Virus record (IMG/VR): IMGVR_UViG_3300043399_000561
Length of the DNA stretch: 64,000 bases
Source of the DNA: a virus
Lineage: Duplodnaviria; Heunggongvirae; Uroviricota; Caudoviricetes
Strand: one strand, 5' to 3'
Shown here: positions 1 to 64,000 of the stretch, piece after piece
How positions within the stretch are numbered: position 1 is the stretch's first letter
How the letters are laid out: each line of letters begins with the position of its first letter
Translations under genes and position numbers: made by a program
The notes under the pieces: model-generated
Seen by the model: the letters and a program-made list of their open reading frames with translations, nothing else
What the model was told of the DNA's origin: nothing
The model's database searches: none

Positions 1-2907
1 AACGTGGGTAATCTCGCCTGTCTTCCCTTTCGACGGACCCTTCATTATCTGAACTTTTTGTCCTTCTTTCGCATATTTAACAGCTTCGTCGGCAGTCATT
101 GTAGTCAAATCTGTTACATCAGCTTTAGGTTGTTCGGCGGCTTTATTTTCAACCTTTGCCATTTCATTTTTGTTAAAATATGACCAATCAGATTTTTTAG
201 AAAACTGAACAACATAGTCTCCGTCACTGTCTGGTCCATCTGTAATTGTACCAGTCTTCCCGTCATATGCGCTATATTCTCTAGTAACTATTACAGTGTC
301 ACCAATTTTAAACTCAGCCGGTTCAGTAGCAGGTTTATCTGCAATCTTTTCCATTTGGAAGTTGCTAACGAATAATATTTTACCATCATCAGTGACAACC
401 TTATAGTCACCATCGCTATCAGGATCAGCAATAATTGTAGCAATGCTACCGTCTACATCATAGCTCTTGTTTTTGAGCTTGACCTTATCGTTCTTATTGA
501 AAGTCTGCTCTTGAGATTCAACCTTTACAACCCAATCCAAGAATGTTTTAAAGCCGCCGGAATTATCCATCACTTGGACCCAAGTTTTACCGCTTGAGTT
601 AGTTCCTATTTCAGTTACCTTACCTATTATCCCGTTATATCCTGACTCGGGATTATTGACTTTAATAATATCACCAACCTTAATGTTACCTGCTGCACTA
701 GATTTTTCAGGTTCAATCTTTTCTACATCTTTTACATTGATATCAGGTGTGCCAGATCCATCACTAAATGCTACTGCAACTTCTGGATAGTTAGAATAAA
801 CATATTCAACCGTGCCAGTCTGGTTCTTGAAATCACCACTGATTACCTTTACCTTATCACCAACTTTAAGTGTTTCTTGTTCAATCTCGTCAGTTGATAA
901 TTCTAAAACTTTGACAGGAAGAGTAATTAGATATCCATTCTTAAGTAATTTAAGATCAACCTCATCTGGGAAAACATCACTAACATAACTTACTGTTGCA
1001 AAGTTTCCTTTATAATCACCGTCAGTTATTTTAACTGTGTCCCCGACCTTAAACTTAACTGCTGGCTTTTCTGGTTTATCATAATGCTCTAGGTCGTCAA
1101 TCTTTACATCAATTTTCTTGTCTAATCCAGTTAAATCAACAGATGCTTTTATGCCGTTCCCATATAGATAGTCAACCTTGCCTACATAGCCACTATGTTC
1201 GCCGCCGGTTATGTTAACTTTGTCTCCCACGTTAAACACTTTATCTTCTTTTGAGACAAGATCAGGGCCGGCATTCTTTAATAGTACCAATTGTTCTGGT
1301 TGGAAATCTATATACTCCCCCAATTTCTGTAGATAGACTTCAATAGTACCAGAACTATAGATATGATTAACTCTGCCTCTAGCCTTATAATATTTACTAT
1401 CAGGGTCGCTGACAACAACATCATCTTGGTCGTGAATAGTAGGAGGCTTAGATTCTAACTCTTTGGCTAGTTTTTGTTCTAATTCCTCTGAGTAGGGCGC
1501 AACTTGATTTTTATACATAGTGAACGAGTTTTTGGTAACTTCATCAGTGGCTTCAATCTTACCATTTGGATATACATAGTTAATAACAGCAGTGACACCA
1601 TAAAATCTACTTTCACTATCAGTAACGATTACCTTTTCCCCTCGCTCAAACATAGGGATAGAACCATCTGGTAGTTTATATAATTCAATATCAGTTTTTT
1701 CAACGCCCACACCATTAATCTTAGTTGATATAAACAATTCTACGCTACTGGTATATTCGTAAGTGATAGTACCAAGCATATCTTTGTATGGACCATTTAA
1801 AACTTTAACTACGTCACCCTGTTCATATGCTAGTGGCATTTCACCAACTGAATCAGGTAACTCAACATTATCCGTATCAATTTGCTGTAAAAACTTTATC
1901 AATTCATCTACGTGGTCAATATTAACTGCATAGTATGGACCTGTCAGGTATATCTCTTTGTTGCTTAATATAGCTTCAAACAAGTCTTTGTCTGTGAACT
2001 TAAAGTGTTCTTGAATACTCTGGGGAGTCAATAATTCATCTAATAAATCTGCTACCGTTTCTGGAACCAAATTCTTTTCAATCAAGCTTTCTACTTTTCT
2101 ATAGTCAGAATTATAATCATATCCATTACGAAATAGTTCGGCTGGACTAGCAAAAGGAAACTTTTCAGGATTTTCATTATAAGATTTAATAATTTCATTA
2201 ACGATTTGTTGACGAACATTTTTGTCAATCATATTCATTCGTTTAGCACTATCTAAAACCAAATCTTTGACCGTTTTACTCCAAGTAAACTTAAAACCAT
2301 CTACAGGAAATAATACATACAGACTATATCCATACCCACTTGCTTGGCTTCTATCGCCGGTCGTGAATGTAGAATTTTCTCTATCCGCTTCAAATCCCAT
2401 ATCTTTAATGGCGTTATTGAGCAAATCGTGCAATTCTCTATCACTATCTTTGGGTTTACGAGCTTCAAAAGGTTTTCCATATAGTGCATCATCGCTTGAT
2501 CTAATGCCTCTAAACAAAAACCTTTGCTTATTAAAGTTATTTTTGTTGAGTTCCTTATAGACCTTTATAATCTCTTTGCAATTCTTACTTAAAGCCTTAA
2601 ACAGATTATCCATCTTGACTGGTCTGTCATTGACTCTAGACTTCTCGTACATAGTTGAATATGCTGTATTAACCTTCTCTATCTCTGCATCTAACTTATC
2701 CTGCAAAGATTGCATATCACCCTTAAGTTCGGGAGGCATACTAGCAGACTGTAAATAGCTCATTGAATTTTTATATTTGTCTAACTCTGCCCTAACTTTA
2801 TCAAGCCTCTTTAAATTAAAGGATATTCCCTTTCGTTCACCCGGCTTAACAGGGGCTTCAGTAAGCTGTAACTGATTAAGTTTTTCTAATAGGTCTCTCA
2901 TTAACAT
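1..2907 (-). CDS. Large protein, 5'-partial in window (runs off left edge); C-terminal region is an array of ~55-60 aa KOW/SH3-like beta-barrel modules
   Basis: Uninterrupted minus-strand frame from ATG at 2907 to window edge (absent from ORF track only because there is no stop in window). Hand translation shows repeated motifs such as KIGDTVIVTREYSAYDGKTGTI, KVGDKVKVISGDFKNQTGTV and KVGDTVKITDGDYKGNFATV. Confidence 0.6.
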   Translation of the reverse strand, partial: MLMRDLLEKLNQLQLTEAPVKPGERKGISFNLKRLDKVRAELDKYKNSMSYLQSASMPPELKGDMQSLQDKLDAEIEKVNTAYSTMYEKSRVNDRPVKMDNLFKALSKNCKEIIKVYKELNKNNFNKQRFLFRGIRSSDDALYGKPFEARKPKDSDRELHDLLNNAIKDMGFEADRENSTFTTGDRSQASGYGYSLYVLFPVDGFKFTWSKTVKDLVLDSAKRMNMIDKNVRQQIVNEIIKSYNENPEKFPFASPAELFRNGYDYNSDYRKVESLIEKNLVPETVADLLDELLTPQSIQEHFKFTDKDLFEAILSNKEIYLTGPYYAVNIDHVDELIKFLQQIDTDNVELPDSVGEMPLAYEQGDVVKVLNGPYKDMLGTITYEYTSSVELFISTKINGVGVEKTDIELYKLPDGSIPMFERGEKVIVTDSESRFYGVTAVINYVYPNGKIEATDEVTKNSFTMYKNQVAPYSEELEQKLAKELESKPPTIHDQDDVVVSDPDSKYYKARGRVNHIYSSGTIEVYLQKLGEYIDFQPEQLVLLKNAGPDLVSKEDKVFNVGDKVNITGGEHSGYVGKVDYLYGNGIKASVDLTGLDKKIDVKIDDLEHYDKPEKPAVKFKVGDTVKITDGDYKGNFATVSYVSDVFPDEVDLKLLKNGYLITLPVKVLELSTDEIEQETLKVGDKVKVISGDFKNQTGTVEYVYSNYPEVAVAFSDGSGTPDINVKDVEKIEPEKSSAAGNIKVGDIIKVNNPESGYNGIIGKVTEIGTNSSGKTWVQVMDNSGGFKTFLDWVVKVESQEQTFNKNDKVKLKNKSYDVDGSIATIIADPDSDGDYKVVTDDGKILFVSNFQMEKIADKPATEPAEFKIGDTVIVTREYSAYDGKTGTITDGPDSDGDYVVQFSKKSDWSYFNKNEMAKVENKAAEQPKADVTDLTTMTADEAVKYAKEGQKVQIMKGPSKGKTGEITHV

Positions 2908-2925
2908 ATTTATGCTAAATACATT

Positions 2926-3597
2926 ATGCGCTTTAATGAATTTTCTCAGCCGCTAGACGAAGGCGTTCACGATCCAAATATCTTCAAAGCCGTGTTTATG
3001 GCAGGAGCCCCAGGTTCGGGCAAGACAACAGTTTCTAATCAGTTGTTTGCTGGGACTGGATTAAAGTCTCTGAATGTAGACGATTTCTATAACTACTTGC
3101 GGCAATCACAAAAAGCAGTGGGAGATCCAGAACAAGATTATGCTACTGCTTGGGAAAAGTACAGAAAAAGAGAGCAAAACTATCTAGATGGTCGCCTAGG
3201 ATTGATCATCGATGGCACTGGTAAAAACCCAGCTATTATGAATGATGTTAAGACTAAACTAGAAGAAATGGGATATGAGACTGCAATGGTCTTTGTCAAT
3301 ACATCATTGGATACTAGTTTAGAACGCACCACTCGTAGATCACAACGTCCCGGAAGAGATTATGGTAGACAGATTGATCCTAAGTTTGTAAAAGACACTT
3401 GGATGAGAGTTCAACAAGCATTAGGACAATTACAGAGTATCTTTGGAAACAGGTTCTTTATCATTGATAACAATCGCGGTGATCCCGATATTGCATATGT
3501 TCAGAAAACATTGGACAAATGGCTAAAAGCCAGTCCCCAATCCCACATCGCTAAAGAGTGGATCAAGAACGAGCTTCAAGCTAAGCAACAAAAATAG
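2926..3597 (+). CDS. P-loop kinase resembling the kinase domain of T4 polynucleotide 5'-kinase (Pnk-like); no phosphatase domain
   Basis: Walker A GAPGSGKTT. Downstream LIIDGTGKNP and RRSQRPGRD blocks parallel T4 Pnk VIISDTNLNP and RNSKRGTKA. 223 aa. Confidence 0.45.
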   Translation: MRFNEFSQPLDEGVHDPNIFKAVFMAGAPGSGKTTVSNQLFAGTGLKSLNVDDFYNYLRQSQKAVGDPEQDYATAWEKYRKREQNYLDGRLGLIIDGTGKNPAIMNDVKTKLEEMGYETAMVFVNTSLDTSLERTTRRSQRPGRDYGRQIDPKFVKDTWMRVQQALGQLQSIFGNRFFIIDNNRGDPDIAYVQKTLDKWLKASPQSHIAKEWIKNELQAKQQK

Positions 3598-3598
3598 T

Positions 3599-3674
3599 TG
3601 GTGGACCCTGTGGGGTTCGAACCCACGACCTACAGGTTAAAAGCCCGTTGCTCTACCTACTGAGCTAAAGGTCC
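3599..3674 (-). tRNA. tRNA-Lys(TTT)
   Basis: Cloverleaf with anticodon loop CTTTTAA, T-loop GGTTCGAAC, encoded CCA. Confidence 0.85.
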
Positions 3675-3680
3675 ATTATG

Positions 3681-3757
3681 TGGTGCGCCCGGGAGGATTC
3701 GAACCTCCGACCTTTCGATTATCAGTCGAATGCTCTAGCCAACTGAGCTACGAGCGC
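3681..3757 (-). tRNA. tRNA-Ile(GAT)
   Basis: Anticodon loop CTGATAA, D-arm AGCTCAGTTGGCTAGAGC, T-loop TTCGAAT, CCA encoded. Confidence 0.85.
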
Positions 3758-3763
3758 ATTAAT

Positions 3764-3841
3764 TGGAGCGACGGGTGTGATTCGAACACACGACTTTATT
3801 GCTTTGCAGGCAATTGCATTGGGCCTCTCTGCCACCGTCGC
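3764..3841 (-). tRNA. tRNA-Cys(GCA)
   Basis: Acceptor GCGACGG/CCGTCGC, anticodon loop CTGCAAA, T-loop TTCGAAT, CCA. Confidence 0.75.
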
Positions 3842-3859
3842 ATTAAACTTTATAGATTA

Positions 3860-3888
3860 GTTATATCAACATTCAGGACGAATGTCAA
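3860..3888 (-). promoter_or_regulatory. sigma70-type promoter TTGACA-N17-TATAAC driving the Cys-Ile-Lys tRNA trio
   Basis: Minus-strand TTGACA at 3888-3883, exact 17-nt spacer, TATAAC at 3865-3860, ~10 nt upstream of the tRNA-Cys 5' end. Confidence 0.6.
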
Positions 3889-3889
3889 G

Positions 3890-5419
3890 TTATTTGTTAA
3901 GATATTTCCATAAATTTATGAAATAATTGTCTGCATATTCTGCTGATCTTCTTTTGATTTCTTCGCTTTCATCAACTTTTTTCAAAGAGGTCTTCATCAT
4001 TTCGTATGAATCGTAACCCAATCTTGTTAGACCTGCTGCCTGATATGGGTCTAGCTTTCGGCGGCCCGAATTATATATCTGACTATACTGGTTGCACATA
4101 AACTCAAACGCTGCTTTCCTGTCCCAAATGTCATTTTTCCAATTGTGGTACAACCCAGATGAACCTAACAATTCATATCCGTATTTTTTTGGATTTTTTA
4201 AAATGCTACTGTCATCATATTGTCCGGGACCAATTGATAAACACGAAAGGCTTAGCGCATCCATTGGAAAATCTTCATCAGATAACAATTCTATATTCTT
4301 CTCTGCTATCTCTGGCGTTTCGCCCGGAAGTCCTATAATATATCCTGCGCTTATACCCAAAGCAGTGTCGCTTTCTTCATAGATATCTCTTAGCTTATAC
4401 AATGTTTCTATATTTTTTTCAGGGGAGCCGCCCTTGCCTATAGCCTTAGCAGCAGGAGCGTGTAATGATTCTAACCCGAAAAAATAACCGTTAAAATTTA
4501 AATCCCTCAACATATACATCTGTTCAGGTTTAGCTGCTAATAAGTCTAATCTACAGCATCCCATAAATTTCAAATCAATTTTAGACTTGTCTCTAACATA
4601 AAGCATACGCTCTATGTTATCTGTGCGGTGATTAAAAGTATCGTCAATTATGATGTAGCTAGTTGTTCCAAAATTTTCATAGTTATACAAAACTTCTTCT
4701 AGAATACAATCTTCGTGTCTCATATACGAAAGGTCGTTTTTATTTTTACCTAAGAGTGGATAGGTACAAAAAGCACATTTAAAAATACACCCTCTCGATA
4801 CTTCTATAGGCAAAGACTCATTGTTTGTTACCCCATCATAGTGTTCCCATATGTGAGTGGAGTGCCTAAAATCAAACATATCACCTTTCATATCATATGA
4901 TATGTCGTACATAAAAGTTTTAGGATCGTAATGCGGAGCTCCAACTGTCTTACTATAGATAGGATCTTTGTTTTTCTTGATGCATTCAACAATGTCTAAG
5001 ATCATTCCTTCTCCCATACCTCGAACCACGTAATCTACATTAAAATTATGGTGCCGGCCGTGATCAAGCATAACATGGGTATTACCCCCACCGTAGATTA
5101 TCTTTATCTTTGGAAATTTAGTTTTTACGTATTCGTTAATAAGAGAAAATGTATCATCACCATCTTTAAAAGTAGAGACTATGCCCGGCCTACTATCATC
5201 CATAAACAAAGTACTACTATACCCTAAAAATAAAGTATCAGTGGATATTACCCTATCTAATAAGCGCAACAATTCAGTAGTTGACAAATGGCTCATATGA
5301 TCAATGACCAAAGCCGAATATCCAGATTTGCGCAGTACGTCAGCTATTCTATAAGCACCGAAGGGTTTAAACCTTGTAGTCCAGGTCGCGTCTGATAATA
5401 TCACTGCGTTGAATGTCAT
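3890..5419 (-). CDS. B12 (cobalamin)-binding radical SAM enzyme, paralogue 1
   Basis: N-terminal B12-binding-like domain; CxxxCxxC motif RGCIFKCAFCTYP; 509 aa. Confidence 0.7.
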   Translation of the reverse strand: MTFNAVILSDATWTTRFKPFGAYRIADVLRKSGYSALVIDHMSHLSTTELLRLLDRVISTDTLFLGYSSTLFMDDSRPGIVSTFKDGDDTFSLINEYVKTKFPKIKIIYGGGNTHVMLDHGRHHNFNVDYVVRGMGEGMILDIVECIKKNKDPIYSKTVGAPHYDPKTFMYDISYDMKGDMFDFRHSTHIWEHYDGVTNNESLPIEVSRGCIFKCAFCTYPLLGKNKNDLSYMRHEDCILEEVLYNYENFGTTSYIIIDDTFNHRTDNIERMLYVRDKSKIDLKFMGCCRLDLLAAKPEQMYMLRDLNFNGYFFGLESLHAPAAKAIGKGGSPEKNIETLYKLRDIYEESDTALGISAGYIIGLPGETPEIAEKNIELLSDEDFPMDALSLSCLSIGPGQYDDSSILKNPKKYGYELLGSSGLYHNWKNDIWDRKAAFEFMCNQYSQIYNSGRRKLDPYQAAGLTRLGYDSYEMMKTSLKKVDESEEIKRRSAEYADNYFINLWKYLNK

Positions 5420-5427
5420 ATCAGTAT

Positions 5428-6909
5428 TTAACTATATAGTTTTTTGATTTTTGAAAAATATTCTTGCTCTATCTTTACTTTTAACTCAGGTATATTAGGC
5501 TTTATAGTTTCGTCAAATGTTTTGAGTGGCATATCAATCAGGTCATCAAATTTTAGACCAAATCTTAAATAGCCGGCTATCGAAAAAGACGGAATCTTCA
5601 ATTTTCCAGAATCATACAGAAACAAGTTATAATGATTGGCAATCTCTGCACATTTATGATAGTCCCAAACATCGTTTTCCCAAAAAGGATCGTTTGTTAA
5701 TCTATACCCATATTTTTCAGGATTGGCGTATAAACTACTTTTACCAAATGCACTCTCACTCATCCATAATGGAGACAGTCCCACACAATCTACCGGAGAA
5801 TCATCTTCTATTAGACGATTTATCCAGTAATCTACTGTTTCCGGCGTTTCATATGGTAGACCAACGATATACCCTAGCATTAAGTTAACTTTATTGTTGA
5901 ATGCATTTTTGAGCTTATGCATTGTTTCAAACAATTCTTCGGCCGGAGCATACTTGCCTATAGCCTTAGCAGTCTTCTCATTTAGTGTTTCAACTCCAAA
6001 ATAGTGTCCGTTGAAGTTAAGGTCCTTAAGTAAACTTATTTGCTCTGGCTTCTTTGCAAGCAAATCTAACCTGGTATATCCTACAAAATTTAAATCTAAT
6101 TTTGTTCTGTCTCTTGCTCTTAGCAACAATTCTATTTTATCATTGCGTTCATTAAAAGTGTCATCTACGATCATATATGTAGTAGTATTGAACTTTTCAT
6201 AATTATACAAAAGTTCAGAGTACAGGGAATCTTCCAAACGTATATACGAGGTGTCTTGTTTGTGCATTCCTATTAAAGGAAAAGTACAAAATGTACATCG
6301 GAAAATACAACCTCTTGCAACTTCAAGAGGTAGGCATTCACCCTCTATTATAAAATCTGAATCGTGCCAAAAATGTGTAGAATGCTTATAATCATACAGC
6401 TTGCCTCTGAGGTCATATGAAATAACATAAGCACCATTTACTTTATAATCATAGTAGGGTTCAGTATCATTTGCTAGTGAGTTTACTAAGTCCAACATCA
6501 TAGATTCTGCGTAGCCTAATACAACATAATCAGTATACGTTTCTCGTATTTTTACGAGTTGTTCAAGAATTACATTACTATTGCTACCGCCCACTATAAT
6601 TTTTATATTAGGGTATCTATTCTTAATATGTTGATTAATTGCAACGAAATCATCGTCTCCGTTATCAAAGGGAACTTTATGATTTTTTTTACTATGAAAC
6701 AGGGTGGTACTGTAACCCAAGAATAAAGTATCATCAGTAATAATGATATCTAATAAAGCAAAAAGCTGGTCTAATGGCAATCTGGATACATAGTCTAATA
6801 CTTGTATTTCATACCCTGCTTTTCGCAGTGTATCAGCAATCGTATATGCGCCTAGAGGTCTAATTCTTTCATCAAATACTGCATCAGTGAGTATAACGCC
6901 GTGGATCAT
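5428..6909 (-). CDS. B12-binding radical SAM enzyme, paralogue 2 (tandem duplicate)
   Basis: CxxxCxxC motif RGCIFRCTFCTFP; same domain order and conserved blocks as the upstream paralogue; 493 aa. Confidence 0.7.
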   Translation of the reverse strand: MIHGVILTDAVFDERIRPLGAYTIADTLRKAGYEIQVLDYVSRLPLDQLFALLDIIITDDTLFLGYSTTLFHSKKNHKVPFDNGDDDFVAINQHIKNRYPNIKIIVGGSNSNVILEQLVKIRETYTDYVVLGYAESMMLDLVNSLANDTEPYYDYKVNGAYVISYDLRGKLYDYKHSTHFWHDSDFIIEGECLPLEVARGCIFRCTFCTFPLIGMHKQDTSYIRLEDSLYSELLYNYEKFNTTTYMIVDDTFNERNDKIELLLRARDRTKLDLNFVGYTRLDLLAKKPEQISLLKDLNFNGHYFGVETLNEKTAKAIGKYAPAEELFETMHKLKNAFNNKVNLMLGYIVGLPYETPETVDYWINRLIEDDSPVDCVGLSPLWMSESAFGKSSLYANPEKYGYRLTNDPFWENDVWDYHKCAEIANHYNLFLYDSGKLKIPSFSIAGYLRFGLKFDDLIDMPLKTFDETIKPNIPELKVKIEQEYFSKIKKLYS

Positions 6910-6922
6910 AATTTTATTTAAG

Positions 6923-7014
6923 TGGCGGAGAGTGAGGGATTCGAACCCTCGGAACCAGTTTCCCAGTTCGCCTTCTTAGCAGGAAGATGGTTTAAGCCAC
7001 TCACCCAACTCTCC
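6923..7014 (-). tRNA. tRNA-Ser(GCT), type II
   Basis: Anticodon loop CTGCTAA, long variable arm, T-loop TTCGAAT, CCA. Confidence 0.8.
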
Positions 7015-7020
7015 GTAGTT

Positions 7021-7440
7021 CTATATATTTAAATGCTGTTTAGCATTTTCAACATAACTTTCAATTCTTTCTTTTCCAACATTGTTCTTAGAATGCACTA
7101 TATATCTAGGAAACTTCTTTTGATTATTTACGCAATATTCAACTAACCATTTTGCGCAATCATATCCGGTTTTTTCCGGTCCATAATCAAAGGTCTTTAT
7201 TAAATCACCGTCGTTGTATGTATAAGAATCTGCCTGGGCATTCTCCTCTAACATAACTGCATAATGAAAGTCCGCTAAATCGTGGTCAAAACACACAAAC
7301 TTCGGCAAACCAAAAAACTCAACGTGTCTGACAAAACCGTCAAAGCTACGAGCTATAAAAATAGAATCATAGCGAGGAAACTCGGCCCACGTTACTTGAT
7401 CGGGCATTCTTTCGTCATCAAGAAATAAAACGTAAGACAT
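7021..7440 (-). CDS. Hypothetical protein (139 aa; start trimmed to MSYVLF to avoid overlap with tRNA-Ser)
   Basis: ORF track frame. The upstream 30 codons of the listed ORF are the tRNA-Ser(TGA) gene read in frame. Confidence 0.45.
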   Translation of the reverse strand: MSYVLFLDDERMPDQVTWAEFPRYDSIFIARSFDGFVRHVEFFGLPKFVCFDHDLADFHYAVMLEENAQADSYTYNDGDLIKTFDYGPEKTGYDCAKWLVEYCVNNQKKFPRYIVHSKNNVGKERIESYVENAKQHLNI

Positions 7441-7456
7441 TGTTAATCCTAATAGT

Positions 7457-7544
<88 letters not shown>

Positions 7545-7584
7545 ATATTCATATTTATGAGCGTATTACTACTGTAGTAAAAAG

Positions 7585-7659
7585 TGGTGCGCCCGGCAGG
7601 ACTCGAACCCGCAACCTAGCCCTTATGAGGGGCCAGCTCCACCATTGAGCTACAGGCGC
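7585..7659 (-). tRNA. tRNA-Met(CAT)
   Basis: Anticodon loop CTCATAA with three G:C pairs closing the stem; paired 1:72 so not a classic bacterial initiator; T-loop TTCGAGT; CCA. Confidence 0.8.
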
Positions 7660-7668
7660 ATTATTATT

Positions 7669-7755
7669 TGGTGGGAGTGGATGGATTCGAACCAACTCAG
7701 CCTTCCGACAACAGATTTACAGTCTGCCCCAGCTCTCCAACTCTGGCGCACTCCC
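7669..7755 (-). tRNA. tRNA-Tyr(GTA), type II, copy 1
   Basis: Anticodon loop CTGTAAA, long variable arm, T-loop TTCGAAT, CCA. Confidence 0.8.
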
Positions 7756-7765
7756 AAATTAAACT

Positions 7766-7987
7766 TTACAAAAATTGATGGAGCCAACCATCAGCCAACT
7801 TCTGAACTTCTTCGTCAGAAGCAAAATACTTATTCATATCGTTAATAGCGTCAAGTGTATCAAGGACATCATCTTCGTCCAACCCTTGATTACGCAAATG
7901 ATTTAGATAATCAGTAAGAGTTTCACAATCACACAGTTCTTGTTCAACATTCTTCTTACCAAACTCGACTTGAATAACTTGGCCCAT
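7766..7987 (-). CDS. Small acidic hypothetical protein (73 aa)
   Basis: ORF track. Confidence 0.4.
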   Translation of the reverse strand: MGQVIQVEFGKKNVEQELCDCETLTDYLNHLRNQGLDEDDVLDTLDAINDMNKYFASDEEVQKLADGWLHQFL

Positions 7988-8003
7988 AGTTGGCTCCTAT
8001 GTG

Positions 8004-8207
8004 TTACTTGGTTGCAGATTCCGTTGCAGCACCAGATGGAGTATCAGATGCAGTCTTTACGGTACCATCATCATTAAGCTGAACATCAGCAGATGAGGAT
8101 GCAGCAGCGGCTTCATCAGCCGGTACATCAACAGTTTCAGTTCCCTTACTGCAAGCAGCAAGAGTAGCAAGGGCCGCAACAGCAGCAATAGTTACAATCT
8201 TCTTCAT
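8004..8207 (-). CDS. Small lipoprotein (signal peptide with lipobox LAAC)
   Basis: MKKIVTIAAVAALATLAAC, then a low-complexity Ala/Ser/Thr-rich mature part. Confidence 0.5.
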   Translation of the reverse strand: MKKIVTIAAVAALATLAACSKGTETVDVPADEAAAASSSADVQLNDDGTVKTASDTPSGAATESATK

Positions 8208-8257
8208 ATTTTTTCCTCTTAATAAATGGTCCATTATTGAACCAAACTCTAAATTAT

Positions 8258-8334
8258 TGGTGACCCCTACGGGATTCGAACCCGTGATCTTTCCCGTGAA
8301 AGGGGAATGTCCTAAGCCGCTAGACGAAGGGGCC
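8258..8334 (-). tRNA. tRNA-Glu(TTC)
   Basis: Anticodon loop CTTTCAC, T-loop TTCGAAT, CCA. Confidence 0.85.
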
Positions 8335-8506
8335 GATAAACTTGTTACGCTATTGCTGCAATATAGCTTCGGGACTTCGAAACCCGAACCTGGTCCCTAT
8401 TGTCGCCTTATGGGCTATCGTCGTTCTCCGTGCTAGCCTTACACCACATCTACTGTCACCGTTTGCAACCGTAAAATGCAGCAATATTAAAACTTTTTAT
8501 TGATTT

Positions 8507-8787
8507 TGGTATGAGCGGCGGGACTCGAACCCGCACGTCCAAAGGACACAAGATTTTCTTACCACTATAGCTTTCGCTACCCATTAGTTTGTGGTCTGGA
8601 CTATCCCTTCATCATATCATGACTGACTTAGATGCCTGCCGTCTAGTCTCTACACCTTCCCTTTCGGGCTTGGCTCGGGATCAGCATTTTACAGCCTTCC
8701 CCGAATTTGACAGGTTCTACTCTAGAGATTTCCCTCTAGGCACTCAAATTAATAAGTCTCGGGCGTCTACCATTCCGCCACGCTCAC
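8507..8787 (-). tRNA. tRNA-Leu(UAA) interrupted by a ~196-nt group I intron (exons 8754-8787 and 8507-8557)
   Basis: 5' exon is a Leu-type acceptor plus D-arm (GTGAGCG TG GCGGAATGGTAGACGCC CGAGA CTT). 3' exon is AAAA TCTTG, variable hairpin, T-arm and CGCTCAT A CCA. The intron sits between U34 and A35. Its sequence carries the conserved cores of the cyanobacterial/plastid tRNA-Leu IC3 intron (TTGAGT..CTAGAGGGAAATC, CAAATTCGGGGAA, GATCCCGAGCCAAGCCCGAAAGGGAAGGTGTAGAGACTAGACGG, AGTCCAGACC, GTAGCGAAAGCT, terminal G). Confidence 0.8.
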
Positions 8788-8847
8788 ACATTAAAACTTA
8801 ACCAACAATGTCAAAGAATAGAGTGTGTTTCTCACTCTGTATATCTC

Positions 8848-8876
8848 TTTATACGATATAATAGGATAAATGTCAA
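8848..8876 (-). promoter_or_regulatory. sigma70-type promoter TTGACA-N17-TATAAA upstream of the intron-containing tRNA-Leu
   Basis: Exact 17-nt spacing; a second TTGACA sits ~55 nt closer to the tRNA at 8814-8809. Confidence 0.5.
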
Positions 8877-8939
8877 GAAGTTTTTTCAAAAAAGCACACA
8901 ATTTCAGAGAACCGAAAGAAATCAAACAAATTGGTATAA

Positions 8940-9017
<78 letters not shown>

Positions 9018-9020
9018 ATA

Positions 9021-9413
9021 TTAGAAGTGAACTACACCACTGTCAATGACAGGATGCTCATCGTCTGTGCGATCTACAATTGTGTAGGTGAATTTGGTTG
9101 TTCCAAACTCACGGAGCATATCTGAAACACTGTCTAGTGTGAAATCTTTACAAGAGTAAAGATCAAACTTGAAAAAGGATGGCTCACCAGACCAAAAATG
9201 AATGCTACTGTGACTAGTAGTAATGCCTACCATACCGGTAACACCTTCGTTACCTTCATCATCACAATATACGCAGATAGGATCAATCAATATTTTCATA
9301 TCAACTGCTTCAACCAATCGGCGGAACCAATCATTTAGTTGGGGAACATACTCTGGGCCAGGAGCCTCTGCTAGGTATCCTGTAACCAGGACGTGCTTAT
9401 TAACTTGAGCCAA
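9021..9413 (-). CDS. Pyruvoyl-type S-adenosylmethionine decarboxylase-like proenzyme (SpeD/SpeH family)
   Basis: Core motif VGITTSHSSIHFWSGE against the family consensus ESH(I/L)S(I/V)HTWPE; 130 aa, typical for the small prokaryotic class. Confidence 0.5.
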   Translation of the reverse strand: MAQVNKHVLVTGYLAEAPGPEYVPQLNDWFRRLVEAVDMKILIDPICVYCDDEGNEGVTGMVGITTSHSSIHFWSGEPSFFKFDLYSCKDFTLDSVSDMLREFGTTKFTYTIVDRTDDEHPVIDSGVVHF

Positions 9414-9491
9414 CTCATAAAACCTTTCTCATCAATTTTACTGTCAGACAGCGAATAACTATTTATCATTATGTGTGTAGTTTTTAAGAAA

Positions 9492-9566
9492 TGGTAGCGC
9501 CGAGGAATTCTGCCATCCTGACCTTTCGGGTGTAAACCGAATGCTCTACTTCTGAGCTACGGCGCC
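9492..9566 (-). tRNA. tRNA-Val(TAC) with non-canonical T-arm
   Basis: Anticodon loop TTTACAC and good acceptor, but the T-arm is a 4-bp AGGA/TCCT stem with a 9-nt loop TGGCAGAAT. Confidence 0.6.
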
Positions 9567-9578
9567 ATTATTAAAATA

Positions 9579-9656
9579 TGGTCGGGGTAGCAGGATTCGA
9601 ACCTGCGACCTCCTGCTCCCAAAGCAGGCCGTCTAACCAGACTGACGTACACCCCG
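9579..9656 (-). tRNA. tRNA-Pro(TGG)
   Basis: Anticodon loop TTTGGGA, T-loop TTCGAAT, CCA. Confidence 0.85.
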
Positions 9657-9663
9657 ATATTCT

Positions 9664-9737
9664 TGGTGGAGACGGAGGGAATCGAACCCTCAAGTGCGCC
9701 TTGCAAAGGCGCCAGTTTCCCGTTAGCTTACGTCCCC
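9664..9737 (-). tRNA. tRNA-Ala(TGC)
   Basis: Anticodon loop TTTGCAA; G3:U70 identity pair present; T-loop TTCGATT; CCA. Confidence 0.85.
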
Positions 9738-9757
9738 GTTGAACTATTTATATACTC

Positions 9758-9786
9758 ACTATAACATAGGCAAATTCCTATGTCAA
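9758..9786 (-). promoter_or_regulatory. sigma70-type promoter TTGACA-N17-TATAGT upstream of tRNA-Ala
   Basis: Exact N17 spacing; -10 lies ~20 nt upstream of the tRNA 5' end. Confidence 0.55.
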
Positions 9787-9795
9787 GAAAAAACT

Positions 9796-9872
9796 TGGTG
9801 CGCCCGGCAGGATTCGAACCTGCAACTTGAAGCTTAGAAGGCTCCTGCTCTATCCAGTTGAACTACGAGCGC
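9796..9872 (-). tRNA. tRNA-Arg(TCT)
   Basis: Anticodon loop CTTCTAA, T-loop TTCGAAT, CCA. Confidence 0.85.
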
Positions 9873-9927
9873 GTTATTCTTACTTATACGATAGATTGAA
9901 ACGAGTGTCAACCTCTTTTTTCAAGAA

Positions 9928-10003
9928 TGGTGCTCTAGGAGAGAATCGAACTCCCTGTCTCCGGGTTACAAATCCGGCGCATCGCCAGCAATGCTTCTAG
10001 AGC
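9928..10003 (-). tRNA. tRNA-Thr(TGT)
   Basis: Anticodon loop TTTGTAA with an A:C at the stem closing pair; T-loop TTCGATT; CCA. Confidence 0.7.
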
Positions 10004-10538
10004 GTAATATTTTGTTTCTTTGCTTGTATATAGCAGCGTTAGAGACACCTAGCATATTTTCTAGTTCTCCGATTCTGTGCTTGTCAAGCAATGCAATCAA
10101 GTCAATACTATCCCAATCTACCTTTCGGCTGTTACGCTGGGCACAAGTATGACTGCAAAACTGTTGTGCAACAGGCTTTTGGGCATCGCAGATTGGACAA
10201 GCATCATACTCTGACACTTTCTTGAAGTCAGCAAATGCTTCATTAAAACCTTCATACGTTTCCGGAAGTTCTAAGGCTCCTGCGTGAATCTCACTGTGGC
10301 AGTTGTGACAAACCAAAATACACTTTCTAAGTTCAGTTACGACCTTAGACCATGATTTTGGATTCGCTCTAGTACCACCGAATCCAATGTCTTTTTGACT
10401 AGGATCAATATGATGAAATGCCAGCGCAGCAGTATGCTTATCATACCCACAGCATTGACATTTCCCGCCCATTGCTTCTACCATCTTATTTTTGGTATTT
10501 TCTCTCCAGCGTTTTACTTTTTCTGATCCATAGCTCAT
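9966..10538 (-). CDS. HNH homing-endonuclease-like protein with Cys-rich zinc-binding N-terminus
   Basis: CHNCHSEIH HNH core and several CxxC pairs. The last 12 codons are read from the 5' half of tRNA-Thr, and the stop codon is the TAA in its anticodon loop. Confidence 0.6.
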   Translation of the reverse strand: MSYGSEKVKRWRENTKNKMVEAMGGKCQCCGYDKHTAALAFHHIDPSQKDIGFGGTRANPKSWSKVVTELRKCILVCHNCHSEIHAGALELPETYEGFNEAFADFKKVSEYDACPICDAQKPVAQQFCSHTCAQRNSRKVDWDSIDLIALLDKHRIGELENMLGVSNAAIYKQRNKILRSRSIAGDAPDL

Positions 10539-10597
10539 AATATAACCTCTAACCTGTAATTCTATTTATCATAAAGTTGCAGGTTAGAGGTTTTAAT

Positions 10598-10674
10598 TGG
10601 CTCCGACACCAGGACTCGAACCTGGAAAAACGCTGATTAACAGTCAGCTGGGTCTACCATTCCCCCATGTCGGA
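10598..10674 (-). tRNA. tRNA-Asn(GTT), copy 1
   Basis: Anticodon loop CTGTTAA, T-loop TTCGAGT, discriminator G, CCA. Confidence 0.8.
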
Positions 10675-10700
10675 ATGAACTCTATAAACTATTTAACTTG

Positions 10701-10729
10701 ACTATAGCAGCCTGACAAATAAATGTCAA
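10701..10729 (-). promoter_or_regulatory. sigma70-type promoter TTGACA-N17-TATAGT upstream of tRNA-Asn
   Basis: Exact N17 spacing. Confidence 0.55.
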
Positions 10730-11292
10730 GCTGCTATTTTCAAGATCCTACTGTGCTTGGGAACACCTGAAATCAAGTAATCCATCTGATCCGCAAGAAT
10801 GTTGCGGTTCTGTAGAATCAAGCTTTCATAGTGGTTCGGCTCGTAGGGAATGTAACGCAATTCCATACCACTTTGCTTTAATGTCTTGCAACCCTTCTTT
10901 TGGTTACAGTCAAAGCAAGATGTTACGACATTAGTCCATTCGTCCAAACCGCCCAAGAACCTCGGGACAATGTGGTCACGACTCAAATCATACTTACTTG
11001 CGAAATGATTTCCACAGTAAGCACAGATATGTCTGTCACGAGCAAACAATGTAGGGTTCGTAAGAACTACTTTGTTGTGCTTTTTGAAATCGAAACCGTT
11101 ACCCCTAATAGCAATAATGCTAGGAGTTTCTAGATAGCTACGAGTACCATCGTTCTTGTAACCACCGTTGTATCTAGCAATTACATCACCTAGACTCCAA
11201 GCTACCAGATTTTTTGCGTGATACGAAATTGCTTCGTCGTGGGAGACCCACGTTCTGGGGACACCCGATATGTCTAAGGCTAGAACTGCCAT
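10726..11292 (-). CDS. HNH homing endonuclease
   Basis: DHIVPRFLGGLDEWTNVVTSCFDCNQKKG, a canonical HNH motif. Confidence 0.7.
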   Translation of the reverse strand: MAVLALDISGVPRTWVSHDEAISYHAKNLVAWSLGDVIARYNGGYKNDGTRSYLETPSIIAIRGNGFDFKKHNKVVLTNPTLFARDRHICAYCGNHFASKYDLSRDHIVPRFLGGLDEWTNVVTSCFDCNQKKGCKTLKQSGMELRYIPYEPNHYESLILQNRNILADQMDYLISGVPKHSRILKIAA

Positions 11293-11396
11293 AATAAACT
11301 CCTGTTATTCTTTCTATATTTACTAATCTACAAAGTGACTTCCCTATTGTCTGTTCACTGTACATTTGTTTGACCGAATTGTCAACCAAAATCTTT

Positions 11397-11482
11397 TGGT
11401 GCACGGAAGAGGATTCGAACCTCTACACCATTTCTGATAGTACCCCCTCAAGATACCGCGTCTGCCGTTTCGCCACCCGTGC
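11397..11482 (-). tRNA. tRNA-Leu(GAG), type II
   Basis: Leu-type 3-bp D-stem, anticodon loop TTGAGGG, variable arm, T-loop TTCGAAT, CCA. Confidence 0.75.
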
Positions 11483-12128
11483 GTGAATCCCACTCTTGTA
11501 TGTCTTTCATAAGCTCATCAATAGTACAGCTATTTTTCCAAGTCTTTTTGGCGTTAGCTGAATGTAAGACGAACTCGCAATTAGCAGGATGTGATATAAT
11601 CTTAGGATCAATATTGTTAGTAAATCCGTAATGCACTGATATACGATGATCACGGACTACCCCAGTAGGATTAATCTTTTTATGATACATACCGTGTTCT
11701 TGTAGAAGACAGTACCCTTTAACTTTTTCTATACAGGATGATAAGTGGAATGAGCAATCTTCCTTATACATCACCTTGCAAAGTGCTTGCTCATCAGTTA
11801 TCTTTCTTTTACCTGTCATGTTCGTGGCCCAAGAACGGATGCTTTCATGAGTATCTTTAGTGAGACCTTTTGCCCAAGCCATCCTCTGTTTAGAATCTTC
11901 GGACAATGTTGCATAGCGTTCCTTAGCACTTACTCGTTTACCGCTCTCATAAGCGTTCTTTGTGTTAGCACTATTTCTTGCTCTAACAGCAGGGCATTTG
12001 TTAGGAACAATCTCGCACGAAAGTTTGCCACTTGAGGTAGAGTAGTGTGCAATATTGCCACACCCATAACTACATAACTCATCAGTGGTGATCTTTATTC
12101 CTGATTTAATAGGCATTTGTTTCTCCAT
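11448..12128 (-). CDS. HNH-family homing endonuclease
   Basis: DHRISVHYGFTNNIDPKIISHPANCEFVLHSANAKK. The C-terminal ~12 codons and the TGA stop lie inside tRNA-Leu(GAG). Confidence 0.6.
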   Translation of the reverse strand: MEKQMPIKSGIKITTDELCSYGCGNIAHYSTSSGKLSCEIVPNKCPAVRARNSANTKNAYESGKRVSAKERYATLSEDSKQRMAWAKGLTKDTHESIRSWATNMTGKRKITDEQALCKVMYKEDCSFHLSSCIEKVKGYCLLQEHGMYHKKINPTGVVRDHRISVHYGFTNNIDPKIISHPANCEFVLHSANAKKTWKNSCTIDELMKDIQEWDSRTGGETADAVS

Positions 12129-12176
12129 TGGTATACACGCAAGTATTTATCTTTTGCATACCAATCGGTATTAATT

Positions 12177-12267
12177 TGGTACTCCTGCTCGGATTCGAAC
12201 CGAGACCGACCCCTAATCTGGGCTCCGGGATATAAATCCGGCCACTCTACCATTAAGCTACAGGAGT
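12177..12267 (-). tRNA. Unusual 91-nt type II tRNA, anticodon apparently TAT
   Basis: Perfect 7-bp acceptor, T-arm CTCGG TTCGAAT CCGAG, CCA and a long variable arm. The anticodon arm is CCGGA TTTATAT CCCGG, which is either a 4-bp stem with a 9-nt loop or a stem with an A:C closing pair. Confidence 0.5.
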
Positions 12268-12279
12268 ATGAAACTTGCT

Positions 12280-12352
12280 TGGTGCCTCGTGAGGGATTTG
12301 AACCCCCGGCCTTTGCTTTACGAAAGCACTGCACTACCACTGTGCTAACGAG
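12280..12352 (-). tRNA. tRNA-Thr(CGT)
   Basis: Anticodon loop TTCGTAA on a 4-bp stem, T-loop TTCAAAT, CCA. Confidence 0.65.
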
Positions 12353-12354
12353 GC

Positions 12355-12693
12355 TCAGAATGAGTTGTTATTTTTATGCCACTGACCATAAACACAATGT
12401 AAAAACTCGTGCCCTACATATTCCGGTTCATATCTAACTGATGGGTCAATCATATGAATTGTGCAAGTGTCAAACGGATATTTCAACACAGTAAATGCAG
12501 CAGTTTTGCCAGGGAGCTTTTTTTCAGCTACAACCTTACTAAACTCTTGTTCTGTTTTATAAGTTACGATGTTAACTTTCACCGTTTGTCGTTCATACTG
12601 TTTTTTACCAAACGTATATCCGTCCTTACCTGGAGTAGGACCTTGATTACAACTTACCAATAATAGCAATAATGTTGCACATAATTTTTTCAT
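12355..12693 (-). CDS. Small lipoprotein with HExxH zinc-metallopeptidase-like motif
   Basis: Signal peptide plus lipobox LLVSCN. Motif HEFLHCVYGQWH gives HExxH plus a third His 7 residues downstream. 112 aa. Confidence 0.45.
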   Translation of the reverse strand: MKKLCATLLLLLVSCNQGPTPGKDGYTFGKKQYERQTVKVNIVTYKTEQEFSKVVAEKKLPGKTAAFTVLKYPFDTCTIHMIDPSVRYEPEYVGHEFLHCVYGQWHKNNNSF

Positions 12694-12901
12694 AGAGAAT
12701 CTCCCTATGATATTTAGTAAATTATAGTGGGCCCGTCACCACAACATAGACGGCATTATGCGGAATTTATCAGCGCCTCCGCTTGTGGATAGCTTGCTAT
12801 CCTTTGGGTAAGTTATTGCAGATTACTTTCAGGTTAGCCTTCGCACCGTCTCCAATGTATGCCTACACGGGATTTCATCTTACTAACACCCACTATAAAC
12901 T

Positions 12902-12985
12902 TGGTGCCCCGAGAGGGACTTGAACCCCCACGCCTTTCAGCAAAAGATTTTGAGTCTTCCGTGGCTACCATTACACCATCGGGGC
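12902..12985 (-). tRNA. tRNA-Leu(CAA), type II
   Basis: Anticodon loop CTCAAAA, variable arm, T-loop TTCAAGT, CCA. Confidence 0.8.
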
Positions 12986-13104
12986 AAGAAACTAGGCCCG
13001 GGATATTTATACTGCATACGGGCGGCGCAGTATCGGTTCAGCCTAGCGCATAGCTTATTGTGCCTTGAGAACACTCCGGTGCACCGCGTTTCTCTTCCGA
13101 TATT

Positions 13105-13188
13105 TGGTGCGGGTAGAGGGACTTGAACCCCCACGCGATTAAGCAACAGATTCTAAGTCTGCCGTGGCTACCATTACACCATACCCGC
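13105..13188 (-). tRNA. tRNA-Leu(TAG), type II
   Basis: Anticodon loop CTTAGAA; close paralogue of the Leu(CAA) gene; CCA. Confidence 0.8.
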
Positions 13189-13339
13189 ATTTAAAATTAT
13201 TTACTCGCCGTGACTCGTATCTCAAATAAAGTCACCGATAGTTCTTTCAACTACTGCTACGGCCTTCGGGTACACTCTCGCTCGGATTGAGCATAGAGCA
13301 AGGTCACATACGGCATACCGTACACACACGAGTAAAATT

Positions 13340-13415
13340 TGGTGCCGCCTCGAGGTTTCGATCCCCGTTCTTCGGTGCTTCAAACCGACGCTATCACCAG
13401 ATCAGCTAAAGCGGC
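13340..13415 (-). tRNA. tRNA-Phe(GAA)
   Basis: Anticodon loop TTGAAGC, T-loop ATCGAAA (unusual), CCA. Confidence 0.7.
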
Positions 13416-13967
13416 ATTTAAGTCATTATATTGTTCTTTCTCTATAATGAGAATCTTCTTGTCAGGATGCTGTTCTATTACTGCATCCATCTTAGCTCTA
13501 TCATTGCCCCACCATCTGCCCTTTATCTCAACATAAAGATCAAAAGCAGGAAGATAGAAATCAGGAGTGTAGTTCTTTGTTATTCCATCTAGAACATACT
13601 TCCAAGACTTGCATCTTTCCCAAGCAATGTTATTATCGTTACAGTATAAAGCAAAAGTCCTTTCCCAGGTACCTTGCACTTTCTTACCGCTCACTTCAAA
13701 CCATTTACTCTTGCCACCTGGATTATGCTGTGACATTCGTTCGGACAATCGTTTACGAGCATCCTCGCCCATTACAGTAGGACCGTATTCAGCAATGCGA
13801 AGTTTTGTAGCTTCAGATTTAGTCCTAGTAATTAGGTCGCCGCGATTTTTGGCATTGACCAATGAGTTAAAAGCGAGTCCGTGCTTCTGTTGCAGGCCTC
13901 TAAAGCTCAACCCAGCGTCATAATCTTTCTGTATTTCAGCCCAATCGTAATGTTTCTTGTGTGGCAT
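13380..13967 (-). CDS. PD-(D/E)xK-type homing endonuclease with N-terminal HTH-like region
   Basis: DFYLPAFDLYVEIKG gives D...E-x-K. The last 11 codons (AALADLVIASV) are the 5' 33 nt of tRNA-Phe read in frame, and the TGA stop sits in its anticodon loop. Confidence 0.55.
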   Translation of the reverse strand: MPHKKHYDWAEIQKDYDAGLSFRGLQQKHGLAFNSLVNAKNRGDLITRTKSEATKLRIAEYGPTVMGEDARKRLSERMSQHNPGGKSKWFEVSGKKVQGTWERTFALYCNDNNIAWERCKSWKYVLDGITKNYTPDFYLPAFDLYVEIKGRWWGNDRAKMDAVIEQHPDKKILIIEKEQYNDLNAALADLVIASV

Positions 13968-13992
13968 TTGTGTTCTCCGTGATACTATTTAT

Positions 13993-14036
13993 CCCAGATA
14001 CACAATCAACTGCTCTACCAACTGAGCTACAGAGGC
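13993..14036 (-). pseudogene. 5' tRNA fragment (acceptor plus D-arm only) directly upstream of the endonuclease start codon
   Basis: GCCTCTGTAGCTCAGTTGGTAGAGCAG followed by no anticodon arm or T-arm; the endonuclease ATG follows at 13967. Confidence 0.5.
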
Positions 14037-14195
14037 AAAAACTATTGACTGGCTGCGTCACACCTACGCGATTTAACAGGATAGACTGTCCTGACCAATC
14101 TTTAGTTTAGTAAAATAACAATGTCAAAGAATAGAAAGCATCGCTCTCTATAGTCTTGTTATAGCAAACAATGATAGTGTTGTCAACTATTATTT

Positions 14196-14273
14196 TGGTC
14201 ACGCCGACGAGATTCGAACTCGCATTCTCCGACTTGAAAGGACGAACTCTTATGCCAATTAGAGGACGGCGTG
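14196..14273 (-). tRNA. tRNA with anticodon TTC (Glu-like), imperfect anticodon stem
   Basis: Good acceptor, D-arm and T-arm (TTCGAAT) with CCA; anticodon stem TCGTC/GTCGG has a T:T mismatch; loop CTTTCAA. Confidence 0.5.
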
Positions 14274-14279
14274 ATATCT

Positions 14280-14363
14280 TGGTGGGCCGGTGTGGACTTG
14301 AACCACGCCCCGAAGGATGAGTTTTACAGACTCACTGCTAAATCCAATTAGCTTTACCGTCCC
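14280..14363 (-). tRNA. tRNA-Tyr(GTA), type II, copy 2
   Basis: Anticodon loop CTGTAAA, variable arm, T-loop TTCAAGT, CCA; one A:G mismatch in the acceptor stem. Confidence 0.7.
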
Positions 14364-14370
14364 ATTAACT

Positions 14371-14555
14371 TGGTGAGGGCGACCAGATTCGAACTGGCAG
14401 AAGTCGTTACCAAAGCATTACCAGTGGCTGCCATCAGGTTCAAAGACTGCCGCGAGTCTACAAAAAATACCCCTAGGCACTTGCGAACAAACTCGGGTGT
14501 TACCCCAATCGTTCCTTACTTTAACGATGCGTATACCTATTTCCGCTACGCCCTC
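14371..14555 (-). ncRNA. 185-nt tRNA-like gene: Leu-type tRNA with ~100-nt insertion in the anticodon loop (small intron or disrupted tRNA)
   Basis: Perfect acceptor GAGGGCG/CGCCCTC with A and CCA, T-arm GCCAG TTCGAAT CTGGT, Leu-like D-arm GCGGAAATAGGTATACGC. The anticodon-stem 5' strand TCGTT pairs with AACGA about 100 nt downstream; the 3' exon loop then reads CTTTGGT, a possible TTG anticodon. Confidence 0.45.
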
Positions 14556-14565
14556 ATATAATCTT

Positions 14566-14641
14566 GGTGGAGCCTACGGGGATCAAACCCGTGACCTTTT
14601 GTCTGCCAGACAAATGCTCTCTCATCTGAGCTAAAGCCCCA
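14566..14641 (-). tRNA. tRNA-Ala(GGC)
   Basis: Anticodon loop CTGGCAG; G3:U70 present; T-loop TTTGATC; CCA. Confidence 0.75.
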
Positions 14642-14648
14642 ATATCGG

Positions 14649-14731
14649 AGGAGTGTGATGGCATCGAACCATGTACCTTTCGGTACCTACTGATTTCGAA
14701 TCAGTGCGGGGAGCCAACCCCAGCACACTCC
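14649..14731 (-). tRNA. tRNA-Ser(CGA), type II, no encoded CCA
   Basis: Anticodon loop TTCGAAA; variable hairpin GGTACCGAAAGGTAC; T-arm ATGG TTCGATG CCAT. Confidence 0.65.
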
Positions 14732-14805
14732 AATCTCGCGGGGGAGTTGCACTGTCCCCCTTCCCTCAATCTGCTATTGTGCAACGCAGTAATGAGGAGT
14801 ATTTC

Positions 14806-14881
14806 TGGTCGGGAAGACAGGGATCGAACCTGCGACCTCGGCGTCCCGAACGCCGCGCTCTACCACCTGAGCTACTTCCCG
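14806..14881 (-). tRNA. tRNA-Pro(CGG)
   Basis: Anticodon loop TTCGGGA, T-loop TTCGATC, CCA. Confidence 0.8.
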
Positions 14882-15018
14882 TTGTTATTCTTTAATCTAT
14901 CAAAAGCACGTTTCATCCGCGCTCTTGCTTCTTCTGCTTCTTTTCCTTTGAGGACTCTTACGCCCTCAAAAACACGGTTGCTCGTGTAGTTGCTAAAGTC
15001 AGGTAAATCAGACTTCAT
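14872..15018 (-). CDS. Possible small basic protein (48 aa)
   Basis: MKSDLPDFSNYTSNRVFEGVRVLKGKEAEEARARMKRAFDRLKNNNGK, taken from the internal ATG of the listed ORF. The upstream part of that ORF is tRNA sequence, and the stop overlaps tRNA-Pro by 10 nt. Confidence 0.2.
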   Translation of the reverse strand: MKSDLPDFSNYTSNRVFEGVRVLKGKEAEEARARMKRAFDRLKNNNGK

Positions 15019-15034
15019 AATGATTTCCTTTAAA

Positions 15035-15113
15035 TGGTCGGGATAGCAGGACTCGAACCTGCGACCTCTTGTCCCCCAGACAAGCGCGCTAAACCAGGCT
15101 GCGCCATACCCCG
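15035..15113 (-). tRNA. tRNA-Pro(GGG)
   Basis: Anticodon loop CTGGGGG, T-loop TTCGAGT, CCA. Confidence 0.75.
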
Positions 15114-15192
15114 TTGAATTGGCCGCCCCCTTTATTTTCCGTCCCCTTGCACTGAATAAACAGTAAAGCACAAGGTGAGAGGGCGATAAGAT

Positions 15193-15288
15193 TGGTGGAC
15201 TGTGAAGGATTCGAACCTTCGAGTGGCCGTCGCCAATGAGTACCATACTTAATGGGAATCGAACCCAATCCTCTTCCAGGAACAGTCC
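15193..15288 (-). pseudogene. Chimeric or pseudo tRNA (96 nt): intact acceptor, T-arm and CCA, but a non-foldable core containing a second internal T-arm-like segment
   Basis: GGACTGT...ACAGTCC A CCA with T-arm GAAGG TTCGAAT CCTTC. Interior holds TGGG TTCGATT CCCA and a hairpin TGGC GACG GCCA. No D-arm or anticodon arm can be drawn. Confidence 0.4.
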
Positions 15289-15294
15289 AATTAG

Positions 15295-15384
15295 TGGCGG
15301 AGTCGGTGAGATTCGAACTCACGGTACCCTTACGAGTACAACACCTTTCCAGGGTGTCACAATCGGCCACTCTGTCACGACTCC
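15295..15384 (-). tRNA. tRNA-Ser(GGA), type II
   Basis: Anticodon loop CTGGAAA; near-identical D-arm and variable arm to tRNA-Ser(TGA); CCA. Confidence 0.85.
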
Positions 15385-15522
15385 AGTATTTGGCGCGACC
15401 ACTTATTTTCTATGCCGACTACTACTTTCGGAAGGTAGCTCTTGCATGTGGCCGCATAAGAATGGAAAAGCGGTGACGTTTTTTCGTCACTATTATAGTG
15501 GTATCACTCGCCGCCATAAACT

Positions 15523-15597
15523 TGGTGCGCGATGCAGGAGTTGAACCTGCCGCCTCTTCCATGTCAAGGAAGCGTTCTACCGATGAACTAATCGCGC
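15523..15597 (-). tRNA. tRNA-Val(GAC)
   Basis: Anticodon loop TTGACAT, T-loop TTCAACT, CCA. Confidence 0.8.
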
Positions 15598-15604
15598 ATT
15601 GAAT

Positions 15605-15679
15605 TGGCTGACTAAGTAGGACTCGAACCTACATATCCTTCATTAACAGTGAAGTTCATTACCATTATGATATTAGCCA
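15605..15679 (-). tRNA. tRNA-Asn(GTT), copy 2
   Basis: Anticodon loop CTGTTAA, T-loop TTCGAGT, CCA. Confidence 0.8.
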
Positions 15680-15737
15680 ATGAAACTGTGTGCGTTTTTA
15701 AAAAGGGACGCACGGCCCGAGCAGCCGAAGCTGTAAC

Positions 15738-15815
15738 TGGGGTGGGTGAAGGGATTCGAACCCTCGACATTCGGCACCACAAGCCGACGCTCTAACCAAC
15801 TGAGCTACACTCACC
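15738..15815 (-). tRNA. tRNA-His(GTG) with encoded G-1
   Basis: Anticodon loop TTGTGGT; extra 5' G pairs with discriminator C73; CCA. Confidence 0.8.
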
Positions 15816-15821
15816 ATGAAT

Positions 15822-15897
15822 TGGAGGACCCGCCCGGGCTCGAACCGGGGACCTAGAGATTAAAAGTCTCCCACTCTACCTACTGAGTTACGGGTCC
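15822..15897 (-). tRNA. tRNA-Lys(TTT), copy 2
   Basis: Anticodon loop CTTTTAA, T-loop TTCGAGC, CCA. Confidence 0.85.
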
Positions 15898-15947
15898 GTA
15901 AAACTCTCAGCTTCGGCTGTAGACCGAACTTAATCGGTCTTAAAAAC

Positions 15948-16024
15948 TGGTGCAACCAGAAGGATTCGAACCTTCAACCTTCGGTTTCGTAGACCGATGC
16001 TCTATCCAGTTGAGCCATGGCTGC
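15948..16024 (-). tRNA. tRNA-Arg(ACG)
   Basis: Anticodon loop CTACGAA, T-loop TTCGAAT, CCA. Confidence 0.85.
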
Positions 16025-16035
16025 GTGAAATTGTT

Positions 16036-16692
16036 TTATAATGATTGTAGTCTATCTATAATAGAATTACGTTCTTCAATTGTGTTTTCTTTTAGGTCTA
16101 GAGGATAGAAAAACGCCATCGGAAGTTCAAATGCCGGCACTGACTCTAGTCCACCCTTAATTGTTTGGTTGTGATAAGTTTTAGCATTTAAACTAAAAAC
16201 ACTCTTGTTTTCAGCTTCATATTGCTCTATCAAGACAGGTGTACTTGAAGGGAAACTTTCATTGGGATCAGATACCTCACCCGGAACTTCATAAAAATTA
16301 ATTAAACTGTTGTTTGCGCCATCAAGCAAAAAAGTTAATGTGTAGTCAGAAGTGGTTGGGTGCAGATGTTTGTGTATATTTAAAGTAACGTTATTCAACC
16401 CAAATAACATAGGCAAAAAGTTATATTTCTTACATAATTCAGAAATATTGGTCCTGTTAATTACTTCACTATAAAGTAATTGATCTATATCTCTCACTTC
16501 ATCCGCAAGAGCATTGAAACTCATATAAGTTTGTGTACCAGTAACCGTCTGATATAATCCAGATGCCCAGCAATACGAATTCTGTACTGAAGGATCTAAC
16601 TCATAGACCAGAGAGAAGGCTTCTAGAGTGGAAGTGACAATTTCATTGTACACTGAATCTGACAGAATTACGGGAACATAATTTTTTGACAC
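16036..16692 (-). CDS. Hypothetical protein (218 aa)
   Basis: ORF track; no motif I can assign confidently. Confidence 0.45.
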   Translation of the reverse strand: MSKNYVPVILSDSVYNEIVTSTLEAFSLVYELDPSVQNSYCWASGLYQTVTGTQTYMSFNALADEVRDIDQLLYSEVINRTNISELCKKYNFLPMLFGLNNVTLNIHKHLHPTTSDYTLTFLLDGANNSLINFYEVPGEVSDPNESFPSSTPVLIEQYEAENKSVFSLNAKTYHNQTIKGGLESVPAFELPMAFFYPLDLKENTIEERNSIIDRLQSL

Positions 16693-16745
16693 CAGGAAAC
16701 TTTTCCTTTTTTGTTATTTAGTCCCGAAATTATTCGTAATTAATA

Positions 16746-16822
16746 TGGTAGACCCTGAGAGATTCGAACTCCCGACCTTCTGTTTCGAAGACAGACATTC
16801 TATCCAGCTGAACTAAGGGTCC
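16746..16822 (-). tRNA. tRNA-Arg(TCG)
   Basis: Anticodon loop CTTCGAA, T-loop TTCGAAT, CCA. Confidence 0.8.
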
Positions 16823-16833
16823 AAAATATTATA

Positions 16834-16907
16834 TGGTGCTCCCAGGAGGTACCGCCCCTCCGGCTCATCATTACCAATGATGTGTATTGCTTTTATACTA
16901 TGGGAGC
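16834..16907 (-). tRNA. tRNA-Thr(GGT) with non-canonical T-loop
   Basis: Anticodon loop TTGGTAA; T-arm GGAGG GGCGGTA CCTCC lacks the TTC; CCA. Confidence 0.6.
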
Positions 16908-16938
16908 CGACATCATATTTAGTATGCTAATTCCGGTG

Positions 16939-17535
16939 TTAATTTAAAGGAAGTCCTCTTGATGCTCTGCCATTGCCCTTATTACGACCTTTCCAAGTCG
17001 GCGTAATACTATGACAATTAGGACAAACTAATCTAAGGTTGGCGAATTCGTTATTTCCCGCGTTGCCGTCAATATGATCTAATTCCAACGACAATTTTGC
17101 GCCGCGCCATTCCGATATGCCACATTCAAAGCAGTTGCTTCCGTACTCACGAATCAACGCAGTTTTGATAGTCGTTCGTTCGGTTAGGTTTCCTTCATAT
17201 AATCGTTTTTTAGTGTCCTCTCTAGTAGGAATATGCTGGCAATCTGCACTACAATATTTTTTTACTAGGTGCTTAGAAGAGGTGTGTTTTTTTCCGCAGC
17301 CTGCACATTCCCATTCTACTTTGGTAGCTCTATTTTTATTAGAATGGGTAGCGGCGCAAGTGTGGTTACAGAATTTTTTGTGCCTATCAACATATGATAG
17401 TGTTTTGTTGCATTCCGCACAAGAACTAGGAGAACTGTCATAAAGTTCTACTCGTTGCAGTTTTTTCTTTTCTAAGGTAGCTCTGGCTTTTTTCATACCA
17501 AGCGCGCCTGCTTCTGCTTTTGTTAGTTTTCGCAT
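16939..17535 (-). CDS. HNH endonuclease with multiple CxxC zinc knuckles
   Basis: ELDHIDGNAGNNEFANLRLVCPNCHSITP. Confidence 0.65.
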   Translation of the reverse strand: MRKLTKAEAGALGMKKARATLEKKKLQRVELYDSSPSSCAECNKTLSYVDRHKKFCNHTCAATHSNKNRATKVEWECAGCGKKHTSSKHLVKKYCSADCQHIPTREDTKKRLYEGNLTERTTIKTALIREYGSNCFECGISEWRGAKLSLELDHIDGNAGNNEFANLRLVCPNCHSITPTWKGRNKGNGRASRGLPLN

Positions 17536-17600
17536 ATAATACTCTCCACAATGTATTTATGCTCTAGGTTCAAAACCAGCTAAAAGCAGCATTATAAAGT

Positions 17601-17674
17601 TGGATGCCCCTCTAGGACTCGAACCTAGGTTGACGGATTCAAAGTCCGCTCTCTTACCACTAGAGGAAGGGGCA
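17601..17674 (-). tRNA. tRNA-Gln(TTG)
   Basis: Anticodon loop CTTTGAA, T-loop TTCGAGT, CCA. Confidence 0.8.
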
Positions 17675-17692
17675 ATGTCAACTTGTAGACAC

Positions 17693-17721
17693 ATTATATA
17701 TGCGATTGCATAAAATGTCAA
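17693..17721 (-). promoter_or_regulatory. sigma70 consensus promoter TTGACA-N17-TATAAT upstream of tRNA-Gln(TTG)
   Basis: Perfect -35 and -10 hexamers with 17-nt spacer; -10 lies ~20 nt from the tRNA 5' end. Confidence 0.6.
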
Positions 17722-17727
17722 ATAAAA

Positions 17728-17803
17728 TGGATGCCCGAGATGGGGTCGAACCACCAACCTCCTGGTTCAGAGCCAGGCGATCTGCCAATTGATCTATCGG
17801 GCA
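17728..17803 (-). tRNA. tRNA-Gln(CTG)
   Basis: Anticodon loop CTCTGAA, T-loop TTCGACC, CCA. Confidence 0.8.
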
Positions 17804-18525
17804 GCATACCATAAATTGTTATGTGTTATATAATCTAGCAATTGAACATCTGGATCAACATATTTTTGCACCTTCTGAAGGTATTCAGGATCCAGTAGCT
17901 TTTCTTTAAGAATCTCATAAACAAAACGTTTTGATTCACTTCCTTCATCATATCTATGATAGTTATCATTGATGATAAGGTTATTGTCATTGCGTAAAGT
18001 GCGTATGAAGGAACACAGTTCGTCTTCTAAACTATCGTCACATTTAAAAAATATACATTTATTAATGTTATAATGAAAAATCACATCAAGCTGCCTATTA
18101 GAATGCGTATCCAATCGCCCTAATTCAAATAAAAACTTAATGAATCTTTCGTTAGTGAATAGTTCTGTGCAAAAATCTAAATCATACCCAGACATATATT
18201 GGGCAATACCTGCTACCCAACGTTCAACAGGATCACGAAGAATTATAATATATCTTCTTCTAAGGCCAAGCTTCCTTAATTCTTTTCTCGTGAAACATAG
18301 ATTTTCTTCAAATAATTTTGAAACCCAGCAATGAGCATTCTTTAATATAGGTAAATACGCATAGTGAATTGAACCTATTTTAGCTGAATATATGTTCCCG
18401 CCGATTGGAGGATAATACTTCGGTGCAGTTTTCTGTATTGGGATATTAGGTTTAATATTAAACAACATATGTTTATTTATTAGTAAAGCATTCGTTACTA
18501 AAGAATACTCAAGGTGCCGATCCAA
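17794..18525 (-). CDS. Possible sulfotransferase-family protein
   Basis: ILRDPVERWVAGIAQY resembles the sulfotransferase 3'-PB RDP..R..S.Y motif. The start is uncertain: TTG at 18525, or ATG at 18468. The stop overlaps tRNA-Gln by 10 nt. Confidence 0.3.
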   Translation of the reverse strand: MDRHLEYSLVTNALLINKHMLFNIKPNIPIQKTAPKYYPPIGGNIYSAKIGSIHYAYLPILKNAHCWVSKLFEENLCFTRKELRKLGLRRRYIIILRDPVERWVAGIAQYMSGYDLDFCTELFTNERFIKFLFELGRLDTHSNRQLDVIFHYNINKCIFFKCDDSLEDELCSFIRTLRNDNNLIINDNYHRYDEGSESKRFVYEILKEKLLDPEYLQKVQKYVDPDVQLLDYITHNNLWYAAR

Positions 18526-18756
18526 GGTTCACAGCCGAGGGGCGTTGTTCTTCTCTCATATTCTTGAATAATGAATGGTTAGCCTTTTGTTGACAAGCGA
18601 TCTATGTTGTCTGGCATTTCAGACTTGACCGCTTGAAGGGAATCACTATGTTCCCTACTGATAGATTTTTCATCGCACTAAAGCGAATCCATCCTTACCA
18701 CCGCCCCTTCTTTTTTTATAGTGCTTTGCAGGCTCGTTCCGACTTGCACTGTTAGT

Positions 18757-18790
18757 AATAAAAAACCCCAGAAACTTGAGTTTCCGGGGG
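18757..18790 (-). terminator. Rho-independent terminator for minus-strand transcription
   Basis: Minus strand reads CCCCCGGAAACT CA AGTTTCTGGGG followed by TTTTTTATT. Confidence 0.6.
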
Positions 18791-19049
18791 ACAAATAAAC
18801 TAGTTTATAACTATGCTTACTTCATCCCCTCATACCCCATTCAATCATTGAATTAAAGGTATTGCGGGCACTTGTTGGATATACTGCCGCAACCTGACCC
18901 AATAAGGAATCGAGTCCCCCGAGTCTATGTTGTTTCAGACATATGTTACGAGTGTTAGTATTCATAGTAAGTTTATTTAGTCCTGGTTTAAAATAGTGCA
19001 TTTTAACGGCTAGTTTTTCAACTTTTCGTCAATCTGCGCTACAATTACT

Positions 19050-19078
19050 CTTATATATCATTTGAAAAACATTGTCAA
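19050..19078 (-). promoter_or_regulatory. sigma70-type promoter TTGACA-N17-TATAAG
   Basis: Exact N17 spacing; transcribes toward the terminator at 18757-18790, about 290 nt away. Confidence 0.5.
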
Positions 19079-19085
19079 GAAAAAA

Positions 19086-19328
19086 TTATCCGCTTAACAA
19101 TTTATAAACTTCGTCGCAATCATTCAATATGCTGTTTAGTGAACGACCATTGCAACGAAGACCGAGCGTGTAAGCAGGGTCTTCAATTACCACGCCGAAC
19201 TTCCCATCATACATAATGAAGTCACCCTGGCGCAGAGTTTTGACATTACTAAAATCAACACGAGGTCCATATTTCATACCAATCTCCTTGCTATATCTCT
19301 TTATAGCAGTTTGAGCTTTCTGTGTCAA
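19086..19328 (-). CDS. Hypothetical protein (80 aa)
   Basis: ORF track. Confidence 0.4.
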   Translation of the reverse strand: MTQKAQTAIKRYSKEIGMKYGPRVDFSNVKTLRQGDFIMYDGKFGVVIEDPAYTLGLRCNGRSLNSILNDCDEVYKLLSG

Positions 19329-19353
19329 CCGTTTTCTTCTATCTAAATAGAAG

Positions 19354-19914
19354 ATGAACTACGATAGCTTCTCTCACGGTCAAATCCAATCCAAACTATG
19401 GCTTTGCAAGGAGCTTGAAAAGTTTGTCCACGCTAACATCAAGATTGCTATCTTGGGTAGCTGGTACAATGTTTTATCGTTTATGCTTCTTACTAGGAAT
19501 GCGGACAGATATCAATATATTTTGGGCGTGGACCTTGACCCAGAGACAAAAGAAATTGCCGACAAGATCACCGAAGCGTGGCGAATCGGTAAGGATTATA
19601 AGGTTGAGAACATTATAGCGGACGCAAATCTTGTAAATTTAGCTGGCTACGACCTTGTAATCAATTGTTCACCTGAACACTTGACCGGAAATGATTGGTT
19701 TGAGAATCTTGAGTATGGCACTATGGTCTGCATTCAATCAAGCGATGTGCAGACAAGTGACGATGATGTTTGGAAGTGTGTCAATCCAAATGAAAGTTTG
19801 GAAGATTTGGTATTAAAATACCCGTTATCAAAGTATCTTTACTCCGGTGAAAAGGAGATAAGGTATACTGAGGATAACGGGTATAAAAGATTTATGCTGA
19901 TTGGAATCAAATAA
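19354..19914 (+). CDS. Hypothetical protein, possibly a Rossmann-fold methyltransferase
   Basis: Only plus-strand gene in this block. IAILGSW and ILGVDLDPE are weak matches to MTase motifs I and II. Weak call. Confidence 0.3.
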   Translation: MNYDSFSHGQIQSKLWLCKELEKFVHANIKIAILGSWYNVLSFMLLTRNADRYQYILGVDLDPETKEIADKITEAWRIGKDYKVENIIADANLVNLAGYDLVINCSPEHLTGNDWFENLEYGTMVCIQSSDVQTSDDDVWKCVNPNESLEDLVLKYPLSKYLYSGEKEIRYTEDNGYKRFMLIGIK

Positions 19915-20374
19915 GACACTTGCTGATTGCAGGAATTACACTTGCAATATCAGCAACAGATTTGATTTGGTCGCTCGGAAATCCATTCAATAATAGATTA
20001 TTGATTGTTTGTTGAGCAATATGTGAGTTACCCAAAACTAACGCACTAGCTAATGCATAAGGGGTGTCATATGATGGAACATAAGGTGTACCGAGTAAAC
20101 AAACATCATATGTCATATTAACAATATCAACTGACATAGCTGCAACAGTTTTGGCAATATCTTCACGAATATCATTACCGAACAATACATCGCTCATAGT
20201 AATTTCAAACGCAAGTTCTCCGTTTCCATCAGCAAGTGCAGCAGCTAATGCGCAACTATGCGCTACAGCATCACCTAAATTATGTTCAGTCATTACAGAC
20301 TGAATCTTGTTACCTAAATCTTCTGCATAACCAGGAAGACTTATAGTAAGTGTTTTTACCCAATCTCTGTTCAC
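19907..20374 (-). CDS. Hypothetical protein (155 aa)
   Basis: ORF track; stop overlaps the start of the SGNH gene (coupled). Confidence 0.4.
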   Translation of the reverse strand: MNRDWVKTLTISLPGYAEDLGNKIQSVMTEHNLGDAVAHSCALAAALADGNGELAFEITMSDVLFGNDIREDIAKTVAAMSVDIVNMTYDVCLLGTPYVPSYDTPYALASALVLGNSHIAQQTINNLLLNGFPSDQIKSVADIASVIPAISKCLI

Positions 20375-20997
20375 GGATTCAAATCCTCTAATACTTGTTG
20401 ATAAATGCGTCTTGCACCATTTCCGCTAGGATGAATCCCATCACCGAGATGACCATAGTTTTCAAGTGGACCTAAGAATACAACATCTTCCTGTCTTGCT
20501 AGATTAGCAAGCTGTCCATTGACATTTTCTTTTCTAAAGTTAACACGATATGTGCCATAGCGATTATGAATCCAAGGGCTAGTGTTGCTACCAGTTCCTA
20601 CAAGAAACACCAATGCGCCAGCAGCCTTCAATCTGCCAATCTGTTGTCTAATAGGTCTAATATCAAGACTACGACCCTGACCATTCTTACGCTCATAAGT
20701 GCTATTGCTAGCACCACTGCTTAGAATGACAACACTTCCTCGTGCCTTTCCAGTAGCGATGAAATTATCAATGTAACGCAAGATGGTTACAGTATCCTTA
20801 CCACCCTTGCGCCAGCGATTATTTCCGGCGCGATCTAAACCATTTTCGTTGGCAATACCAACTGCGATACTATCACCGATCACATACACACGGTCTATTC
20901 CGTTAACAATCACGTGGCTATTAGTGACACGAATGTTAGCATATGCCGGAGTGGCAACTAACATTGATATAATTACTAAAAACAACTTTTTAAACAT
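20371..20997 (-). CDS. Secreted SGNH/GDSL hydrolase
   Basis: Signal peptide; GDS block VIGDSIAVG; catalytic DGIHPS (DxxH) near the C-terminus. Confidence 0.65.
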   Translation of the reverse strand: MFKKLFLVIISMLVATPAYANIRVTNSHVIVNGIDRVYVIGDSIAVGIANENGLDRAGNNRWRKGGKDTVTILRYIDNFIATGKARGSVVILSSGASNSTYERKNGQGRSLDIRPIRQQIGRLKAAGALVFLVGTGSNTSPWIHNRYGTYRVNFRKENVNGQLANLARQEDVVFLGPLENYGHLGDGIHPSGNGARRIYQQVLEDLNP

Positions 20998-21045
20998 ACT
21001 CTATCCTTTATACATAGGTTGGAAGGGACTAAGTCCCTTCCTAAA

Positions 21046-22113
21046 TTAAAATGCAAGTGCGCTGTAATCGTACAGTACCTTTTCCTTGACACGAGTAAGA
21101 ATGAGCCTTGCACCCTTGCTTTCAAAGATAAACATTCCCTTCTGTGAATCCAAATTGATAAGATTTTCGGGAGTGAACTTAAACTCCTTCCATTCAGCCT
21201 CATCATTGTTAGGGTCAGTATCATATTCGATATTAACACCAGACACAGCAAGCGGGTTGCCTCGCCATTCACAGTATTCCAAACGCTCACTAGGAATTTC
21301 AGCACCACAATCAATGAGAGTGATATCGTACCTAGCACCACTGTCATATTCAGGCTTTGCGTTAAGCATTTCAAGTGCCTCACTCGGGCTTTCGTTATAT
21401 CGGTTCATTTCTTCAATAAGAGCCTTAAGCATATCAAAGTTGAACTCACCAAACAAACTCGTAAGACCACAAATTTGGTCAATATACTGCTTGTTATTAA
21501 GACGATCCTCACAATATTCACGAATGAAGGTTACATCAAGTCCCTTAAAATCAAGCAGGTAGAACAGTCGACCGGGGCGATTACGCATATGCTCATTGAC
21601 ACGCCACTTGTCATTCACGGTGAGGATGTAAAGCTTCTTACTACCGAATACACCATCAAGCAGTGTGAGGATTTCCTCCTGCTTGTCGCGGTCGTATACC
21701 TTCTCAAACTCATCAAAAAGAATGACGCACGGCTGATCAATATCCTGCAATAGCTTGAAGAAGCCATCACCAGTCCAATCACGATTGATCACGATAGTAG
21801 GGACGCCTTGCTTTGCAAGTTCGATAGAGATATTCTTAGCAAGCAGCGTCTTGCCACTACCCTTTTCACCGTTCAACAGAACACCCGTCTGCTGGGGACG
21901 GTCCCAAAACGAATTGATAATCCGATCAGTGTGACGGAGAGTATTACCGTACAACTTTGACGGAATTTCAAAGTTTTCAATCTGATCAAGATAGAAATTA
22001 CCAAAAGGATCTACCGCAACGGTATAGTTGCCTGCAGGAAGTTGCTCGTGTAGATTCATTGCTTCCTTGCTGGAAACACGAAAAGTAGTACCACTCTTAA
22101 GAAAGTATGCCAT
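21046..22113 (-). CDS. AAA+ ATPase
   Basis: Walker A LLNGEKGSGKTL; Walker B CVILFDEFEK; sensor-1 LTVND; Arg finger RPGRLFY. Confidence 0.7.
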   Translation of the reverse strand: MAYFLKSGTTFRVSSKEAMNLHEQLPAGNYTVAVDPFGNFYLDQIENFEIPSKLYGNTLRHTDRIINSFWDRPQQTGVLLNGEKGSGKTLLAKNISIELAKQGVPTIVINRDWTGDGFFKLLQDIDQPCVILFDEFEKVYDRDKQEEILTLLDGVFGSKKLYILTVNDKWRVNEHMRNRPGRLFYLLDFKGLDVTFIREYCEDRLNNKQYIDQICGLTSLFGEFNFDMLKALIEEMNRYNESPSEALEMLNAKPEYDSGARYDITLIDCGAEIPSERLEYCEWRGNPLAVSGVNIEYDTDPNNDEAEWKEFKFTPENLINLDSQKGMFIFESKGARLILTRVKEKVLYDYSALAF

Positions 22114-22120
22114 ATTATCC

Positions 22121-22444
22121 TCAAAACTTTAGTAGGTTAAACGCAAGCAGGATATCCCGCTTGTCTTCGTCAACTGGATGAACTGCCAGTGCAGTATACT
22201 CACCTTCATTTAGATCAGGTTCATAAAACTTTTCATACTTGAATCCAAACTTAGTGAGAATCTTTTCAACAGCCTCGAGGGCTTCTAGGTTGCGAACGCC
22301 AACACAAGTAAAGTATGTGTTGTCAGGATCTTCGGTGGAGCCGAGCTTGAACCCCAGCTTCATAGCAACGTGTGCGGTCTGCACAAGCTGGTACTCCTTG
22401 AAAATATCTTGTCTGGTGAAAAAATATGCGTATCGTTTTGTCAT
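22121..22444 (-). CDS. PTH2-family peptidyl-tRNA hydrolase
   Basis: QLVQTAHVAM matches AAQCSHAA; TALAVHPVDED matches TVLGIGPGPAD; 107 aa is the right size for a PTH2 fold. Confidence 0.5.
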   Translation of the reverse strand: MTKRYAYFFTRQDIFKEYQLVQTAHVAMKLGFKLGSTEDPDNTYFTCVGVRNLEALEAVEKILTKFGFKYEKFYEPDLNEGEYTALAVHPVDEDKRDILLAFNLLKF

Positions 22445-22491
22445 AGTTTCTTATAACAGGAGTTGACCCTAAAGTCAACCCCTTATTATCC

Positions 22492-23865
22492 TCACTTGTT
22501 AGCGTTTGCCCGAACTTCGTCAAAAGTCATATCACGAACAAGAACACCATTTTCAAAAACTGCTTCAAGCATATCCGTAGCAAAAATGTATTCACGGTCA
22601 TCGCTACGAACAGTATGGTACGTTCCATCAACAAACTTGATCAGCTTGAGCTTACCCTTCTTGCTCTGCTTGCCCTTGTCAGTGATCGGGTCCTTGAAAA
22701 CATCAACCCACTTACCATCAACAAGTGCCGCGCTGCACTTCATAGCGAAGCGGAAATCATCTCTATTCACAGTCTGAAGTAACATTCCGCCCTGACCGAA
22801 AGCCACATTGTCAGCACTGTAACCAGCAAGCGTGATCGTGTAGAGAATGCTACGAATAGTCTGGTGATTGATGCCGTCACCCTGCAAGACACGGACATTG
22901 TTCAATACCTTGTAGCCCTTGTCATTAACAGTGTGACCAAAGTTCTTGTCAAGAATCTTGAGGCACTTGCAGACAACATCAGCTGGATCTCCCGAGTCAG
23001 GACGAACAACAAGAGTAGCACCACTATCAAGAACATCCTGCTTAAGTTCGGTACCCCACATTTCGCAAGCAGCGAAAATGTCATAGCTGTCCGAAACACA
23101 AGCAAAGATACCACCTGGCTTTGCGTTCTGTTTGATCATATTGCGATAGCTGTCAACCTCGTGTTCACGCCCCCAGCTGGTTACAGTGCTGTGTTCCATT
23201 GCAGGAACGCTAAACCCAGCCATGTCAGCATTGTAATAACGACGGGCAAAAAGCAGAGCCTCAACGGTGTCGGTCCCTTGAAAATTAACCAAGTGCGCGG
23301 CACCACCAATTCCTGCACTTTCCAAACTGCTAACCCCACGAGCACCGAAATCGTGAAGTTTAAAATCAATAGTAGTAGGATCACCAGTTTTCTCCAGATA
23401 TTCAAGAATCAATTTCTTGTTTTCATAGCTGTTAGTAGCAACAGTAGTAGGATACCAAATTGCACGAAGCAGCGCCGTTTCGAGGAACGAAGTCAGCCAG
23501 TAACAGTTAGGATCAGTGTTTTCAATCGTAACGAGAACATTACCAGTAGGAATGACAAGACCCTCAGGTGCTGCTTTAATGCGAACAGGAAGATATCCGT
23601 TATGTTCTAGAAGAATGTAAATCCAGCCTTCTCGATTAAAAGGTTCGCCGTGTGCTGTAATGATAGCTTCCGCTTCTTGGATCATTTCAAGCGTAATCGG
23701 GGTAAGCAAATATTCCTTAATAAAGGCCTGAAGTCCGAAGAAAACAGTAGCATCGTGTTTGCCACCGCGGCTTTCAATGTAGCTGTAGATACCAGTTGTG
23801 TTGGGAGGGTATTGATTGAACTGCGAATACTTATAGCTATCCGCGTTAAGAATAATGTTGTGCAT
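22492..23865 (-). CDS. nadV: Nicotinamide phosphoribosyltransferase (NAMPT / NadV)
   Basis: Extensive colinear identity to NAMPT: DSYKYSQFNQYPPNT, VPEGLVIPTGNVLVTIENTDPNCYWLT, LHDFGARGVSS, HLVNFQGTDTV, SVPAMEHSTVTSWG, VVRPDSGDP. Confidence 0.9.
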   Translation of the reverse strand: MHNIILNADSYKYSQFNQYPPNTTGIYSYIESRGGKHDATVFFGLQAFIKEYLLTPITLEMIQEAEAIITAHGEPFNREGWIYILLEHNGYLPVRIKAAPEGLVIPTGNVLVTIENTDPNCYWLTSFLETALLRAIWYPTTVATNSYENKKLILEYLEKTGDPTTIDFKLHDFGARGVSSLESAGIGGAAHLVNFQGTDTVEALLFARRYYNADMAGFSVPAMEHSTVTSWGREHEVDSYRNMIKQNAKPGGIFACVSDSYDIFAACEMWGTELKQDVLDSGATLVVRPDSGDPADVVCKCLKILDKNFGHTVNDKGYKVLNNVRVLQGDGINHQTIRSILYTITLAGYSADNVAFGQGGMLLQTVNRDDFRFAMKCSAALVDGKWVDVFKDPITDKGKQSKKGKLKLIKFVDGTYHTVRSDDREYIFATDMLEAVFENGVLVRDMTFDEVRANANK

Positions 23866-23920
23866 AATAGAACTCCTCTATTTAAAATGCTAGCTTCTAT
23901 CAGCTAGACTTGATGATTGA

Positions 23921-23948
23921 CTATAACAAATCTCTAGCAGAATGTCAA
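23921..23948 (-). promoter_or_regulatory. sigma70-type promoter TTGACA-N17-TATAGT upstream of nadV
   Basis: Exact N17 spacing; about 45 nt upstream of the NAMPT ATG. Confidence 0.5.
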
Positions 23949-24541
23949 CCGAATTCTACAAGGGTGACGGACCCGCCCTTACTAGAAACCTTTTCAGCAA
24001 AGTCTTCAATCATCGCAATGATGCGATCCTTATCACCCCCTGCAAGTCCCATACCGATGTAGGGGAAGCCGAAATTAAACATTTCCCCACCAAGTTGTCG
24101 GGCAGGCTTAGTTGCAGTTTGCCATGCCTTGGTATTTCCCTTGCCTGACCTCCAGCGAGTTTCAGCAAGTTCATTAGCAACCTTAGCACTGTCTTCGGAA
24201 TGTGCTACCTTTTCATACAGTGTGTCAAGAATGCGCTGGAATGCTTCATATTCAAAATGATCCTTGTCACGAGGTGCAAAGTCATATTGAGTATACGCAT
24301 TCACTATGAGAAAAGGATTATCCGCTTTTTTTACTACTTCAAGAGAGAAGGTACCTAGTTTGTCCCTATCACTCTTTACCGTAGCAAGGTCAGCTTCATA
24401 TGCCTCCGGATATCGTTCACGAATCTCCTTAGCGATTCCAGAACCCATCGTGTGGTGACAATTACAACCATGAACTATCACAGTGAATTCTCCCTGTTCA
24501 GCGAGGTCAATGAGATTTCCCTTAGTGTGCTTAAGCATCAT
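23945..24541 (-). CDS. Macro-domain protein (ADP-ribose / ADPR-1''-phosphate binding or processing)
   Basis: GNLIDLAEQGEFTVIVHGCNCHHTMGSGIAKEI matches the GDIT..AIVNAAN..L.GGGV macro core; C-terminal FPYIGMGLAGGD glycine motif. Confidence 0.65.
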   Translation of the reverse strand: MMLKHTKGNLIDLAEQGEFTVIVHGCNCHHTMGSGIAKEIRERYPEAYEADLATVKSDRDKLGTFSLEVVKKADNPFLIVNAYTQYDFAPRDKDHFEYEAFQRILDTLYEKVAHSEDSAKVANELAETRWRSGKGNTKAWQTATKPARQLGGEMFNFGFPYIGMGLAGGDKDRIIAMIEDFAEKVSSKGGSVTLVEFG

Positions 24542-24741
24542 CGTCTCCGATCCGTGAAAACATTTTTACCGCATTGCGGGCACTTGATGCCGCGATCAAC
24601 CGAATAATCACCTAAATAATCGTAGCTGTGCTTGATGGACTGCACTTCACTCTGGGTATATTCTAGAACCGAAGCACAAGACCAACAAGTAACACGATGG
24701 ACGGCTGATTCGTCTCTTCCTACAACCTTAACCATAATCAA
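24538..24741 (-). CDS. Small zinc-ribbon protein (CxxC...CPQC)
   Basis: 67 aa; CWSC and CPQCG pairs; start and stop overlap both neighbours (coupled). Confidence 0.45.
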   Translation of the reverse strand: MIMVKVVGRDESAVHRVTCWSCASVLEYTQSEVQSIKHSYDYLGDYSVDRGIKCPQCGKNVFTDRRR

Positions 24742-25787
24742 AGCCCCAGAAAATATTGAATGATATGAAAGTGATCATCAAACAGGTCTTCCTCACGAAG
24801 ATCACCAATCGGTACCCACTTTGCCTTTTCAGCATCGTCAGCACCCTTCACCTTTGGCAATGTAACATCGTCTGCCAACTTGAAGTGGTATGCCTTCGTG
24901 ATAACACGACCAAGCGTAGAACGATAAGGATCGTCAAAGGTTTGATGGTCACGAATGCTACCACGCAATACAGCTTCCGGAACCTTGATCTTGGTTTCTT
25001 CACGAAGTTCACGAATAGCACCATCAAGCTGACGCTCAAATTCGTTTAGGTGACCGCCAGGCAATGCCCACAGTCCCTTACCAGGTTCTGCTTTACGCTT
25101 GACAAGCAGGATGTGACCACTCTGTTCAACTACTGCATCAACAGTGGCGTGCTTCACAGGATAGGGCGAAACTTCCCACTGCTTCTTGTAGTTACGAACG
25201 AACTTAAGTTCACTCTGCAATTGCTTAAAAGCATCGGTGTTATAAAAGTTTATAATGAACTGTAGAACGCTTTCAGGAATAGCATCATTATGAATAAACT
25301 CTCCCGACAACCACTTCTCCCGAATATAGGTAGCGTGAACATCAGCCTGAATCTCAACATTCACCGAGCGAAACTGTGGGAACATCTTTAGATAATAGCT
25401 GGTGTTATCCTTGCTAGCACCGATCAATCCAACCTTAGCATCGTTGAATCCATTTGCGCGGAAGCCGAAGTTGTTGACAACATCAAGCACAGTGTCCTTA
25501 ACGATATGCTGAACCTGATTGATCCAGGCAGCTTCGTTATATGTCTTGTCATAGAGTGGCTTGATGATCAGCCTAGATGCATCTCCGCCGCGCATAGCAC
25601 CAAAAATCATATCTGCTCGTTCTTGGAACGTGAATGGGTTACGGATCGTGCGGGCCTTACCTGCCGAACCTACGAGAACCAATACATTTTTAGATTTTTG
25701 TAGCGCAATATCGATAATACGCTTATGCTCGTTGTGTAGTGGCTGAAACCTACCTACAAAGACCAATAGGTCAAACTCTTTTTCCAT
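24738..25787 (-). CDS. natV: Bifunctional NMN adenylyltransferase / Nudix hydrolase (NadM-Nudix, NatV-like)
   Basis: N-terminal GRFQPLHNEH (HxGH nucleotidyltransferase motif); C-terminal Nudix box GGHLNEFERQLDGAIRELREETKI. Confidence 0.85.
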   Translation of the reverse strand: MEKEFDLLVFVGRFQPLHNEHKRIIDIALQKSKNVLVLVGSAGKARTIRNPFTFQERADMIFGAMRGGDASRLIIKPLYDKTYNEAAWINQVQHIVKDTVLDVVNNFGFRANGFNDAKVGLIGASKDNTSYYLKMFPQFRSVNVEIQADVHATYIREKWLSGEFIHNDAIPESVLQFIINFYNTDAFKQLQSELKFVRNYKKQWEVSPYPVKHATVDAVVEQSGHILLVKRKAEPGKGLWALPGGHLNEFERQLDGAIRELREETKIKVPEAVLRGSIRDHQTFDDPYRSTLGRVITKAYHFKLADDVTLPKVKGADDAEKAKWVPIGDLREEDLFDDHFHIIQYFLGL

Positions 25788-25883
25788 TGCTCAAAACTCC
25801 TTTGAAGCTATTTTAATGTAGCGAGTCTATCTCGCTACAGTCTTATTTATACTTGGAAAGTAGGATAAAGTCAATAACTTTCT

Positions 25884-26105
25884 TTACCCATTTTTATTAC
25901 GAATCACCGTAGTTACATTATGAATGTCGGTGTTCTGCCTACGAATCTGCCTACTGTTCAATGCCAATAAGTTAGCCATCTTGTTTACCTGCTCACTCAA
26001 ATGACGAACACGATCCTCTAGAAACTTGATTCTTTTTTCTGGATCGTTGGGTTGAACGGTAACTTCTTTGTGTTCAGTTATTTGATTTGTATACATCTTC
26101 TTCAT
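25884..26105 (-). CDS. Hypothetical small protein (73 aa)
   Basis: ORF track. Confidence 0.35.
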   Translation of the reverse strand: MKKMYTNQITEHKEVTVQPNDPEKRIKFLEDRVRHLSEQVNKMANLLALNSRQIRRQNTDIHNVTTVIRNKNG

Positions 26106-26114
26106 AGTGATTCC

Positions 26115-26297
26115 TTACACGGTATTTATGTCATACTTCAAAACAAGATAACTTACTAGAGGATGATCAGCAGGTTCAAACTCAATGATATAGCTCGTAT
26201 GTCTTTTGGTATAGGGCAAATGCTTTACACCAGATTCCTTAATCGCCTTGTCAACTTCTCTGAAATGCTGCCAGGGAACTAAAATCTTAGTTGTCAT
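26115..26297 (-). CDS. Hypothetical small protein (60 aa; trimmed to internal ATG MTTKILVP)
   Basis: Trimmed so it overlaps the upstream gene only at the stop-start junction. Confidence 0.3.
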   Translation of the reverse strand: MTTKILVPWQHFREVDKAIKESGVKHLPYTKRHTSYIIEFEPADHPLVSYLVLKYDINTV

Positions 26298-26823
26298 AAA
26301 GTTCCTCCTCAAAGTCCTCTTCCGATTCCAGCTTGTAGCCACGACCATCTTTCTCATAGTCAATGTAATAGTCTTCGTTGGGCATAAGCTTACGAATACC
26401 ATCTACAGTGAGTGATAGAAACAGAAAGTCTTTCTCATCGGAAATGCTGACAACATACCAGCTAGTCCCGCATCCTCCACCAAACACTTTTAACATACCG
26501 TGCTTGATATTATGATTTGTAAGTGCTTCTCTAAGCTGCATACCTTTGCTAGTAATCAACCTAATAGGTTCCTTCTTACCATTTAACCTGTCACGATCTT
26601 CTGGCGTCAATAGGCTTAATGTAGCGTTATTGTCTTCGTCAATTGTCAATAGGCAAGACTTGACCTTGATGCTACCTTTTGTGCTAGGATTGTCGGGAGT
26701 TTCTTTGGTTGACCACGGAACAGAACATTCAACGTGATTAACATAGTAGCTCTCACCCTTAGTTTTCAAGACCCACATGGGAATTGATGGATCGGTGAGG
26801 TGACCCTTATTGAAATGGAACAC
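26287..26823 (-). CDS. Hypothetical protein (178 aa)
   Basis: ORF track. Confidence 0.45.
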   Translation of the reverse strand: MFHFNKGHLTDPSIPMWVLKTKGESYYVNHVECSVPWSTKETPDNPSTKGSIKVKSCLLTIDEDNNATLSLLTPEDRDRLNGKKEPIRLITSKGMQLREALTNHNIKHGMLKVFGGGCGTSWYVVSISDEKDFLFLSLTVDGIRKLMPNEDYYIDYEKDGRGYKLESEEDFEEELYDN

Positions 26824-26886
26824 AACGTCCTTACAAGCTAATTCAACTTTCTATGCCATTTTACTTTCTCCTTTAGTTAGCATTCA

Positions 26887-27171
26887 TTAATATTTATATG
26901 GTAGAATATATTGTTCTTCAAAATATTCTTCTGTGTATAGTATTGCTTTATCTGCAAAATACAACTTAAGCCAAGTTTCTTCTTTGTCAGTATAAGCGTA
27001 AATCTTGGCAGGATCTCTTTTTCCTGCTATCTTAACCGGTTGCCTAGTTCCTATGTCTACAAAATCCAGATAGTGTTGTTCACCGGGTTCGCATTCAATC
27101 TTGGACCGAAGCAGCCACTCAATATCATCTTGAGTGAGTGCTTCGGTAATGATCCAAGTCTTTTTGATCAC
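26887..27171 (-). CDS. Hypothetical protein (94 aa, GTG start)
   Basis: ORF track. Confidence 0.35.
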   Translation of the reverse strand: MIKKTWIITEALTQDDIEWLLRSKIECEPGEQHYLDFVDIGTRQPVKIAGKRDPAKIYAYTDKEETWLKLYFADKAILYTEEYFEEQYILPYKY

Positions 27172-27329
27172 ACTAATTCTTCAACGACACCAATTATTTC
27201 AGCAAGCAATAACATTCCCGCAAGAACGGCAATTGAACCCGTTCCCCAAGCTACAGCACATCCTAAAATACGAATGCCGCTCTTTGCAAAACTAATAATC
27301 TGATGCAGTCTAGGATCAGGCTGTTCCAT
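27168..27329 (-). CDS. Small hydrophobic protein (53 aa), translationally coupled to the peroxiredoxin gene
   Basis: MEQPDPRLHQIISFAKSGIRILGCAVAWGTGSIAVLAGMLLLAEIIGVVEELV. Its ATG overlaps the peroxiredoxin TAA as TAATG. Below the ORF-track size cutoff. Confidence 0.35.
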   Translation of the reverse strand: MEQPDPRLHQIISFAKSGIRILGCAVAWGTGSIAVLAGMLLLAEIIGVVEELV

Positions 27330-27865
27330 TATTCACCTCGCAAATAAGCAAGAACATTTTCAGGTGAAGTTTCACCATATGGGTCAGTTGTGCAGTTATG
27401 CTCAATGCCGGGCTCAATGAACCACTTTTCAATAACACCATTATCGATAATAACTGCATAGCGCCAAGAACGAACACCAAATCCAAGATTGTCCTTCTGA
27501 ACAAGCATATTCATCTGGCTAGTGAAATAACCAGAACCATCTGGAATAACCTTAACATTCTGCAATCCTTGATCTTGCGCCCACTTATTCATAACAAAAC
27601 TGTCATTCACAGAAACACAGTAGATTTCATCAATCCCGAGTTCCTTGAACTTTTCATAGTTCTGTTCAAAGCCCGGAAGCTGATAAGTTGAGCAAGTTGG
27701 GGTGAACGCTCCGGGGAGCGAAAACAATACTACTCGCTTACCTGCGAAATAGTCGTAACTTGATACATCCTGCCAGCGATAGGGATTTGGTCCTTCAATA
27801 GAATCATCACGGACACGAGTCTTAAAGACTACAGCAGGAACAATTTGTGGAAGTTGATCAGTCAT
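27329..27865 (-). CDS. Peroxiredoxin, Prx5-like (glutaredoxin/thioredoxin-dependent thiol peroxidase)
   Basis: Peroxidatic Cys motif LPGAFTPTCS; 178 aa. Confidence 0.75.
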   Translation of the reverse strand: MTDQLPQIVPAVVFKTRVRDDSIEGPNPYRWQDVSSYDYFAGKRVVLFSLPGAFTPTCSTYQLPGFEQNYEKFKELGIDEIYCVSVNDSFVMNKWAQDQGLQNVKVIPDGSGYFTSQMNMLVQKDNLGFGVRSWRYAVIIDNGVIEKWFIEPGIEHNCTTDPYGETSPENVLAYLRGE

Positions 27866-27882
27866 ATTTTTCCTTTAGTATA

Positions 27883-27957
27883 TGGCGCGCTCGGTGGGAT
27901 TCGAACCCACTGTCTCGGGCTTTAGAGACCCTTGCAATACCATTTAGCCTCGGGCGC
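27883..27957 (-). tRNA. Isolated atypical tRNA-like gene (8-nt anticodon loop, 1-nt variable region)
   Basis: Acceptor with one C:A mismatch, T-arm GTGGG TTCGAAT CCCAC and CCA. The only stem available for the anticodon is GTCTC/GAGAC around loop TAAAGCCC. Sits just upstream of the peroxiredoxin gene. Confidence 0.4.
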
Positions 27958-28001
27958 GTTTAATTTCTATGTTGAGAATATATCAGTTATTACAATGATA
28001 A

Positions 28002-28256
28002 TCAATTAATTTGGGTATCTTTGTGACCCTGAATAAACTTCTTTTCTTGGAATGTTCTTTCCTTAAAGAACTTGCGAGGATTACCGCACATTGAACAATC
28101 AGGATCACCGCAATTCAATGAATGCATCTTAGCATAGCGATGGGGCTGATTCTTAGTATGATTGATACCGTGACATTTAGCAATGCGCTTCTGTCGTTCA
28201 ATGGCAACTTGTGTCCTAGCGCGGCGAGTTGATTTCTTAAGTCTGTTATCGCTCAT
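28002..28256 (-). CDS. Small basic zinc-finger protein (84 aa)
   Basis: Lys/Arg-rich; CHG...CGDPDCSMCG. Confidence 0.4.
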   Translation of the reverse strand: MSDNRLKKSTRRARTQVAIERQKRIAKCHGINHTKNQPHRYAKMHSLNCGDPDCSMCGNPRKFFKERTFQEKKFIQGHKDTQIN

Positions 28257-28391
28257 TTCTTTCTCGTTTTGGGAGTGTGGCAGTTTTTTCTATTGTCTAG
28301 ATTTTGTTTCTGTTGGGTTGGTAACCAACCCATCGTACCGACGTTGTTCTGAGCTATTACTTTTTCTATAAACTTTTTACCTGCACCTAAT

Positions 28392-28967
28392 CTATTCAAA
28401 TCCATTTAATTCTCTCACTATCCAACCTAATTTGAGTAGGTCCTCTCTTATTTCGTCGGTGACTTCACTTTCACCTACAGTACCTTCACCGTCGTGTCTT
28501 CCAATCCCAGAACAATACCAATCGATATAGTCACCCTCTTCTCGCATATCAGCAATTATGCCTCCTGCATAACGCCAACTACAGCTCCAAGCTTCTCCCT
28601 TTAATACAGGCCAAACATCATTTTTGATGAATTCATTATTACACATAGCAGCATAAAGGTTCTGTGCGTATGCATCGCTTTCACGAACCTTTATCAATAT
28701 CCAGTCTGTAGATCGAAGATCATATTCGAGATTGTTTTTCTGCCATTCTGGATCTTGTTCTCGGTCTTTCTTAAGCTGGTCCCAAGTTCGGTACCACTCA
28801 AGCATCTTATCAGTTTCAGGATCGTCTATTAGGCCCTTTTCAGTCTGTCTTTCTACATACTTATCACGCTGAAAAGTGTTGCGTTCAGGGCTTCTTGATA
28901 TCGTCATACTTTTTTGCTCTACTAAACATCCAAGATACCAAAATATAAACTCCAATAGGAACAGCAA
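28392..28967 (-). CDS. Hypothetical Trp- and acidic-rich protein with hydrophobic N-terminus
   Basis: ORF track. Confidence 0.4.
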   Translation of the reverse strand: MLFLLEFIFWYLGCLVEQKSMTISRSPERNTFQRDKYVERQTEKGLIDDPETDKMLEWYRTWDQLKKDREQDPEWQKNNLEYDLRSTDWILIKVRESDAYAQNLYAAMCNNEFIKNDVWPVLKGEAWSCSWRYAGGIIADMREEGDYIDWYCSGIGRHDGEGTVGESEVTDEIREDLLKLGWIVRELNGFE

Positions 28968-29021
28968 CTCCAGTTACTACTACGGTCCCTATCATAGCTA
29001 AAAAGTTAAGAAATATTTCTA

Positions 29022-29234
29022 TCATCGTTTTATCTTTCGCAACTTACTATTTATATAGTATATTGCTATGAAGGGCGAAACGACCAAAACGCCTATCAAG
29101 AATAAAATTATCATCATTAACGACAATAACTCATCTGATAGGCGTTTTAACATTATACTACTTGAAACAAAACTAAAGCAAGAATTCCAGTTAGATATAG
29201 GAATGTTCTTCCCCAGCCCGAGTAGACCAACCAA
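29022..29234 (-). CDS. Small membrane protein (70 aa)
   Basis: Hydrophobic core LMMIILFLIGVLVVSPFIAIYYI. Confidence 0.35.
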   Translation of the reverse strand: MVGLLGLGKNIPISNWNSCFSFVSSSIMLKRLSDELLSLMMIILFLIGVLVVSPFIAIYYINSKLRKIKR

Positions 29235-29235
29235 T

Positions 29236-29457
29236 TCATTCTACGAACTCCAAACTAGTAACAACTGCGCTTTCATATTCAGCAAGACCGCGGTGTTCGT
29301 CTTCAACTAACTCCTTCAACTCATATGCTAAACTCTTTTCGGGAGTAGGATGAACAACAAAATGGTTTCGCTGATGGTAGGATATTAAATCCTCAATTGA
29401 AGAAAATCTATCTTCATCAAAATGAACATCAAATTCAATAACAGCACGAACACGCAT
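29236..29457 (-). CDS. Hypothetical small acidic protein (73 aa)
   Basis: ORF track. Confidence 0.35.
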   Translation of the reverse strand: MRVRAVIEFDVHFDEDRFSSIEDLISYHQRNHFVVHPTPEKSLAYELKELVEDEHRGLAEYESAVVTSLEFVE

Positions 29458-29526
29458 TTTACATTCTCCGTAGCAATCTATTAGAATCTCACTATATGTT
29501 ATTTATGTTCCTAAGTCAACCAAAAA

Positions 29527-29560
29527 AATAGCCTCTTTCGAGGCTATTTTCTTTTATTGA
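29527..29560. terminator. Bidirectional rho-independent terminator
   Basis: AAAAAAAT AGCCTC TTTCG GAGGCT ATTTTCTTTTATT; lies immediately 3' of the TonB-dependent receptor gene. Confidence 0.65.
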
Positions 29561-29570
29561 GATTGTAACA

Positions 29571-31811
29571 TTAAAAGTGAAGTCCCAACGAGACTCCATA
29601 TGTCCTGGGCTCTCTAGCAAAAGCCAAAGACCAAAGACCTACTAGGTTTCCTGCGGCGTGAACTGGGCCTCTAGAATTAAGTAAATTGTGACCCCAAAAT
29701 GTCAACTTAGCATCTGCGCCATTAAGTGAAAACGATGTAGCTACACTTGCATCTAATAGATTCAGCGCAGGTGAGCGAACACCTGGGTCCATTGTCAATA
29801 CTTTATAATTTTGTGTCCCGTTTGCATTTGAACTTAGTAAAATTCCAGGTCCTTGCGAATTATAAACATCGTGTGGACCTACGTAACGATAAGCAAGATT
29901 AAAATTAACATTTTTTAGTGTATAATTAACACTCGCTGTTCCCATAAACTTTGGAGCGTAGATCATATCTACACTAGACAAGTCGTAGGTATCAGTCAAT
30001 GGAGCCAAATTCGGGTTAGGAGAATTAATAACAAATCCATTATAACTCGTCTTTAATGCAGAAAATGAACCATTAAATGTTAAATTATTAACTGGCTTAT
30101 ATGAAAGTTCTAGCTCAACGCCTTTAATGTTGCTTGAAGCAACATTCGCAATTACGACCTCATTTCCGGTTGGGCCTCCTGGAATATTAGTAATTTGCTG
30201 CATACCTTTATATTTTGCAACAAATCCAGCAAGTGATATATTCAGTTTGTTATCAAACAAAGAAACCTTGGTTCCTAATTCAAAAGAATCAACAATCTCT
30301 GGATTGAATGGTGTAGTTGCTGATACAGGAGTCAGTCCGCGTAAAGAAAATCCGCCCGAACGATAACCCTGAGACCAAGAAGCATATACCATAGTATCCT
30401 TGTTTATATGATAATCCACGCTAACTCTAGGAGTAAATCTATTGAAATTCTTAGATGAGTCTCCTAGTTGATAGAAGAAGAACTGGTTTAACCACTTCTT
30501 GTCGTGAGTCCATCTGCCCCCCAATTCTAATCGCAAGTTGTCAGTAATATTTGCGTTAACATCACTGAAGAAAGCGTAAGAAGTTGTTCCTCCCTTAGCA
30601 ACTTGAGCATTAGGTAACGAAAGAGAACCCCCGACCCACGAACCAAAGAATCTAGTGTTCATTGCGTGGTAGTAGCGACCATCATAGAAATAAGCACCAA
30701 CTACATAATCAATAGAATTATTAATGTTGCCTGCTGCTCTCAACTCTTGACTATATTGACGAAATGTTTGTTGTCTATAGATAGCAGAAAAATCCAATGA
30801 AGTTCCGTCAAAATCCTGCCACTGATATTCGGTTGACTTCCTATAAGATGAAATGGATGTTAGCTTGACTGCATCAAGATCGTAATTCATTTCCAACGTC
30901 ACTGATGGAGCAGAAAAATATGTTTTAGGTTCGTTACCATCAATAGTATTTCCAAAAACAGTGTATAAATCAGAAGTTAGATTGCGATTGCATTGGTTAG
31001 AAGGAATTAATGCACAAAGATATTCGCCGTTTTTAGTTGTCGAAGAAACATAAGGATTTGATTCTTGAATCTGCTTCTCAACAGTTAATAAAGCATTAAA
31101 ATTATTGCTGGGTTCATATAAGAAACTTGCACCGAAGTTTTCATTATTATATCCTCCTACACTCTTTCCATCAGATGCTCGGTGTAGGAAGCCGTCGCTT
31201 TGACTATGAAAATACCAAAGCTTAGTAGAAATAGAGTCTGCCAACTTAGGCAAGTTTACTACTGTTTTTGCAGTGTATGAATTATAATTTCCGTAAGATA
31301 CATCTGCCTTAACATCAAGTCTGCCTAGAGGTCTTGTTCTCTTGATATTAATTACGCCGCCTATAGTGTTTCTACCGAACAGAGTTCCCTGAGGACCTCT
31401 CAAAATTTCAAGTTGTGAAGTATCATACAAATCCAAATATTGTCCAGTGCTTGTTCCGATAAAGACACCGTCAACCACTACAGCAACTGTTGGGTCATAG
31501 GATTTTTCAACATCAGCAAATGACATTCCCCTGATAGATACACTTGCTGTTCCGGCTGCCGAAGGCTGTGCGTTGAAAAGCACATTTGGGGCAATGCCCA
31601 TCAAGTCGCCGGTGTTTACATTACCGCGAAGATCCAGCGTTTTTGAATCAATTGCAGTGATGGCGATAGGAGTATTTCGTAGTTCTTCGTTTCTGTATCT
31701 AGCAGTAACGATGATATCATTGGGATTTTCTGTCTCAATTTTATTAGGTGCAGCGATTGCACTAGTTGATGCTAATAATGAAAGACATAGCCCAAATAAA
31801 TATTTCTTCAT
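29571..31811 (-). CDS. TonB-dependent outer-membrane receptor/transporter
   Basis: Start trimmed to MKKYLFGLCLSLLASTSAIA (signal peptide) with RBS AAGGAAAG. TonB-box-like DIIVTA, plug domain, about 700 aa of beta-barrel sequence, terminal aromatic ...LGLHF. Confidence 0.8.
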   Translation of the reverse strand: MKKYLFGLCLSLLASTSAIAAPNKIETENPNDIIVTARYRNEELRNTPIAITAIDSKTLDLRGNVNTGDLMGIAPNVLFNAQPSAAGTASVSIRGMSFADVEKSYDPTVAVVVDGVFIGTSTGQYLDLYDTSQLEILRGPQGTLFGRNTIGGVINIKRTRPLGRLDVKADVSYGNYNSYTAKTVVNLPKLADSISTKLWYFHSQSDGFLHRASDGKSVGGYNNENFGASFLYEPSNNFNALLTVEKQIQESNPYVSSTTKNGEYLCALIPSNQCNRNLTSDLYTVFGNTIDGNEPKTYFSAPSVTLEMNYDLDAVKLTSISSYRKSTEYQWQDFDGTSLDFSAIYRQQTFRQYSQELRAAGNINNSIDYVVGAYFYDGRYYHAMNTRFFGSWVGGSLSLPNAQVAKGGTTSYAFFSDVNANITDNLRLELGGRWTHDKKWLNQFFFYQLGDSSKNFNRFTPRVSVDYHINKDTMVYASWSQGYRSGGFSLRGLTPVSATTPFNPEIVDSFELGTKVSLFDNKLNISLAGFVAKYKGMQQITNIPGGPTGNEVVIANVASSNIKGVELELSYKPVNNLTFNGSFSALKTSYNGFVINSPNPNLAPLTDTYDLSSVDMIYAPKFMGTASVNYTLKNVNFNLAYRYVGPHDVYNSQGPGILLSSNANGTQNYKVLTMDPGVRSPALNLLDASVATSFSLNGADAKLTFWGHNLLNSRGPVHAAGNLVGLWSLAFAREPRTYGVSLGLHF

Positions 31812-31913
31812 ATTTCTTTCCTTTATACTAATAATTATCTGAAATAATATGTTCCAAAAAAAATCCAGATAAGGCGGTGCCCACTCTTTCAAGCGGGCAC
31901 CCATTTTATCTAC

Positions 31914-33293
31914 TTACTTAGAAGTTTCTTTCTTAGCAGGTTTTGCGTTAGGTGCACCCAACTTAGTGATTACACCGTTGACAAGAGCCTGACCTTCTTC
32001 TGTCTGGCTAAGAGCAGTCAACATACCTGCAATGCTAGTTCCGCCCGCCGGGCTGAACACGCCTGCAAGATTAGACATACCGCTCTGTACATCACCGCCG
32101 TTAGCGATGATCTTAAGATCAGCAGCCTTAATAGCTCCAGCCATTTCCTTACCAACAGCTTCGGTAGCTTCAACATTACGAATCTTGATGAGATAATCCT
32201 GATAACTCTGGTTCTCACCGATTTCCTTAGCAAGCGTCATTTGAGCGTTAACCGGGGCAAGCAAGATAGCCTTTTCAGCTTCACCCTTAGCGATACCCTC
32301 AGCCTGAATACCTTCTGCATTCTTGAGAGTAGCCTGTAGATTACCTTCTGCAATCTTAATTGCAGCTTCACGCTCGGCTTCTGCACTCACCACCTTGACT
32401 CGCTGATCCTGCTCTGCCTTAACAACAGCAACTTCACGCTCGATTTCAGCAGTCTTGACGCTCTGAACCTTCTGTACTTCCATCTGTCGTTCAGCAGTAG
32501 TCTTAGCTTCTGCCTGAACTTCCTGCTCACTCTTTTCCTGAGCGATGCCGACGATCTTTTCCTTTTCGGCTTCACGAAGACCGACAGTCTGTTCAGCTTC
32601 TGTCTTGCTCAATGCAATCTGTCGCTGGGCTTCAATTTCTCGGGATTCAGCTTCCTGCAAGTTCTTCGCAACTTCCATACGACTTTCCTTTTCAATAAAG
32701 GACTTTTTCTTCGCCATAATGTTGTGAATAACCTGGCTGTTCTGTGCGTCACGAATGTTCATAAACTCAATAGTCTTAACAGTCTGGACACCCCATTCCT
32801 TAAGACCTTCGTCAACAACAGCAGAGAATTCTGCGCCCATTGTAGCACGATCTGTCATAATGTGATCAAGGGTATACTTAGCAAGAACATTACGAACAGC
32901 ACCTTGTAGAACACCAGATAGCTGATCCTTGAGTTCCTGGAAGTTAGAAACACGCTGGGCAGCAGTCTGACTATCGCTTACTCGGAAGAATGCACGAACG
33001 TCTACGAGAAATTCAAGACGATCAACGTCATATGCATCGTAATTGAGCAGGTTCAAGTCAAACACTGACAATGGGAACTTACTGACTGTGACACCGATCT
33101 TGGGAATCCAGCTGGGGAATTCATAGTAGCTGTTGCCGGCTTCAAGTCCAGACCCATATGAGATAGACTTCTTACCTGACTGAACGATATGCACTTCGTT
33201 AGTAGGGACAACAACGCGCCAAAAGAGGGCGCAAATAATGCTAATGCCGACAATAGCAGCAAGAGCAATCAAACCAATAAAAATCATATTCAA
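31914..33293 (-). CDS. SPFH/band-7 (flotillin/YqiK-like) membrane protein
   Basis: N-terminal TM helix, SPFH core, long Glu/Ala/Lys-rich coiled coil (EAQRQIALSKTEAEQ...), Gly/Ala-rich C-terminus. Confidence 0.75.
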   Translation of the reverse strand: MNMIFIGLIALAAIVGISIICALFWRVVVPTNEVHIVQSGKKSISYGSGLEAGNSYYEFPSWIPKIGVTVSKFPLSVFDLNLLNYDAYDVDRLEFLVDVRAFFRVSDSQTAAQRVSNFQELKDQLSGVLQGAVRNVLAKYTLDHIMTDRATMGAEFSAVVDEGLKEWGVQTVKTIEFMNIRDAQNSQVIHNIMAKKKSFIEKESRMEVAKNLQEAESREIEAQRQIALSKTEAEQTVGLREAEKEKIVGIAQEKSEQEVQAEAKTTAERQMEVQKVQSVKTAEIEREVAVVKAEQDQRVKVVSAEAEREAAIKIAEGNLQATLKNAEGIQAEGIAKGEAEKAILLAPVNAQMTLAKEIGENQSYQDYLIKIRNVEATEAVGKEMAGAIKAADLKIIANGGDVQSGMSNLAGVFSPAGGTSIAGMLTALSQTEEGQALVNGVITKLGAPNAKPAKKETSK

Positions 33294-33299
33294 TATTCC

Positions 33300-33821
33300 T
33301 TAGTTAGAGTTAGAGGTAAGAACAACGATAGTAGGATCGCTGATACGAAACGGCTTGTCACTGTAAAGGTACTTACCAGCCCACTGAAAATACTGACCAT
33401 CAGTAGTCCAGAAGAACACATAAGGGGTAGAGTTACCATAAGTGCCTTCATCGCTAGGAGCTTCGACTACTTCATAGCTACATCCGCCACCTGCGACGCC
33501 AAGACACTGAAATTCCTGAGGGCGAGTCAGTCGCTTGCCACCAGAAGTGATCTTACCCTTGACACTTGCATACATTACGGGCTTGCCCATTTCATTAAGC
33601 AATAGAACGAATCCGATCTGACCCGGATTACTTGTCAATTCAAGACGCTGCTTGATATTGTCAATTTCAGCATTTTCATTAAACTTAATTGAATTAGCGG
33701 CAGCAGCAGCCTTTTCAGCTTGAACATCCTTAGCAGTCTTTGGCTCAGACTGAACATCACACCCAGCAAGAGCAAATGATGCTGCAAGAGCAGCAACAAT
33801 TCCAAACTTATTCATAATCAT
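33300..33821 (-). CDS. Lipoprotein (lipobox LAGC), unknown function
   Basis: MNKFGIVAALAASFALAGCD. Confidence 0.5.
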   Translation of the reverse strand: MIMNKFGIVAALAASFALAGCDVQSEPKTAKDVQAEKAAAAANSIKFNENAEIDNIKQRLELTSNPGQIGFVLLLNEMGKPVMYASVKGKITSGGKRLTRPQEFQCLGVAGGGCSYEVVEAPSDEGTYGNSTPYVFFWTTDGQYFQWAGKYLYSDKPFRISDPTIVVLTSNSN

Positions 33822-33825
33822 TTCC

Positions 33826-34224
33826 TTATTCGCAAACAGTTACATCAAGTTCGTAGGGAAGGTTGCGATCCTTAAACAGCCCACGATTAAGCTTCTTACT
33901 ATCAGCATTATAGCCATTAGCAAGTTCTCGGCAGCTTTGCTTCATACCCGAGAGTTCGATCCTAAGATTAGTCTTTTCAGTAGGATCAGTCGTTTCTGCA
34001 AGCAATGCCTTGTGTTCCTTAATCTGCGAAACACGAGATTCATAGTTTGCATTAACATCGAAGAATCGTTCATAATTGAAAACGATGTTGTTGGTTTCAA
34101 GTGTCTTGTTGATGACACGGCCGGGAGCAGTAGCAGCGGTATTAAAAACACCGAGATAAGTGCATCCTACCGGGACTGCAACCAGAATTAGGGCACCAAC
34201 TGCCACTATGCGTAATACGGACAT
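33826..34224 (-). CDS. Lipoprotein or membrane-anchored protein (VGCT), first gene of the operon; start trimmed to MSVLRIV
   Basis: RBS AAAGGAG 7 nt upstream of this ATG. Confidence 0.5.
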   Translation of the reverse strand: MSVLRIVAVGALILVAVPVGCTYLGVFNTAATAPGRVINKTLETNNIVFNYERFFDVNANYESRVSQIKEHKALLAETTDPTEKTNLRIELSGMKQSCRELANGYNADSKKLNRGLFKDRNLPYELDVTVCE

Positions 34225-34255
34225 TTTTACTCCTTTATGCCGTTGTAATAATATA

Positions 34256-34284
34256 GTTATATGTGAATGTATAGAGAATGTCAA
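34256..34284 (-). promoter_or_regulatory. Strong sigma70-type promoter TTGACA-N17-TATAAC for the lipoprotein / SPFH / TonB-receptor operon
   Basis: Minus strand reads CTTGACA TTCTCTATACATTCACA TATAAC, then AAAGGAG and ATG. Confidence 0.65.
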
Positions 34285-34565
34285 GCAGAGATTTCAGCTT
34301 CGGGCAAATCAATATGTCGAGGTCCTTCGGTCTTGAACCACTCAAGAACCTCTTGCTTATTCTTACCGAAGAAGGAAACATCCATACCAAAGTGCTTGGT
34401 ACTATTGAAAATCTTACCCTGCCAAGCTGGCCCGCCGGCATTCTTAGGACGACTGGTAAACTTAAGTTGTCCGACAACCTTGCCGTTATACTTGACAGCA
34501 AAAGTGTGAAAACGTTCGTTCTGCAAATCTGCAAAACCGTTGAGAACTTTAGCGAGAGTCCACAT
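34281..34565 (-). CDS. Hypothetical protein (94 aa)
   Basis: ORF track. Confidence 0.4.
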   Translation of the reverse strand: MWTLAKVLNGFADLQNERFHTFAVKYNGKVVGQLKFTSRPKNAGGPAWQGKIFNSTKHFGMDVSFFGKNKQEVLEWFKTEGPRHIDLPEAEISA

Positions 34566-34828
34566 TACGCAGCTACCTTTTCACCACGAGCAATCTGAAT
34601 ATCAATGTCACGGAAAGTCACTACGAACTTCATCATTTCGAGAGCAGCGTCCGACAGATAAGTGACAGTTTCACGACCATTGAGATAGTGCTGAACACCA
34701 ATCCAAGGGCGAACAACATCGTCGGCGCACATACGATCAACGATTGCTACAACTTCCCCGCGGATAGTACCAGCAGCAGATTCGTAGCGAACACGATCAC
34801 CAACGAGAACAGTCTTGGGATAAGCCAT
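34565..34828 (-). CDS. Hypothetical protein (87 aa)
   Basis: ORF track; a TTGACA-N17-TATAAC promoter sits at 34862-34890. Confidence 0.4.
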   Translation of the reverse strand: MAYPKTVLVGDRVRYESAAGTIRGEVVAIVDRMCADDVVRPWIGVQHYLNGRETVTYLSDAALEMMKFVVTFRDIDIQIARGEKVAA

Positions 34829-34894
34829 ATACAGAACCTTTCGTTTGCTCTTTATATGACTGTTATATCAGTTTTGGGTAACCGTGTCAACCGA

Positions 34895-37800
34895 TTATTT
34901 TACCCAGCAATCACAATTGCACTCAATAACCTTAGCAATCGCATCCTTGACGCTTAATGTTGCCGGAAGCAGTGTGCTGCTTGTATAGTTAGGATCTAAA
35001 TTATAAGGGACATTTGAAGGATCTAACTGGGAAGGAGGCTGAATTATAGGTATGCCGTCGTCACCTAAGTTGTTCGGTGATTCTGTAACTCCAGTCAAAT
35101 CAGTGTCAGGCATATAGATAGTAGAATTTTCATCTGATGTGCTAGGACCAACTGGTACATATGGGCCGACAACCGGATTGTCTGTTGTGCCGGCTATAAT
35201 AGGATCAATGACACCAAATGCAGGCGCAACATCAGTTGTTTCTTCAAATGTTCCAATCAATCCGGTATCAGTGGGCGTATATATTCCATCTGGAATAGGG
35301 CTTACTTCTTCATTGTTTATAATATTAACAGGCCAAGATGGCTCAGTATAGCCATTTATATCATTGTTTAGTCCAGCTAGAACAGTTCCATTTGTCGTTA
35401 ATGTTTTAAAATCCATTGCTGATATTTCGTCAGGGATATTATTATCTAACCCAATACCAATATTTGACAATCGCGCTTCATTTCTATCTTGTCGCATTGC
35501 ACCCACAACACTTTGACCCCCTACTAGATCAAGATTGCTTATTGCTTCAAGTGTCTGCACTGACATATGGGGCCTAGTGTCTTGTGCAAAGCCGGGGAGT
35601 GCATCAACAAAAACAATAGTTGTTGTGGGATAAGGATTTATCCAAGTATTTTGTGGAATTGGAACAGGTTGTAATAGATTATATCTAGTTCTCTGTTCAA
35701 TCAATAATTGCTCACCCAAAAGATTCCAAAAAATGTTTAAGTATTCTGCTTCTTGAGGATATGTCAATGCAAATTCTTCTATGAATTCATTTGCCTGATC
35801 AATATATGCTTGAACCACTCCATTCATTGGACTAGCCCAACCAGTCGTGCCGTCAGGCGTATTAGTTCCGCCCGTTGCTACTGAACCGTCTGGCTGAATT
35901 GGGAGAGTAGCAGTCGGGGGACATTCTACTGTAATAGTTACATTTGGGGGCGCATTGCCTCCTGTTAGTGATGGCGGATTGTCATTTAAATAATTATAGA
36001 CGGTGTTGTAATTCACCGAAGAGCCGTCGTTGGGGGGACCAAACGTTATTCGGCCGAACGTCCCTTCTCCGTTTGACCCCGCATTTTTATCATCAGTCCC
36101 TACAATAGCAGTCATTGAAGCACCTCCGGGATTGGGAGTAATTGTAACAACCGGGGCGGGTGCCGTTCCTCTACCATATCCTCCTCCTAAGCCATCACCG
36201 GCAACAGCTAACGTATACGAAAGTGTGTCTATTCTAGGCTGACAGCAAGGGTCTGTAGTTGGCGTCCCAGTACCGCATTGCAAATATGGATTCGTTGGGT
36301 CAATTGAAGGATAATCAGGATTGGCTGCATTTGCAATATAATGCTGAACGTTTGTATAGGTTGGAGTAACTTCTACTGTAGCGGTAGCTGGTTCCCATTC
36401 TACTGCTAAAAATAACTGCTGATATATGTTTTTTAATTTGTCTAATGGCAATTCGTTAAACTTATTATAAATCGCTTCCCAAGGATAGGGAAGTCCACTC
36501 ATACAACCGAACATATCAGAAAATGTATAAGTTCCATATGGTCCTGTTCCCAAAGATAAATTCGTTATCGCGTTGTCAGTTGATGCTTGATTTGTGGGTT
36601 TACTAGTACCATTGATCAATGACAGCCCGGCAGTATTTTCCATTGCTTTAGCGACTTTAGCAAACTTCTTAGAATCTGCCTGGTGAATCTTACCTACTTG
36701 ACGCATAGTGAATTGAAATGCGCCGGCGGCTATAGCCTGGTCATCCGGTAATATTCCTCGTAAGTAAGAACCAAATCCTTGCGTAGGCTCTTGATAATTT
36801 TCAGGAGATAAACTACCTTCTGCAATGGGAGGAGGACCATATGGAAGTTGCACTCCCACATAATCTTCCATATCAGGAGTAGATAACGCAGAATTTACTC
36901 CCTCACCTTCGTAAATCAAATAGTATGTTTTACTATTTGTAGGTAATCCTACCTCGCTATTATACATAGGAACAGTTAATGATTGATATGAATTAGGGAA
37001 AAGCTTTTTAACATCTAACAAATCAGCTAATGATTCTAATCCTGCTGTTTTACATTGCAAAGATGCTAAGATAGTTGCAAGATTTTGTCCTTGAATTAAT
37101 TTAAATGACTCGTATATTTTTTGTTCTTGATCCGTAGTAGGTCTTGTTAATGTACCGTTAGTGATCGCAGCTATCTCTGATCCTGACAATCCCGCAGTAA
37201 GCAACAATAAAGAAAGGTCTTGCGTAACCGCAATGTTTTTACCAAGAATTTCTAACAAGACAGAAGGTAAACCAAATGCATCCAGTCTACTTAAATTTAT
37301 TATTTTACCTAACTTTTCTAAATCGCTTCCAAATTCTTTAGTTGATAAACTAATTCCAGATACATCAGCAGTAATTAAGTCATCCATATTACTATAGATA
37401 TTATCCATAAAATCATCAGAATTATGCGAGGTCATTATAGCACGATTAATATAATCTATAGCACTAGACGCTGACAAAAATGATCCGCAAAATTGACCAT
37501 AGTCCGGATTCGCTTGATCAGGAACGCCATTATAATTAAACTCATCCCACGCTTGTAGTGCGTGTAATCTTGCATAACCCCACTGAGTTACTGATTTATT
37601 GGGGTTAGAAGTATCATATGGTATCCAAGAAGCTTCTTGGCCCTGCCCAGTGTTTCCTGAAATACCATACGAAGTCGCGGCAGGTGTCCCTGCATCAGTC
37701 CATTTACCAGAAGGATCATTGTCCTTAAAAGTAGGTGGTTTGGCGTTACCTAATGCTTCTACTTGATCTTCACCTATCGAAATTAGATTATCGTATGTCG

Positions 37801-38041
37801 AGTTAGTGACAGTTTTTTCTGGACCGGATACTGCAACACCGCGAGCATATGCATCATTAATCGCATAAGTCAATAGTCGTAATACGGTTCCGTTAACTAG
37901 TTTTCCCATATCATACTGAGAATTAGTTTTGCTTTTTCCTATATATGATTCAGCTACCGGGTTAATGTTCAGTCCCGTATTAACTAGAAATGATCCTAAG
38001 ACATTTACTCCTAATGGATTTTGTTTACCTGTGTCTGACAT
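34895..38041 (-). CDS. Large virion structural protein (1048 aa), probably baseplate- or tail-associated
   Basis: Immediately downstream of the PAAR gene; Gly/Pro/Thr/Asn-rich C-terminal half typical of fibrous or structural proteins. Confidence 0.45.
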   Translation of the reverse strand: MSDTGKQNPLGVNVLGSFLVNTGLNINPVAESYIGKSKTNSQYDMGKLVNGTVLRLLTYAINDAYARGVAVSGPEKTVTNSTYDNLISIGEDQVEALGNAKPPTFKDNDPSGKWTDAGTPAATSYGISGNTGQGQEASWIPYDTSNPNKSVTQWGYARLHALQAWDEFNYNGVPDQANPDYGQFCGSFLSASSAIDYINRAIMTSHNSDDFMDNIYSNMDDLITADVSGISLSTKEFGSDLEKLGKIINLSRLDAFGLPSVLLEILGKNIAVTQDLSLLLLTAGLSGSEIAAITNGTLTRPTTDQEQKIYESFKLIQGQNLATILASLQCKTAGLESLADLLDVKKLFPNSYQSLTVPMYNSEVGLPTNSKTYYLIYEGEGVNSALSTPDMEDYVGVQLPYGPPPIAEGSLSPENYQEPTQGFGSYLRGILPDDQAIAAGAFQFTMRQVGKIHQADSKKFAKVAKAMENTAGLSLINGTSKPTNQASTDNAITNLSLGTGPYGTYTFSDMFGCMSGLPYPWEAIYNKFNELPLDKLKNIYQQLFLAVEWEPATATVEVTPTYTNVQHYIANAANPDYPSIDPTNPYLQCGTGTPTTDPCCQPRIDTLSYTLAVAGDGLGGGYGRGTAPAPVVTITPNPGGASMTAIVGTDDKNAGSNGEGTFGRITFGPPNDGSSVNYNTVYNYLNDNPPSLTGGNAPPNVTITVECPPTATLPIQPDGSVATGGTNTPDGTTGWASPMNGVVQAYIDQANEFIEEFALTYPQEAEYLNIFWNLLGEQLLIEQRTRYNLLQPVPIPQNTWINPYPTTTIVFVDALPGFAQDTRPHMSVQTLEAISNLDLVGGQSVVGAMRQDRNEARLSNIGIGLDNNIPDEISAMDFKTLTTNGTVLAGLNNDINGYTEPSWPVNIINNEEVSPIPDGIYTPTDTGLIGTFEETTDVAPAFGVIDPIIAGTTDNPVVGPYVPVGPSTSDENSTIYMPDTDLTGVTESPNNLGDDGIPIIQPPSQLDPSNVPYNLDPNYTSSTLLPATLSVKDAIAKVIECNCDCWVK

Positions 38042-38049
38042 AATAATCC

Positions 38050-38316
38050 TTAAGGTACAAAAATGTCTGGGCTACCTTGCGAAATAGGATGACCGCAAGT
38101 ATTTCCTGACCCAACCCGTAGAACAGGACAATTTTCAACAAACACAGTAGGACTACCTTCTGTGGTTTTTGCTGAGGCGTGTGGACCAATACCGTGAGAA
38201 GTAATATCGCTTACGTGCAGTCCTACTGGAATACCGTTTGCAAATACTGTTCCTGCACCGCGTATAATTCGGCCGCCGCCGGAATCTTGATCGCCTTTTC
38301 TACTAAGTTGTGGCAT
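38050..38316 (-). CDS. PAAR-repeat spike-tip protein (T4 gp5.4-like)
   Basis: 88 aa with repeated G-x-P-x-(A/G)-x-x-(G/S)-D and HG/CG units: GIPVGLHVSDITSHGIGPHASAKT, CPVLRVGSGNTCGHP. Confidence 0.6.
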   Translation of the reverse strand: MPQLSRKGDQDSGGGRIIRGAGTVFANGIPVGLHVSDITSHGIGPHASAKTTEGSPTVFVENCPVLRVGSGNTCGHPISQGSPDIFVP

Positions 38317-38344
38317 TCCGTATCCTTTGTTAATAATATTTATA

Positions 38345-38644
38345 CTAACCTAAAATCAGCTTTTTCTCCGGCATCACAATACCGGTTGTAGCTTCAATAT
38401 ACTTTGACTTGATAGTAGCATCAGCCAATGCATAAATTGATATACTATTCTTATTTAATCTAGTCTCAGCCTTCGGATCTGCGGTGAATAGGCTAGGAAT
38501 AAGTCCCATTCCTTGAGGTCCCGGAGCTACAGATAATGGATCGTGAATTACGATTTCACTGTCAGTTACTTCAACCACCTTAGTTACAATCTCTTCACCC
38601 GAGTTCAACTTAAAAACCCAAACTTCATCTTTCTTAATAGTCAT
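38345..38644 (-). CDS. Hypothetical protein (99 aa)
   Basis: ORF track. Confidence 0.4.
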   Translation of the reverse strand: MTIKKDEVWVFKLNSGEEIVTKVVEVTDSEIVIHDPLSVAPGPQGMGLIPSLFTADPKAETRLNKNSISIYALADATIKSKYIEATTGIVMPEKKLILG

Positions 38645-38652
38645 AATTTTCC

Positions 38653-38907
38653 TTATGCTGCTTGCGGGAGCAGTCTTGTTCTGAGTTCATTGAACCCACC
38701 CACGTATTCTTCATCTAAAAAGATTTGAGGTACGGTACGAGCATCAGGAACTGCTTCTAACAAATCTTCCTTTGTATATCCTTCACCAATCTTCTTTTCT
38801 ATATATTCAATACCCTTCTGTGATAATAGATTCTTTGCCTGCACACAATAGGGGCAGTTATCCTTTGACCATATAATTGCTTGCATAATGTTTTCCTTTC
38901 TTATCAA
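38653..38907 (-). CDS. Glutaredoxin (NrdH/NrdC-like redoxin for the RNR)
   Basis: CPYC active site; 84 aa; the ATG overlaps the upstream stop by 4 nt. Confidence 0.7.
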   Translation of the reverse strand: MIRKENIMQAIIWSKDNCPYCVQAKNLLSQKGIEYIEKKIGEGYTKEDLLEAVPDARTVPQIFLDEEYVGGFNELRTRLLPQAA

Positions 38908-39584
38908 TCCTCTATATTCATACCGGATAACTCTCGCATTCTACGAGTGTTAAACTGTGACTTTGTTTCCATTAAATGAGTGCCCGGTTTTGATAGCACA
39001 AACCGGTATCTTTTATAATCTTCTGCATAACCAAAAACCGATTCTAACTCCTTTTTATCGGTAATTGTTTTGAATGACCCACCGGGATTGTCTATATCAT
39101 AAATTGATATTATTCCACCTAAGTCTAATAATCTAGCCCATATGTCAAATCCTTCATCATAAAGCATAGTATCAGACATAAGTATAGAGTAATTAGTATT
39201 GTTCAATATAGTAAAATATAAATCGGAAGCATAGGGTGGTTTTCCTGTATATTTAGGATTTTTAGATGTTCCTACTACCGCTAATCCCTGAGGTCTTATT
39301 TCCAATTCAGAAATTATCACATATTCATTTGTGTTAGGGTCGGTTAACCAGACATACAATATTTTTCCCCCGATATATGTATAATAACCATTACCTAAAT
39401 CAGTTATAGAATCCGACGGGACCGTTTTCTGTAGCTCGTCTATATTATGCTTCATATTTTTATATAAATTGTTTGCTTTTCCTATTAATCTTTGTGGCAT
39501 TTCAACCAACCAAGTCTCATTGAAGTCAGTCCTGCTAGTAGGACCAATTCTTAAGTCCGGGATAAACAATTTATTTTCAGTCAT
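38904..39584 (-). CDS. Unknown-function protein, paralogue A (flanks nrdB)
   Basis: Shares N-terminal R/TDFN-S/ETWL-V/AEMPQ and C-terminal FNTRRMREL-S/AG with gene 40701-41330. Confidence 0.45.
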   Translation of the reverse strand: MTENKLFIPDLRIGPTSRTDFNETWLVEMPQRLIGKANNLYKNMKHNIDELQKTVPSDSITDLGNGYYTYIGGKILYVWLTDPNTNEYVIISELEIRPQGLAVVGTSKNPKYTGKPPYASDLYFTILNNTNYSILMSDTMLYDEGFDIWARLLDLGGIISIYDIDNPGGSFKTITDKKELESVFGYAEDYKRYRFVLSKPGTHLMETKSQFNTRRMRELSGMNIED

Positions 39585-39598
39585 TAAGAGTTTTATCC

Positions 39599-40699
39599 TT
39601 ATAAATCTGGTAATTCGTCGTAATCTAATGTGTCGGTCATAACACCGATCACATACGAGGTACTTTCAGATTCTTGCAAGGCCGTTTGCTTTTTGGAGGT
39701 ATCCACGTGCTTATTGAACCAAGGAATAGGAGTAGACTTGGGTGCTATATTCCAGTATTTAATTCCAATCTGCTTAAGTGCATCTATTGCATTGTAGTCA
39801 ACAAAGTCTATCATAATTTTTTCATTAAGACCAATAACTGGACCCTTCTTGAATAGATATCTAGCCCAGTCTTTTTCTTCACGAATCACATCTTCATAAA
39901 TCTTGTGAACTTCTGGTTCGCAATCAATCTTTGCCTTAGCAAAGCGAGGATCTTCTTTAACAACTTGATTAATGATCCAAGCAGTCCACTCTTTGTGTAA
40001 CAATTCATCTTGGAGAATAAGACTAATAATGTTCCCATTACCCATAAACAGCTTATTCTCAACCATACCCAGACTAGTCGCAAATGATACCATAAACCTA
40101 AATGCTTCAAGTGCATAGCTTGCGTGAAGTGCTAACCAAATGCTGTTGATATGCTCTTGTTCGTCTACCTTCTGTCCAAGCTCTTTCTTGCAATTAAGAA
40201 GGTGAAGCTTGTCATAATATTTCCCGACACTAGACGCCATATCAATAATTTCTGTAGTGTCGTGGATAGTGTTAAACACTTCTTTAGGAACATTATAGAT
40301 ATTACGAATGATATGTGAGTATGAACGACTATGAATGTTCGTTTCGAAAAACGACCAATTACTCATAATAGCTTCTAATTCTGGAATAGAGCAAACAGGA
40401 GTAAAGACTTGTGCTGGTGCTCTACCTTGTAAACTGTCAAGTGCGGTCTGACGAAGAACATTGCTAGTAAAGATATGAGATACCGCTTCACTAGCTTCCT
40501 TCATATCATTAGCATCTTTAGATAGATTAACTTCTTCTGGGACCCAAAAGAATCCACGAGCCGTTTGTTCAATCTTCTGTAATTTTTGATACTTGACTTC
40601 TTCAAAACGCTGGATAGTTACAGGACCCGCAGGATCAAGAAACATCTTGCGCTGAAGGTAATCAGTCTTTGTGTTTAGATTGTATTGTTGCTTTGACAT
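39599..40699 (-). CDS. nrdB: Ribonucleotide reductase class Ia beta subunit (NrdB)
   Basis: 366 aa; ferritin-like di-iron and radical-site blocks in T4-like order. Confidence 0.8.
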   Translation of the reverse strand: MSKQQYNLNTKTDYLQRKMFLDPAGPVTIQRFEEVKYQKLQKIEQTARGFFWVPEEVNLSKDANDMKEASEAVSHIFTSNVLRQTALDSLQGRAPAQVFTPVCSIPELEAIMSNWSFFETNIHSRSYSHIIRNIYNVPKEVFNTIHDTTEIIDMASSVGKYYDKLHLLNCKKELGQKVDEQEHINSIWLALHASYALEAFRFMVSFATSLGMVENKLFMGNGNIISLILQDELLHKEWTAWIINQVVKEDPRFAKAKIDCEPEVHKIYEDVIREEKDWARYLFKKGPVIGLNEKIMIDFVDYNAIDALKQIGIKYWNIAPKSTPIPWFNKHVDTSKKQTALQESESTSYVIGVMTDTLDYDELPDL

Positions 40700-40700
40700 A

Positions 40701-41330
40701 TTAATCTTCTAATCCCAATCCTGCTAATTCTCTCATTCGTCTTGTGTTAAAATGACTTCTAGTGTTAAGATAATTGTCACCTGATTCAGATAACACAAAT
40801 CTATATTTTCTAAAATTAGTATCATCAGGAGAAAAATATTGTTTCAGATCATCAACCGTCGCAAGTGTAGTGAAAGTTTGTCCTGGTTGATCCGTATTGT
40901 ATACTGATATTTTATGTCCCGATTGTAACAATCTAACCCAAACCTTAAAAGCGTCTTCGCTCATATCTGCATCACTTATTAATCTTATTGATCTATTAGT
41001 GTCGTTAAGAATAGCTTCGTATAAATCTGCTGCGTAGGGGGAGCCTGATATATCAGGATTTTTAGCCAAACCATTAACTACCAATCCTTGCGGCTTAATT
41101 TCTAATTCAGCTCCCAACAATATCACACCATTCTTATTCTCGTACCAATAATATTTGACTTCTTGTCCATCTATTTTTTTCAAACTATCTGTCAGGTTTA
41201 TTACTTTGGCTCCTTCTTTAATAAGATCATATATATTATATGTCAACCAATCATACAATTGTGTCTTGCCGATATTTTGTGGCATTTCTGCCAACCAAGT
41301 AGAGTTAAAATCTGTTCTATTGGTAGTCAT
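40701..41330 (-). CDS. Unknown-function protein, paralogue B (flanks nrdB)
   Basis: See paralogue A; ends FNTRRMRELAGLGLED. Confidence 0.45.
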   Translation of the reverse strand: MTTNRTDFNSTWLAEMPQNIGKTQLYDWLTYNIYDLIKEGAKVINLTDSLKKIDGQEVKYYWYENKNGVILLGAELEIKPQGLVVNGLAKNPDISGSPYAADLYEAILNDTNRSIRLISDADMSEDAFKVWVRLLQSGHKISVYNTDQPGQTFTTLATVDDLKQYFSPDDTNFRKYRFVLSESGDNYLNTRSHFNTRRMRELAGLGLED

Positions 41331-43636
41331 AACTTACAAGCCTCGCAGGATTCGTCTTCTTCAAAAAAGTCAATAGCTTCAAGTGGTGCTTCATCCTCTT
41401 CTTCTTTCGAACCTTGCTTGTTTATGAGACTGTAATATACCGTCTTACAACCATACTTATGTGCAAGCATTAGATTCTTAGCAATCAATGTAGTAGGTAC
41501 CTTACGATCAGGGAAATGTGCAGGATTATAGAAAGTATCCATTGAGATACTTTGATCCATATATGCTGCTAGAACAGCGGCTGTTTTGATGTATCCTAAG
41601 CAATCTGTTTGTTCCCACATCAACTGATATTTGTTCTTTAATCTATGATATTCTGGAACAACCTGCACGAACGATCCAGCCTTTGATTCCTTAACACTAA
41701 TCAAACTCATTGGCAATGCAATGCCGTTTGTTGAATTGATCGCTACACTTGATGATTCTACTGGAGCAATAGCACCTTGTGTAGCGTTACGAACACCGTG
41801 TTCTTTCATTTCGGCTCTTAGTGTTTCCCAGTCAAGTTCAGGAGTAAAGTCTGCAAGTTCATTTACACCCTCAGCACGAAGCTCCCAAGGGAAAATACCC
41901 TGACCATATCTAGTCTTGTCACTATCTAAGCACTTGCCGCGTTCCTTAGCGAGTTCAACAGTAGCCTCAGTAAGATAATACATTTGATGTTCAGCCCAGC
42001 TTTTAGTTTCTTGCAATGCTTCTATATCACCATACTTATATCCGCGCTTGGCGTGCCAATATGCAAGATTAGTAACGCCTATACCAATTGGTCTGATTTC
42101 TTCGTTACTCAACTTACTTTGAATTGATAAGAAATCCTGATAGTCTAATATATTGTTCAAGCTTCTGTGTAATAATCTACACGCTCTGCGCATATCTTCT
42201 GGATTTCTAAATGCACCCCAATTCATACTTCCTAAGGTACAAAGCGCGATACGCCCAGTTGGATCGTCTAATCTTTTGAATGGCTTTGTAGGAAGAAGTA
42301 TCTCAACACAAAGGTTTGATTGATAGATTGTATGATACTCAGGATCAAATGGACCCTGATTCATAACATTATCAATGAACACTAGATAGATTCTACCTGT
42401 GTCAGTGCGTTCCTTGAGAATGCCTCCCTTGAAGACTTCCTCAGCACTCATTACCTTTCTACGTAAATCCTTACGCTTTTCATACTTCACATAAAGTTCT
42501 TCAAACTTCTTTGTGTCCTTATAAAATGCTTCATACAAGTCAGGTACTTCGTTTGGATCAAAGAACGTGATGTTCTCTTTGTTCTTAAAGCGTCTCCAAA
42601 AGAATGCAGAGAGAACTACACCATAGTCCATATGACGAACACGAGTTTCCTCAGTGCCCTGATTGTTCTTGAGAACGATCAAATCATCAAACTGATGATG
42701 CCAGATAGGATAAAAGACAGTAGCACTAGCATTACGAATGCCGCCTTGTGAGCAACTACGAAGATCACCGAACCACTTCTTCAAGAAGGGAATCATGCCA
42801 GTGTGCATAATCTCTCCCCCTCGGATAGGCGAACCGAGAGGGCGAAGTCTGCCGATTTCTAAGCCGATGCCAGCACGTTTGCTAGCATACTTAGCCATCA
42901 TTTCACCAGAAGCGAAGATTGAATCCAGATCGTCATCGCTGCGAATAAGAACACAAGAGGAGAATTGCTTGGTTGGGGTACCAAGACCAGCCAGAACAGG
43001 AGTGGCAAGTGTAAACAAACCATCACTAGCTGCATTATAATATTCTTTAACAAACTTAAGACGCTTGCTAGATTCTTCCATATGAAAGACTGTTGCAGCC
43101 GCGACCATATATCTAACTTGAGGTGTTTCATATACTTCTTTCGTGGCTCTGTTGCGAACAAGATATTTTTCAATAAGTTGTTCAATTGCTGCGTATGAGT
43201 ACTCCTCATCTTTTTCGTGATCAATGAATTCATCCATCTTGTTCCACTCTTCCTCAGTGTACCAAGATAATAATTCAGGAGTGTAAAGGCCCACCGATAT
43301 GTTCTTCTTTACAATCTCATACAATGGAGGTGGGGTATATTCTCCGTAAACATCTTTACGAAGCATAGATAATCTTTGCTTACCGGCTACAAATTGATAA
43401 TTCGTGTGACCAACATCAGGATTACTTTCAACATCAATCAAATCTACGATAGCTCTCAGAGTTATTTCATCGATTTCTCTGGTAGTAATACCATCAAAAA
43501 AGTGAGGGTGAGCTTTAATTTCAATCATAGACTGACTTATATCAGCCGTTCCATTGCATACTTTAGATATTTGTGCTTGCCACTTTTCCAAAGCAAGTGG
43601 CTCCTTGTTTCCTGATCGCTTGGTTACATTAATCAT
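41327..43636 (-). CDS. nrdA: Ribonucleotide reductase class Ia alpha subunit (NrdA) with ATP-cone
   Basis: 769 aa; ATP-cone N-terminus (VTKRSG..E.L...K); catalytic blocks; C-terminal Cys pair CEACKL. Confidence 0.85.
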   Translation of the reverse strand: MINVTKRSGNKEPLALEKWQAQISKVCNGTADISQSMIEIKAHPHFFDGITTREIDEITLRAIVDLIDVESNPDVGHTNYQFVAGKQRLSMLRKDVYGEYTPPPLYEIVKKNISVGLYTPELLSWYTEEEWNKMDEFIDHEKDEEYSYAAIEQLIEKYLVRNRATKEVYETPQVRYMVAAATVFHMEESSKRLKFVKEYYNAASDGLFTLATPVLAGLGTPTKQFSSCVLIRSDDDLDSIFASGEMMAKYASKRAGIGLEIGRLRPLGSPIRGGEIMHTGMIPFLKKWFGDLRSCSQGGIRNASATVFYPIWHHQFDDLIVLKNNQGTEETRVRHMDYGVVLSAFFWRRFKNKENITFFDPNEVPDLYEAFYKDTKKFEELYVKYEKRKDLRRKVMSAEEVFKGGILKERTDTGRIYLVFIDNVMNQGPFDPEYHTIYQSNLCVEILLPTKPFKRLDDPTGRIALCTLGSMNWGAFRNPEDMRRACRLLHRSLNNILDYQDFLSIQSKLSNEEIRPIGIGVTNLAYWHAKRGYKYGDIEALQETKSWAEHQMYYLTEATVELAKERGKCLDSDKTRYGQGIFPWELRAEGVNELADFTPELDWETLRAEMKEHGVRNATQGAIAPVESSSVAINSTNGIALPMSLISVKESKAGSFVQVVPEYHRLKNKYQLMWEQTDCLGYIKTAAVLAAYMDQSISMDTFYNPAHFPDRKVPTTLIAKNLMLAHKYGCKTVYYSLINKQGSKEEEDEAPLEAIDFFEEDESCEACKL

Positions 43637-44076
43637 TCTTTGCCTATTTTCTGTTGTAATGGTGTTATATCTAGATATTTGATGTTTGTAAAATCCGATA
43701 GTTTCATATTTACTACTGAGTTAGGGTAGTAATTAAGAACATATTTTGCGTTGTCGACCAGGACTAAACATACATTTTCACTATTATCGTCTAAACAGTC
43801 AACAAAGTCAATGTTCTCTACGCCCAATAACAATAGTGTGTATACCATTCCTAAACCTCGCGCATACTGACAATAATTATTGTCGTATATCAGTTCCCAT
43901 GGACCGGGCCAGTCTATAGTGTCGGCAGGATGTAAATAATGATTTGACATTGGACATTGTTGCCAAAACTTATCTACTTCAATGCAGATAGTTTGTATGT
44001 CTGATTTCCCGAGATTTTCTTTGAGTTTATGCCACTGTTTTAATCTTGTATAATAGTCTTGAAGAAAGGTATTCAT
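43633..44076 (-). CDS. Hypothetical protein (147 aa)
   Basis: ORF track. Confidence 0.4.
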   Translation of the reverse strand: MNTFLQDYYTRLKQWHKLKENLGKSDIQTICIEVDKFWQQCPMSNHYLHPADTIDWPGPWELIYDNNYCQYARGLGMVYTLLLLGVENIDFVDCLDDNSENVCLVLVDNAKYVLNYYPNSVVNMKLSDFTNIKYLDITPLQQKIGKE

Positions 44077-44096
44077 TATACTTACTTATAATTTTA

Positions 44097-47000
44097 TTAG
44101 AAGAAAAGAAAGAATTGTCCACCGACAGTAGAAATTAATACACCTATCATATAGGTTATATTAAGATAATCTACCGTGCCAGCAACATAATATATGCCAG
44201 TATTATTTCCATTATCATCTGTATTAGCTCCGACATTCCAAGCAGTAGCTTTACTAAGTGTATATTGACTTGTATTTGTAGATGTCAGATATGTTCTTAC
44301 ATTTGAGATACCGTTGACGCTGAATGTGGTCAGACTTTGTGTAGATCCACCTTCAAATAAAATAATAGTAGGCGATGCTGAATTAGTCAAAGTATCAATT
44401 GTATTATTACCATAGATGAATAAAGGACTAGCGCCAGCAGATATAGTTCCGTACTCTAGACCGCCACCATAGAATGACTGATTTCCAGCAGTACCAGTGA
44501 ATGTTATATTAAGTGGTGTTGTATATGTTAAGCCTGTAGTATTTTCTATTTCAAATACTGGTATAAATCGTGAATATCCTGAAAATACTCCTTCATCTTT
44601 ACCGGTAATATTAATTTGACCTGAACCTTGAGTAATAGTTTTAGCTGAAGTATCTAATATACTAATACCTTTTGTTGTTAGATTAAATCCGTTCAAATCA
44701 AATGTACCTGAGACTAGATAAAAGCCTCCTGTGTCATTTGTGGAGTTTAAAGTTAGATTGTCAAGTAGCCTCAATGTTCCTGAAGTTTTAATTACTTCTA
44801 TTAAGATACCCCCTGATCTACCATTTGATTTAATAGTCTGATCTGTTGATCCTCGAAATGAAAAAATAAAATTAGTAGTAGTTAAATCTACTGAGCTACC
44901 TAAATCAACATCACCATAAATAAAGATAGAATTTGAAAGACCAGTAGGTTTTCCCCCGAATCCAGTTAGATTTAAGTTATTGATATATCTGTTAGTTAGA
45001 TTCAATATATCTGTTCCAGCAGTTACATTAATATTTACAGAAGTGACAGAAGAATCAAGTAAATTTATACTTCTCGTTCCAGTTGCACCACTATAAGTAC
45101 AATTGAACGTAGGTGTGCCGGTCATAGTGAGATATGTTCCTACACCATTTTGATAACTCAAAATAGTAGCACTATTACCAGTCAAATTAATTGTACTAGT
45201 ACCAAATGTTATAGTTCTATTAGTAGGAACAAATGTTTCTGTAAACGAAGCACCAGTCAAAGTAAACCCATTTAGATTAAGCGTACCTCTTCCATGTGTA
45301 ATAGTACCTGTTGTAGTCGTAGCAGCACTTAACTGAACCGTTCCTGTATTAACAAGATTCAGACCATAGGTCATTGTGATACCAGCAGTATTAATACTTT
45401 GTGTGCCAGTTCCAATAAAGTTGATAGCTGTCGTACCAGAAGAGGTCAACGAGCTATAAAGAGTTAAACTACCAGTCATCCAAGGCGCAAATGATGTACA
45501 AGCTAAAGTTGTAGCCGTAGTTCTAGAAGCATATGTAATTGAACCGACAAGATAGTTTGCATTATATGTTACTACTTGACCAATTGCGGTACCATTATTT
45601 GTAAATGCAGCAGTATCCTGTGCTAATGGAAAGTTATTTAAAGCAGGAGTACCAGACGGAGCAGTAGCCCAAGCAGTAGCAGACCAATTTTGAGGAGTAC
45701 CTGTTAAATTCCAGTATACAGTTTTAGCTGCTGGAAATGTAATATTGCTATTACCACTACCATTACCCAGTCTTGTACCTGACCATGTACCAGCAGCACC
45801 AGCCGCTGTAATATTATGGAAATCAATATCTGTAAAAGTTCCGACCGCTGCTGCTGTAATTGTTGTAGTTGTGTCAAACGAATACAAAAATGTTCTATAG
45901 ATTACACTGGTACCAGCATTAAGTGTAAATGTTCCATTAACTGTTACACCAGTACAGCCTTGGAACTGAATTCGAGATATGCCGACGGAACCTGATCTAC
46001 CAGTAACCGTGAAATTATTACAAGTAAACGAAACCGTAGATGTATACGCCGTACTACCTATATAGGTTGAACTGCCGATATAGATATTACTGATTGTGGT
46101 ATTAGTAAATGAAAGATTACGAAATGTAGCCATACCATCTAGAATTAAGGCAGATGTTGTTCCGCTAAATGTTATAGTACTTGTACCGGCGTTGAATGTA
46201 GTTGAACCATTACTTAACCCGTAAAGTCTAAGTCCAGTACTAGAGGAGCCTCCAGTTATAGTTATTGTGGAGGAACCTAGATTTGTTGTTCTATTAAATG
46301 ATGAACTAGAGTCAATATAAACTCCTGCACAAGTTACATTATAATTTTGGGTATTGAAAGTACCAAAATATTGCTGTATTTCGCTACCTAATGTTATAGC
46401 AGAGCCGAGATTAAGAGTACCAGAGCCGTATACTAACAATGATCCTGTAATTGATATAGCAGAACTAGTAAATGTTTGTGTATCTGTATTAATAAAAACA
46501 AAACTATAACTAACGCCCGAAACTGTTACACCAGAGCCTAAATTAACATCTCCATTCACGACAGGATAATTAAAACCAGGTATACTTAATGTTACAGCAC
46601 TGGTTCTGGCACTCATATTAAGAGTACCTATCATATAATTAGCATTTATGGTAACGGTAGTTGCTGCTCCGGTATTATCAAAAATACAAGTATCTTGTGG
46701 CAAAGGAAAGTTTGCGGCAGCAGGTGTGCCACCAGAACTTGTAGCCCAAGCTGTAGCATTCCAATTTTGTGTACCAGTTAGATTCCAATAAACAGTCTTT
46801 GTTGCCGCGAATGTAATATTACTATTTCCCCCTGCATCGCCAAGCCTTGTGCCTGTCCATGGTGTAGCTGGACCAGAAGCCACAATATTTTTGAAATCAA
46901 TATCATCAAGACCTGAAATAGCACCAGCATAAATTGTTCTTGTGGCAGGTGTGAGGCTGCCAATAAATGCGAGCCTAGCAGTATTAAGTAATGTTCCTGT

Positions 47001-50000
47001 TACAGATAAAGTGCCATTGATAGTTTGATTGGCATTAAATACTACTTGCACATAAGAAGCTGCGGCTGGATGCGTAAATGTTAGATTGTTATAGGTATTA
47101 GCGCCATTAAAAGTCATATCCGTAGGCGCTGTAGATGTGAATGACATGTTATAAAATGTCTGTCCGCCCCCCTGCAATGTTACACTAGCACCAGAAAAAC
47201 TAATCGTAGATGTTCCGGAACTAAACGTAAGACCAGTAGTAGTAAAATTCCATACTGTGCCAGTGCCAGATAATGCGACTGTAGAAGCACCAAGTGTAAT
47301 AGAACGAGTATTGCTATTACTAGAGGATAATGAAGCAGCAGTTACATTGAAGCCACCAGTAGAAAACGTTCCTGAGTTAATAGTCAACGCATTTGCACCA
47401 ATGTTAAGAGCATCCTGTAATGTCCATCCACCTGTAGTTGATGAGAAGGTAATCGGGAATCCAAGAGTCTTACCATTTGATCTTATAGTCTTACCCGTCG
47501 ATGATGCTGCAAATGTTAAAGCATTAGCACCAGCTGTCACAGTCATACCAGTTGATACGGTTAAACTTCCAAAAAGTGTTAGTGCTGTGTTAGCCCAGGT
47601 TCCTGTGAAGCCGGTAAAATCTAAGTCGCGTATATTCCCAGCCGTAATTGTAACAGTAGCAGCCCCAGCACCTGATATTTTGAATGAGATTGAATTAGTC
47701 TCATCAGGTGCACCTGGTGTAATAGTTTTAGCAGTCGTTGTAGCATTGGTCATATTTACAACAGGCGTGCCGTAGATAAACAACTCTTGTACTGATGTTG
47801 TGTCCCATACAGTACCAGTACCATTTACAGCAATAGTACCAGATGATCCAAAATCAATAAAACGAATATTTGAGTTATTAGACGCAAAGTTATTACAAGT
47901 CAGCGTAAAGTTATTAAGAATCAATGAACCATATGTAAGAGTGACACCGTAGGTCGTACCTGTAGTCATAGCATCTTGGAGAGTCCACTCGCCTCCGATA
48001 CCATTAAAGACAACAGGAAAGCCTAATGTTTTACCTGCAGATGTGATAGTCTTACCAATTGAAGTAGCAGCAAATGTTACCGCGTTAGCACCAGCTGTAA
48101 CAGTCATACCGGTAGCAATATTAAGACTGCCATAGATGGTCAGTACAGTATTGGCCCACGAACCGGTGAAACCTGTAAAGTCTAAATCCCGTACATTACC
48201 GGCTGTAATTGAAACTGTGCCAGCACCTGCCGTGACATAGAAATTAATAGAATTGGCTTCTGACACCGCGCCCGGTTGAATAGTTCGTGTAATACCAGCG
48301 CCGGCGGCTCCAGTCAATCTAACATTTGAAGTGCCAAGAATAGTAATACTTGGTACCGCCACAGCAGGCACAAACCAGACAGTAGTAGTAGTTGTAGCAG
48401 TAAGATTTATTGTACCTGAGTTACCGAAATTAAGTTGCGTAGTAAGTGTATTTGAACCAAACTCAAACGTGGTCGCTTGCAAGGTATAATTATTTAGATT
48501 AAGCAAACCACTGCTAAGAACAAATGAATTTGTAGAAGTAAAATTACTACCTAATGTAACAGTTCCTGCATTGTTATTATCTGTGCCTGTAATACTAACT
48601 ACTGCGCTTATGGTAGCACCATTAGTAGTTAATGAGCGTGAAGATCCAGTAATACTATACATATTTAAAATAGCGGTACCACTTATAGTAAGCGATGAGC
48701 TAAGTGTAATATCACCTAATATTAGGATTCCGTTATTAACTATGATGGAAAATGCGCTTGTTCTAGTAGATGTATCTAAATCTGTTATATTATAACCAAT
48801 TTGATCTACTGTAATAGAAGTTCCAGCTGAAGAATTATCTATAATAACTGTATCTTGAGGTAACGGAAAGTTGGATAAACTTGGTGAACCTCCAGACGAA
48901 GCTGCCCAACCATTTGATGACCAATTATTAGCGCCGGCTAAATTCCAATATACAGTTTTTGGTGCGTCAAATGTAATATTTGTATTATTTCCTATATCAC
49001 CAAATGATGTACCAGTCCATGGTATAGAAGATCCAGCCGCGGTAATGTCTGAAAAATTAACATATGAAAGTGAAATTGCATTAGCCGTAATTTGTCTAAT
49101 AGACCCGCCACCACCAATACTATATCTTTTCGTTTCGTCTGTACCGTTAGCAGTTAATGTGCCATTAATGATTTGATTAGCATTAAATGCTACAGAAGCT
49201 CTTGTGGTAGTCGTAGGAAAACTTAAATTATTAAAGGTGTTAATTCCAAATATAAAATAATTTGTTACGGCGCTGTTAGTAAAGCTTACATTGTAAAACG
49301 TTTGGCCACCACCTTGAAATGTAGTACTAGATCCACTTGAACAATTGATTTGACTCGTACCAGAACTAAATGTAAGATTGGTAGATGTAGTAAAATCAAC
49401 AGGTGTTGTTCCAAGGAGCGATACTGTAGATGAACCAAGAGTGATCGTTCTTGTATTTGAGTTGCTAGAGCTTAATTGTGAAGCAATAACACTAAATCCA
49501 TTTGTATTGAGTGAACCATTTGTGACTGTGATAGCACCAGCTGATGACATAGCATCTTGAAGCGTCCAGCCGCCACCAACACCATTAAATGTTATTAACG
49601 CAAAAGTTCTACCTGCACTTGTAATAGTTTTACCTGTAGTGGTAGCGGCAAAAGTAAGACCGTTCGAAGCAAAAGTTACGCCTGATACATTAGTCAAGCT
49701 ACCATAGATAGTTATAGTTGCAGTAATAGTACCCGCGAATCCGGTAAGATTTAGATCATTTACAAAGTTATTATCTGTAAATAATACGGTATCAGTCCCA
49801 GCAGAAATATTAAAACTAAATGTAGTAGCAGTTGTGCCTGATGTAATAGTTCTTGTACCAGTAGAACCAGCATATGTACAATTAATAACAGGTGTTCCAG
49901 ATACAGTCAAATTTGTTTGAGTAGTAGCATCAAAGATTGTTGCGCCATTACCAGTAAGAGTTAAATTACCTGTACCAAAGTTAAAAGTTCTAGCGGTAGT

Positions 50001-51062
50001 ACCTGAAATAGTACATAGACCAACCGAAAGTGTAAAAGAGCTAAGAGCTAATGTTCCTTGAGTAAGAGTTAATGTTCTTGTTGAACCAATAGTACAAGCA
50101 TCTCCTAATGTTACGGTAATACCGCTGCCGTTAATTGTAACAGGAAAATCTAAAAGTTCACCATTTGTAGTAAGTGTTGAAGATCCAACAAATGTCCATG
50201 CATTCGCGCCTGCTGTTAGAGTCATTGTATTGGATAAAGTAACATTACCGTATAAAGATAAAGCAACATTTGAAAGAGTACCAGAAAATCCGGTAAAATT
50301 TAGATTGTTAACTCTATTATTTGCTGTAAATGTTACAGTATCAGAACCGGCAGAAATATTGAATCTAAACGTGGTAACACCTGCACCACAAGCAATAGTT
50401 CTTGTACCAGTAGAACCAGCATATGTGCAGTTGATAGTAGGAGTACCTGATACAGTCAAACTTGTCTGTGTGGTAGCTGTAAAGATTGTTATACCATTAC
50501 CAGTGAGTGTTAAATTACCAGTACCAAAGTTGAATGTTCTCGTTGATGTACCAGAAATATTAGCAGTTAAAGCTGTAAATGTGTTTGTTCCGAGTGCCAA
50601 GGTACCCTGTGTGAGTGTTAATGCTGCTGAGGTACTAACATTACCATTAAGTGTAACTGTAATAGAAGCACCACTAATAACAATAGTACTTGCTATCGTC
50701 GTTGTACCGGTATTAAATGTAGATGTTGTACCCGATGCAGTTAATGTACCGGTATTTGTCCAGTTTATAGTACCGGATATGGTTAAACCTGCCGTTGTAA
50801 CACCAATAACGCTTGATCCGGCAAACGTCAAAGTACCAGCAGATGGATTAGCCATATTGATACCCTGAACGTTTGTTGTGGCGGTTCTAGTTACGGTATA
50901 ACTGGCGCCGGCGCCTGCGACATTGGATGCTGAATCAAAGATAGCAACGTCGGCGGTACTTGGAACCGACGCACCTCCAGAACCACCACTAGTCGTTGAC
51001 CAGTTAGTAGTTGTCGTGGCATCCCATGTACCCGTTCCTCCAACCCAATATCTATTTGCCAT
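44097..51062 (-). CDS. Giant modular fibre-like structural protein (2321 aa), Thr/Gly/Asn/Ser-rich with internal tandem repeat modules
   Basis: Single uninterrupted frame. Internal modules recur, such as GTPxINCTY(A/S)G(S/A)TGTR and W(N/S)ATAWA..SGG.P....FPLPQDT. Every plus-strand ORF listed inside it is a Pro/Val-rich reverse-frame artefact. Confidence 0.7.
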   Translation of the reverse strand: MANRYWVGGTGTWDATTTTNWSTTSGGSGGASVPSTADVAIFDSASNVAGAGASYTVTRTATTNVQGINMANPSAGTLTFAGSSVIGVTTAGLTISGTINWTNTGTLTASGTTSTFNTGTTTIASTIVISGASITVTLNGNVSTSAALTLTQGTLALGTNTFTALTANISGTSTRTFNFGTGNLTLTGNGITIFTATTQTSLTVSGTPTINCTYAGSTGTRTIACGAGVTTFRFNISAGSDTVTFTANNRVNNLNFTGFSGTLSNVALSLYGNVTLSNTMTLTAGANAWTFVGSSTLTTNGELLDFPVTINGSGITVTLGDACTIGSTRTLTLTQGTLALSSFTLSVGLCTISGTTARTFNFGTGNLTLTGNGATIFDATTQTNLTVSGTPVINCTYAGSTGTRTITSGTTATTFSFNISAGTDTVLFTDNNFVNDLNLTGFAGTITATITIYGSLTNVSGVTFASNGLTFAATTTGKTITSAGRTFALITFNGVGGGWTLQDAMSSAGAITVTNGSLNTNGFSVIASQLSSSNSNTRTITLGSSTVSLLGTTPVDFTTSTNLTFSSGTSQINCSSGSSTTFQGGGQTFYNVSFTNSAVTNYFIFGINTFNNLSFPTTTTRASVAFNANQIINGTLTANGTDETKRYSIGGGGSIRQITANAISLSYVNFSDITAAGSSIPWTGTSFGDIGNNTNITFDAPKTVYWNLAGANNWSSNGWAASSGGSPSLSNFPLPQDTVIIDNSSAGTSITVDQIGYNITDLDTSTRTSAFSIIVNNGILILGDITLSSSLTISGTAILNMYSITGSSRSLTTNGATISAVVSITGTDNNNAGTVTLGSNFTSTNSFVLSSGLLNLNNYTLQATTFEFGSNTLTTQLNFGNSGTINLTATTTTTVWFVPAVAVPSITILGTSNVRLTGAAGAGITRTIQPGAVSEANSINFYVTAGAGTVSITAGNVRDLDFTGFTGSWANTVLTIYGSLNIATGMTVTAGANAVTFAATSIGKTITSAGKTLGFPVVFNGIGGEWTLQDAMTTGTTYGVTLTYGSLILNNFTLTCNNFASNNSNIRFIDFGSSGTIAVNGTGTVWDTTSVQELFIYGTPVVNMTNATTTAKTITPGAPDETNSISFKISGAGAATVTITAGNIRDLDFTGFTGTWANTALTLFGSLTVSTGMTVTAGANALTFAASSTGKTIRSNGKTLGFPITFSSTTGGWTLQDALNIGANALTINSGTFSTGGFNVTAASLSSSNSNTRSITLGASTVALSGTGTVWNFTTTGLTFSSGTSTISFSGASVTLQGGGQTFYNMSFTSTAPTDMTFNGANTYNNLTFTHPAAASYVQVVFNANQTINGTLSVTGTLLNTARLAFIGSLTPATRTIYAGAISGLDDIDFKNIVASGPATPWTGTRLGDAGGNSNITFAATKTVYWNLTGTQNWNATAWATSSGGTPAAANFPLPQDTCIFDNTGAATTVTINANYMIGTLNMSARTSAVTLSIPGFNYPVVNGDVNLGSGVTVSGVSYSFVFINTDTQTFTSSAISITGSLLVYGSGTLNLGSAITLGSEIQQYFGTFNTQNYNVTCAGVYIDSSSSFNRTTNLGSSTITITGGSSSTGLRLYGLSNGSTTFNAGTSTITFSGTTSALILDGMATFRNLSFTNTTISNIYIGSSTYIGSTAYTSTVSFTCNNFTVTGRSGSVGISRIQFQGCTGVTVNGTFTLNAGTSVIYRTFLYSFDTTTTITAAAVGTFTDIDFHNITAAGAAGTWSGTRLGNGSGNSNITFPAAKTVYWNLTGTPQNWSATAWATAPSGTPALNNFPLAQDTAAFTNNGTAIGQVVTYNANYLVGSITYASRTTATTLACTSFAPWMTGSLTLYSSLTSSGTTAINFIGTGTQSINTAGITMTYGLNLVNTGTVQLSAATTTTGTITHGRGTLNLNGFTLTGASFTETFVPTNRTITFGTSTINLTGNSATILSYQNGVGTYLTMTGTPTFNCTYSGATGTRSINLLDSSVTSVNINVTAGTDILNLTNRYINNLNLTGFGGKPTGLSNSIFIYGDVDLGSSVDLTTTNFIFSFRGSTDQTIKSNGRSGGILIEVIKTSGTLRLLDNLTLNSTNDTGGFYLVSGTFDLNGFNLTTKGISILDTSAKTITQGSGQINITGKDEGVFSGYSRFIPVFEIENTTGLTYTTPLNITFTGTAGNQSFYGGGLEYGTISAGASPLFIYGNNTIDTLTNSASPTIILFEGGSTQSLTTFSVNGISNVRTYLTSTNTSQYTLSKATAWNVGANTDDNGNNTGIYYVAGTVDYLNITYMIGVLISTVGGQFFLFF
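45600..50950. repeat. Intragenic tandem and dispersed DNA repeats inside the giant fibre gene
   Basis: ~200-nt module present three times (about 45640, 46720 and 48880). ~560-nt modules in tandem at about 47430-48560 and 49820-50940. Confidence 0.6.
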
Positions 51063-51065
51063 TGA

Positions 51066-51350
51066 TTAACCTTGCTGTAGCAACTCTTGAATAGTCGGTG
51101 TTGGTGTAGGTTCTGTCAGCCCCGGTAATGTTATTGCTGTCTCCTCAGGAACCGGGTCGGGAACCCCTTTAATAGCTTCAAGCCAATTATTGAATCTGCG
51201 ATCTTTTTCCATTTCAATTTCAGCTGGATCAACTGTAGGATATACATCTGCTCTATAATAGAGAGCATCTCTATAATTATTCACACCATCGGTCTTCTCA
51301 AAGATAATGCGAATCTGACCATCGTCTGTTGTTTCGATAATATCTTCCAT
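51066..51350 (-). CDS. Hypothetical small protein (94 aa) between fibre genes
   Basis: ORF track. Confidence 0.4.
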   Translation of the reverse strand: MEDIIETTDDGQIRIIFEKTDGVNNYRDALYYRADVYPTVDPAEIEMEKDRRFNNWLEAIKGVPDPVPEETAITLPGLTEPTPTPTIQELLQQG

Positions 51351-51361
51351 AATTTAACTCC

Positions 51362-54130
51362 TTAAAATCCAAAGTTCTTAGCAATCAACTGCCACTTAAT
51401 TGCAGTTGAATCATATATAAAACCCAGATAATCTGTCAATGAACTTCCTGATGTTGCTGTAGGTAAAGCCAAATCAGATGATCCATCAAAAATAGAATTC
51501 CACGAAAAGGTTTGGACGTTGCTTGATTTTATTCGTAACATGACCATCTGTCCATTTAATGGTGTTCCAGTTGGAGCATTAATAGTCAATGTGCCTGTAA
51601 CTTGTGTATTTATTTGGGTTGCCATGTCTGTTGTGTCTGCATTGATAGTAATTGACGTTCCGTCTGCGAGAGCATTAACTCTGCGCACTAATCCGCCGGT
51701 TGAGTTCAATGTTCCAGTTACATTTGCACCTGTCGTGGTAACAACAAATACGTTAGCAACATTCCCTACTGAGGTAGTAACATTACCACCTGAAGTAGCG
51801 ATGTTAACATTACTTGTACCGTTTGCAATATTTGATCCACCGGATCCTGAGGGTCCTTGCTGGCCGCCGCCCGACGTTACTGCCGCATAACCTGTCTGGG
51901 CGCTGTCAAAAGTTACAGTTAAGGTTGTTGTGTTATTGAATGTGATTGTAGGATAATTATATCTACCAGTCCAACTGTTTCCTGTTGCGTCTACAAGTTG
52001 GACATTAACATATTGAACACCTAAATTATGTGTCACCGTCCAAGTTGCACTTGACACTGATTGTGTATGAACATATCCAGTAGTAGAACTAACAAATGAT
52101 AAATTACCAGCACCATCAGTGATGAGAATAGCATTAGCAGAACCGCCAGTAATTTTAAGATTGCTTACAGAACCCAAGCTGACGTTCGGTCCAGTGAATG
52201 TTACATTACCGGTAGCTACTAAAGCCCCTGTGCCTAAATTACCTACATTAGCGTTGCCAGTTGCAGTTATCGCAGTAACATTAGCATTTGTCGCACCGAT
52301 ATTACCCACGTTGGCATTGCCAGTAGCATTTAGTGTTCCGGTAACATTAATTCCGGTGCTAGTAATTACTAATTCATTTGTTCCTCCGGCCGCAGTAATG
52401 TTTATATTTCCGCTTGCTGTAGGAATAGCAATATTACTTGTGCCGTTTGCAAAAGTACCAATGAGATTACCACCTGTTATATTGCCAGTTACTGATAATG
52501 AGGTTAATGTACCAACACTTGTGATATTGGGTTGTGTTGCAGTAGTTAATGTACCAGTAATAAAATTTCCTGATATTAAGTTAGCACCTGTTATCTGAGA
52601 AGAAAGACCAGACAAAGTAATACTGGCATTAGTTGCCATTGAAATAGATGTAAGTGTGCCTACTGTAGTGATATTTGATTGGTTGCCAGTTGTTAATGTT
52701 CCGCCAAGAAGTGTAGCAGCAAAATGTCCATTTGCTAAATTGGCGGAGAATGCAGTATTTGAACCTAATGCATAATTAGCAGTTGTATTACCACTTACAA
52801 ACGTCGGGTAATATACGCCGGTTGTTTGTGTTGTGACTACATTAAAGTCGCTTACGTTAGCGTAATTAACATTTAAGTTGGCAACTCTTGTAGTAGAGGT
52901 AACAGTTAACGGTGCAGTACCAGTAGCCACATTTGATGTTAAAGTGCTAGCAATAACAGCAGCACTTGTTAATATATTACCACCTGTGATATTACCAGTT
53001 GCAGTGATTAGCCCAGCAGTTCCTAAGTTACCGACATTAGCATTGCCGGTTACTGCTAATGCATCTCCAACAGAAGTATTACCTACAATTGTAATATTTC
53101 CATTTTGTTCTACAGTTAAGCGGACAGCATTAGTAGTAGAGCCGTTAGGTGTAGTAGCAATAGCATATTTGGTTCCGTGTGCAGTGGCAGACCAATTTTC
53201 CGTAGTTTGGGAGATTGCATATGCACCCCGTGCATATGTAGTCCCGTCATAACCATAGAAACCATGGTAACCTAATTCAGCTCCTGAAACGACCAAACCA
53301 TTAGCATCAGTAGTATTACCTCGCTTGTATACATTAAACCCGGTACTAAAATTATTATTAGCAACTGAGTAGATAGATACCGTACCTGATGTACTGAGTC
53401 CAGTAAGCTGGCCAACGCTTGTAATATTAGGCTGTGCTGCGGTAGTTAATGTCCCTGTTACTAATGTACCGGATAAGTTGCCACCGGTGATATTACCTGT
53501 TGCCGTAATTAAACCGCTAGTGCCTAAATTGCCGACATTGGCGTTTCCTGTTACTGAAAGGGCGTTACCCAATGATAGCGTGTTAGAAGTCTTATTAAAT
53601 GTGAAATTTGCGCTTCCGTTCGCATTGCCGGCGTCATTGAATAAAACTTGAGTATTAGATCCGCCGGCTGGACCAACTGCGCCGCCGCCTGAAGTTACAG
53701 CGGCATATCCAGCTTGTGCGCTATCGAAAGTTACAGTTAATGCACTTGTATTATTAAATGTGATAGTTGGATAGTTATATCTACCAGTCCAACTATTTCC
53801 TGTTGCATCTACGAGTTGAACATTAACATACTGAATTCCCAAATTATGTGTTACTGTCCAAGTAGTAGCTGCTACTGATTGTGTATGTACATATCCGGTT
53901 GTAGAGCTAGCAAATGATAGATTTCCAGCACCATCCGTGATAAGAATAGCGTTAGCCGAGCCACCAGTTATCTTAAGATTCGAGACATTACCTACACTTA
54001 CATTTGCGCCAGTAAATGAAACATTAGCTGTTGCAACTAAGTTAGATGTAGTAGTCGTGTTAGTACTTGCATCTAATGTGATGTTACCAGCCGTCAGGCC
54101 ATTTTTAACATTAAAATTTCTCGTTGCCAC
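51362..54130 (-). CDS. Fibre-like structural protein (922 aa)
   Basis: N-terminus MATRNFNVKNGLTAGNITLDA is shared with gene 54180-57710; repeated GNANVGNLGTAGLITATGNITGGN units. Confidence 0.65.
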   Translation of the reverse strand: MATRNFNVKNGLTAGNITLDASTNTTTTSNLVATANVSFTGANVSVGNVSNLKITGGSANAILITDGAGNLSFASSTTGYVHTQSVAATTWTVTHNLGIQYVNVQLVDATGNSWTGRYNYPTITFNNTSALTVTFDSAQAGYAAVTSGGGAVGPAGGSNTQVLFNDAGNANGSANFTFNKTSNTLSLGNALSVTGNANVGNLGTSGLITATGNITGGNLSGTLVTGTLTTAAQPNITSVGQLTGLSTSGTVSIYSVANNNFSTGFNVYKRGNTTDANGLVVSGAELGYHGFYGYDGTTYARGAYAISQTTENWSATAHGTKYAIATTPNGSTTNAVRLTVEQNGNITIVGNTSVGDALAVTGNANVGNLGTAGLITATGNITGGNILTSAAVIASTLTSNVATGTAPLTVTSTTRVANLNVNYANVSDFNVVTTQTTGVYYPTFVSGNTTANYALGSNTAFSANLANGHFAATLLGGTLTTGNQSNITTVGTLTSISMATNASITLSGLSSQITGANLISGNFITGTLTTATQPNITSVGTLTSLSVTGNITGGNLIGTFANGTSNIAIPTASGNINITAAGGTNELVITSTGINVTGTLNATGNANVGNIGATNANVTAITATGNANVGNLGTGALVATGNVTFTGPNVSLGSVSNLKITGGSANAILITDGAGNLSFVSSTTGYVHTQSVSSATWTVTHNLGVQYVNVQLVDATGNSWTGRYNYPTITFNNTTTLTVTFDSAQTGYAAVTSGGGQQGPSGSGGSNIANGTSNVNIATSGGNVTTSVGNVANVFVVTTTGANVTGTLNSTGGLVRRVNALADGTSITINADTTDMATQINTQVTGTLTINAPTGTPLNGQMVMLRIKSSNVQTFSWNSIFDGSSDLALPTATSGSSLTDYLGFIYDSTAIKWQLIAKNFGF

Positions 54131-54179
54131 AGTTCCATATATCCCTGTTTTATATTTTATTTAGCTATTTCTAGCTGTA

Positions 54180-57100
54180 TTATGTCAAAATGTAACTAGA
54201 CACAATATTAACCTTTACATTTGCACCTGTGTTTGCTGCATATAATGAAACATTACCAGAAACACCATTGATATTAGCAGTAACATCGATGATATCAGCA
54301 GAAACGTTTGAGCAAATAGATCCATATATTGTAATATAAGCGTTCACCCCGTCGTGAACCAATAATGATTCAACTGATTGGTATCCATTATCGCCTGATG
54401 CACTAATGATATATTTAGCTGTTCTGAATGTTGCCGGAGCAAACTGATCAATTACAGTAGCACCAGAAATCGAAACATTTGATCTATTGCTGAGTAATCC
54501 GCCATTTAGTTTAACGTTGCCGGTTGTTACATTACCAGTTACAGTGAGCGAACTAAGAGTTCCAAGACTTGTAATGTTTGGCTGAGCCGCTGTAGTTAAT
54601 GTACCGGTTAGTAACGAAGCGCCGATCGTACCTGAGTTGGCATATACATTACCGGCAGTAACATTTGCAGTGAAGGAGCCAGCTGTGGCGCCCACGTTGC
54701 CGATATTTGCGTTGCCGACAATGTTTGCATATCCTGCAATGTTTGCACCAGTAGATGTTACAACCAACTGAGCAGTAGCGTTACCACCGATGAACGTAGA
54801 AACGTTACCACCTGAAGCAAGAGTGATATTAGAAGTACCATTCTGCACTAAGCCGGTATTAACAGTAGTAATGTTACCGGTAGTAATGATTGCAGTAGTA
54901 GTACCAAGATTACCAACGTTAGCATTTCCTGAAGCATTTAATGTGCCAGTAATATTTGCACCAGTTGATGTTACTACTAGAACGTTAGCGGTACCACCAG
55001 CACTAATGTTAACATTACCATTAGCAGAAGGAATATTTACATTTGAGTTACCATTTGCATGAACGCCTAATAGATTACCACCAGTGATATTGCCAGTAAC
55101 TGTAAGTGATGACAATGTACCGAGTGAGGTAATGTTTGGCTGAGCAGCAGTAGTTAGTGTACCAGTTAACAATGTAGCACTCAGTGCGCCAGTTGCAGCG
55201 TTGAATGAAACGTTAGCATTGGATGCTAATGCATAGTTAGCAGTCGTGTTACCGTTCACAAAAACCGGATAGAAAGTTCCAGTTGTTTGAGTAGTAACAA
55301 CATTAAAATCGCTGACATTTGCGTAAGCAACGTTAAGATTTGATACACGAGTTGTAGAAGTAACAGTTAATGGAGCAGTACCAGTAGCGACATTTGATGT
55401 TAATGTGCTTCCGATAACGGCAGCAGAAGTTAATAAGTTGCCGCCAGTAACGTTACCGGTAGCCGCAATAGAACCAGCAGTACCTAAGTTACCTACGTTA
55501 GCATTACCTGAAGAGTTCAATGTACCTGCTACGTTAACACCGGTTGATGTTACTACTAGAACGTTAGCAACACCGCCGACAGAAATATTGACGTTGCCAG
55601 CAGCAGCAGGAATTCTTACGTTAGAAGTAGTATTAGCAAGGGTACCTAAGAAGTTACCTGAAGTAGTATTGCCAGTAACAGTCAATGAACCTAGAGTACC
55701 AACGCTCGTCAAACTTGAATTTACGATAGATGAGTTAAGAGTGGTACCTGTCAAGTTAGCAGCATTTGCCTGAATAACGGTATTGCTTGCGGCTGTTAGC
55801 TGACCTTGCTGATTAACTGTAAAGGTTGCTACACTGTCACTACTGCCGTAGGATCCTGATGTAACCGCAGTGTTAGTGATGCTAAATGAATAGTCCGCGT
55901 TTAATGTCAAGCCGGTGTTAGCAGTATATGATTGAATACTACTGAACTGACTGAATACGATGTTGCTTGTACCAAACGTGATTGTACCCGATGGTGCGCT
56001 AACAACCCAAGAAGTATTCTTGTTTACTTGGCCACCACTTACGAAGAAATAGTCGTTGATACTTAAGTCAGTAGTGCTATCCGGACCGTAACTGTCTGCG
56101 TCAGTTGCACGAACAATAGTAGTTGCGTTAGCCCAAGTGTAAACACCGTTCCAAGCTGCGTTTGCTTCGTTCTTAACAAGGATACGAGTACCAACTGTTT
56201 GAACGTTTGCTGTATCGATTAAGTTGAACGAACCTGTAGTAACAAGATTTGCGCCGACGCCGCTTGCACCGTTGTTGTATGTCATTGTACCGCCGGTTGT
56301 TGTGGCTAGAGTTGTAGTTGTAGCAGCAGTAACGGCAGTGTGGAATGCAATACCAGTTGTAGCAATATTGTCTACGTATGCCTTAGTAGCAGCGTCTTGT
56401 GCATTAACCGGATTTTTAACACTAGTGATGTTTGTGGCATTAGCGTCAATATTACCGGTGCCGTTTGGCTTCAGGTTGATGTTAGTATTAGTACCAGCAC
56501 TTGTAATAGTCAATGCACCGGTGCGACCTAGAATGTTATCAGAAATTAAGTTTGCACTTGAAGTGATATTTCCTGTTGCAGTGATTAGTCCACCAGTACC
56601 TAAATTGCCTACGTTAGCATTACCGCTTGTAGTAAGTGCGGTTAAATTAGCGTTCGTTGCGCCGATATTACCAACGTTAGCATTACCGGTTGCATTCAAC
56701 GTACCAGTAATGTTTGCACCAGTTGCTGTTACTACCAATGAAGTGTTGCCAGCAGCAACAAGATTGACATTGCCACCTGAAGCAGGAATGCTTACGTTTG
56801 ATGTGCCATTAGAGATTCTATCTGTTTGAAGACCGGTTAACTGACTGCCATTACCAATAAAGAAGTTAGCAGAGATATTACCATTTGCGTCTCTTAATGC
56901 AATGGTGCTTGCTGTGTTAGCAGTAGCAGTAGTGTATCCATCAAGCAAGTCAGCATTAAGATTAGTAACAAGAGTATTTGATGTGACAACTAGAGGAGCA
57001 GTGCCCTGTGCTACGTTAGAAATAAGCTGCGGAGCAGTTACGTTAGCAGTGGCGAGAACCTGAGCAGTACCTAGATTACCGACGTTAGCATTACCAGTAG

Positions 57101-57710
57101 CGGTAATTGCAGTCACATTAGCATTTGTAGCACCAATGTTACCAACGTTGGCGTTACCAGTAGCATTCAACGTACCGGCTATGTTTGCACCGGTGGTTGT
57201 TACAACAAATACGTTAGAAACACCGCCTACTGAAGTAGTAACATTACCGCCGGAAGTGAAAATATTAATGTTTGACGTACCATTACTGATACCAGTACCA
57301 GTGGGAACAGCAGCCCAAGATAGTCCGCCTGAACCATTTGTTTGTAAATAGTAACCTGAAGAACCGCCGGTAATTGTAACATTACCTACCGCTCCTAGAT
57401 TAGTAGTACCAGATACAGTAAGGCTAGTTAATGTGCCAACACTTGTAATATTGGGCTGTGCAGCAGTCGTTACCGTGCCTGAAGTGAGTGCCGTTGTAGC
57501 AGCTAGGTTAGCAACCGTTGTCGTGGAGTTTACGAGGAAAGGTGCAGTACCAGTCGTGACATTGCTAATGATCTGAGGGGCGGTAATATTAGCAGTTGCA
57601 AGAACTTGAGCGGTGCCCACATTACCAAGATTGGCATTACCGGTTGCAGCATCAATAGTCGCAGTTCCTACTGTCAACCCATTTTTAACATTAAAATTTC
57701 TAGTTGTCAT
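54180..57710 (-). CDS. Fibre-like structural protein (1176 aa), paralogue of the preceding gene
   Basis: N-terminus MTTRNFNVKNGLTVGTATIDA and shared internal modules. Confidence 0.65.
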   Translation of the reverse strand: MTTRNFNVKNGLTVGTATIDAATGNANLGNVGTAQVLATANITAPQIISNVTTGTAPFLVNSTTTVANLAATTALTSGTVTTAAQPNITSVGTLTSLTVSGTTNLGAVGNVTITGGSSGYYLQTNGSGGLSWAAVPTGTGISNGTSNINIFTSGGNVTTSVGGVSNVFVVTTTGANIAGTLNATGNANVGNIGATNANVTAITATGNANVGNLGTAQVLATANVTAPQLISNVAQGTAPLVVTSNTLVTNLNADLLDGYTTATANTASTIALRDANGNISANFFIGNGSQLTGLQTDRISNGTSNVSIPASGGNVNLVAAGNTSLVVTATGANITGTLNATGNANVGNIGATNANLTALTTSGNANVGNLGTGGLITATGNITSSANLISDNILGRTGALTITSAGTNTNINLKPNGTGNIDANATNITSVKNPVNAQDAATKAYVDNIATTGIAFHTAVTAATTTTLATTTGGTMTYNNGASGVGANLVTTGSFNLIDTANVQTVGTRILVKNEANAAWNGVYTWANATTIVRATDADSYGPDSTTDLSINDYFFVSGGQVNKNTSWVVSAPSGTITFGTSNIVFSQFSSIQSYTANTGLTLNADYSFSITNTAVTSGSYGSSDSVATFTVNQQGQLTAASNTVIQANAANLTGTTLNSSIVNSSLTSVGTLGSLTVTGNTTSGNFLGTLANTTSNVRIPAAAGNVNISVGGVANVLVVTSTGVNVAGTLNSSGNANVGNLGTAGSIAATGNVTGGNLLTSAAVIGSTLTSNVATGTAPLTVTSTTRVSNLNVAYANVSDFNVVTTQTTGTFYPVFVNGNTTANYALASNANVSFNAATGALSATLLTGTLTTAAQPNITSLGTLSSLTVTGNITGGNLLGVHANGNSNVNIPSANGNVNISAGGTANVLVVTSTGANITGTLNASGNANVGNLGTTTAIITTGNITTVNTGLVQNGTSNITLASGGNVSTFIGGNATAQLVVTSTGANIAGYANIVGNANIGNVGATAGSFTANVTAGNVYANSGTIGASLLTGTLTTAAQPNITSLGTLSSLTVTGNVTTGNVKLNGGLLSNRSNVSISGATVIDQFAPATFRTAKYIISASGDNGYQSVESLLVHDGVNAYITIYGSICSNVSADIIDVTANINGVSGNVSLYAANTGANVKVNIVSSYILT

Positions 57711-57731
57711 TTTATTCTTTCCTTTTGGGTA

Positions 57732-58748
57732 TTAGTCTGGAACATACGTTCCTAATAAATTTACTCTTGTATTTGCACTCAAACCAGTAGCACGTAACTC
57801 AACTATTCCAGTATTAATATCCGAATCTAATGTTATGATATCTGATCCAGTGGTGGACAAGTTACCATATACTGTAGTGATACTATTTATGTTATCGTGA
57901 ACCAAAAGCACCTCTAGAGCCTGGTAGCCCAAGTCATTACTAGCTCTGATAGTATACTTTGCCGAACGATATTCAGCAATGCTGAAAGAATCTATCACTG
58001 TGTCAACTGTTACGTATACTGGTGCGCGATTACTGTAAAGATCACCTACTCTAACATTCTGTGCAGTGACCGTACCGGTTGATATTATATTGGATGCGTT
58101 GAACGTGCCTCTAGAGGTGACATTTCCTGAGACTGATCCCATTATAATATTGGCTTCTAAACCAATATTAACATCGTCTACTAATGAAGCGAAAATACCC
58201 GCGTTGTTTCCATCTACCGCAATGACTGCTTGAGAGATTTTAACACAACCTGAGGTAGACACTAGGTAATTGGCGCTTACCGCATTAGCATTAGAAATAT
58301 TACCCGATACGATTAAATCACCTTGCAAATTTGCAGTATTAGAGCTAATCACAAGAACATTGCTAGTACCGGCCACAGACACACTTACGTTACCATTAGC
58401 AGCAACCTTAACGTTGCTGTTACCATTGACAATTGAAGTGCTATCTAATGAAACGAATACAAGATTCCCATTACCATCAGTCGATAAAACCTGCCCGGTC
58501 GAACCATCGGTATTAGGAAAGCTGTATTGCTCATAGAACGTTACAGTGTTTGATCCAATGTTTACTACGTTGGACCAGCTTCTTACACCGGTCGTAGTTG
58601 AAGTGAATAAACTACCAGTTGCTGTGGGTACACCCAAACTGGGTTCAGCGTTCGCAAGCCCCAAAAACTCATAGCGGCTGCTAGTGAGATTATTATAAGG
58701 AGTAACCGGAACACGACCACTTATTAGTTTAGATGAGTTCATCGCCAT
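57732..58748 (-). CDS. Fibre/tail-associated protein (338 aa), Ser/Asn/Val-rich
   Basis: ORF track; composition and synteny. Confidence 0.5.
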   Translation of the reverse strand: MAMNSSKLISGRVPVTPYNNLTSSRYEFLGLANAEPSLGVPTATGSLFTSTTTGVRSWSNVVNIGSNTVTFYEQYSFPNTDGSTGQVLSTDGNGNLVFVSLDSTSIVNGNSNVKVAANGNVSVSVAGTSNVLVISSNTANLQGDLIVSGNISNANAVSANYLVSTSGCVKISQAVIAVDGNNAGIFASLVDDVNIGLEANIIMGSVSGNVTSRGTFNASNIISTGTVTAQNVRVGDLYSNRAPVYVTVDTVIDSFSIAEYRSAKYTIRASNDLGYQALEVLLVHDNINSITTVYGNLSTTGSDIITLDSDINTGIVELRATGLSANTRVNLLGTYVPD

Positions 58749-58749
58749 A

Positions 58750-59088
58750 TTATGAGCCTGTCACCAACGTTTCTAGATAGCTCAATGTCAGTTGTGCGCT
58801 GGTGTCATCGCTACTAGCAAACTGTAATTCGTCGCCATAGTTCAAAATCAATCTACCTGTTAGCACGGTGATAGCATCATTTGTAGGTATGCTAGCTTCT
58901 TTTATCAAATTAGTGGTAATGCTGGATCTGACAATACTGGCTGTTACCTGTATAGTATCATTACCGTTGTTGCTTACTTGGGCTAATAGAACGACAGTAG
59001 CATAACCTAAAGGGGGAGTATACACGGTTGTCGTGGTGGTTGTTACATCAGCGAGTGTTGTTCTAAAATTATTTAATGCGGCTGGCAT
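58750..59088 (-). CDS. Small structural or assembly protein (112 aa)
   Basis: ORF track; Thr-rich. Confidence 0.4.
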   Translation of the reverse strand: MPAALNNFRTTLADVTTTTTTVYTPPLGYATVVLLAQVSNNGNDTIQVTASIVRSSITTNLIKEASIPTNDAITVLTGRLILNYGDELQFASSDDTSAQLTLSYLETLVTGS

Positions 59089-59104
59089 AACGTTTCCTTC
59101 TTCA

Positions 59105-60355
59105 TTAATCTGAACCCAAAGCCAGAATAAACGGGGTCATCTGTGCAAACAAACTTTGATAGTAATAGGTACCGGTGATAGTTCCTGTAGCCTGATTGAT
59201 AGTAAAACCATCACCAACCTTAAAGTTACCTTTCTGATCAGTACTGGTGTAAGTTACAATTCCGCCACCTGTTTGTATAACTTCATTAGCTGGAATAGGA
59301 ATACCGCCATATTGCGGTAGTGCAGTTGCAGGATTAGTACCAGCTCCCACATATTCAAACGTGTGTGCGCTTGCTATAATCGAGCTACGTACATAGAATG
59401 ACACTGCTGTTCCCGGTGGTGGATTCTTATTATAAATTTGCTGTATAACTACTGTAGCCTGACCCGCAGATGGGGTATCAGGAAAAATTGTATCAATAGT
59501 ATAGTAGTTTGGATCACCGTCAACAATCATAATAGTGTTAACGTTAGGTTGATCGGTGAGATTATCAATTACAAATGCACCTTGATATTGAGATACAATA
59601 GTTCCTGAGGTCTGTAGAGGTCCATATCCTTCGGCTACTAATCCATAATTGCCAATAGAACAGTCACTGCCGTTCAATGTGCAGAACGCACCGGATTCCA
59701 CGTGGATACCAATATCACACGCAATCGTGTAAATGTTTACAAGTTGACTATAACCGGTATTTACTATATGAATTCCTTTGCCGCCTCGATTGATGATCGT
59801 AAAGAAGCCAACAATCATTGCCTTTGTGCTATTTGCACTCACGTTGCTTCCGTCAATATACACTGCGGTGCCGGTTGTGGTAGTTGAGGTTAAGTTTTGA
59901 ATGTATGGACTAACGAATACATTTTGTGTGGGAGTAGATGGGTCAAAACTAAATCCATTAGCTAGATAGTTTCTAATAGAAATGCCCCACACATAACACC
60001 CGTTAGTAACATAGAATAAATCGTCAGCAGGAGTTTGTGGAATAACATTAACGTTTCTTAGATTATCACCCATCAGTGCTACGCTAGGAGGAATAGTAAT
60101 AGGATTAGCTTCTGTATAATTTCCAGGAGCTACTTGTACCGATACGTTGGTTGGTAATGATGCTGCAACTTGCATCGCGTGTTTAATTGTTAGAAACGGA
60201 TTGTTAAATGTACCGTCATTAGTATCGTCTCCGTTTTTTGCAACATACAATATCTTAGAAGGTGCGCCCACAAGATTTCCGTTGGAATCAATAACCGGTT
60301 TTGAGTTTTCTCCTGCTGAAAAACCACCAACTGAGTTAATCGGTCTTAATGCCAT
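59105..60355 (-). CDS. Tail fibre/spike protein, probably right-handed beta-helix (pectin-lyase-like) fold
   Basis: YVAKNGDDTNDGTFNNPFLTIKHA is typical of beta-helix depolymerase N-caps; N-terminus MALRPINSVGGFS is shared with the next gene. Confidence 0.45.
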   Translation of the reverse strand: MALRPINSVGGFSAGENSKPVIDSNGNLVGAPSKILYVAKNGDDTNDGTFNNPFLTIKHAMQVAASLPTNVSVQVAPGNYTEANPITIPPSVALMGDNLRNVNVIPQTPADDLFYVTNGCYVWGISIRNYLANGFSFDPSTPTQNVFVSPYIQNLTSTTTTGTAVYIDGSNVSANSTKAMIVGFFTIINRGGKGIHIVNTGYSQLVNIYTIACDIGIHVESGAFCTLNGSDCSIGNYGLVAEGYGPLQTSGTIVSQYQGAFVIDNLTDQPNVNTIMIVDGDPNYYTIDTIFPDTPSAGQATVVIQQIYNKNPPPGTAVSFYVRSSIIASAHTFEYVGAGTNPATALPQYGGIPIPANEVIQTGGGIVTYTSTDQKGNFKVGDGFTINQATGTITGTYYYQSLFAQMTPFILALGSD

Positions 60356-60392
60356 CTTTACTTGTTTCCTTTAGTCTCTATATTTATCTATA

Positions 60393-62207
60393 TTATTCTT
60401 CGTAGACCGTCATTTGAATCTTATACGTAGTTGGATTACTAGTGTAAGGTTCAACATATAGTGTCACTTGCGGTGGCGCAATAATGCTTCCGGGTTGATA
60501 ACCTACCGTGAAGTTTCCAACCAATCCATTAATGCTCAATGTATTATATTCGTTATAGTCTAATGTCTCATCGTACATAATAGCTGACAATTTACTAACC
60601 TGTCTTACGTTATCTAGTGGAGTGGTAGCAACAATAGTATAATCCACACTAGACACCGTAGTAGCGTTTAGTGACACGAGAGGAGTAACAGAAGTAGTAG
60701 ATGATGAAGCGTGTACCACATTTGATTTTGAGAACTTGTAAATGCCCGAACCAATTTCAATTGAATTAGCAATCAAGTCTCCTGCAACAGTCAACGTAGT
60801 AGTTGCACTATTGAATGTGAAGTATGGACTACCTCCAAACAAACCATTGTCATTGTATTGTATTTGTGAGTTTGAGCCTCCCGGGACGCCATTACCATTC
60901 GAAGTAGTTGTCTGCCAAGCTAGATTTCCTAATCCATCAGTAGTTAAAACTTGTCCGTTTGTTCCACCAAATATATGAATGTTACCTACATATCCCAATG
61001 ATACGTTAGGTGAAGTATTAGCTGATAGATTACCCAATACGTTCAGCTTTCCGCCGGTGTTAACTGTAAGATTTGAACCCACTGTTGTTTTTATAGTGTT
61101 TGCATTATCAACAGTTAATGTGTTTGAATATTGATTGAATGTAAAATTTGCAACGCCGCCGAACACGCCGCCATCGTTGAATTGAATTTGCGTTGTGTTG
61201 CCTCCTGGCAAGCCTGCATTAGCATTATTTTCAATCCAAGAAAGATTTCCAGAACCATCAGTTGATAATATATATCCTGCTAGGCCACCAGCAATGTGGA
61301 TATTAGATGGCTGTCCTAAATTTATATCAGGTGAAGTTGCAAAATTTACATTTCCTAAACCATAAAGTGTTCCGGTTATATTAGCAAATGTAGTGATTCG
61401 TATGTTAGCAGCATTCATTGTTCCTGCTGTACTAAAACTTGCAGCAGTAACAAAGCTAGAAGAAATGATACCACCGTTTCCTACTGAAAGATTGAGTAGA
61501 GTTCCCACTTGAGTGATATTAGGTTGATAACTATTGCTTACTGTGTTAGCAACACCGGCTACAATTCCAGTAAGCTGTGAACCGTTTCCTAAGAAATAAC
61601 TAGCTTGCACGTTTCCGGTTGCAACTATATTTCCTGCAACATTGACATTGGATGTATTAACCTTAGTTAAGTTTGCAGTCGTTGCATTAATATTAGTAGT
61701 AACAACAGTGTTCCCTATAGTCAAAGTGTTAGAGGTCTTGTTGTACATGAAGCCGGCATCGCCGCCAAATATACCTTGATCATTGAACTGAACCTGCATA
61801 TTCGAGCCGCCCGGGCTAGTGTTGCCACCACCATTGCCACCGCCTGCTACAGACCAAGTTAGTCTGCCTTCACCATCCGTCTGTAAGAAATATCCGTTTT
61901 CTCCGCCGCCGATAGAAAGTTGTGACACATCACCTAATGATAGAATCTTTCCATCCCAAGTGGCATTTGGAATTCCACCGAATGTTCCACTGTTATTGAA
62001 CTGTAATTGTGTGTCGTTTCCTCCAGGCAAAGTCATAAAAGGGGCGCCATTAGGGAAATAGAAAGCATTGGCATATATTACATTAGCAGATACATTACCA
62101 CTAAGATTGTTAAAGTTAGATACAATGTTGCCATTGCTATCCACAACTTCAATGGGAGGAATGTTAACTGAAAACCCACCCAATGAATTGAAAAGTTCTG
62201 CTGCCAT
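60393..62207 (-). CDS. Fibre-like protein (604 aa) with shared N-terminal motif
   Basis: MAAELFNSLGGFS against MALRPINSVGGFS; Gly/Asn/Thr-rich repeats. Confidence 0.55.
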   Translation of the reverse strand: MAAELFNSLGGFSVNIPPIEVVDSNGNIVSNFNNLSGNVSANVIYANAFYFPNGAPFMTLPGGNDTQLQFNNSGTFGGIPNATWDGKILSLGDVSQLSIGGGENGYFLQTDGEGRLTWSVAGGGNGGGNTSPGGSNMQVQFNDQGIFGGDAGFMYNKTSNTLTIGNTVVTTNINATTANLTKVNTSNVNVAGNIVATGNVQASYFLGNGSQLTGIVAGVANTVSNSYQPNITQVGTLLNLSVGNGGIISSSFVTAASFSTAGTMNAANIRITTFANITGTLYGLGNVNFATSPDINLGQPSNIHIAGGLAGYILSTDGSGNLSWIENNANAGLPGGNTTQIQFNDGGVFGGVANFTFNQYSNTLTVDNANTIKTTVGSNLTVNTGGKLNVLGNLSANTSPNVSLGYVGNIHIFGGTNGQVLTTDGLGNLAWQTTTSNGNGVPGGSNSQIQYNDNGLFGGSPYFTFNSATTTLTVAGDLIANSIEIGSGIYKFSKSNVVHASSSTTSVTPLVSLNATTVSSVDYTIVATTPLDNVRQVSKLSAIMYDETLDYNEYNTLSINGLVGNFTVGYQPGSIIAPPQVTLYVEPYTSNPTTYKIQMTVYEE

Positions 62208-62299
62208 ACAATAAGTCCATTTATTATCTTGTATTTATGCAGATGCCCAAATTATTAACACTGGTTTTAAGTTTTTAGGTTCGCTTATAAATAGATTAT

Positions 62300-62668
62300 A
62301 TGCTTACTGAACAACCACCAAGGCCAATCTGCGCTCATTGTAAGTTTGCTCTCAGTAAACCTAACGGAAAAAGCAAACACGGGTTTACGCAATGGCACAA
62401 GTATTGCGAAGACTGTGCAAAAACACTTTATTCAGGTAGATTCAAGCATCTACAACATAAAGGAAATGATTGTGAGGTGTGCGGGTTCGTACCAGAAGAT
62501 CGTATTCAACTTGATCTAGTATATAAGGATGGCAATAAGAAAAACAAAAAGAAAAATAATCTATTGACATTATGTGCTAACTGTGCTAGGTTATACAACA
62601 AGAAAGTTCGCACAGGTAAGAAATCTATATTGAATGCTACAGTGGATGGTGACACTAGAATTATTTAA
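62300..62668 (+). CDS. Degenerate HNH-like zinc-finger endonuclease, plus strand, inserted between the fibre genes and the nuclease gene
   Basis: CAHC, CEDC, CEVCGF..LDLVYKDGNKKN..NLLTLCANCARL. The layout is HNH-like but the first His is replaced by Tyr. Confidence 0.45.
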   Translation: MLTEQPPRPICAHCKFALSKPNGKSKHGFTQWHKYCEDCAKTLYSGRFKHLQHKGNDCEVCGFVPEDRIQLDLVYKDGNKKNKKKNNLLTLCANCARLYNKKVRTGKKSILNATVDGDTRII

Positions 62669-63108
62669 TTGCACCAGCTTTGTTTAGCTTCGCCGTAATA
62701 TTCTCGTGCATATCCATTCTGAATCAACATAGCTCGTAAGCTATGTCCATCTAAAATAATATCACCCAATACACGGCCGCCATACTTATCCCAGTCATAA
62801 AGAACGATTTGTCTTTTAGTAGCAATATCCACTAAATGTTTAGTAAATTGAGTGGCAGCTTGACCTCTCTGATCTTCGCTTGCACACTTTGCCCTAAAAC
62901 CTTTTTCAGGGGTGTCCACTCCAAACACACGAATACTGAGTTCTGGTTTTAATGGGGCTGGCAAAAAACTTGCCTTAAATGCTACAGTGTCTCCGTCAAT
63001 TACTCTTAATATGTCAACATCATACATAACACCTTGCGGAGTCTTTTGTGCAATTGCTAGAGTTGTTAATAGAAATATAGATAGTAAGGTAGTTATTATT
63101 TTTTTCAT
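62665..63108 (-). CDS. Secreted staphylococcal-nuclease (SNase/thermonuclease)-like protein
   Basis: Start trimmed to MKKIITTLLSIFLLTTLAIA (signal peptide); VIDGDTV, VRVFGVDTPE and downstream Arg/Tyr motifs of the SNase fold. Confidence 0.65.
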   Translation of the reverse strand: MKKIITTLLSIFLLTTLAIAQKTPQGVMYDVDILRVIDGDTVAFKASFLPAPLKPELSIRVFGVDTPEKGFRAKCASEDQRGQAATQFTKHLVDIATKRQIVLYDWDKYGGRVLGDIILDGHSLRAMLIQNGYAREYYGEAKQSWCN

Positions 63109-63119
63109 ATTGCATCCTT

Positions 63120-63482
63120 TTAATATTTTTGTAATTCTTTCCAACCTAAATCTTTAATTCTATCTGGACTGATCGTTTTTGTGGTATAATAGAATCCATT
63201 ACCATATTGCAATGGTAATCCGGTAACATCAATTTGCAACAATGTAAGTTGCTCATCATATAACCCTTCATCATCAAGATTACTTTCAATCCAACCACGC
63301 ACTTCTGTTATATCTTTAGTGTCGGTGATTAGATACGCTCTACTATTATCATAGAAATCTACATTTCTATCGTTTCTTGGTTCAAGTCCATATTTTAGTA
63401 TCTCAACAGCATTTTCTTCCGTGGTGATGTGGTAGGCTACAGATAGGTGAGTGGATTCTAGAAGGATTTCGTTGATACGCAT
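63120..63482 (-). CDS. Hypothetical protein (120 aa)
   Basis: ORF track. Confidence 0.4.
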   Translation of the reverse strand: MRINEILLESTHLSVAYHITTEENAVEILKYGLEPRNDRNVDFYDNSRAYLITDTKDITEVRGWIESNLDDEGLYDEQLTLLQIDVTGLPLQYGNGFYYTTKTISPDRIKDLGWKELQKY

Positions 63483-63533
63483 CTATTATTTAGTGTTGCT
63501 TACAGTTATCACCGTCTTAATGAATATGGCCAT

Positions 63534-63869
63534 TTATTTTCGGTTAAGTTGCAACTGAATTGATTCATATAATTCATAGAGGTCATCATAAAGTTTGTCA
63601 AAATCGGGATCATTTTCAATATGTTGCCAATCAGGATTAGTAAGTAATGCGTGAACATAACTAGATAATTCCAACATATCTTGTCGGGCACGAAAATTAT
63701 TTTGGTCATTTATTATTTTTGTGTATGCATTGAAATATGATTCAATATCAATATCATTACGAAGTTGCCAATATATTCTGATAGAGTCTCTATCTTCTAG
63801 TAAATCAGTTATTTTCATCGCTAATGTCTCGCTGTAGAATTGATTGCACAAATCTGTTAAGATCATCAA
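63534..63869 (-). CDS. Hypothetical protein (111 aa)
   Basis: ORF track. Confidence 0.4.
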   Translation of the reverse strand: MMILTDLCNQFYSETLAMKITDLLEDRDSIRIYWQLRNDIDIESYFNAYTKIINDQNNFRARQDMLELSSYVHALLTNPDWQHIENDPDFDKLYDDLYELYESIQLQLNRK

Positions 63870-64000
63870 CTTGCTGCTTTAACGTTTTTCTTGTTCCATC
63901 CTCATTCAATGATTCAGTTGGAGTTTCTTTGTATAATCTTCGCTTAGTCATCTCACATATCTTCCTTTTTACAGCTATCAGGTGATTCACATAGCAGTTC

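Follow-up and report, generated by a model that had tools for sequence, protein, structure and literature searches.

A minus-strand island of 37 tRNA genes and three tRNA-like genes in an uncultivated jumbo phage

Introduction

What purpose does an array of about 40 tRNA genes serve in a phage genome? The question was raised by an initial annotation of a 64,000-nucleotide stretch (the window) of the Caudoviricetes record IMGVR_UViG_3300043399_000561, in which the array was said to fit the replacement of host tRNAs lost during infection. This idea had already been published (van den Berg et al. 2023, PMC10264068; Iyer et al. 2021, PMC7824862), and the defeat of tRNA-cleaving defences by T5 and T6 tRNAs was shown by experiment (PMC11555353, PMC12409363, PMC13096335).

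Results

Gene content of the island

The region 3599-17803 contains 40 genes on the minus strand, 37 called tRNA genes and 3 aberrant tRNA-like genes, in agreement with the number estimated by hand, and is the larger part of the tRNA island of an uncultivated jumbo phage of ~325-360 kb. ARAGORN in default mode detected 34 tRNA genes, all on the minus strand, and tRNA-Leu(UAA) when introns were allowed; Rfam supplied two more, each with an odd T loop, and placed Val(UAC) at 9495-9566 and Thr(GGU) at 16837-16907. The Rfam gathering score (29 bits) was reached directly by 34 tRNAs (40-76 bits), Leu(GAG) was seen only with a permissive search, the split Leu(UAA) was supported by ARAGORN and the intron model, and ARAGORN was the sole caller of Ser(CGA). 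The hand-called genes were thus accepted by automated finders rather than mostly rejected. Genes are listed below with Rfam scores; ARAGORN called each one unless stated.

3599-3674, minus, tRNA-Lys(UUU) copy 1, CCA encoded, 72.8 bits
3681-3757, minus, tRNA-Ile(GAU), 76.1 bits
3764-3841, minus, tRNA-Cys(GCA), 59.5 bits
6923-7014, minus, tRNA-Ser(GCU), 52.5 bits
7457-7544, minus, tRNA-Ser(UGA), 51.7 bits
7585-7659, minus, tRNA-Met(CAU), elongator-like (G1-C72), not initiator, 63.5 bits
7669-7755, minus, tRNA-Tyr(GUA) copy 1, 40.3 bits
8258-8334, minus, tRNA-Glu(UUC) copy 1, 61.7 bits
8507-8787, minus, tRNA-Leu(UAA), split by group I intron, ARAGORN -i
8940-9017, minus, tRNA-Trp(CCA), 58.2 bits
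9492-9566, minus, tRNA-Val(UAC), aberrant T loop, 48.9 bits and fold, no ARAGORN call
9579-9656, minus, tRNA-Pro(UGG), 64.8 bits
9664-9737, minus, tRNA-Ala(UGC), G3:U70, 55.4 bits
9796-9872, minus, tRNA-Arg(UCU), 64.1 bits
9928-10003, minus, tRNA-Thr(UGU), 51.5 bits
10598-10674, minus, tRNA-Asn(GUU) copy 1, 55.4 bits
11397-11482, minus, tRNA-Leu(GAG), 41.7 bits, permissive search
12177-12267, minus, tRNA-Ile(UAU), 91 nt, 52.6 bits
12280-12354, minus, tRNA-Thr(CGU), 68 bits
12902-12985, minus, tRNA-Leu(CAA), 82% identical to Leu(UAG), 53.7 bits
13105-13188, minus, tRNA-Leu(UAG), 57.3 bits
13340-13415, minus, tRNA-Phe(GAA), 53.6 bits
14196-14273, minus, tRNA-Glu(UUC) copy 2, 50.9 bits
14565-14640, minus, tRNA-Ala(GGC), G3:U70, 59.8 bits
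14647-14731, minus, tRNA-Ser(CGA), without encoded CCA, U73, ARAGORN only
14806-14881, minus, tRNA-Pro(CGG), 64.3 bits
15035-15113, minus, tRNA-Pro(GGG), 84% identical to Pro(UGG), 60.7 bits
15295-15384, minus, tRNA-Ser(GGA), 81% identical to Ser(UGA), 53 bits
15523-15597, minus, tRNA-Val(GAC), 66.3 bits
15605-15679, minus, tRNA-Asn(GUU) copy 2, 63.7 bits
15738-15815, minus, tRNA-His(GUG), encoded G-1 and C73, 65 bits
15822-15897, minus, tRNA-Lys(UUU) copy 2, 68.1 bits
15948-16024, minus, tRNA-Arg(ACG), 70.1 bits
16746-16822, minus, tRNA-Arg(UCG), 65.7 bits
16834-16907, minus, tRNA-Thr(GGU), aberrant T loop, 48.5 bits, ARAGORN at lowered threshold
17601-17674, minus, tRNA-Gln(UUG), 61.5 bits
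17728-17803, minus, tRNA-Gln(CUG), 62.1 bits
27883-27957, minus, solitary tRNA with CUA anticodon (amber-suppressor type), 50 bits

Between them, the 37 called genes serve 18 amino acids and, as had been claimed, read whole codon boxes (Ser, Leu, Pro, Thr, Arg, Ala, Val and Gln). The anticodons listed by hand were recovered, with the amendments that Glu(UUC) occurs twice, that the second Tyr gene is aberrant and that Ile(UAU) must be added. Neither ARAGORN nor Rfam detected Gly, Asp or initiator tRNAs within the window, most likely because its edge cuts the island. As for the solitary CUA tRNA, no in-frame TAG was found in the coding-strand ORFs.

Judged from sequence, the identity elements match bacterial rules: tRNA-His has the encoded G-1 noticed previously (G at 15815) and C73, both Ala tRNAs have G3:U70, the Pro tRNAs have C1-G72 and A73, and three of four Ser tRNAs have G73, the exception being Ser(CGA). 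This same gene is the only called one that does not encode CCA (36/37). The two Lys copies are 74% identical and the two Asn copies 65%. Both Lys anticodon loops are the canonical CUUUUAA, and no signal of nuclease resistance was found in the sequence.

Conservation among relatives

Gene identity, structural conservation, synteny and the content of neighbouring genes could be observed directly. In close IMG/VR relatives, the flanking kinase is 83-88% identical and the tRNA order is the same, and the anticodon order is conserved across IMG/VR and ENA relatives. These belong to a lineage of abundant uncultivated jumbo phages (contigs of 325-360 kb), with tail-fibre-like proteins, RNR and PHROG matches as phage context. 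Past the left-flank gene, a KOW-repeat gene truncated by the window, the relatives carry Lys-CUU, Glu-CUC, Met, Asp-GUC, Ile-GAU, an initiator-like Met, Gly-UCC and Gly-GCC, among which lie RNA-repair genes such as RtcB and PTH2. Their initiator-like CAU tRNA has a C1xA72 mismatch, typical of bacterial initiators. The island of close relatives thus serves all 20 amino acids and includes an initiator-like tRNA, and Gly, Asp and initiator tRNAs are probably present in this phage too; the description of the repertoire as near-complete is right for the lineage, but not for the window, where Gly and Asp are missing.

Same-anticodon tRNAs of the window and of relatives L011 and L013 were paired by gene order and their stems compared. 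Among 850 stem pairs, 554 were unchanged, 230 had double-sided changes that kept pairing, 49 had single-sided changes and 17 were broken.

Protein genes in and around the island

The following protein genes lie within the island or near it.

2926-3597, plus, P-loop kinase flanking the island (Pfam Zeta_toxin 4.6e-13, AAA_33 8.7e-12)
3890-5419, minus, B12-binding radical SAM protein 1, island cargo (Pfam Radical_SAM 1.7e-13)
5428-6909, minus, B12-binding radical SAM protein 2 (Pfam Radical_SAM 2.7e-17, B12-binding 2e-07)
7021-7440, minus, cREC_REC (cyclic-phosphate-processing receiver) domain protein (Pfam PF20274 1.3e-17)
9021-9413, minus, S-adenosylmethionine decarboxylase-like protein (Pfam AdoMet_dc 7.2e-11)
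9966-10538, minus, free-standing HNH endonuclease (PHROG 35854, 9.4e-39)
10726-11292, minus, HNH endonuclease (Pfam HNH_5 5.3e-14, HNH 2.1e-12)
11448-12128, minus, ORF, function not assigned (phage family phrog_23051, PHROG match 1.3e-24)
13380-13967, minus, endonuclease I-like protein, probable homing or junction endonuclease (Pfam Phage_endo_I 4.9e-08)
16036-16692, minus, island ORF, function not assigned, no match in Pfam, PHROGs or NCBIfam
16939-17535, minus, HNH endonuclease (Pfam HNH 4.5e-05)
22121-22444, minus, PTH2-fold protein, candidate divergent peptidyl-tRNA hydrolase (AlphaFold and Foldseek)

The flanking kinase had been called Pnk-like, which is unproven: its domains are those of a generic P-loop kinase and its NCBIfam kinase matches are weak only. 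Homologues with at least 50% identity adjoin tRNA arrays, whereas those at ~40% do not. The supposed PTH2 lies outside the island, 4.3 kb away, and has no sequence match in Pfam or PDB, but its AlphaFold (AF2) model (pLDDT 87.5) gave, as the best 14 Foldseek matches in PDB, PTH2-family or same-fold structural-genomics proteins (TM 0.61-0.70 and E ~1e-4 to 3e-5 against PTH2 structures), so that it is a PTH2 candidate at the level of fold only.

All NCBIfam class-B radical SAM matches of radical SAM protein 1 were under their cut-offs; the gene is missing in L011 and L013, where the gap from Cys to Ser-GCU is 67 nt. Radical SAM protein 2 had no tblastn match among 50,697 phage records, and its gene contains 18 AUA codons. 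The HNH slot at 9966-10538 is empty in L011, with 6 nt between Thr-UGU and Asn. Homologues of the cREC_REC protein were found in jumbo and T4-like phages.

The island lies among RNA-repair and anti-defence genes, both in the window (cREC domain protein, P-loop kinase, PTH2-fold protein, NAMPT, NMNAT-Nudix and a Macro-like protein) and in relatives (RtcB, Pfam PTH2, HAD_SAK_2, an RNase T-like exonuclease and ADP-ribosylglycohydrolase).

Possible roles of the island

The island is best explained as a working tRNA set of a jumbo phage, kept by codon-usage matching, by replacement of host tRNAs, or by both (probability about 0.75), and as such it is an instance of the known phage "own translation kit". 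Expression, processing, charging and selective driver of its tRNAs are what we infer. With the part past the window, as known from relatives, every sense codon would be readable, initiator-like tRNA included, so that translation of the AT-rich genome need not rely on the host tRNA pool. One pressure would be the matching of tRNA supply to the codon and amino-acid usage of the phage, the other the replacement of host tRNAs cleaved or degraded in infection. Both fit the data and are not separable here, and each was proposed before for such arrays. Of the two, replacement of cleaved host tRNAs is the one suggested by the nearby genes for RNA repair and NAD salvage.

A role in counter-defence only, with the island providing nuclease-insensitive stand-ins for host tRNAs that fall prey to anticodon nucleases or to other immune effectors aimed at tRNAs, falls a little short of even odds. 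The repair toolkit of the window (cREC domain protein, kinase and PTH2-fold protein) and that of relatives (RtcB, PTH2, HAD_SAK_2 and exonuclease) argue for it, as do the NAD+ salvage and Macro genes close by and the fast turnover of tRNA bodies between relatives while anticodons stay fixed. Moreover, of the four tRNAs present twice, three (Lys-UUU, Asn-GUU and Tyr-GUA) are experimentally known targets of nucleases or defences, namely PARIS, PrrC, retron-Eco7 and Septu (PMC12409363, PMC11555353, PMC13096335). However, the anticodon loops look canonical, the UCN-box Ser tRNAs (UGA, CGA and GGA) are all kept, though mycobacteriophages avoid them (a host-specific avoidance), and coverage of 61 codons exceeds the need from any known nuclease set.

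Pure supply and demand, in which the tRNAs raise supply for an AT-rich phage (GC ~40%) infecting a host with a tRNA pool suited to other codons, is possible though rather doubtful. Window genes favour A/U-ending codons, AUA making up 24% of Ile codons, and Ile-UAU, which is dedicated to reading AUA, is conserved. Asn accounts for 7.8% of window codons (Gly 8.6%, Asp 5.3%). The two-copy tRNAs serve Lys AAR, Asn AAY, Tyr UAY and Glu GAR; these duplicates and Ile-UAU read A/U-rich codon families, as codon-usage matching also predicts. The nearest bacterial homologues of the phage TonB receptor (just 41-47% identical at best) come from high-GC groups. The anticodon set matches not only the commonest codons (AAA/AAG, GAA, ACA and UUA) but also the rarest (CUC 6%, UCC 5%, UCG 7%, CCC 12%), going beyond rare codons as originally noted. 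Against pure supply and demand, it includes dedicated C34 and G34 tRNAs for the phage's rarest G/C-ending codons (CCG, CCC, UCG, UCC, CUC, ACG and CAG), which a GC-rich host would already provide. Furthermore, the duplicates are 65-74% identical and not simple dosage repeats, and RNA-repair genes enclose the island. For cluster C1 mycobacteriophages, the host was found to agree with the phage already, both in codon usage and in its complement of tRNA genes (PMC10264068). The initial proposal of host-tRNA replacement is backed in part, by the finders, the anticodons and the RNA-repair context, but the A/U-rich duplicates of the island are also predicted by usage matching and the proposal is not new.

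Largely selfish accretion, with homing endonucleases copying segments between co-infecting relatives to little phage benefit, would account for the endonuclease genes among the tRNAs, of which at least three are of HNH type and one is endonuclease I-like, for their slots being empty in relatives, for bimodal same-slot divergence (some tRNAs identical, others differing at 9-10 of 17 stem pairs) and for an intron and radical SAM cargo missing from some relatives, but it is very unlikely, since near-perfect cloverleaf pairing (17/850 pairs broken), an anticodon order fixed though the kinase is just 83-88% identical, and a non-redundant set complete for decoding argue for selection on function. 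Within a working tRNA set, the free-standing endonuclease genes may make the island a recombination hot-spot, which would explain the swaps of single tRNA genes and cargo genes between relatives at fixed anticodon order.

Unusual RNAs

Four elements depart from ordinary tRNA genes.

8558-8753, minus, group I intron, 196 nt, between U34 and A35 of tRNA-Leu(UAA) (Rfam RF00028)
14280-14363, minus, tRNA-Tyr(GUA) copy 2, aberrant (motif scan and MFE cloverleaf)
14371-14555, minus, 185-nt tRNA-like RNA gene
15193-15288, minus, 96-nt tRNA-like element (ARAGORN at lowered threshold and MFE fold)

The intron suspected in tRNA-Leu(UAA) proved to be of group I (65.7 bits vs. a gathering score of 50), and rejoining the exons gives an 85-nt tRNA with the anticodon loop CUUAAAA. 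It is present in relative L005 and absent from L011 and L013, and the 735-kb phage LR756501 carries a copy 77% identical. In tRNA-Ile(UAU), an extra (variable) arm is capped by a 7-nt loop, CAGAUUA, similar to the Ile-GAU anticodon loop. At least 89 distinct phage tRNAs share this form; the 91-nt tRNA is the most unusual item of the island and may be new.

Tyr copy 2 has a 4-bp T stem and one acceptor mismatch, and in the orthologous slot of relative L173 (16276-16359) ARAGORN calls a tRNA-Tyr. The 185-nt RNA has acceptor, D and T arms, A73-CCA and an insert of ~105 nt; four sequence variants are known in all, and it is not in L011 or L013. The 96-nt element has a 7-bp acceptor, a T arm, CCA and a second T-arm-like hairpin. 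Departures from the canonical T loop or end are seen in Val-UAC, Thr-GGU, Tyr copy 2 and Ser-CGA, which may have little or no activity.

Promoters and likeness to T5

A sigma-70-like promoter with full consensus (12/12) lies upstream of tRNA-Gln(UUG):

17693-17721, minus, sigma-70-like promoter

Sites with 10-11/12 matches directly precede other tRNA groups, at Asn (10701-10729), Ala-UGC (9758-9786), Trp (9018-9046), Phe (13425-13453) and Leu-UAG (13196-13225); overall, the scan found 48 sites vs. 38.4 ± 5.7 expected from shuffling, a slight excess. Several such promoters would produce short multi-tRNA precursors, to be trimmed by host RNase P and 3' processing enzymes, and most tRNAs would need no CCA addition given their encoded CCA. 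The T5 tRNA region likewise has several promoters, free-standing HNH endonucleases and tRNA-like RNAs, its record annotating 25 tRNAs, the HNH endonucleases hegA and hegC-F, many promoters and tRNA-like stable RNAs.

tRNA gene content of the island

ARAGORN called 35 tRNA genes in the window, 34 of them within 3599-17803, all on the minus strand, and the last, with anticodon CUA, outside this island at 27883-27957. The Rfam tRNA model independently detected 34 island genes at or above its gathering score of 29 bits (scores of 40-76 bits), among them two that default ARAGORN had missed (9495-9566 and 16837-16907); folding and a relaxed ARAGORN run showed the two to be Val(UAC) and Thr(GGU), each with a non-canonical T loop. 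Leu(GAG) was detected only in a permissive Rfam search (41.7 bits) and Ser(CGA) only by ARAGORN; in all, 37 tRNA genes were called in the island by ARAGORN and/or Rfam. A scan of the gaps for T-arm motifs revealed three further tRNA-like genes:

14280-14363, minus strand: aberrant Tyr(GUA) of 84 nt, whose counterpart in a 344-kb relative is called tRNA-Tyr outright
14371-14555, minus strand: tRNA-like gene of 185 nt, with a perfect acceptor stem, D and T arms and A73-CCA
15193-15288, minus strand: tRNA-like element of 96 nt, reported by ARAGORN at a lowered threshold only

Thus, 40 tRNA or tRNA-like genes lie on the minus strand in 14.2 kb, which bears out the approximately 40 tRNA genes proposed in the initial annotation, as 37 called genes plus three tRNA-like ones. 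Per-gene E-values ranged from 1e-5 to 1e-15, and chance origin is not an issue. The anticodon list of that annotation had to be amended, as Glu(UUC) is present twice, the second Tyr gene is the aberrant one and Ile has a further tRNA, which carries the anticodon UAU; the G-1 ascribed to tRNA-His is indeed encoded, opposite C73. Both Ala tRNAs carry G3:U70, the Lys anticodon loops read CUUUUAA and the CCA end is encoded in every called tRNA gene except Ser(CGA). The sole CAU tRNA of the window has a paired 1:72 position and is therefore not an initiator.

The 37 called genes cover eighteen amino acids, and the Ser tRNAs GGA, UGA and CGA are all present in the island. No Gly, Asp or initiator tRNA was found among the tRNA calls of the window, in whose genes Gly and Asp make up 8.6% and 5.3% of the codons. 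The same tRNAs appear in the same order in the related IMG/VR contigs L009-L014, in which the P-loop kinase flanking the island is 83-88% identical. Past the KOW-repeat gene, those relatives encode an ADP-ribosylglycohydrolase, a HAD 'Swiss-army-knife' domain of RNA-repair type, an RNase T-like exonuclease and tRNA-Lys(CUU), followed by RtcB (E = 1e-132), tRNA-Glu(CUC), a Pfam-positive PTH2 and a 190-residue HisRS-like fragment and then by tRNA-Met, tRNA-Asp, tRNA-Ile, a CAU tRNA whose C1xA72 mismatch is characteristic of bacterial initiators, and two Gly tRNAs, UCC and GCC. Judging from these relatives, the window start probably cuts the island, and the window's own genome would continue in the same way. 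A true absence of Gly and Asp tRNAs from the lineage was rejected, as the relatives carry both beyond the window edge. Because this extension adds the missing tRNAs, the lineage encodes predicted decoders for all 20 amino acids. The anticodons absent from the lineage set are C34 forms only (Gly CCC, Leu CAG, Arg CCG and CCU, Ala CGC and Val CAC), and by the usual wobble rules the U34 tRNAs of the set can read their codons, or in the case of CGG the A34 Arg tRNA can.

The KOW-repeat gene itself (1-2901, minus strand) runs off the window start and encodes more than 967 residues with many KOW/SH3-like repeats; it divides the two halves of the tRNA island and is kept in the relatives (989 aa in L011). 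The HisRS-like fragment (1222-1794 of L011) is homologous to the catalytic core of histidyl-tRNA synthetase and lies among tRNAs, RtcB and PTH2.

Predicted promoters, endonucleases and cargo genes

Sigma-70 promoters of consensus or near-consensus sequence were predicted immediately upstream of tRNA groups. In front of Gln(UUG) the site reads TTGACA-17-TATAAT, and those preceding Asn, Ala, Trp, Phe and Leu(UAG) match the consensus at 10-11 of 12 positions. Together with the encoded CCA ends and the compensatory conservation of the stems, these promoters give indirect support to the expression, processing and charging of the island tRNAs. Between the tRNAs, the following genes were identified, in addition to a cREC domain protein, an AdoMet-decarboxylase-like protein and ORFs of unknown function:

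3890-6909, minus strand: pair of neighbouring B12-binding radical SAM genes (509 and 493 aa), between tRNA-Cys and tRNA-Ser(GCU)
9966-10538, minus strand: HNH endonuclease
10726-11292, minus strand: HNH endonuclease
13380-13967, minus strand: endonuclease I-like protein
16939-17535, minus strand: HNH endonuclease

The island thus has the organization of a T5/T4-type cluster, with many tandem same-strand tRNA genes inside a phage genome and free-standing homing endonuclease genes among them, in slots that are variably filled in relatives. For instance, Thr(UGU) and Asn are 6 nt apart in the related contig L011, and an HNH gene fills this slot in the window; similarly, the gap between Cys and Ser(GCU) is 67 nt in L011 and holds the 3-kb radical SAM pair in the window. 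This pair had no homologue among 50,697 phage records, is missing from close relatives and contains unusually many AUA codons (19 and 18), which suggests recent acquisition from an AT-rich source. The idea that both proteins are tRNA-modifying enzymes tied to the island found no support in this distribution, and their matches were to generic class-B rSAM families only, below the cut-off.

A group I intron was detected in tRNA-Leu(UAA), which ARAGORN rebuilt at 8507-8787 when introns were permitted. The intron (8558-8753, minus strand, 196 nt) has a group I core, matched by Rfam RF00028 at 8577-8764 (65.7 bits, cut-off 50), and its exon junction is U34|A35, presumably the classical insertion point of the cyanobacterial and plastid tRNA-Leu(UAA) intron. 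The bacterial and plastid intron resides in the same host gene, whereas that of the window is phage-borne, short and variably present among close relatives, being found in the window and L005 and missing in L011 and L013. The copies nearest to it come from two other large phages, the 735-kb LR756501 and Agrobacterium phage Atu_ph07; in Atu_ph07 neither tRNA nor intron is annotated, and a 'hypothetical protein' overlaps them.

Conservation of the tRNA genes, with probable replacement and duplication

Same-anticodon tRNAs of the window and of its relatives L011 and L013 were paired by gene order and compared at 17 base pairs per tRNA, taken from the acceptor, T and anticodon stems. Of the 850 pairs compared, 554 were identical and 49 differed in one partner; in 230 both partners had changed and still pair, and in 17 the pairing was lost. 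Because pairing is kept almost throughout, the comparison argues for strong structural selection on the island tRNAs. The divergence of the stems was bimodal, with no pair differing from L011 in Pro(CGG), Leu(CAA) and Ile(UAU), and 8-10 of the 17 pairs differing in Met, Ala(UGC), Phe and Thr. As the proteins of the compared phages are approximately 88-92% identical, this pattern points to replacement or recombination of single tRNA genes rather than to steady drift.

Several isoacceptor families inside the window are clearly paralogous (Pro UGG/GGG 84%, Leu CAA/UAG 82% and Ser UGA/GGA 81% identical), and matches of the Thr tRNAs cross anticodons, with window Thr(UGU) closest to L011 Thr(CGU) (86%) and window Thr(CGU) 80% identical to L011 Thr(UGU) and closest to L013 Thr(CGU) (89%). 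From these relationships, the full isoacceptor families would have arisen at least partly via duplication and anticodon change within the island.

An extra-arm tRNA-Ile(UAU) and two tRNA-like RNAs

The most unusual member of the island is its second Ile tRNA:

12177-12267, minus strand: tRNA-Ile(UAU) of 91 nt with a long variable arm

It has a 7-bp acceptor stem, a 5-bp T stem, A73, C4-G69, U12-A23 and the anticodon loop UUUAUAU. Further copies are found in the related contigs L011 (15620-15710), L013 (16143-16233), L005 (5140-5230) and, as far off as 55% kinase identity, L017 (8837-8930), and in the cultured Lactobacillus phage LpeD (L167, 1499-1590), where it is unannotated in the RefSeq record; the T5 record contains no extra-arm tRNA-Ile(UAU). 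When IMG/VR was searched with a pattern made of the arm loop and the T arm, at least 120 stretches matched, and 103 of the 120 matches listed were Ile(UAU) tRNAs by ARAGORN, of 85-96 nt. In at least 89 distinct sequences from IMG/VR phage contigs, the arm is a 4-bp stem capped by the 7-nt loop CAGAUUA, an invariance that is partly by construction, as the loop was in the search pattern. This does not apply to the covariation of the arm stem, in which, across the 89 distinct sequences, pair 2 showed five pair types (99% paired) and pair 4 also five (90% paired). CAGAUUA has the size of an anticodon loop, with GAU, the major Ile anticodon, at its centre.

A long variable arm and a UAU anticodon are likewise found in bacterial allo-tRNAs (PMC5389517) and in the nematode nev-tRNA-Ile(UAU) (PMC3333845). 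However, allo-tRNAs have an 8/4 or 9/3 acceptor/T geometry and G73, whereas the window tRNA has 7/5, A73 and an Ile-like body; its 7-bp acceptor, 5-bp T stem and A73 set it apart from both types, as does the conserved 7-nt loop in which its arm ends. The nev-tRNA is charged with Leu, whereas no recoding is indicated here: AUA codons in the ribonucleotide reductase (RNR) gene of the window fall on invariant Ile residues (NLCxEI, GIG), so that reassignment of AUA to Leu or Ser is unlikely and tRNA-Ile(UAU) most likely inserts Ile.

The literature searched, whose coverage is incomplete in that most subscription journals are outside it, yielded no account of this class. As a conjecture, the CAGAUUA loop could be a second identity element or a handle for IleRS or for a modification enzyme, in which case the phage could read AUA in any host without the lysidine pathway. 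How AUA can be read while AUG is not misread has been studied for a long time, and the extra-arm tRNA-Ile(UAU), if confirmed, would represent a new way in which nature solves this problem, as well as a natural case of an added tRNA arm with a sequence-specific role.

The 185-nt gene has a 9-nt 'anticodon' loop and an insert of approximately 105 nt. It is missing from the closest relatives, L011 and L013, and is known in four sequence variants belonging to two haplotypes. Two mutually exclusive helices can be drawn for it, each with compensatory changes, in a comparison that comprises the two haplotypes only. ARAGORN's reading of this gene as tRNA-Gln(UUG) with a 107-nt intron is unsupported, as in relatives the distal stem strand changes from AACGA to AACAG while its proposed partner is unchanged. 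The 96-nt element combines an acceptor stem of 7 bp with a T arm, CCA and, in its interior, an additional hairpin that resembles a T arm. Both recall the tRNA-like stable RNAs of T5, whose functions are unexplained, and both could be functional RNAs without a decoding role, such as decoys for enzymes that target tRNAs. The combined reading, in which tRNA-Ile(UAU) represents an undescribed and widespread phage-specific class, its loop acts as a handle and the 185-nt and 96-nt genes are non-decoding RNAs, is tentative, with a probability that we put at roughly 0.3.

Suppressor tRNAs

The tRNA called outside the island stands alone:

27883-27957, minus strand: solitary CUA (amber-suppressor) tRNA, G73, Rfam 50 bits

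No TAG or TGA read-through joining coding-strand ORF pairs was found in the window, where TAG ends 4 of 42 genes. Genome-wide recoding of TAG through this tRNA was rejected for the window, in which there are no TAG-interrupted genes. Two CUA tRNAs are present in L174, a more distant member of the clade, and UCA tRNAs in the related contigs L016 and L036. L174 also carries a permuted tmRNA (tag VAANDNMDIALAA) and ribosomal protein S21, at 9046-9497 and 14685-14927.

Comparison with known phage tRNA arrays

In organization the island resembles the tRNA-rich region of coliphage T5 (about 28-41 kb of NC_005859), where same-strand tRNAs also lie in small groups behind their own promoters, interspersed with free-standing HNH genes, small ORFs and tRNA-like stable RNAs; its annotation shows 25 tRNAs, the endonucleases hegA and hegC-F among or beside them and many promoters. 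DNA similarity between the two is nevertheless undetectable, and the island is larger, as the window alone contains 40 genes and the lineage has further ones. In contrast to T5, several of its codon boxes are served by full C34/G34/U34 sets, its Leu(UAA) is intron-split, AUA is read with the extra-arm UAU tRNA instead of Ile2(CAU), and the island is embedded in RNA-repair and NAD-salvage genes.

T-even phages have about 8 tRNAs. Like the island, the tRNA cluster of T4 and T6 contains a homing endonuclease, in their case the GIY-YIG enzyme SegB, whereas the endonucleases of the island are of HNH or endonuclease I-like type. A tRNA-Tyr segment of T6 is amplified through the action of SegB, which allows escape from Septu (PMC13096335); no such segment amplification was seen in the window. 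Cluster C1 mycobacteriophages have a near-complete set of 33-36 tRNAs, for which replacement of nuclease-cleaved host tRNAs was proposed (PMC10264068). They avoid the UCN-box Ser tRNAs (GGA, UGA and CGA), whereas the island has all three, and in the case of the mycobacteriophages the host and its nucleases are known. Huge or jumbo phages with expanded translation gene sets have tens of tRNAs, up to 67 (Al-Shayeb 2020, PMC7162821; Iyer 2021, PMC7824862), and resemble the lineage of the island in genome size class and in their toolkits of RtcB, PTH2, cREC, NAMPT/NMNAT-Nudix and Macro proteins; as in them, tmRNA, ribosomal protein S21 and suppressor tRNAs occur in the window's relatives. No complete aminoacyl-tRNA synthetase was seen in the lineage of the island, only the HisRS-like fragment of the relatives.

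Proposed roles: replacement of host tRNAs and codon matching

The initial annotation had linked the island to the idea that phage arrays replace host tRNAs destroyed by anticodon nucleases or withheld on host shutoff. Replacement of tRNAs lost to defence nucleases is a reasonable reading of this island and has already been published, as a proposal, for phage arrays in general (PMC10264068, PMC7824862). Such replacement has been demonstrated for T5 tRNA-Tyr against retron-Eco7 and T5 tRNA-Lys, Thr and Asn against PARIS (PMC11555353, PMC12409363), and the tRNA-Tyr of T6, amplified by its homing endonuclease, defeats Septu (PMC13096335). In the island, it is favoured by the repair and NAD-salvage genes within and around it, by duplicated tRNAs, among which Lys(UUU), Asn(GUU) and Tyr(GUA) are known targets and have been retained in diverged form (the Lys copies, like the Asn copies, are 65-74% identical), and by the PTH2 fold of ORF 22121-22444. 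The AlphaFold-type model of this ORF (pLDDT 87.5) had as its top 14 Foldseek matches PTH2-family structures or same-fold structural-genomics proteins (TM mostly 0.6-0.7; 0.61-0.70 with probability 1.00 for the PTH2 structures), with no Pfam (PF01981) or PDB sequence match and a BLASTP E-value of 0.16 against the Pfam-positive PTH2 of the relatives. Regarding RNA repair, the scanned ORFs of the window contained no RNA ligase (RtcB or Rnl) linked to end-healing enzymes; RtcB, HAD_SAK_2 and PTH2 lie just past its left edge in relatives. The flanking kinase, considered as a polynucleotide 5'-kinase, had generic P-loop matches only (Zeta_toxin/AAA_33), and its NCBIfam matches were weak.

The classical alternative, codon matching, is in keeping with the AT-rich genome, with duplicated tRNAs that serve A/U-rich codon families and with the conservation of a dedicated AUA reader, whereas dedicated tRNAs for the rarest G/C-ending codons of the phage argue against it as the sole explanation. 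We regard nuclease replacement and codon matching as both contributing. An origin as a bacterial tRNA operon or from a cyanophage was rejected, as the island has no near DNA match to any phage record, the tail-fibre matches to cyanomyoviruses are just 42-45% identical and the best RNR matches are in Xanthomonas, Ralstonia and Stenotrophomonas phages (53-59%).

The island is, then, a large new example of a well-described phenomenon, contributed by a jumbo-phage lineage that is abundant in the environment. Its value lies in comparison, as the order of anticodons is fixed while tRNA bodies, intron, endonucleases and cargo are swapped among close relatives, a pattern that offers a place to tell a tRNA-nuclease arms race from codon matching.

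Lineage and other genes of the window

The phage collection searched contained no cultured or named member of this lineage. For both the reductase and the small PTH2-like protein, hundreds of homologues from the environment (72-93% identity) were found, on contigs of up to 325-360 kb; therefore, the window is part of an abundant, uncultivated jumbo-phage lineage. In addition to RNR, a peroxiredoxin and tail-fibre-like proteins, its products include the following:

22492-23865, minus strand: NAMPT, adjoining the PTH2-fold gene
23945-24541, minus strand: Macro/DarG-like protein
24738-25787, minus strand: NMNAT-Nudix fusion
29571-31904, minus strand: TonB-dependent outer-membrane receptor (Plug and beta-barrel)
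31914-33293: SPFH/Band-7 protein, after the TonB receptor

The first three form an NAD+ salvage/ADP-ribose module (22492-25787), which is the known means by which jumbo phages counter NAD+-depleting defences. The TonB receptor did not indicate a host, as its bacterial homologues are distant (best 41-47%, Steroidobacteraceae and Novosphingobium). Very large proteins without family match are also encoded: an ORF of 2321 residues (44097-51062, minus strand) has no Pfam match, and adjoining proteins of 922 to 1176 residues are likewise unassigned. These large proteins are probably virion or tail-fibre components.

Follow-up and report, generated by a model that had tools for sequence, protein, structure and literature searches.

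Tandem class-B-type radical SAM genes of an almost virus-only family in the tRNA array of an uncultured large phage

RESULTS

A radical SAM gene pair within a phage tRNA array

Two adjacent genes, rSAM-A and rSAM-B (A and B below), in a 64-kb window of phage DNA (the whole stretch that was analysed) almost certainly encode a class-B-type radical SAM (rSAM) pair from a viral family. The family is almost virus-only and functionally uncharacterised, and residence in a tRNA array is specific to the clade to which the window belongs. The two co-oriented genes encode proteins with 44% identity across 484 residues (E=7e-145). The open reading frames, this identity and the flanking tRNAs bear out the sequence-only reading of the locus as a tandem paralogous class-B-type pair inside a phage tRNA array. 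The source is an uncultured large phage: tail fibre/baseplate genes, a class Ia RNR, HNH endonucleases and NAD salvage genes are present in the window, and relatives were found on T4-like contigs, which further supports a phage origin. The features of the locus are listed in Table 1.

Table 1. Features of the rSAM locus and its surroundings (positions in the 64-kb window)
Feature	Position	Strand	Description
Zeta-toxin/AAA_33 P-loop kinase	2926..3597	+	End of array, opposite strand
tRNA-Cys(gca), tRNA-Ile(gat), tRNA-Lys(ttt) cluster	3599..3841	-	48 bp downstream of rSAM-B
tRNA-Cys(gca)	3764..3841	-	First tRNA after rSAM-B
Sigma70-type promoter TTGACA-17-TATAAC	3860..3888	-	Directly after the rSAM-B stop, ahead of tRNA-Cys
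rSAM-B	3890..5419	-	509 aa, ATG start; B-type paralogue, 8 bp past the A stop codon
C211-x3-C215-x2-C218 of B	4766..4789	-	Codons for CxxxCxxC
N-terminal Rossmann (B12-binding-like) domain of B	4970..5419	-	PF02310 18.5 bits, cutoff 32.1; RGMGEG variant
rSAM-A	5428..6909	-	493 aa, ATG start; A-type member of the viral class-B-type radical SAM family
[4Fe-4S]/SAM site of A, C201-x3-C205-x2-C208	6286..6309	-	Codons; motif unchanged across 98 family sequences
N-terminal Rossmann (B12-binding-like) domain of A, residues ~1-150	6460..6909	-	PF02310 31.3 bits, cutoff 32.1
tRNA-Ser(gct)	6923..7014	-	Ends 13 bp before rSAM-A begins
cREC_REC (cyclic-phosphate processing receiver) protein	7021..7443	-	PF20274 64.6 bits, cutoff 27; phrog_1479
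Sigma70-type promoter TTGACA-17-TATAAA	8848..8876	-	Nearest strong promoter upstream of the rSAM pair

Radical SAM core and relation to named families

Both proteins matched the Pfam model Radical_SAM (PF04055; cutoff 29.5 bits), A with 63.9 bits and B with 51.5 bits, and the partial TIM-barrel fold was present, which places A and B in the radical SAM superfamily. The CxxxCxxC cluster that had been predicted for each protein was located at C201/205/208 in A and C211/215/218 in B. There is one such site per protein, and it was 100% conserved among 98 family sequences, in which no conserved cysteine lay outside it and the N-terminus offered none for an auxiliary cluster. The AF2 model of A (pLDDT 93.4) showed a largely helical C-terminal region, and the viral family has its own conserved C-terminal motif, NPEKYGY...W. 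No TRAM, THUMP, PUA or other RNA-binding Pfam domain was matched in A or B.

The curated NCBIfam cutoffs for named class-B families range from 250 to 650 bits; the scores of all these families against the pair were 20 to 81 bits, none reaching cutoff. The best match of A was the lipid biosynthesis B12-binding/radical SAM model (rSAM_ladder_B12; 81 bits vs a cutoff of 360), the PhpK model scored 64-66 bits (cutoff 600), and the best of these weak matches were mostly methylases (PhpK, HpnR, RiPP C-methyltransferase and MCR glutamine C-methyltransferase). A host-derived BchE, HpnR or PhpK identity was rejected, together with BzaD, HpnJ, MCR glutamine C-methyltransferase, RiPP C-methyltransferase and ladderane-type identities, all far under the NCBIfam cutoffs. 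YgiQ/UPF0313, the JGI label for the viral family, was also rejected (TIGR03904, 10.6 bits vs a cutoff of 462 for B, with A absent from the matches), as was a MiaB/RimO/MtaB methylthiotransferase (TIGR00089, 18-19 bits vs a cutoff of 251), whose three conserved N-terminal auxiliary-cluster cysteines and C-terminal TRAM domain are missing from the pair; the same two absences set the viral family apart from the RimO/MiaB/MtaB structures (PDB 4jc0, 7mjv). These profile scores and the near virus-only family indicate that A and B are not ordinary host metabolic enzymes, the outcome that the sequence-only reading had named against itself.

Another explanation is that A and B are auxiliary metabolic enzymes whose substrate is a lipid or a small molecule, with methylation of a membrane lipid or of a cofactor as examples, much like the hopanoid- or ladderane-type class-B enzymes, and that the tRNA location is incidental. 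The best match of A and the matches to HpnR, BzaD and PhpK agree with it, and genes for a fatty-acid desaturase, a P450, an AMP-binding enzyme, a Trp halogenase and Rieske proteins adjoin members of the family. We consider it unlikely, however: the matches lie far under their cutoffs, the neighbours just named are mostly lineage-specific and do not occur in the window, and a borrowed metabolic gene would not usually belong to a family that is essentially missing from cellular genomes.

The N-terminal domain and cobalamin

An N-terminal B12-binding domain had been assigned to each protein. The class-B motifs of such a domain are indeed conserved, whereas the PF02310 scores fall below the cutoff in both A and B. 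The motifs in A are PLG..A..LR..GY.V, G107-G108 and D127..G132 (A numbering), and the same motifs are kept in B; GG, PLG..A..LR..GY.V and D..V.G.(G/A)E are near-invariant across the divergent viral family. Residues G20, R29, G32, G107-G108, D127 and G132 were 91-100% conserved despite family divergence to ~30% identity, a pattern that favours a functional pocket for a cofactor. Precomputed PF02310 matches exist for about one-third of the family members.

In structure comparison, the fold was equidistant from TsrM, MgmA and CysS on the one hand and the B12-free RimO, MiaB and AprD4 on the other. Cobalamin dependence had therefore been over-read, since PF02310 is sub-threshold and the fold is equally near B12-free enzymes. 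No cobalamin riboswitch or other Rfam element was found near A and B, and the window as a whole yielded neither a cobalamin riboswitch nor cob/btu genes; a CobS identity for the AAA ATPase at 21046-22113 was rejected.

Among the known enzymes compared, TsrM (PDB 6wtf/6wte), a cobalamin-dependent tryptophan C2-methyltransferase, showed 15-16% identity with no significant sequence-profile match; it acts on a free amino acid and is not known to use a 5'-dA radical. The viral family, by comparison, keeps the canonical CxxxCxxC and its own C-terminal motif. MgmA (PDB 9ccb), the methyl-coenzyme M reductase glutamine C-methyltransferase, is archaeal, acts on a protein side chain and shares 18% identity; A and B scored 24-28 bits against its family model TIGR04014 (cutoff 360). 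AprD4 (PDB 6fd2), a diol dehydratase of the rSAM superfamily, carries a B12-like domain, acts on a small molecule (aminoglycoside) and is reported not to use cobalamin.

AprD4 is the model for a further possibility, that A and B keep a B12-like scaffold without the cofactor and perform non-methylating radical chemistry (dehydration, rearrangement or cross-linking). This concerns the chemistry only and is combinable with any substrate. It appears rather unlikely: the N-terminal motifs are far more conserved than expected of a vestigial domain, staying near-invariant in a very divergent family, the N-terminal domain of A aligns motif-for-motif with the cobalamin domain of MgmA, the PF02310 matches extend to about a third of the family, and auxiliary-cluster cysteines are missing from the N-terminus. 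From the conserved motifs, use of cobalamin by A and B is plausible, and we lean slightly towards cobalamin-dependent methyl transfer as their activity.

An almost virus-only family

The family was sharply bounded and comprised 1,169 clusters at 50% identity and 561 IMG/VR loci. No member was found among 50,697 GenBank phages; tblastn against these genomes returned no homologue of A at 1e-5 or of B at E<=10, and megablast of the region returned tRNA fragments only. No PHROGs family matched A or B, and PADLOC gave only a generic 38-bit match to the candidate PDC-M51A. About 20 cellular homologues were found; MAG contigs account for most of them, and one locus, in Halomonas, lies among small ORFs. 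The operon context of the cellular homologues, the Halomonas locus included, was uninformative.

The earlier statement that no such phage system has been characterised held in the GenBank-phage and literature searches, the latter finding no characterised phage class-B rSAM and no rSAM of a tRNA array. At the level of the superfamily, rSAM-rich uncultured T4-like phages have already been noted: Nishimura et al. (2017) described marine T4-like viral genomes with an A-type Fe-S carrier and up to 12 rSAM genes (PMC5332604), and IscA/rSAM islands in loci of the present family match those genomes. Two uncultured Caudovirales phage proteins, A0A6J5LFT0 and A0A6J5LDK6, are members of this family and share its fold (TM 0.87 and 0.80). 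For these proteins and the Nishimura genomes, the literature describes neither a function nor a subfamily, a tRNA-array clade or an A/B pairing.

The subtypes recur elsewhere. An A-type orthologue (P0002) is 53% identical to A, and a B-type orthologue (P0008) is 63% identical to B and shares K258N, RGMGE and two insertions with it. Contig L118, from another phage, repeats the module A-B-tRNA-Cys...Lys, and paired rSAM copies recur in seven independent lineages of the family. Judged by these sequence relationships, A and B are subtypes of long standing that arose by an ancient duplication and are each under separate constraint. Sequential modifications by A and B are plausible because the two are distinct conserved subtypes.

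Association with tRNA genes and transcription

All 35 tRNAs of the window lie on the strand of the rSAM pair. A strict motif search found 11 sigma70-type promoters on the minus strand and none on the plus strand; a generic promoter/terminator scan gave counts equal to shuffles. From the promoter at 8876, a unit of ~5 kb would probably run through tRNA-Leu(intron), tRNA-Glu, small ORFs, tRNA-Tyr, tRNA-Met, tRNA-Ser, cREC, tRNA-Ser, rSAM-A and rSAM-B. The cREC_REC gene thus sits between two tRNA-Ser genes inside the putative transcription unit of the pair.

In the clade of the window, defined as copies at least 40% identical to A, 11 of 14 copies lay within 1 kb of a tRNA, vs 14 of 175 in the rest of the family. 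Family-wide, 9 of 39 independent lineages lay no more than 3 kb from a tRNA, and at least two other clades are likewise embedded in tRNA arrays. The arrays of these phages also carry unrelated cargo (TctC, DctP, peptidase S11, Trp halogenase, fatty-acid desaturase and HNH endonucleases). What the sequence-only reading took as a link to nucleic acids is therefore one of co-location: it stands for the clade of the window and does not extend to the family as a whole or set the pair apart from other cargo. The co-location may reflect only an accessory-gene region and vertical inheritance of the rSAM-Ser(gct)-Cys(gca)-Lys block.

Neighbouring genes and other substrates

The clade of the window has no conserved protein partner, and tRNAs are its only recurrent neighbours; the cREC, kinase and AdoMet_dc-like genes of the window were not conserved with rSAM in other loci. 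In the wider family, other rSAMs, PP-loop ATPases, cupin hydroxylases and IscA occur as neighbours, and none of the partner enzymes (cupin, PP-loop, other rSAMs) was found in the 64-kb window.

These wider neighbours bear on a reading of the pair as accessory cargo that C-methylates or radically modifies protein side chains of phage or host, in the manner of MgmA/Mmp10 (MCR) and PoyB/PoyC (RiPPs), with the array as an accessory-gene store. Twitch-domain rSAMs (NF033640, 283 bits), Asp/Arg beta-hydroxylase cupins, PP-loop/Asn-synthase-like ATPases, GNAT proteins and methyltransferases are together characteristic of peptide/protein tailoring; the best PDB sequence match is to MgmA, which is also among the top fold matches, RiPP C-methyltransferases are matched weakly, and the arrays do hold unrelated cargo. 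We nevertheless regard protein modification as doubtful, since the tailoring partners are absent from the window and unconserved in its clade, no precursor peptide or RiPP-recognition element was identified, and the contrast in tRNA proximity between this clade and the rest of the family is left unexplained.

Hypermodification of phage DNA bases for restriction evasion is highly improbable. Relatives do occur on T4-like contigs with dNMP kinase and dCMP deaminase, QueC-like/PP-loop proteins adjoin family members, and a phage rSAM acting on DNA exists, M6 gp53, but that enzyme is SPL-like and not class B (PMC8989533). Near the pair there is no DpdA, 5-hmdU kinase or glycosyl/aminoacyl-transferase module, and no DNA-metabolism neighbour is conserved in the clade of the window.

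DISCUSSION

The methylations catalysed by class-B radical SAM enzymes are chemically demanding, and substrates are known for very few of these enzymes. In the mechanism that we propose for A and B, the [4Fe-4S] cluster would cleave SAM to give a 5'-deoxyadenosyl radical, which would abstract a hydrogen atom from an unactivated carbon; methylcobalamin in the N-terminal domain would donate the methyl group, and a second SAM would re-methylate the cobalamin. The two proteins would be produced early, from a host-type promoter and on a precursor transcript common with six tRNAs. Their target for radical C-methylation would be a ubiquitous macromolecule, not a pathway intermediate, and A and B would serve two sites or steps, or two subsets of the same substrate type. 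The leading single candidate would be tRNA, phage-encoded and/or host, with the C-methyl on the base or ribose.

We propose only tentatively that tRNA or another RNA is the substrate. The proximity contrast, the spacing of 13 and 48 bp, the promoters at 8876 and 3888 and the lack of a conserved protein partner point to tRNA, whereas the lack of an RNA-binding module, the mostly helical C-terminal region, the distance of most of the family from tRNAs and the unrelated array cargo point away from it. The acidic pI of A and B (5.2 and 5.7) is uninformative as an indicator of RNA binding and at most weak evidence against an RNA substrate. Giant viruses encode the tRNA-modifying rSAMs Elp3 and MtaB, which we take as a precedent. 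The cobalamin-dependent class-B rSAM RlmX methylates rRNA ribose C5', placing a 5'(S)-C-methyl on D2449/Cm2498 of E. coli 23S rRNA, and so C-methylates RNA backbone carbons (review, PMC13602947); it differs in being a cellular enzyme with an rRNA substrate, and is likened to A and B by the described chemistry alone. The complete proposal, which is unlikely to hold in every part, is that A and B would form the first virus-encoded cobalamin-dependent RNA C-methyltransferase system, co-transcribed with phage tRNAs and adding one or two C-methyls (base or ribose backbone) to phage and/or host tRNAs, with tuned decoding or resistance to host anticodon nucleases as the effect.

The family is large, nearly exclusive to viruses and without a member among cultured phages, which means that cellular biology offers no function to transfer to it, and the clade of the window has long been resident in phage tRNA arrays as a conserved two-subtype pair. 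If the tRNA reading is true, the pair would represent a novel pathway of RNA modification and add another layer to the contest between phage and host over tRNAs; if it is false, a virus-specific protein or lipid modification would be indicated. Either outcome would begin to account for the many radical SAM genes, along with Fe-S carriers, of aquatic T4-like phages.

A tandem radical SAM pair among phage tRNA genes

Two radical SAM ORFs of the window, rSAM-A (A) and rSAM-B (B), were separated by 8 bp in the same orientation and flanked by tRNA genes. The proteins were 44% identical across 484 residues (E 7e-145), and each contained a single cluster site (CxxxCxxC) and exceeded the Pfam Radical_SAM cutoff of 29.5 bits (A, 63.9; B, 51.5), which bears out the tandem pair amid tRNA genes proposed in the sequence-only reading. 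An N-terminal B12-binding domain, also proposed there, was upheld in part: the N-terminal pocket was conserved, but the Pfam B12-binding model scored below its 32.1-bit cutoff for both proteins (A, 31.3; B, 18.5), a near-threshold result. Cobalamin-independent chemistry, a question separate from that of the substrate, is a less probable but real alternative. The base composition of both genes was typical of phage.

Features of the window
Feature	Position	Strand	Details
rSAM-A	5428-6909	-	493 aa, ATG start
rSAM-B	3890-5419	-	509 aa, ATG start
tRNA-Ser(gct)	6923-7014	-	End 13 bp ahead of rSAM-A start codon; ARAGORN, Rfam
tRNA-Cys(gca), Ile(gat), Lys(ttt)	3841-3599	-	Onset 48 bp past rSAM-B stop codon; ARAGORN, Rfam
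Sigma70-type promoters	3860-3888, 8848-8876, 9758-9786, 10701-10729, 14158-14186, 17693-17721, 19300-19328 and four more	-	Strict motif search; 8876-8848 closest upstream of the pair, 3888-3860 directly past rSAM-B stop
Zeta-toxin/AAA_33 P-loop kinase	2926-3597	+	Edge of tRNA array
cREC_REC protein (PF20274)	7021-7443	-	"Cyclic-phosphate processing receiver" domain; flanked by two tRNA-Ser genes
tRNA-Leu(UAA)	8508-8793	-	Uncalled by ARAGORN
Group I intron (RF00028)	8577-8764	-	65.7 bits; within tRNA-Leu(UAA)
AdoMet decarboxylase-like gene (PF02675)	9021-9413	-	Within tRNA array
Extra tRNA	9495-9566	-	Rfam, 48.9 bits
tRNA, UAU anticodon	12177-12267	-	91-92 nt, long variable arm (type II-like)
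Extra tRNA	16837-16907	-	Rfam, 48.5 bits
Methyltransferase-like ORF	19354-19914	+	186 aa; Rossmann motif (ILGSWYN...VDLD)
NAD salvage module	22492-25787	-	NAMPT and NMNAT-Nudix fusion, macro-like gene in between
Peroxiredoxin-like gene	27329-27865	-
tRNA, CUA anticodon	27883-27957	-	Amber suppressor (ARAGORN "Pyl"); isolated, 10 kb off array

A virus-restricted family

Candidate identities were rejected on NCBIfam scores: 20-81 bits against cutoffs of 250-650 for the named class-B families (ladderane-type lipid rSAM, PhpK, BzaD, HpnR, HpnJ, BchE and MCR Gln/RiPP C-methyltransferase), and just ~10-19 bits for MiaB/RimO and YgiQ. No PHROG family was matched by A or B, PADLOC gave nothing beyond a generic 38-bit match, and among 50,697 phage records from GenBank no homologue appeared, with hits admitted up to E<=10. 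An exhaustive profile search recovered 1,169 cluster representatives (50% identity) at E<=1e-30, clearly separated from the 16,022 at 1e-10; 561 family loci were confirmed in IMG/VR, and at least 546 were detected in a metagenome scan. BFVD contained two proteins of the same fold (TM 0.87 and 0.80) from "uncultured Caudovirales phage", annotated just as COG1032/Radical SAM. The 185,579 cellular species genomes gave ~20 genuine relatives, almost all of them from MAG contigs. Since no named family was matched and cellular genomes nearly lack relatives, the family is virus-restricted and uncharacterised, and A and B are not the ordinary host-derived metabolic enzymes that would have refuted the sequence-only reading. 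Radical SAM enzymes that carry a B12-binding-type domain are already known as a kind; the literature searched contained no description of the viral family, its tRNA-array clade or the conserved A/B pair, and, as the same reading had supposed, no characterised phage system.

A and B as old subtypes

By neighbour joining, A and B came out as mutual nearest relatives, yet deeply split. Separate orthologues, P0008 of B type (63% identical to B, 44% to A) and P0002 of A type (53% to A vs 40% to B), indicate that the split is older than the window phage. B and P0008 had two insertions in common, as well as K258N, RGMGE and GLPGETPE, changes at sites that are otherwise nearly invariant; A-type proteins shared a change at G320. 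Contig L118 repeated the module, with an incomplete A-type gene and, 8 bp on, a B-type gene, followed by tRNA-Cys(gca)...Lys(ttt). Two to three adjacent family copies occurred in 7 of 39 independent lineages (rSAM <=60% identical). Therefore, A and B are distinct subtypes under separate constraint, not a decaying duplicate.

Residence in tRNA arrays

The contigs of the nearest relatives were T4-like, with RegA, dNMP kinase and clamp genes of the gp44/45/62 type, and the rSAM lay within tRNA arrays, invariably on the tRNA strand. A tRNA lay within 1 kb of 11 of the 14 copies at >=40% identity to A vs 14 of 175 more distant copies; the association is specific to the window's clade. By independent lineage, 9 of 39 had a tRNA within 3 kb, and at least two further clades were array-embedded (L035/L088, L080/L186). 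The tRNA identities beside the rSAM differed, and an rSAM...Ser(gct)...Cys(gca)...Lys block recurred in the window, L003/4, L009, L121, L122 and L118, so part of the tRNA signal reflects vertical inheritance. tRNA genes were the sole recurrent neighbours in this clade, with no common protein-coding neighbour beyond close relatives. TctC, DctP and peptidase S11 genes were likewise present in arrays, and even close relatives could have a halogenase/desaturase next to them (L119) or belong to a cupin/rSAM island (L006). The array thus also serves as an accessory-gene region, and such unrelated cargo makes co-location a weaker guide to function.

Neighbours in the wider family

Outside this clade, neighbours tallied per independent lineage included other rSAMs (18 lineages; one cluster, c1, is a true N-terminal twitch-domain rSAM, NF033640, 283 bits), PP-loop/Asn-synthase/TilS-like ATPases (16), Asp/Arg beta-hydroxylase cupins (10) and an IscA-type Fe-S carrier (5-6). 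Methyltransferases, a fatty-acid desaturase, P450, an AMP-binding enzyme and a Trp halogenase were more confined to single lineages. None of these partner genes was present in the 64 kb window. This phage-encoded IscA/A-type Fe-S carrier (c25; TIGR00049, 101 bits) lay directly upstream of the family rSAM in L010, L011, L013, L023, L024, L030, L031 and others, which suggests that phages provide Fe-S clusters for their own radical enzymes. Different, additional radical SAM genes shared the array or island in L002 (3002-4240), L006 (323-1333 and 8293-9675) and L008 (1-881); L006 combined three rSAMs with cupins, a QueC-like protein and a Rieske protein. These neighbourhoods agree with T4-like marine viral genomes rich in rSAMs and encoding an Fe-S carrier (Nishimura et al. 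2017, PMC5332604).

Other features of the window

The window belongs to a large tailed phage (tail fibre/baseplate proteins, class Ia RNR, NAD salvage genes, several HNH endonucleases) distant from all cultured phages (NrdA <60% identity). ARAGORN called 35 tRNA genes, all on the strand of A and B; two Rfam tRNAs and the intron-split tRNA-Leu bring the total to ~38. The intron lies inside the anticodon (U34/A35; 5' exon end ...GAGACUU, 3' exon onset AAAAUC...ACCA), the classic cyanobacterial and plastid arrangement, and may hint at the host or the source of the tRNA. The long-variable-arm UAU tRNA, an odd pairing for an AUA decoder, was shared with the array of a distant relative (L001/L002, 9685-9776). 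Alongside the CUA tRNA, 4 of 37 long ORFs still ended in TAG, and the long ORFs were intact, thus giving no sign of genome-wide recoding.

The cREC_REC and Zeta-toxin/AAA_33 genes are of RNA-repair type, and neither was kept beside the rSAM in other loci. An AdoMet decarboxylase-like gene also occurred near the rSAM in a T4-like relative (L003/L004, 8451-8813), too divergent for a tblastn link. The methyltransferase-like ORF had zero Pfam or NCBIfam matches and was homologous (27-39% identity) to cluster c7, a protein encoded 3-8 kb away from family rSAMs in 17 further viral loci; apart from rSAMs and HNH endonucleases, it was the sole window gene recurring in such loci.

Near-consensus promoters (TTGACA-N16-18-TATAAT-like, often TTGACAT) numbered 11 on the minus strand and 0 on the plus strand, splitting the array into several transcription units. 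The two promoters bracketing the pair place it distally in one putative unit, an early unit of ~5 kb with six tRNAs, two small ORFs and the cREC_REC protein, which would be co-transcribed.

Proposed mechanism and target

SAM would be cleaved to a 5'-dA radical that abstracts a hydrogen atom from an unactivated carbon, and methylcobalamin would donate the methyl group; methyl transfer is suggested because the nearest families, though weak matches, are mostly methylases. A and B may act at two sites or in two steps. Because no pathway partners travel with the rSAM, the most likely target would be something present in every infected cell, and tRNA is the only such target with contextual support. 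RlmX, a cobalamin-dependent rSAM (PMC13602947), is a precedent for RNA as substrate, its own target being rRNA, and viral Elp3/MtaB are another for an RNA-directed reading. We tentatively rank tRNA/RNA first among possible substrates. Counted against tRNA are the lack of an RNA-binding domain in A and B, the acidity of both proteins, the lack of family-wide tRNA association and the cargo-rich arrays. A protein or peptide substrate is rather improbable, as is a lipid or small molecule, and DNA would be very improbable. Phage-encoded cobalamin-dependent C-methylation of tRNA, taken as a whole, is doubtful. Sequence alone assigns no function to the A/B pair, which is a clear lead and cheap to test.

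Follow-up and report, generated by a model that had tools for sequence, protein, structure and literature searches.

A group I intron in the tRNA-Leu(UAA) gene is known from cyanobacteria and plastids (Kuhsel et al. 1990, Zaug et al. 1993; PMC3984707, PMC13011429). This intron lies at the 34/35 site, has a general IC-type architecture, contains no ORF and relies on the U.G pair of P1 and on its terminal G for splicing. These features recur in an intron within the same gene in the stretch of DNA analysed here, the 64,000-nt viral record IMGVR_UViG_3300043399_000561, hereafter called the window. The two introns differ in length, with 196 nt in the window compared to 254 nt in the cyanobacterial copy L210, share 63 % identity and differ in the core, which reads GGTGTAGAGACTAGACGG in the window and GGTGCAGAGACTCGACGG in L210. 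In addition, the window copy lies in a phage genome, whereas the cyanobacterial and plastid introns reside in the chromosome or the plastid.

Proteobacterial and acidobacterial tRNA-Leu(UAA) introns, of which 30 examples were compared, occupy the same site and have a core nearly identical to that of the window (GAGCCAAGC ... GAAGGTGTAGAGACTAGACGG ... AGTCCAGACC), with those of Phenylobacterium and Hoeflea reaching about 75 % identity to the window intron. However, these bacterial copies are G+C-rich, mostly 220-250 nt long with longer P5, P8 and P9 extensions, solitary in the chromosome and found in genes with a G1-C72 pair, whereas the window copy is streamlined, part of a tRNA array and located in a gene with G1.U72. 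A survey of tRNA introns in 4,934 complete bacterial genomes (mSystems 2026), with phages outside its scope, counts tRNA-Leu 34/35 as one of the most frequent insertion sites; in Pseudomonadota and Cyanobacteriota, it found the introns chiefly at 33/34, 34/35 and 36/37 (PMC13011429). The tRNA-Ile(CAU) intron of Azoarcus sp. BH72 is also similar, being compact (about 200 nt), with both L2 and L9 formed by GAAA tetraloops and with P8 containing a receptor-like motif, but it differs from the window intron in the tRNA, the insertion position and the bacterial host. This intron (Reinhold-Hurek and Shub 1992) is the model of a compact IC3 ribozyme.

Like the window intron, the group I introns in td, nrdB and nrdD of T4, in Twort and SPO1, and in psbA of cyanophage S-PM2 with the free-standing endonuclease F-CphI are resident in phages, in their case lytic ones. 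As in the family described here, they are accompanied by HNH-type or other homing endonucleases, which are either intron-borne or free-standing, and intron-plus and intron-minus alleles occur among relatives. These introns in protein-coding genes belong to IA-type subgroups and interrupt ORFs, whereas the window intron is of the IC type and interrupts a tRNA anticodon loop. Hausner, Hafez and Edgell (2014) state that, despite the many phage tRNA genes, every group I intron seen in phages so far lay in a protein-coding gene (PMC3984707). Later papers mention tRNA 'introns' of Lak megaphages and recoded jumbo phages, the type of which they do not identify as group I. No published case of a phage tRNA gene split by a group I intron was found in the full-text literature searched, in which subscription journals are thinly covered, so an earlier report is possible. 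While the kind of element is known, its genome setting is new, namely a streamlined phage-associated lineage with widespread unannotated copies, intron-plus and intron-minus orthologues and a link to HNH endonucleases.

The split tRNA-Leu(UAA) gene extends from 8787 to 8507 on the minus strand, as determined with ARAGORN in intron mode and by hand reading. With introns allowed, ARAGORN reported tRNA-Leu(taa) at c[8507,8787] with i(35,196), i.e. a 196-nt intron from gene position 35; in default mode, no tRNA-Leu gene was called at 8507-8787. The coordinates and the intron length given in the initial annotation, whose motifs are read on the minus strand, were thus reproduced exactly. The proposed check against a group I covariance model returned a match to RF00028 (Intron_gpI, Rfam) at 8764-8577 on the minus strand with 65.7 bits, compared to a gathering threshold of 50, and an E-value of 1e-14 to 1e-16.

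All parts of the gene and of the ribozyme described below lie on the minus strand. The 5' exon (8754-8787; ARAGORN intron mode and hand reading) comprises the 5' strand of the acceptor stem (GUGAGCG), the D arm, the 5' strand of the anticodon stem (CGAGA) and C32, U33 and U34, and by hand reading ends with ...CGAGACUU. The group I intron (8558-8753; RF00028) has a length of 196 nt, starts with AUUAAUUUGAG and ends with GGUAAG, the omega-G being located at 8558. The 3' exon (8507-8557), assigned by hand reading, ARAGORN and the call of the spliced product, begins with AAAAUCUUG and contains A35, A36, A37 and A38 and the 3' strand of the anticodon stem (UCUUG), followed by the variable hairpin GUCC/GGAC, the T arm GCGGG-UUCGAGU-CCCGC, the 3' strand of the acceptor stem (CGCUCAU) and the closing A73-CCA. 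When ligated in silico, the exons form an 85-nt sequence which ARAGORN calls as a class II tRNA-Leu(taa); its variable arm is long, and it ends with A73 and CCA, in agreement with the class II tRNA-Leu(UAA) with CCA that had been proposed for the joined exons. The free-energy fold of this spliced tRNA-Leu is a cloverleaf. The insertion point between U34 and A35, also as first proposed, follows from the ARAGORN result i(35,196) and from the alignment with intronless orthologues. The G1.U72 pair of the acceptor stem is atypical; the same pair is present in the intronless phage orthologues.

No meaningful ORF was found inside the 196-nt intron, and the window copy has no homing endonuclease of its own. 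Five further tRNAs with 'introns' reported by the ARAGORN intron mode in the window are false, as they bridge adjacent tRNA genes. A search with Rfam for a second group I intron in positions 1-30000 of the window returned none at an E-value of up to 0.5, and the 'plastid' Rfam matches in the same region were identified as antisense strands of tRNAs.

The description of the surroundings as a virus-like tRNA island was borne out by 37 further tRNA genes around the split gene, with 36 in an array at 3.6-17.8 kb and one at 27.9 kb. ARAGORN in default mode reported 35 tRNAs, all on the minus strand, and Rfam added two in the array. Upstream of the split gene lies a promoter-like element with a hairpin (8820-8876, minus strand), comprising TTGACA at 8876-8871, a 17-nt spacer, TATAAA at 8853-8848 and the hairpin at 8838-8820. 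The TTGACA-17-TATAAA element was found only by alignment with relatives. Its sequence and position are kept in 8 related viral contigs, and it may act as a promoter. A sigma-70 scan of the window yielded no more sites than shuffled sequence, and a sigma-70-like site inside the intron was attributed to chance.

The codon usage of the window points to a need for the split gene. UUA is the commonest Leu codon in the ORFs of the window (292 of 984, 29.7 %; 12,200 codons in total), with UUG accounting for 20.7 %, and no other tRNA-Leu(UAA) was found in the window. Since the commonest Leu codon would otherwise have no matching tRNA-Leu(UAA) in the window, the split gene is probably needed and probably spliced.

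To find uninterrupted counterparts, IMG/VR was searched for the predicted ligated-exon junction, GGTAGACGCCCGAGACTT joined to AAAATCTTG. The exact junction is present in 28 viral contigs, the uninterrupted tRNA-Leu(UAA) genes of which are identical to the spliced tRNA of the window at up to 77 of 85 positions. Nine of the 28 contigs are genuinely related to the window phage, being collinear with it and carrying the uninterrupted tRNA-Leu at the same syntenic position. The amino acid identity between these relatives and the window reaches 88 % for a kinase-like ORF (2926-3597), 88 % for an HNH ORF (10726-11292) and 84 % for an AdoMet-decarboxylase-like ORF (9021-9413), and the DNA identity in the collinear blocks is 72-81 %. 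The syntenic stretch was aligned for eight of the nine relatives. The window and these eight share a common order of AdoMet-decarboxylase-like ORF, tRNA-Trp, TTGACA-17-TATAAA element with hairpin, tRNA-Leu(UAA) and tRNA-Glu, and the sole difference at the tRNA-Leu gene is the 196-nt block between GAGACTT and AAAATCTTG. The intronless orthologues therefore verify the intron boundaries. A second polymorphism of this form involves cyanophage S-TIM5, whose intronless tRNA-Leu is matched by the exons of L021, L063 and L075, those of L021 being 96 % identical to it when spliced. The split gene of L021 also sits in an Ile-Met-Leu cluster, as in S-TIM5.

Because the uninterrupted orthologue occupies the same syntenic place, the exons represent a phage-resident tRNA lineage, and the intron was gained or lost within phages. 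We regard it as highly likely that this 196-nt, ORF-less IC-type intron in the phage's own tRNA-Leu(UAA) is a mobile insertion of the phage gene pool and not part of a captured host gene. Its origin would then be an insertion circulating among phages, a reading suggested by the uninterrupted orthologues, by the closest sampled relatives of the intron in tRNA-Leu genes of other phages, by one relative with an HNH endonuclease and by the HNH homologues beside split genes and in the tRNA island of the window.

The association with HNH endonucleases is most direct in the 595-kb phage LR756511, which has a tRNA-Leu(UAA) with a 700-nt intron and an HNH ORF inserted in P6. The window contains a free-standing HNH ORF of the same subfamily at 16939-17535 on the minus strand (Pfam HNH, PHROG HNH), which shares 48 % identity with the core of the HNH in the LR756511 intron (E-value 1e-18). 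Among the matches listed, HNH homologues lie inside or less than 400 nt from the split tRNA-Leu in 6 of 26 such viral loci (L026, L038, L070, L087, L101 and L119), compared to 3 of 97 other viral loci (Fisher p = 0.003). This pattern resembles that of the intron-borne and free-standing homing endonucleases of other phages, and the HNH encoded at 16939-17535 is a candidate trans-acting homing enzyme. However, the distance between this ORF and the split gene in the window is 8.2 kb, and the intronless relatives have an HNH homologue about 1.1 kb away from the uninterrupted gene, so the homing link is circumstantial. The proposal that tRNA introns would spread between phage tRNA alleles by means of HNH endonucleases, either intron-borne or free-standing in tRNA islands, is a tentative one, to which we give slightly less than an even chance.

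The same observations could also be read as signs of a benefit for the phage. The intron could shield the DNA of the tRNA-Leu gene from an island-encoded homing endonuclease directed at the anticodon loop, i.e. collaborative homing. Two other possible benefits are that it delays or gates the supply of the UUA-reading tRNA, or that, as long as splicing has not occurred, it keeps anticodon nucleases of the host away from the anticodon loop. The tie of the HNH family to split tRNA-Leu genes, both inside the LR756511 intron and beside six genes, would fit such a role, as would the tRNA island of the window, which holds three HNH endonuclease ORFs. RNA-repair-like genes are also located nearby, namely cREC_REC and a kinase matching a polynucleotide-kinase PHROG, and the tRNA decodes the commonest Leu codon. 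Nevertheless, the distance of the HNH ORF in the window and the fact that related phages thrive without the intron make a useful intron unlikely.

The helices P1 to P9 were assigned by hand and evaluated in an alignment of 52 distinct split tRNA-Leu(UAA) genes, consisting of the window, 21 viral and 30 bacterial copies. In this assignment, none of the core helices of the window copy contains a mismatch, all pairs being standard or G.U. P1 (8742-8757) consists of 5 pairs, in which the exon ACUU and the intron A (8757-8753) pair with the internal guide UGAGU (8746-8742), placing a U34.G wobble at the 5' splice site. This U34.G pair is kept in 52 of 52 genes, as is the adjacent C-G pair. P2 (8722-8739) is a CUAGAGG-GAAA-UCUCUAG hairpin with a GAAA tetraloop L2, and all 7 of its 7 pairs are changed on both sides within the alignment. 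The 5' strand of P3 (8709-8714, CCUGUC) pairs with its 3' strand (8640-8635, GGCAGG), with 100 % of the pairs formed and 5 of 6 compensatory. P4 (UUCGGGG / UCCCGAG) encloses a short P5 (GGC / GCU) with an A-rich loop at 8674-8705, where 4 of 10 pairs are compensatory, and P6/P6a (8655-8673) has the form CC-AAG-CCC-GAAA-GGG-AA-GG, based on the covariation alignment and the free-energy fold.

The guanosine-binding helix P7 is formed by G(A)GACU with a bulged A (8645-8650) and AGUCC (8598-8602), and its 5 pairs are invariant in all 52 genes. P8 (8610-8634) reads CAUC-UAAG-UCA(GUCA)UGA-UAU-GAUG with 6 of 7 pairs compensatory, and P9 (8561-8595) consists of ACCAC/GUGGU closing UAGC-GAAA-GCUA with a GAAA tetraloop L9 and 8 of 9 pairs compensatory. 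All core motifs quoted in the initial annotation were recovered, but some of the helices were named imprecisely: GTAGCGAAAGCT forms the hairpin of P9 with its GAAA loop and not P7, the 3' strand of which is AGTCC. When the intron was folded by itself, the free-energy structure contained P2, P3, P4, P5, P6a, P8 and P9 independently of the hand assignment (z = -2.2). By inspection, and in line with IC3 introns in general, we take the internal loop UCUAAG/UAUGA of P8 to resemble the 11-nt GAAA-tetraloop receptor, and the J6/7-P7-J7/3-P3 string is presumably the same as that of the Azoarcus intron. As read by eye and from the fold, the architecture is compatible with the IC3 traits, i.e. no P5abc, GNRA loops in P2 and P9 and a short P6, which makes the intron a putative IC3 member.

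Across the 52 homologues, 93.9 % of the ribozyme pair cells are paired, compared to 29-42 % in controls with the 3' partners displaced by 1-3 columns. Changes on both sides occur in 33 of 54 ribozyme pairs, and the observed covariation was reached by no shuffle. The exon cloverleaf is paired in 98.4 % of the cells with 21 of 24 pairs compensatory. This strong covariation of the intron and the exons indicates that purifying selection maintains the structure of the ribozyme as well as that of the tRNA throughout the family. The feature is not a product of chance, since the covariance-model score is far over the threshold and the pairing is far above that of the slid controls. The window intron is a canonical group I intron of the IC type, occupies the classic 34/35 position and is very probably active.

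The expected course of splicing starts with the transcription of the split gene together with the tRNA island, for which the promoter-like element and the leader hairpin 30-90 nt upstream would be used. The intron would fold into P1-P9, and an exogenous guanosine bound in P7 would attack the phosphate that follows U34, a site which the U.G wobble in P1 presents. Subsequently, the terminal G (8558) would take the place of the guanosine in P7, and the 5' exon would attack the 3' splice site. The predicted product is an 85-nt tRNA-Leu(UAA) with encoded CCA that would read UUA.

Alternatively, the intron could be a decayed, non-splicing relic, in which case the split gene would be a pseudogene and a host tRNA-Leu(UAA) would do the decoding. 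Its length of 196 nt is near the short end of the range of 184-894 nt for bacterial tRNA introns (PMC13011429), and P1 has 5 pairs only. This is quite unlikely given that all core helices are fully paired in the window copy, that the U.G splice-site pair, the P7 pocket and the omega-G are intact and invariant across the family, and that the exons keep a perfect cloverleaf. Moreover, UUA is the top Leu codon of the phage, and the intronless orthologue is conserved in its relatives.

Further copies of the intron were found in phages and bacteria. A sensitive DNA search of phage records identified homologous split tRNA-Leu(UAA) genes in the Agrobacterium jumbo phage Atu_ph07 (MF403008, complement of about 112890-113251), whose intron measures 278 nt, and in LR756501 and LR756503, two metagenomic phage records of 735 kb with an intron of 205 nt. 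The Atu_ph07 record has no tRNA annotated and a 'hypothetical protein' CDS overlaps part of the split gene, while LR756501 and LR756503 carry no annotation. Collections were scanned with the core pattern GAGCCAAGC-N5-30-GAAGGTGYAGAGACT. In IMG/VR, at least 120 matches were obtained, at least 44 of them inside intron-containing tRNA calls, mostly of tRNA-Leu(UAA). Other split tRNAs among the IMG/VR matches listed are Arg(CCU), Pro(UGG), Lys(CUU), Asn(GUU), Thr and Arg(UCU). The bacterial and archaeal species genomes also gave at least 120 matches, with 95 of the 120 listed located in tRNA genes. The 30 bacterial tRNA-Leu(UAA) cases listed stem mostly from Alphaproteobacteria, Burkholderia, Acidobacteriota, Planctomycetota and Eremiobacterota, among others, and a single cyanobacterial tRNA-Leu(UAA), L210 (Leptolyngbyaceae), is among the matches listed. 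According to this genome scan and PMC13011429, split tRNA-Leu(UAA) genes are found in many non-cyanobacterial phyla.

The view of the initial annotation that such an intron is unusual in a virus holds for the literature searched, where it is unreported for phages, but not for the sequence collections. At least 21 distinct split tRNA-Leu(UAA) genes are present in IMG/VR, and rarity is also countered by the split genes in Atu_ph07 and the huge phages. The copies are easily missed by the tools used. RF00028 at the gathering threshold misses the copies of L001, L002, Atu_ph07 and the huge phages, and Rfam at an E-value of up to 0.01 still misses the introns of L001, L002 and L244 (LR756511), all of which are false negatives. 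In the ARAGORN intron mode, many of the split tRNA-Leu genes received a wrong identity, namely Tyr(ata), Phe(gaa) or Ser(aga), and were reassigned by the motif GACTT/...G/AAAATC. An exact 43-mer of the window intron and its exact 5' exon-intron junction are absent from IMG/VR.

Regarding the closest relatives, the best 23 BLAST matches of the window intron among the loci sampled from the matches listed are all viral, with 74-83 % identity (75-81 % in the best dozen), and the best cellular match among those listed is the Phenylobacterium copy. A neighbour-joining tree built from 188 intron columns places the window intron in an almost purely viral clade and the cyanobacterial copy on a long separate branch, although the base composition (36-49 % G+C in viral and 49-72 % in bacterial introns) could inflate this viral/bacterial split. 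Among the matches listed, viral introns are 189-258 nt long with a median of about 198, and bacterial introns 205-254 nt. The viral copies have a low-G+C, tRNA-rich context, whereas the bacterial copies are solitary. The original label 'cyanobacterial/plastid-type' therefore applies to the insertion site and the general class, which are shared, but not to the sequence, with 63 % identity to the sole sampled cyanobacterial copy compared to about 75 % to alphaproteobacterial and 75-81 % to viral copies. Membership in a cyanobacterial/plastid clade is not supported by the tree, which contains one cyanobacterial copy.

The initial annotation had also suggested a host lineage marker or a captured host tRNA. 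Accordingly, the whole intron-bearing gene would have been taken up recently from a bacterial host, perhaps a cyanobacterium. Split tRNA-Leu(UAA) genes of many bacteria do have the same insertion site, and in a short exon-only tree the window exons are about equally near to alphaproteobacterial and viral exons. However, gain or loss within the phage lineage argues against both a recent capture of an intron-bearing host gene and its use as a host marker, as nine related viral contigs have the uninterrupted orthologue, up to 77/85 identical, at the same syntenic position. With the window intron grouping with viral introns, the low identity to the cyanobacterial example and the best phage matches of the ribonucleotide reductase (RNR) of the window in Xanthomonas, Ralstonia and Stenotrophomonas phages (53-59 %), a host capture is very unlikely. 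The homologue in Atu_ph07, which infects Agrobacterium, further indicates that the trait does not track cyanobacterial hosts.

The assignment of the window to a phage is well supported, although not proven. No capsid, portal or terminase genes were found in the 64 kb, so the assignment rests on tail-fibre domains, typical auxiliary genes and the IMG/VR relatives. The window encodes a tail-fibre/baseplate-like protein with PHROG matches down to an E-value of 8e-75, NAMPT, an NMN-adenylyltransferase/Nudix protein and a class Ia RNR, and its tRNA island also encodes an endonuclease I-like protein. An identical protein on record was not found for the small subunit of the RNR. Most of the ORFs of the window are orphans, nearly all ORFs lie on one strand, and its G+C content of about 40 % is like that of viral and unlike that of bacterial loci with split tRNA-Leu. 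The contigs collinear with it are viral entries of IMG/VR and reach lengths of up to 105 kb; a megablast search of 50,697 phage records, for which 25 kb of the window served as query, gave no match. The window also encodes a TonB-dependent receptor and an SPFH (stomatin/prohibitin-type membrane) protein. Because of the TonB-dependent receptor, the host is probably a Gram-negative bacterium, and nothing points to a cyanobacterium in particular. That the window is instead a bacterial or plasmid tRNA array, as in some cyanobacteria and actinobacteria, with an ordinary bacterial intron, would suit the missing capsid, portal and terminase genes and the receptor and SPFH proteins, but is very improbable in view of the tail-fibre and baseplate matches, the auxiliary genes, three HNH ORFs, the many orphan ORFs and the placement of nearly all ORFs on one strand, the collinear viral relatives and the virus-like composition, and a cyanobacterial plasmid-type array was rejected on the tail-fibre/baseplate and RNR matches, the composition and these relatives.

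The split tRNA-Leu(UAA) gene fills a gap that the literature names explicitly, since phages are rich in both tRNA genes and group I introns, yet no such intron of a phage tRNA gene had been reported in the papers searched. As standard annotation misses split phage tRNA genes, phage tRNA repertoires and codon-usage analyses are incomplete. The intron-plus and intron-minus orthologues, together with the HNH-bearing version, provide a natural system to study intron mobility into tRNA genes, and Atu_ph07 and its Agrobacterium host are cultivable, which makes splicing directly testable. If true, the spread by HNH endonucleases would invalidate the textbook rule by which the group I introns of phages are confined to protein-coding genes. 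Carriage by phages is a testable route for the horizontal spread of bacterial tRNA introns, and, if the proposed spread holds, phages would be a plausible vehicle for the puzzlingly patchy distribution of tRNA introns over bacterial phyla.

The acceptor stem of the split tRNA-Leu is closed by a G1.U72 wobble (window positions 8787 and 8511). Among the 52 aligned split tRNA-Leu(UAA) genes, a G.U at pair 1-72 was found in 13, including the window, and all of its carriers are viral except for one bacterial locus, L197, the other bacterial copies in this alignment having G-C or C-G at this position. The wobble is also present in some intronless phage orthologues.

The gene is preceded by a promoter-like element, TTGACA-17-TATAAA, and a leader hairpin (8820-8876, minus strand), which are kept in eight of the related viral contigs, the collinear relatives in which the orthologous tRNA is uninterrupted. 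The element was missed by the consensus promoter scan because its -10 hexamer ends in A. On the other side, the split tRNA-Leu is separated from tRNA-Glu by a spacer (8340-8492, minus strand) that folds into a multi-branch structure with a 10-bp closing stem (AUUGCUGCA...UGCAGCAAU) and a z-score of -2.1. Rfam gave no match for this spacer, and conserved sequence is shared by a single viral contig, L257. It can be considered a candidate structured RNA.

Split tRNA genes were also identified in other phages and viral contigs. Agrobacterium phage Atu_ph07 carries an unannotated tRNA-Leu(UAA) gene with a 278-nt group I intron (positions 5996-6357 of locus L002, corresponding to the complement of about 112890-113251 in MF403008), which is partly overlapped by a GenBank 'hypothetical protein', AUZ94936.1. 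The intron of this gene was not detected with Rfam, even at E<=0.01. A longer group I intron of 700 nt, with an HNH endonuclease ORF in P6, interrupts the tRNA-Leu(UAA) gene of the 595-kb metagenomic phage LR756511 (L244 1494-2280, corresponding to the complement of about 409169-409955 in LR756511). Some viral UAA split genes from IMG/VR (L026, L030, L038 and L099) lack the long arm of tRNA-Leu; their variable region is short, which gives them a class I tRNA body. Further viral tRNA genes in IMG/VR contain group I introns as well, namely Arg(CCU), Pro(UGG), Thr, Lys(CUU), Asn(GUU) and Arg(UCU). For these non-Leu split genes (viral loci L011, L013, L042, L062, L074, L112, L120 and L121), the boundaries are based on ARAGORN calls alone. 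The 112-kb viral contig L084, whose split tRNA-Leu is among the closest to that of the window among the matches listed, also encodes a full-length tmRNA (7861-8241, minus strand; Rfam, 124.6 bits).

Within the tRNA island of the window, an HNH-family ORF (9966-10538, minus strand) is placed between the intronless tRNA-Asn(GUU) and tRNA-Thr(UGU) genes. It was assigned by PHROG 35854 with an E-value of 9e-39 and has no match in Pfam. Over its N-terminal 90 AA, it shares homology with ORFs located within long introns of tRNA genes in Patescibacteria and Elusimicrobiota (loci L161, L230 and L123) and with ORFs adjoining split tRNAs in L042, L074, L222, L240 and L058. The island has three additional free-standing nuclease ORFs, two of the HNH family and one that is endonuclease I-like (10726-11292, 13380-13967 and 16939-17535, all on the minus strand), and the HNH ORF at 10726-11292 shows 88% conservation in the related viral contigs.

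Among the other tRNAs of the window, a 91-nt tRNA with anticodon UAU (12177-12267, minus strand) combines a long, class II-like variable arm with an A31.C39 mismatch, and such a body is unusual for a tRNA that reads AUA. The Val(UAC) and Thr(GGU) tRNAs (9495-9566 and 16837-16907, both on the minus strand) were found by Rfam only and missed by ARAGORN; their T loops are non-canonical and lack a TTCGAAT-type motif. A solitary tRNA of the amber suppressor type, with anticodon CUA and labelled 'Pyl' by ARAGORN, stands 10 kb from the main array (27883-27957, minus strand). There is no sign of wholesale TAG recoding, since translation of long ORFs with code 11 is normal.

The array is adjoined by a pair of neighbouring radical-SAM ORFs (3890-6909, minus strand), and one of the two contains a B12-binding domain. 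The island is flanked by a cREC_REC (cyclic-phosphate-processing receiver) domain protein (7021-7530, minus strand; 65% conserved in the relatives) and a zeta-toxin/AAA_33 kinase (2926-3597, plus strand; 88% conserved), which also matches a polynucleotide-kinase PHROG. Together, these two proteins may constitute an RNA-repair or tRNA-healing module. The region 29571-33293 (minus strand) encodes a TonB-dependent receptor, with plug and barrel, together with an SPFH/Band 7 protein. They are unusual cargo for a phage-like genome and may be a hint that the host is Gram-negative.
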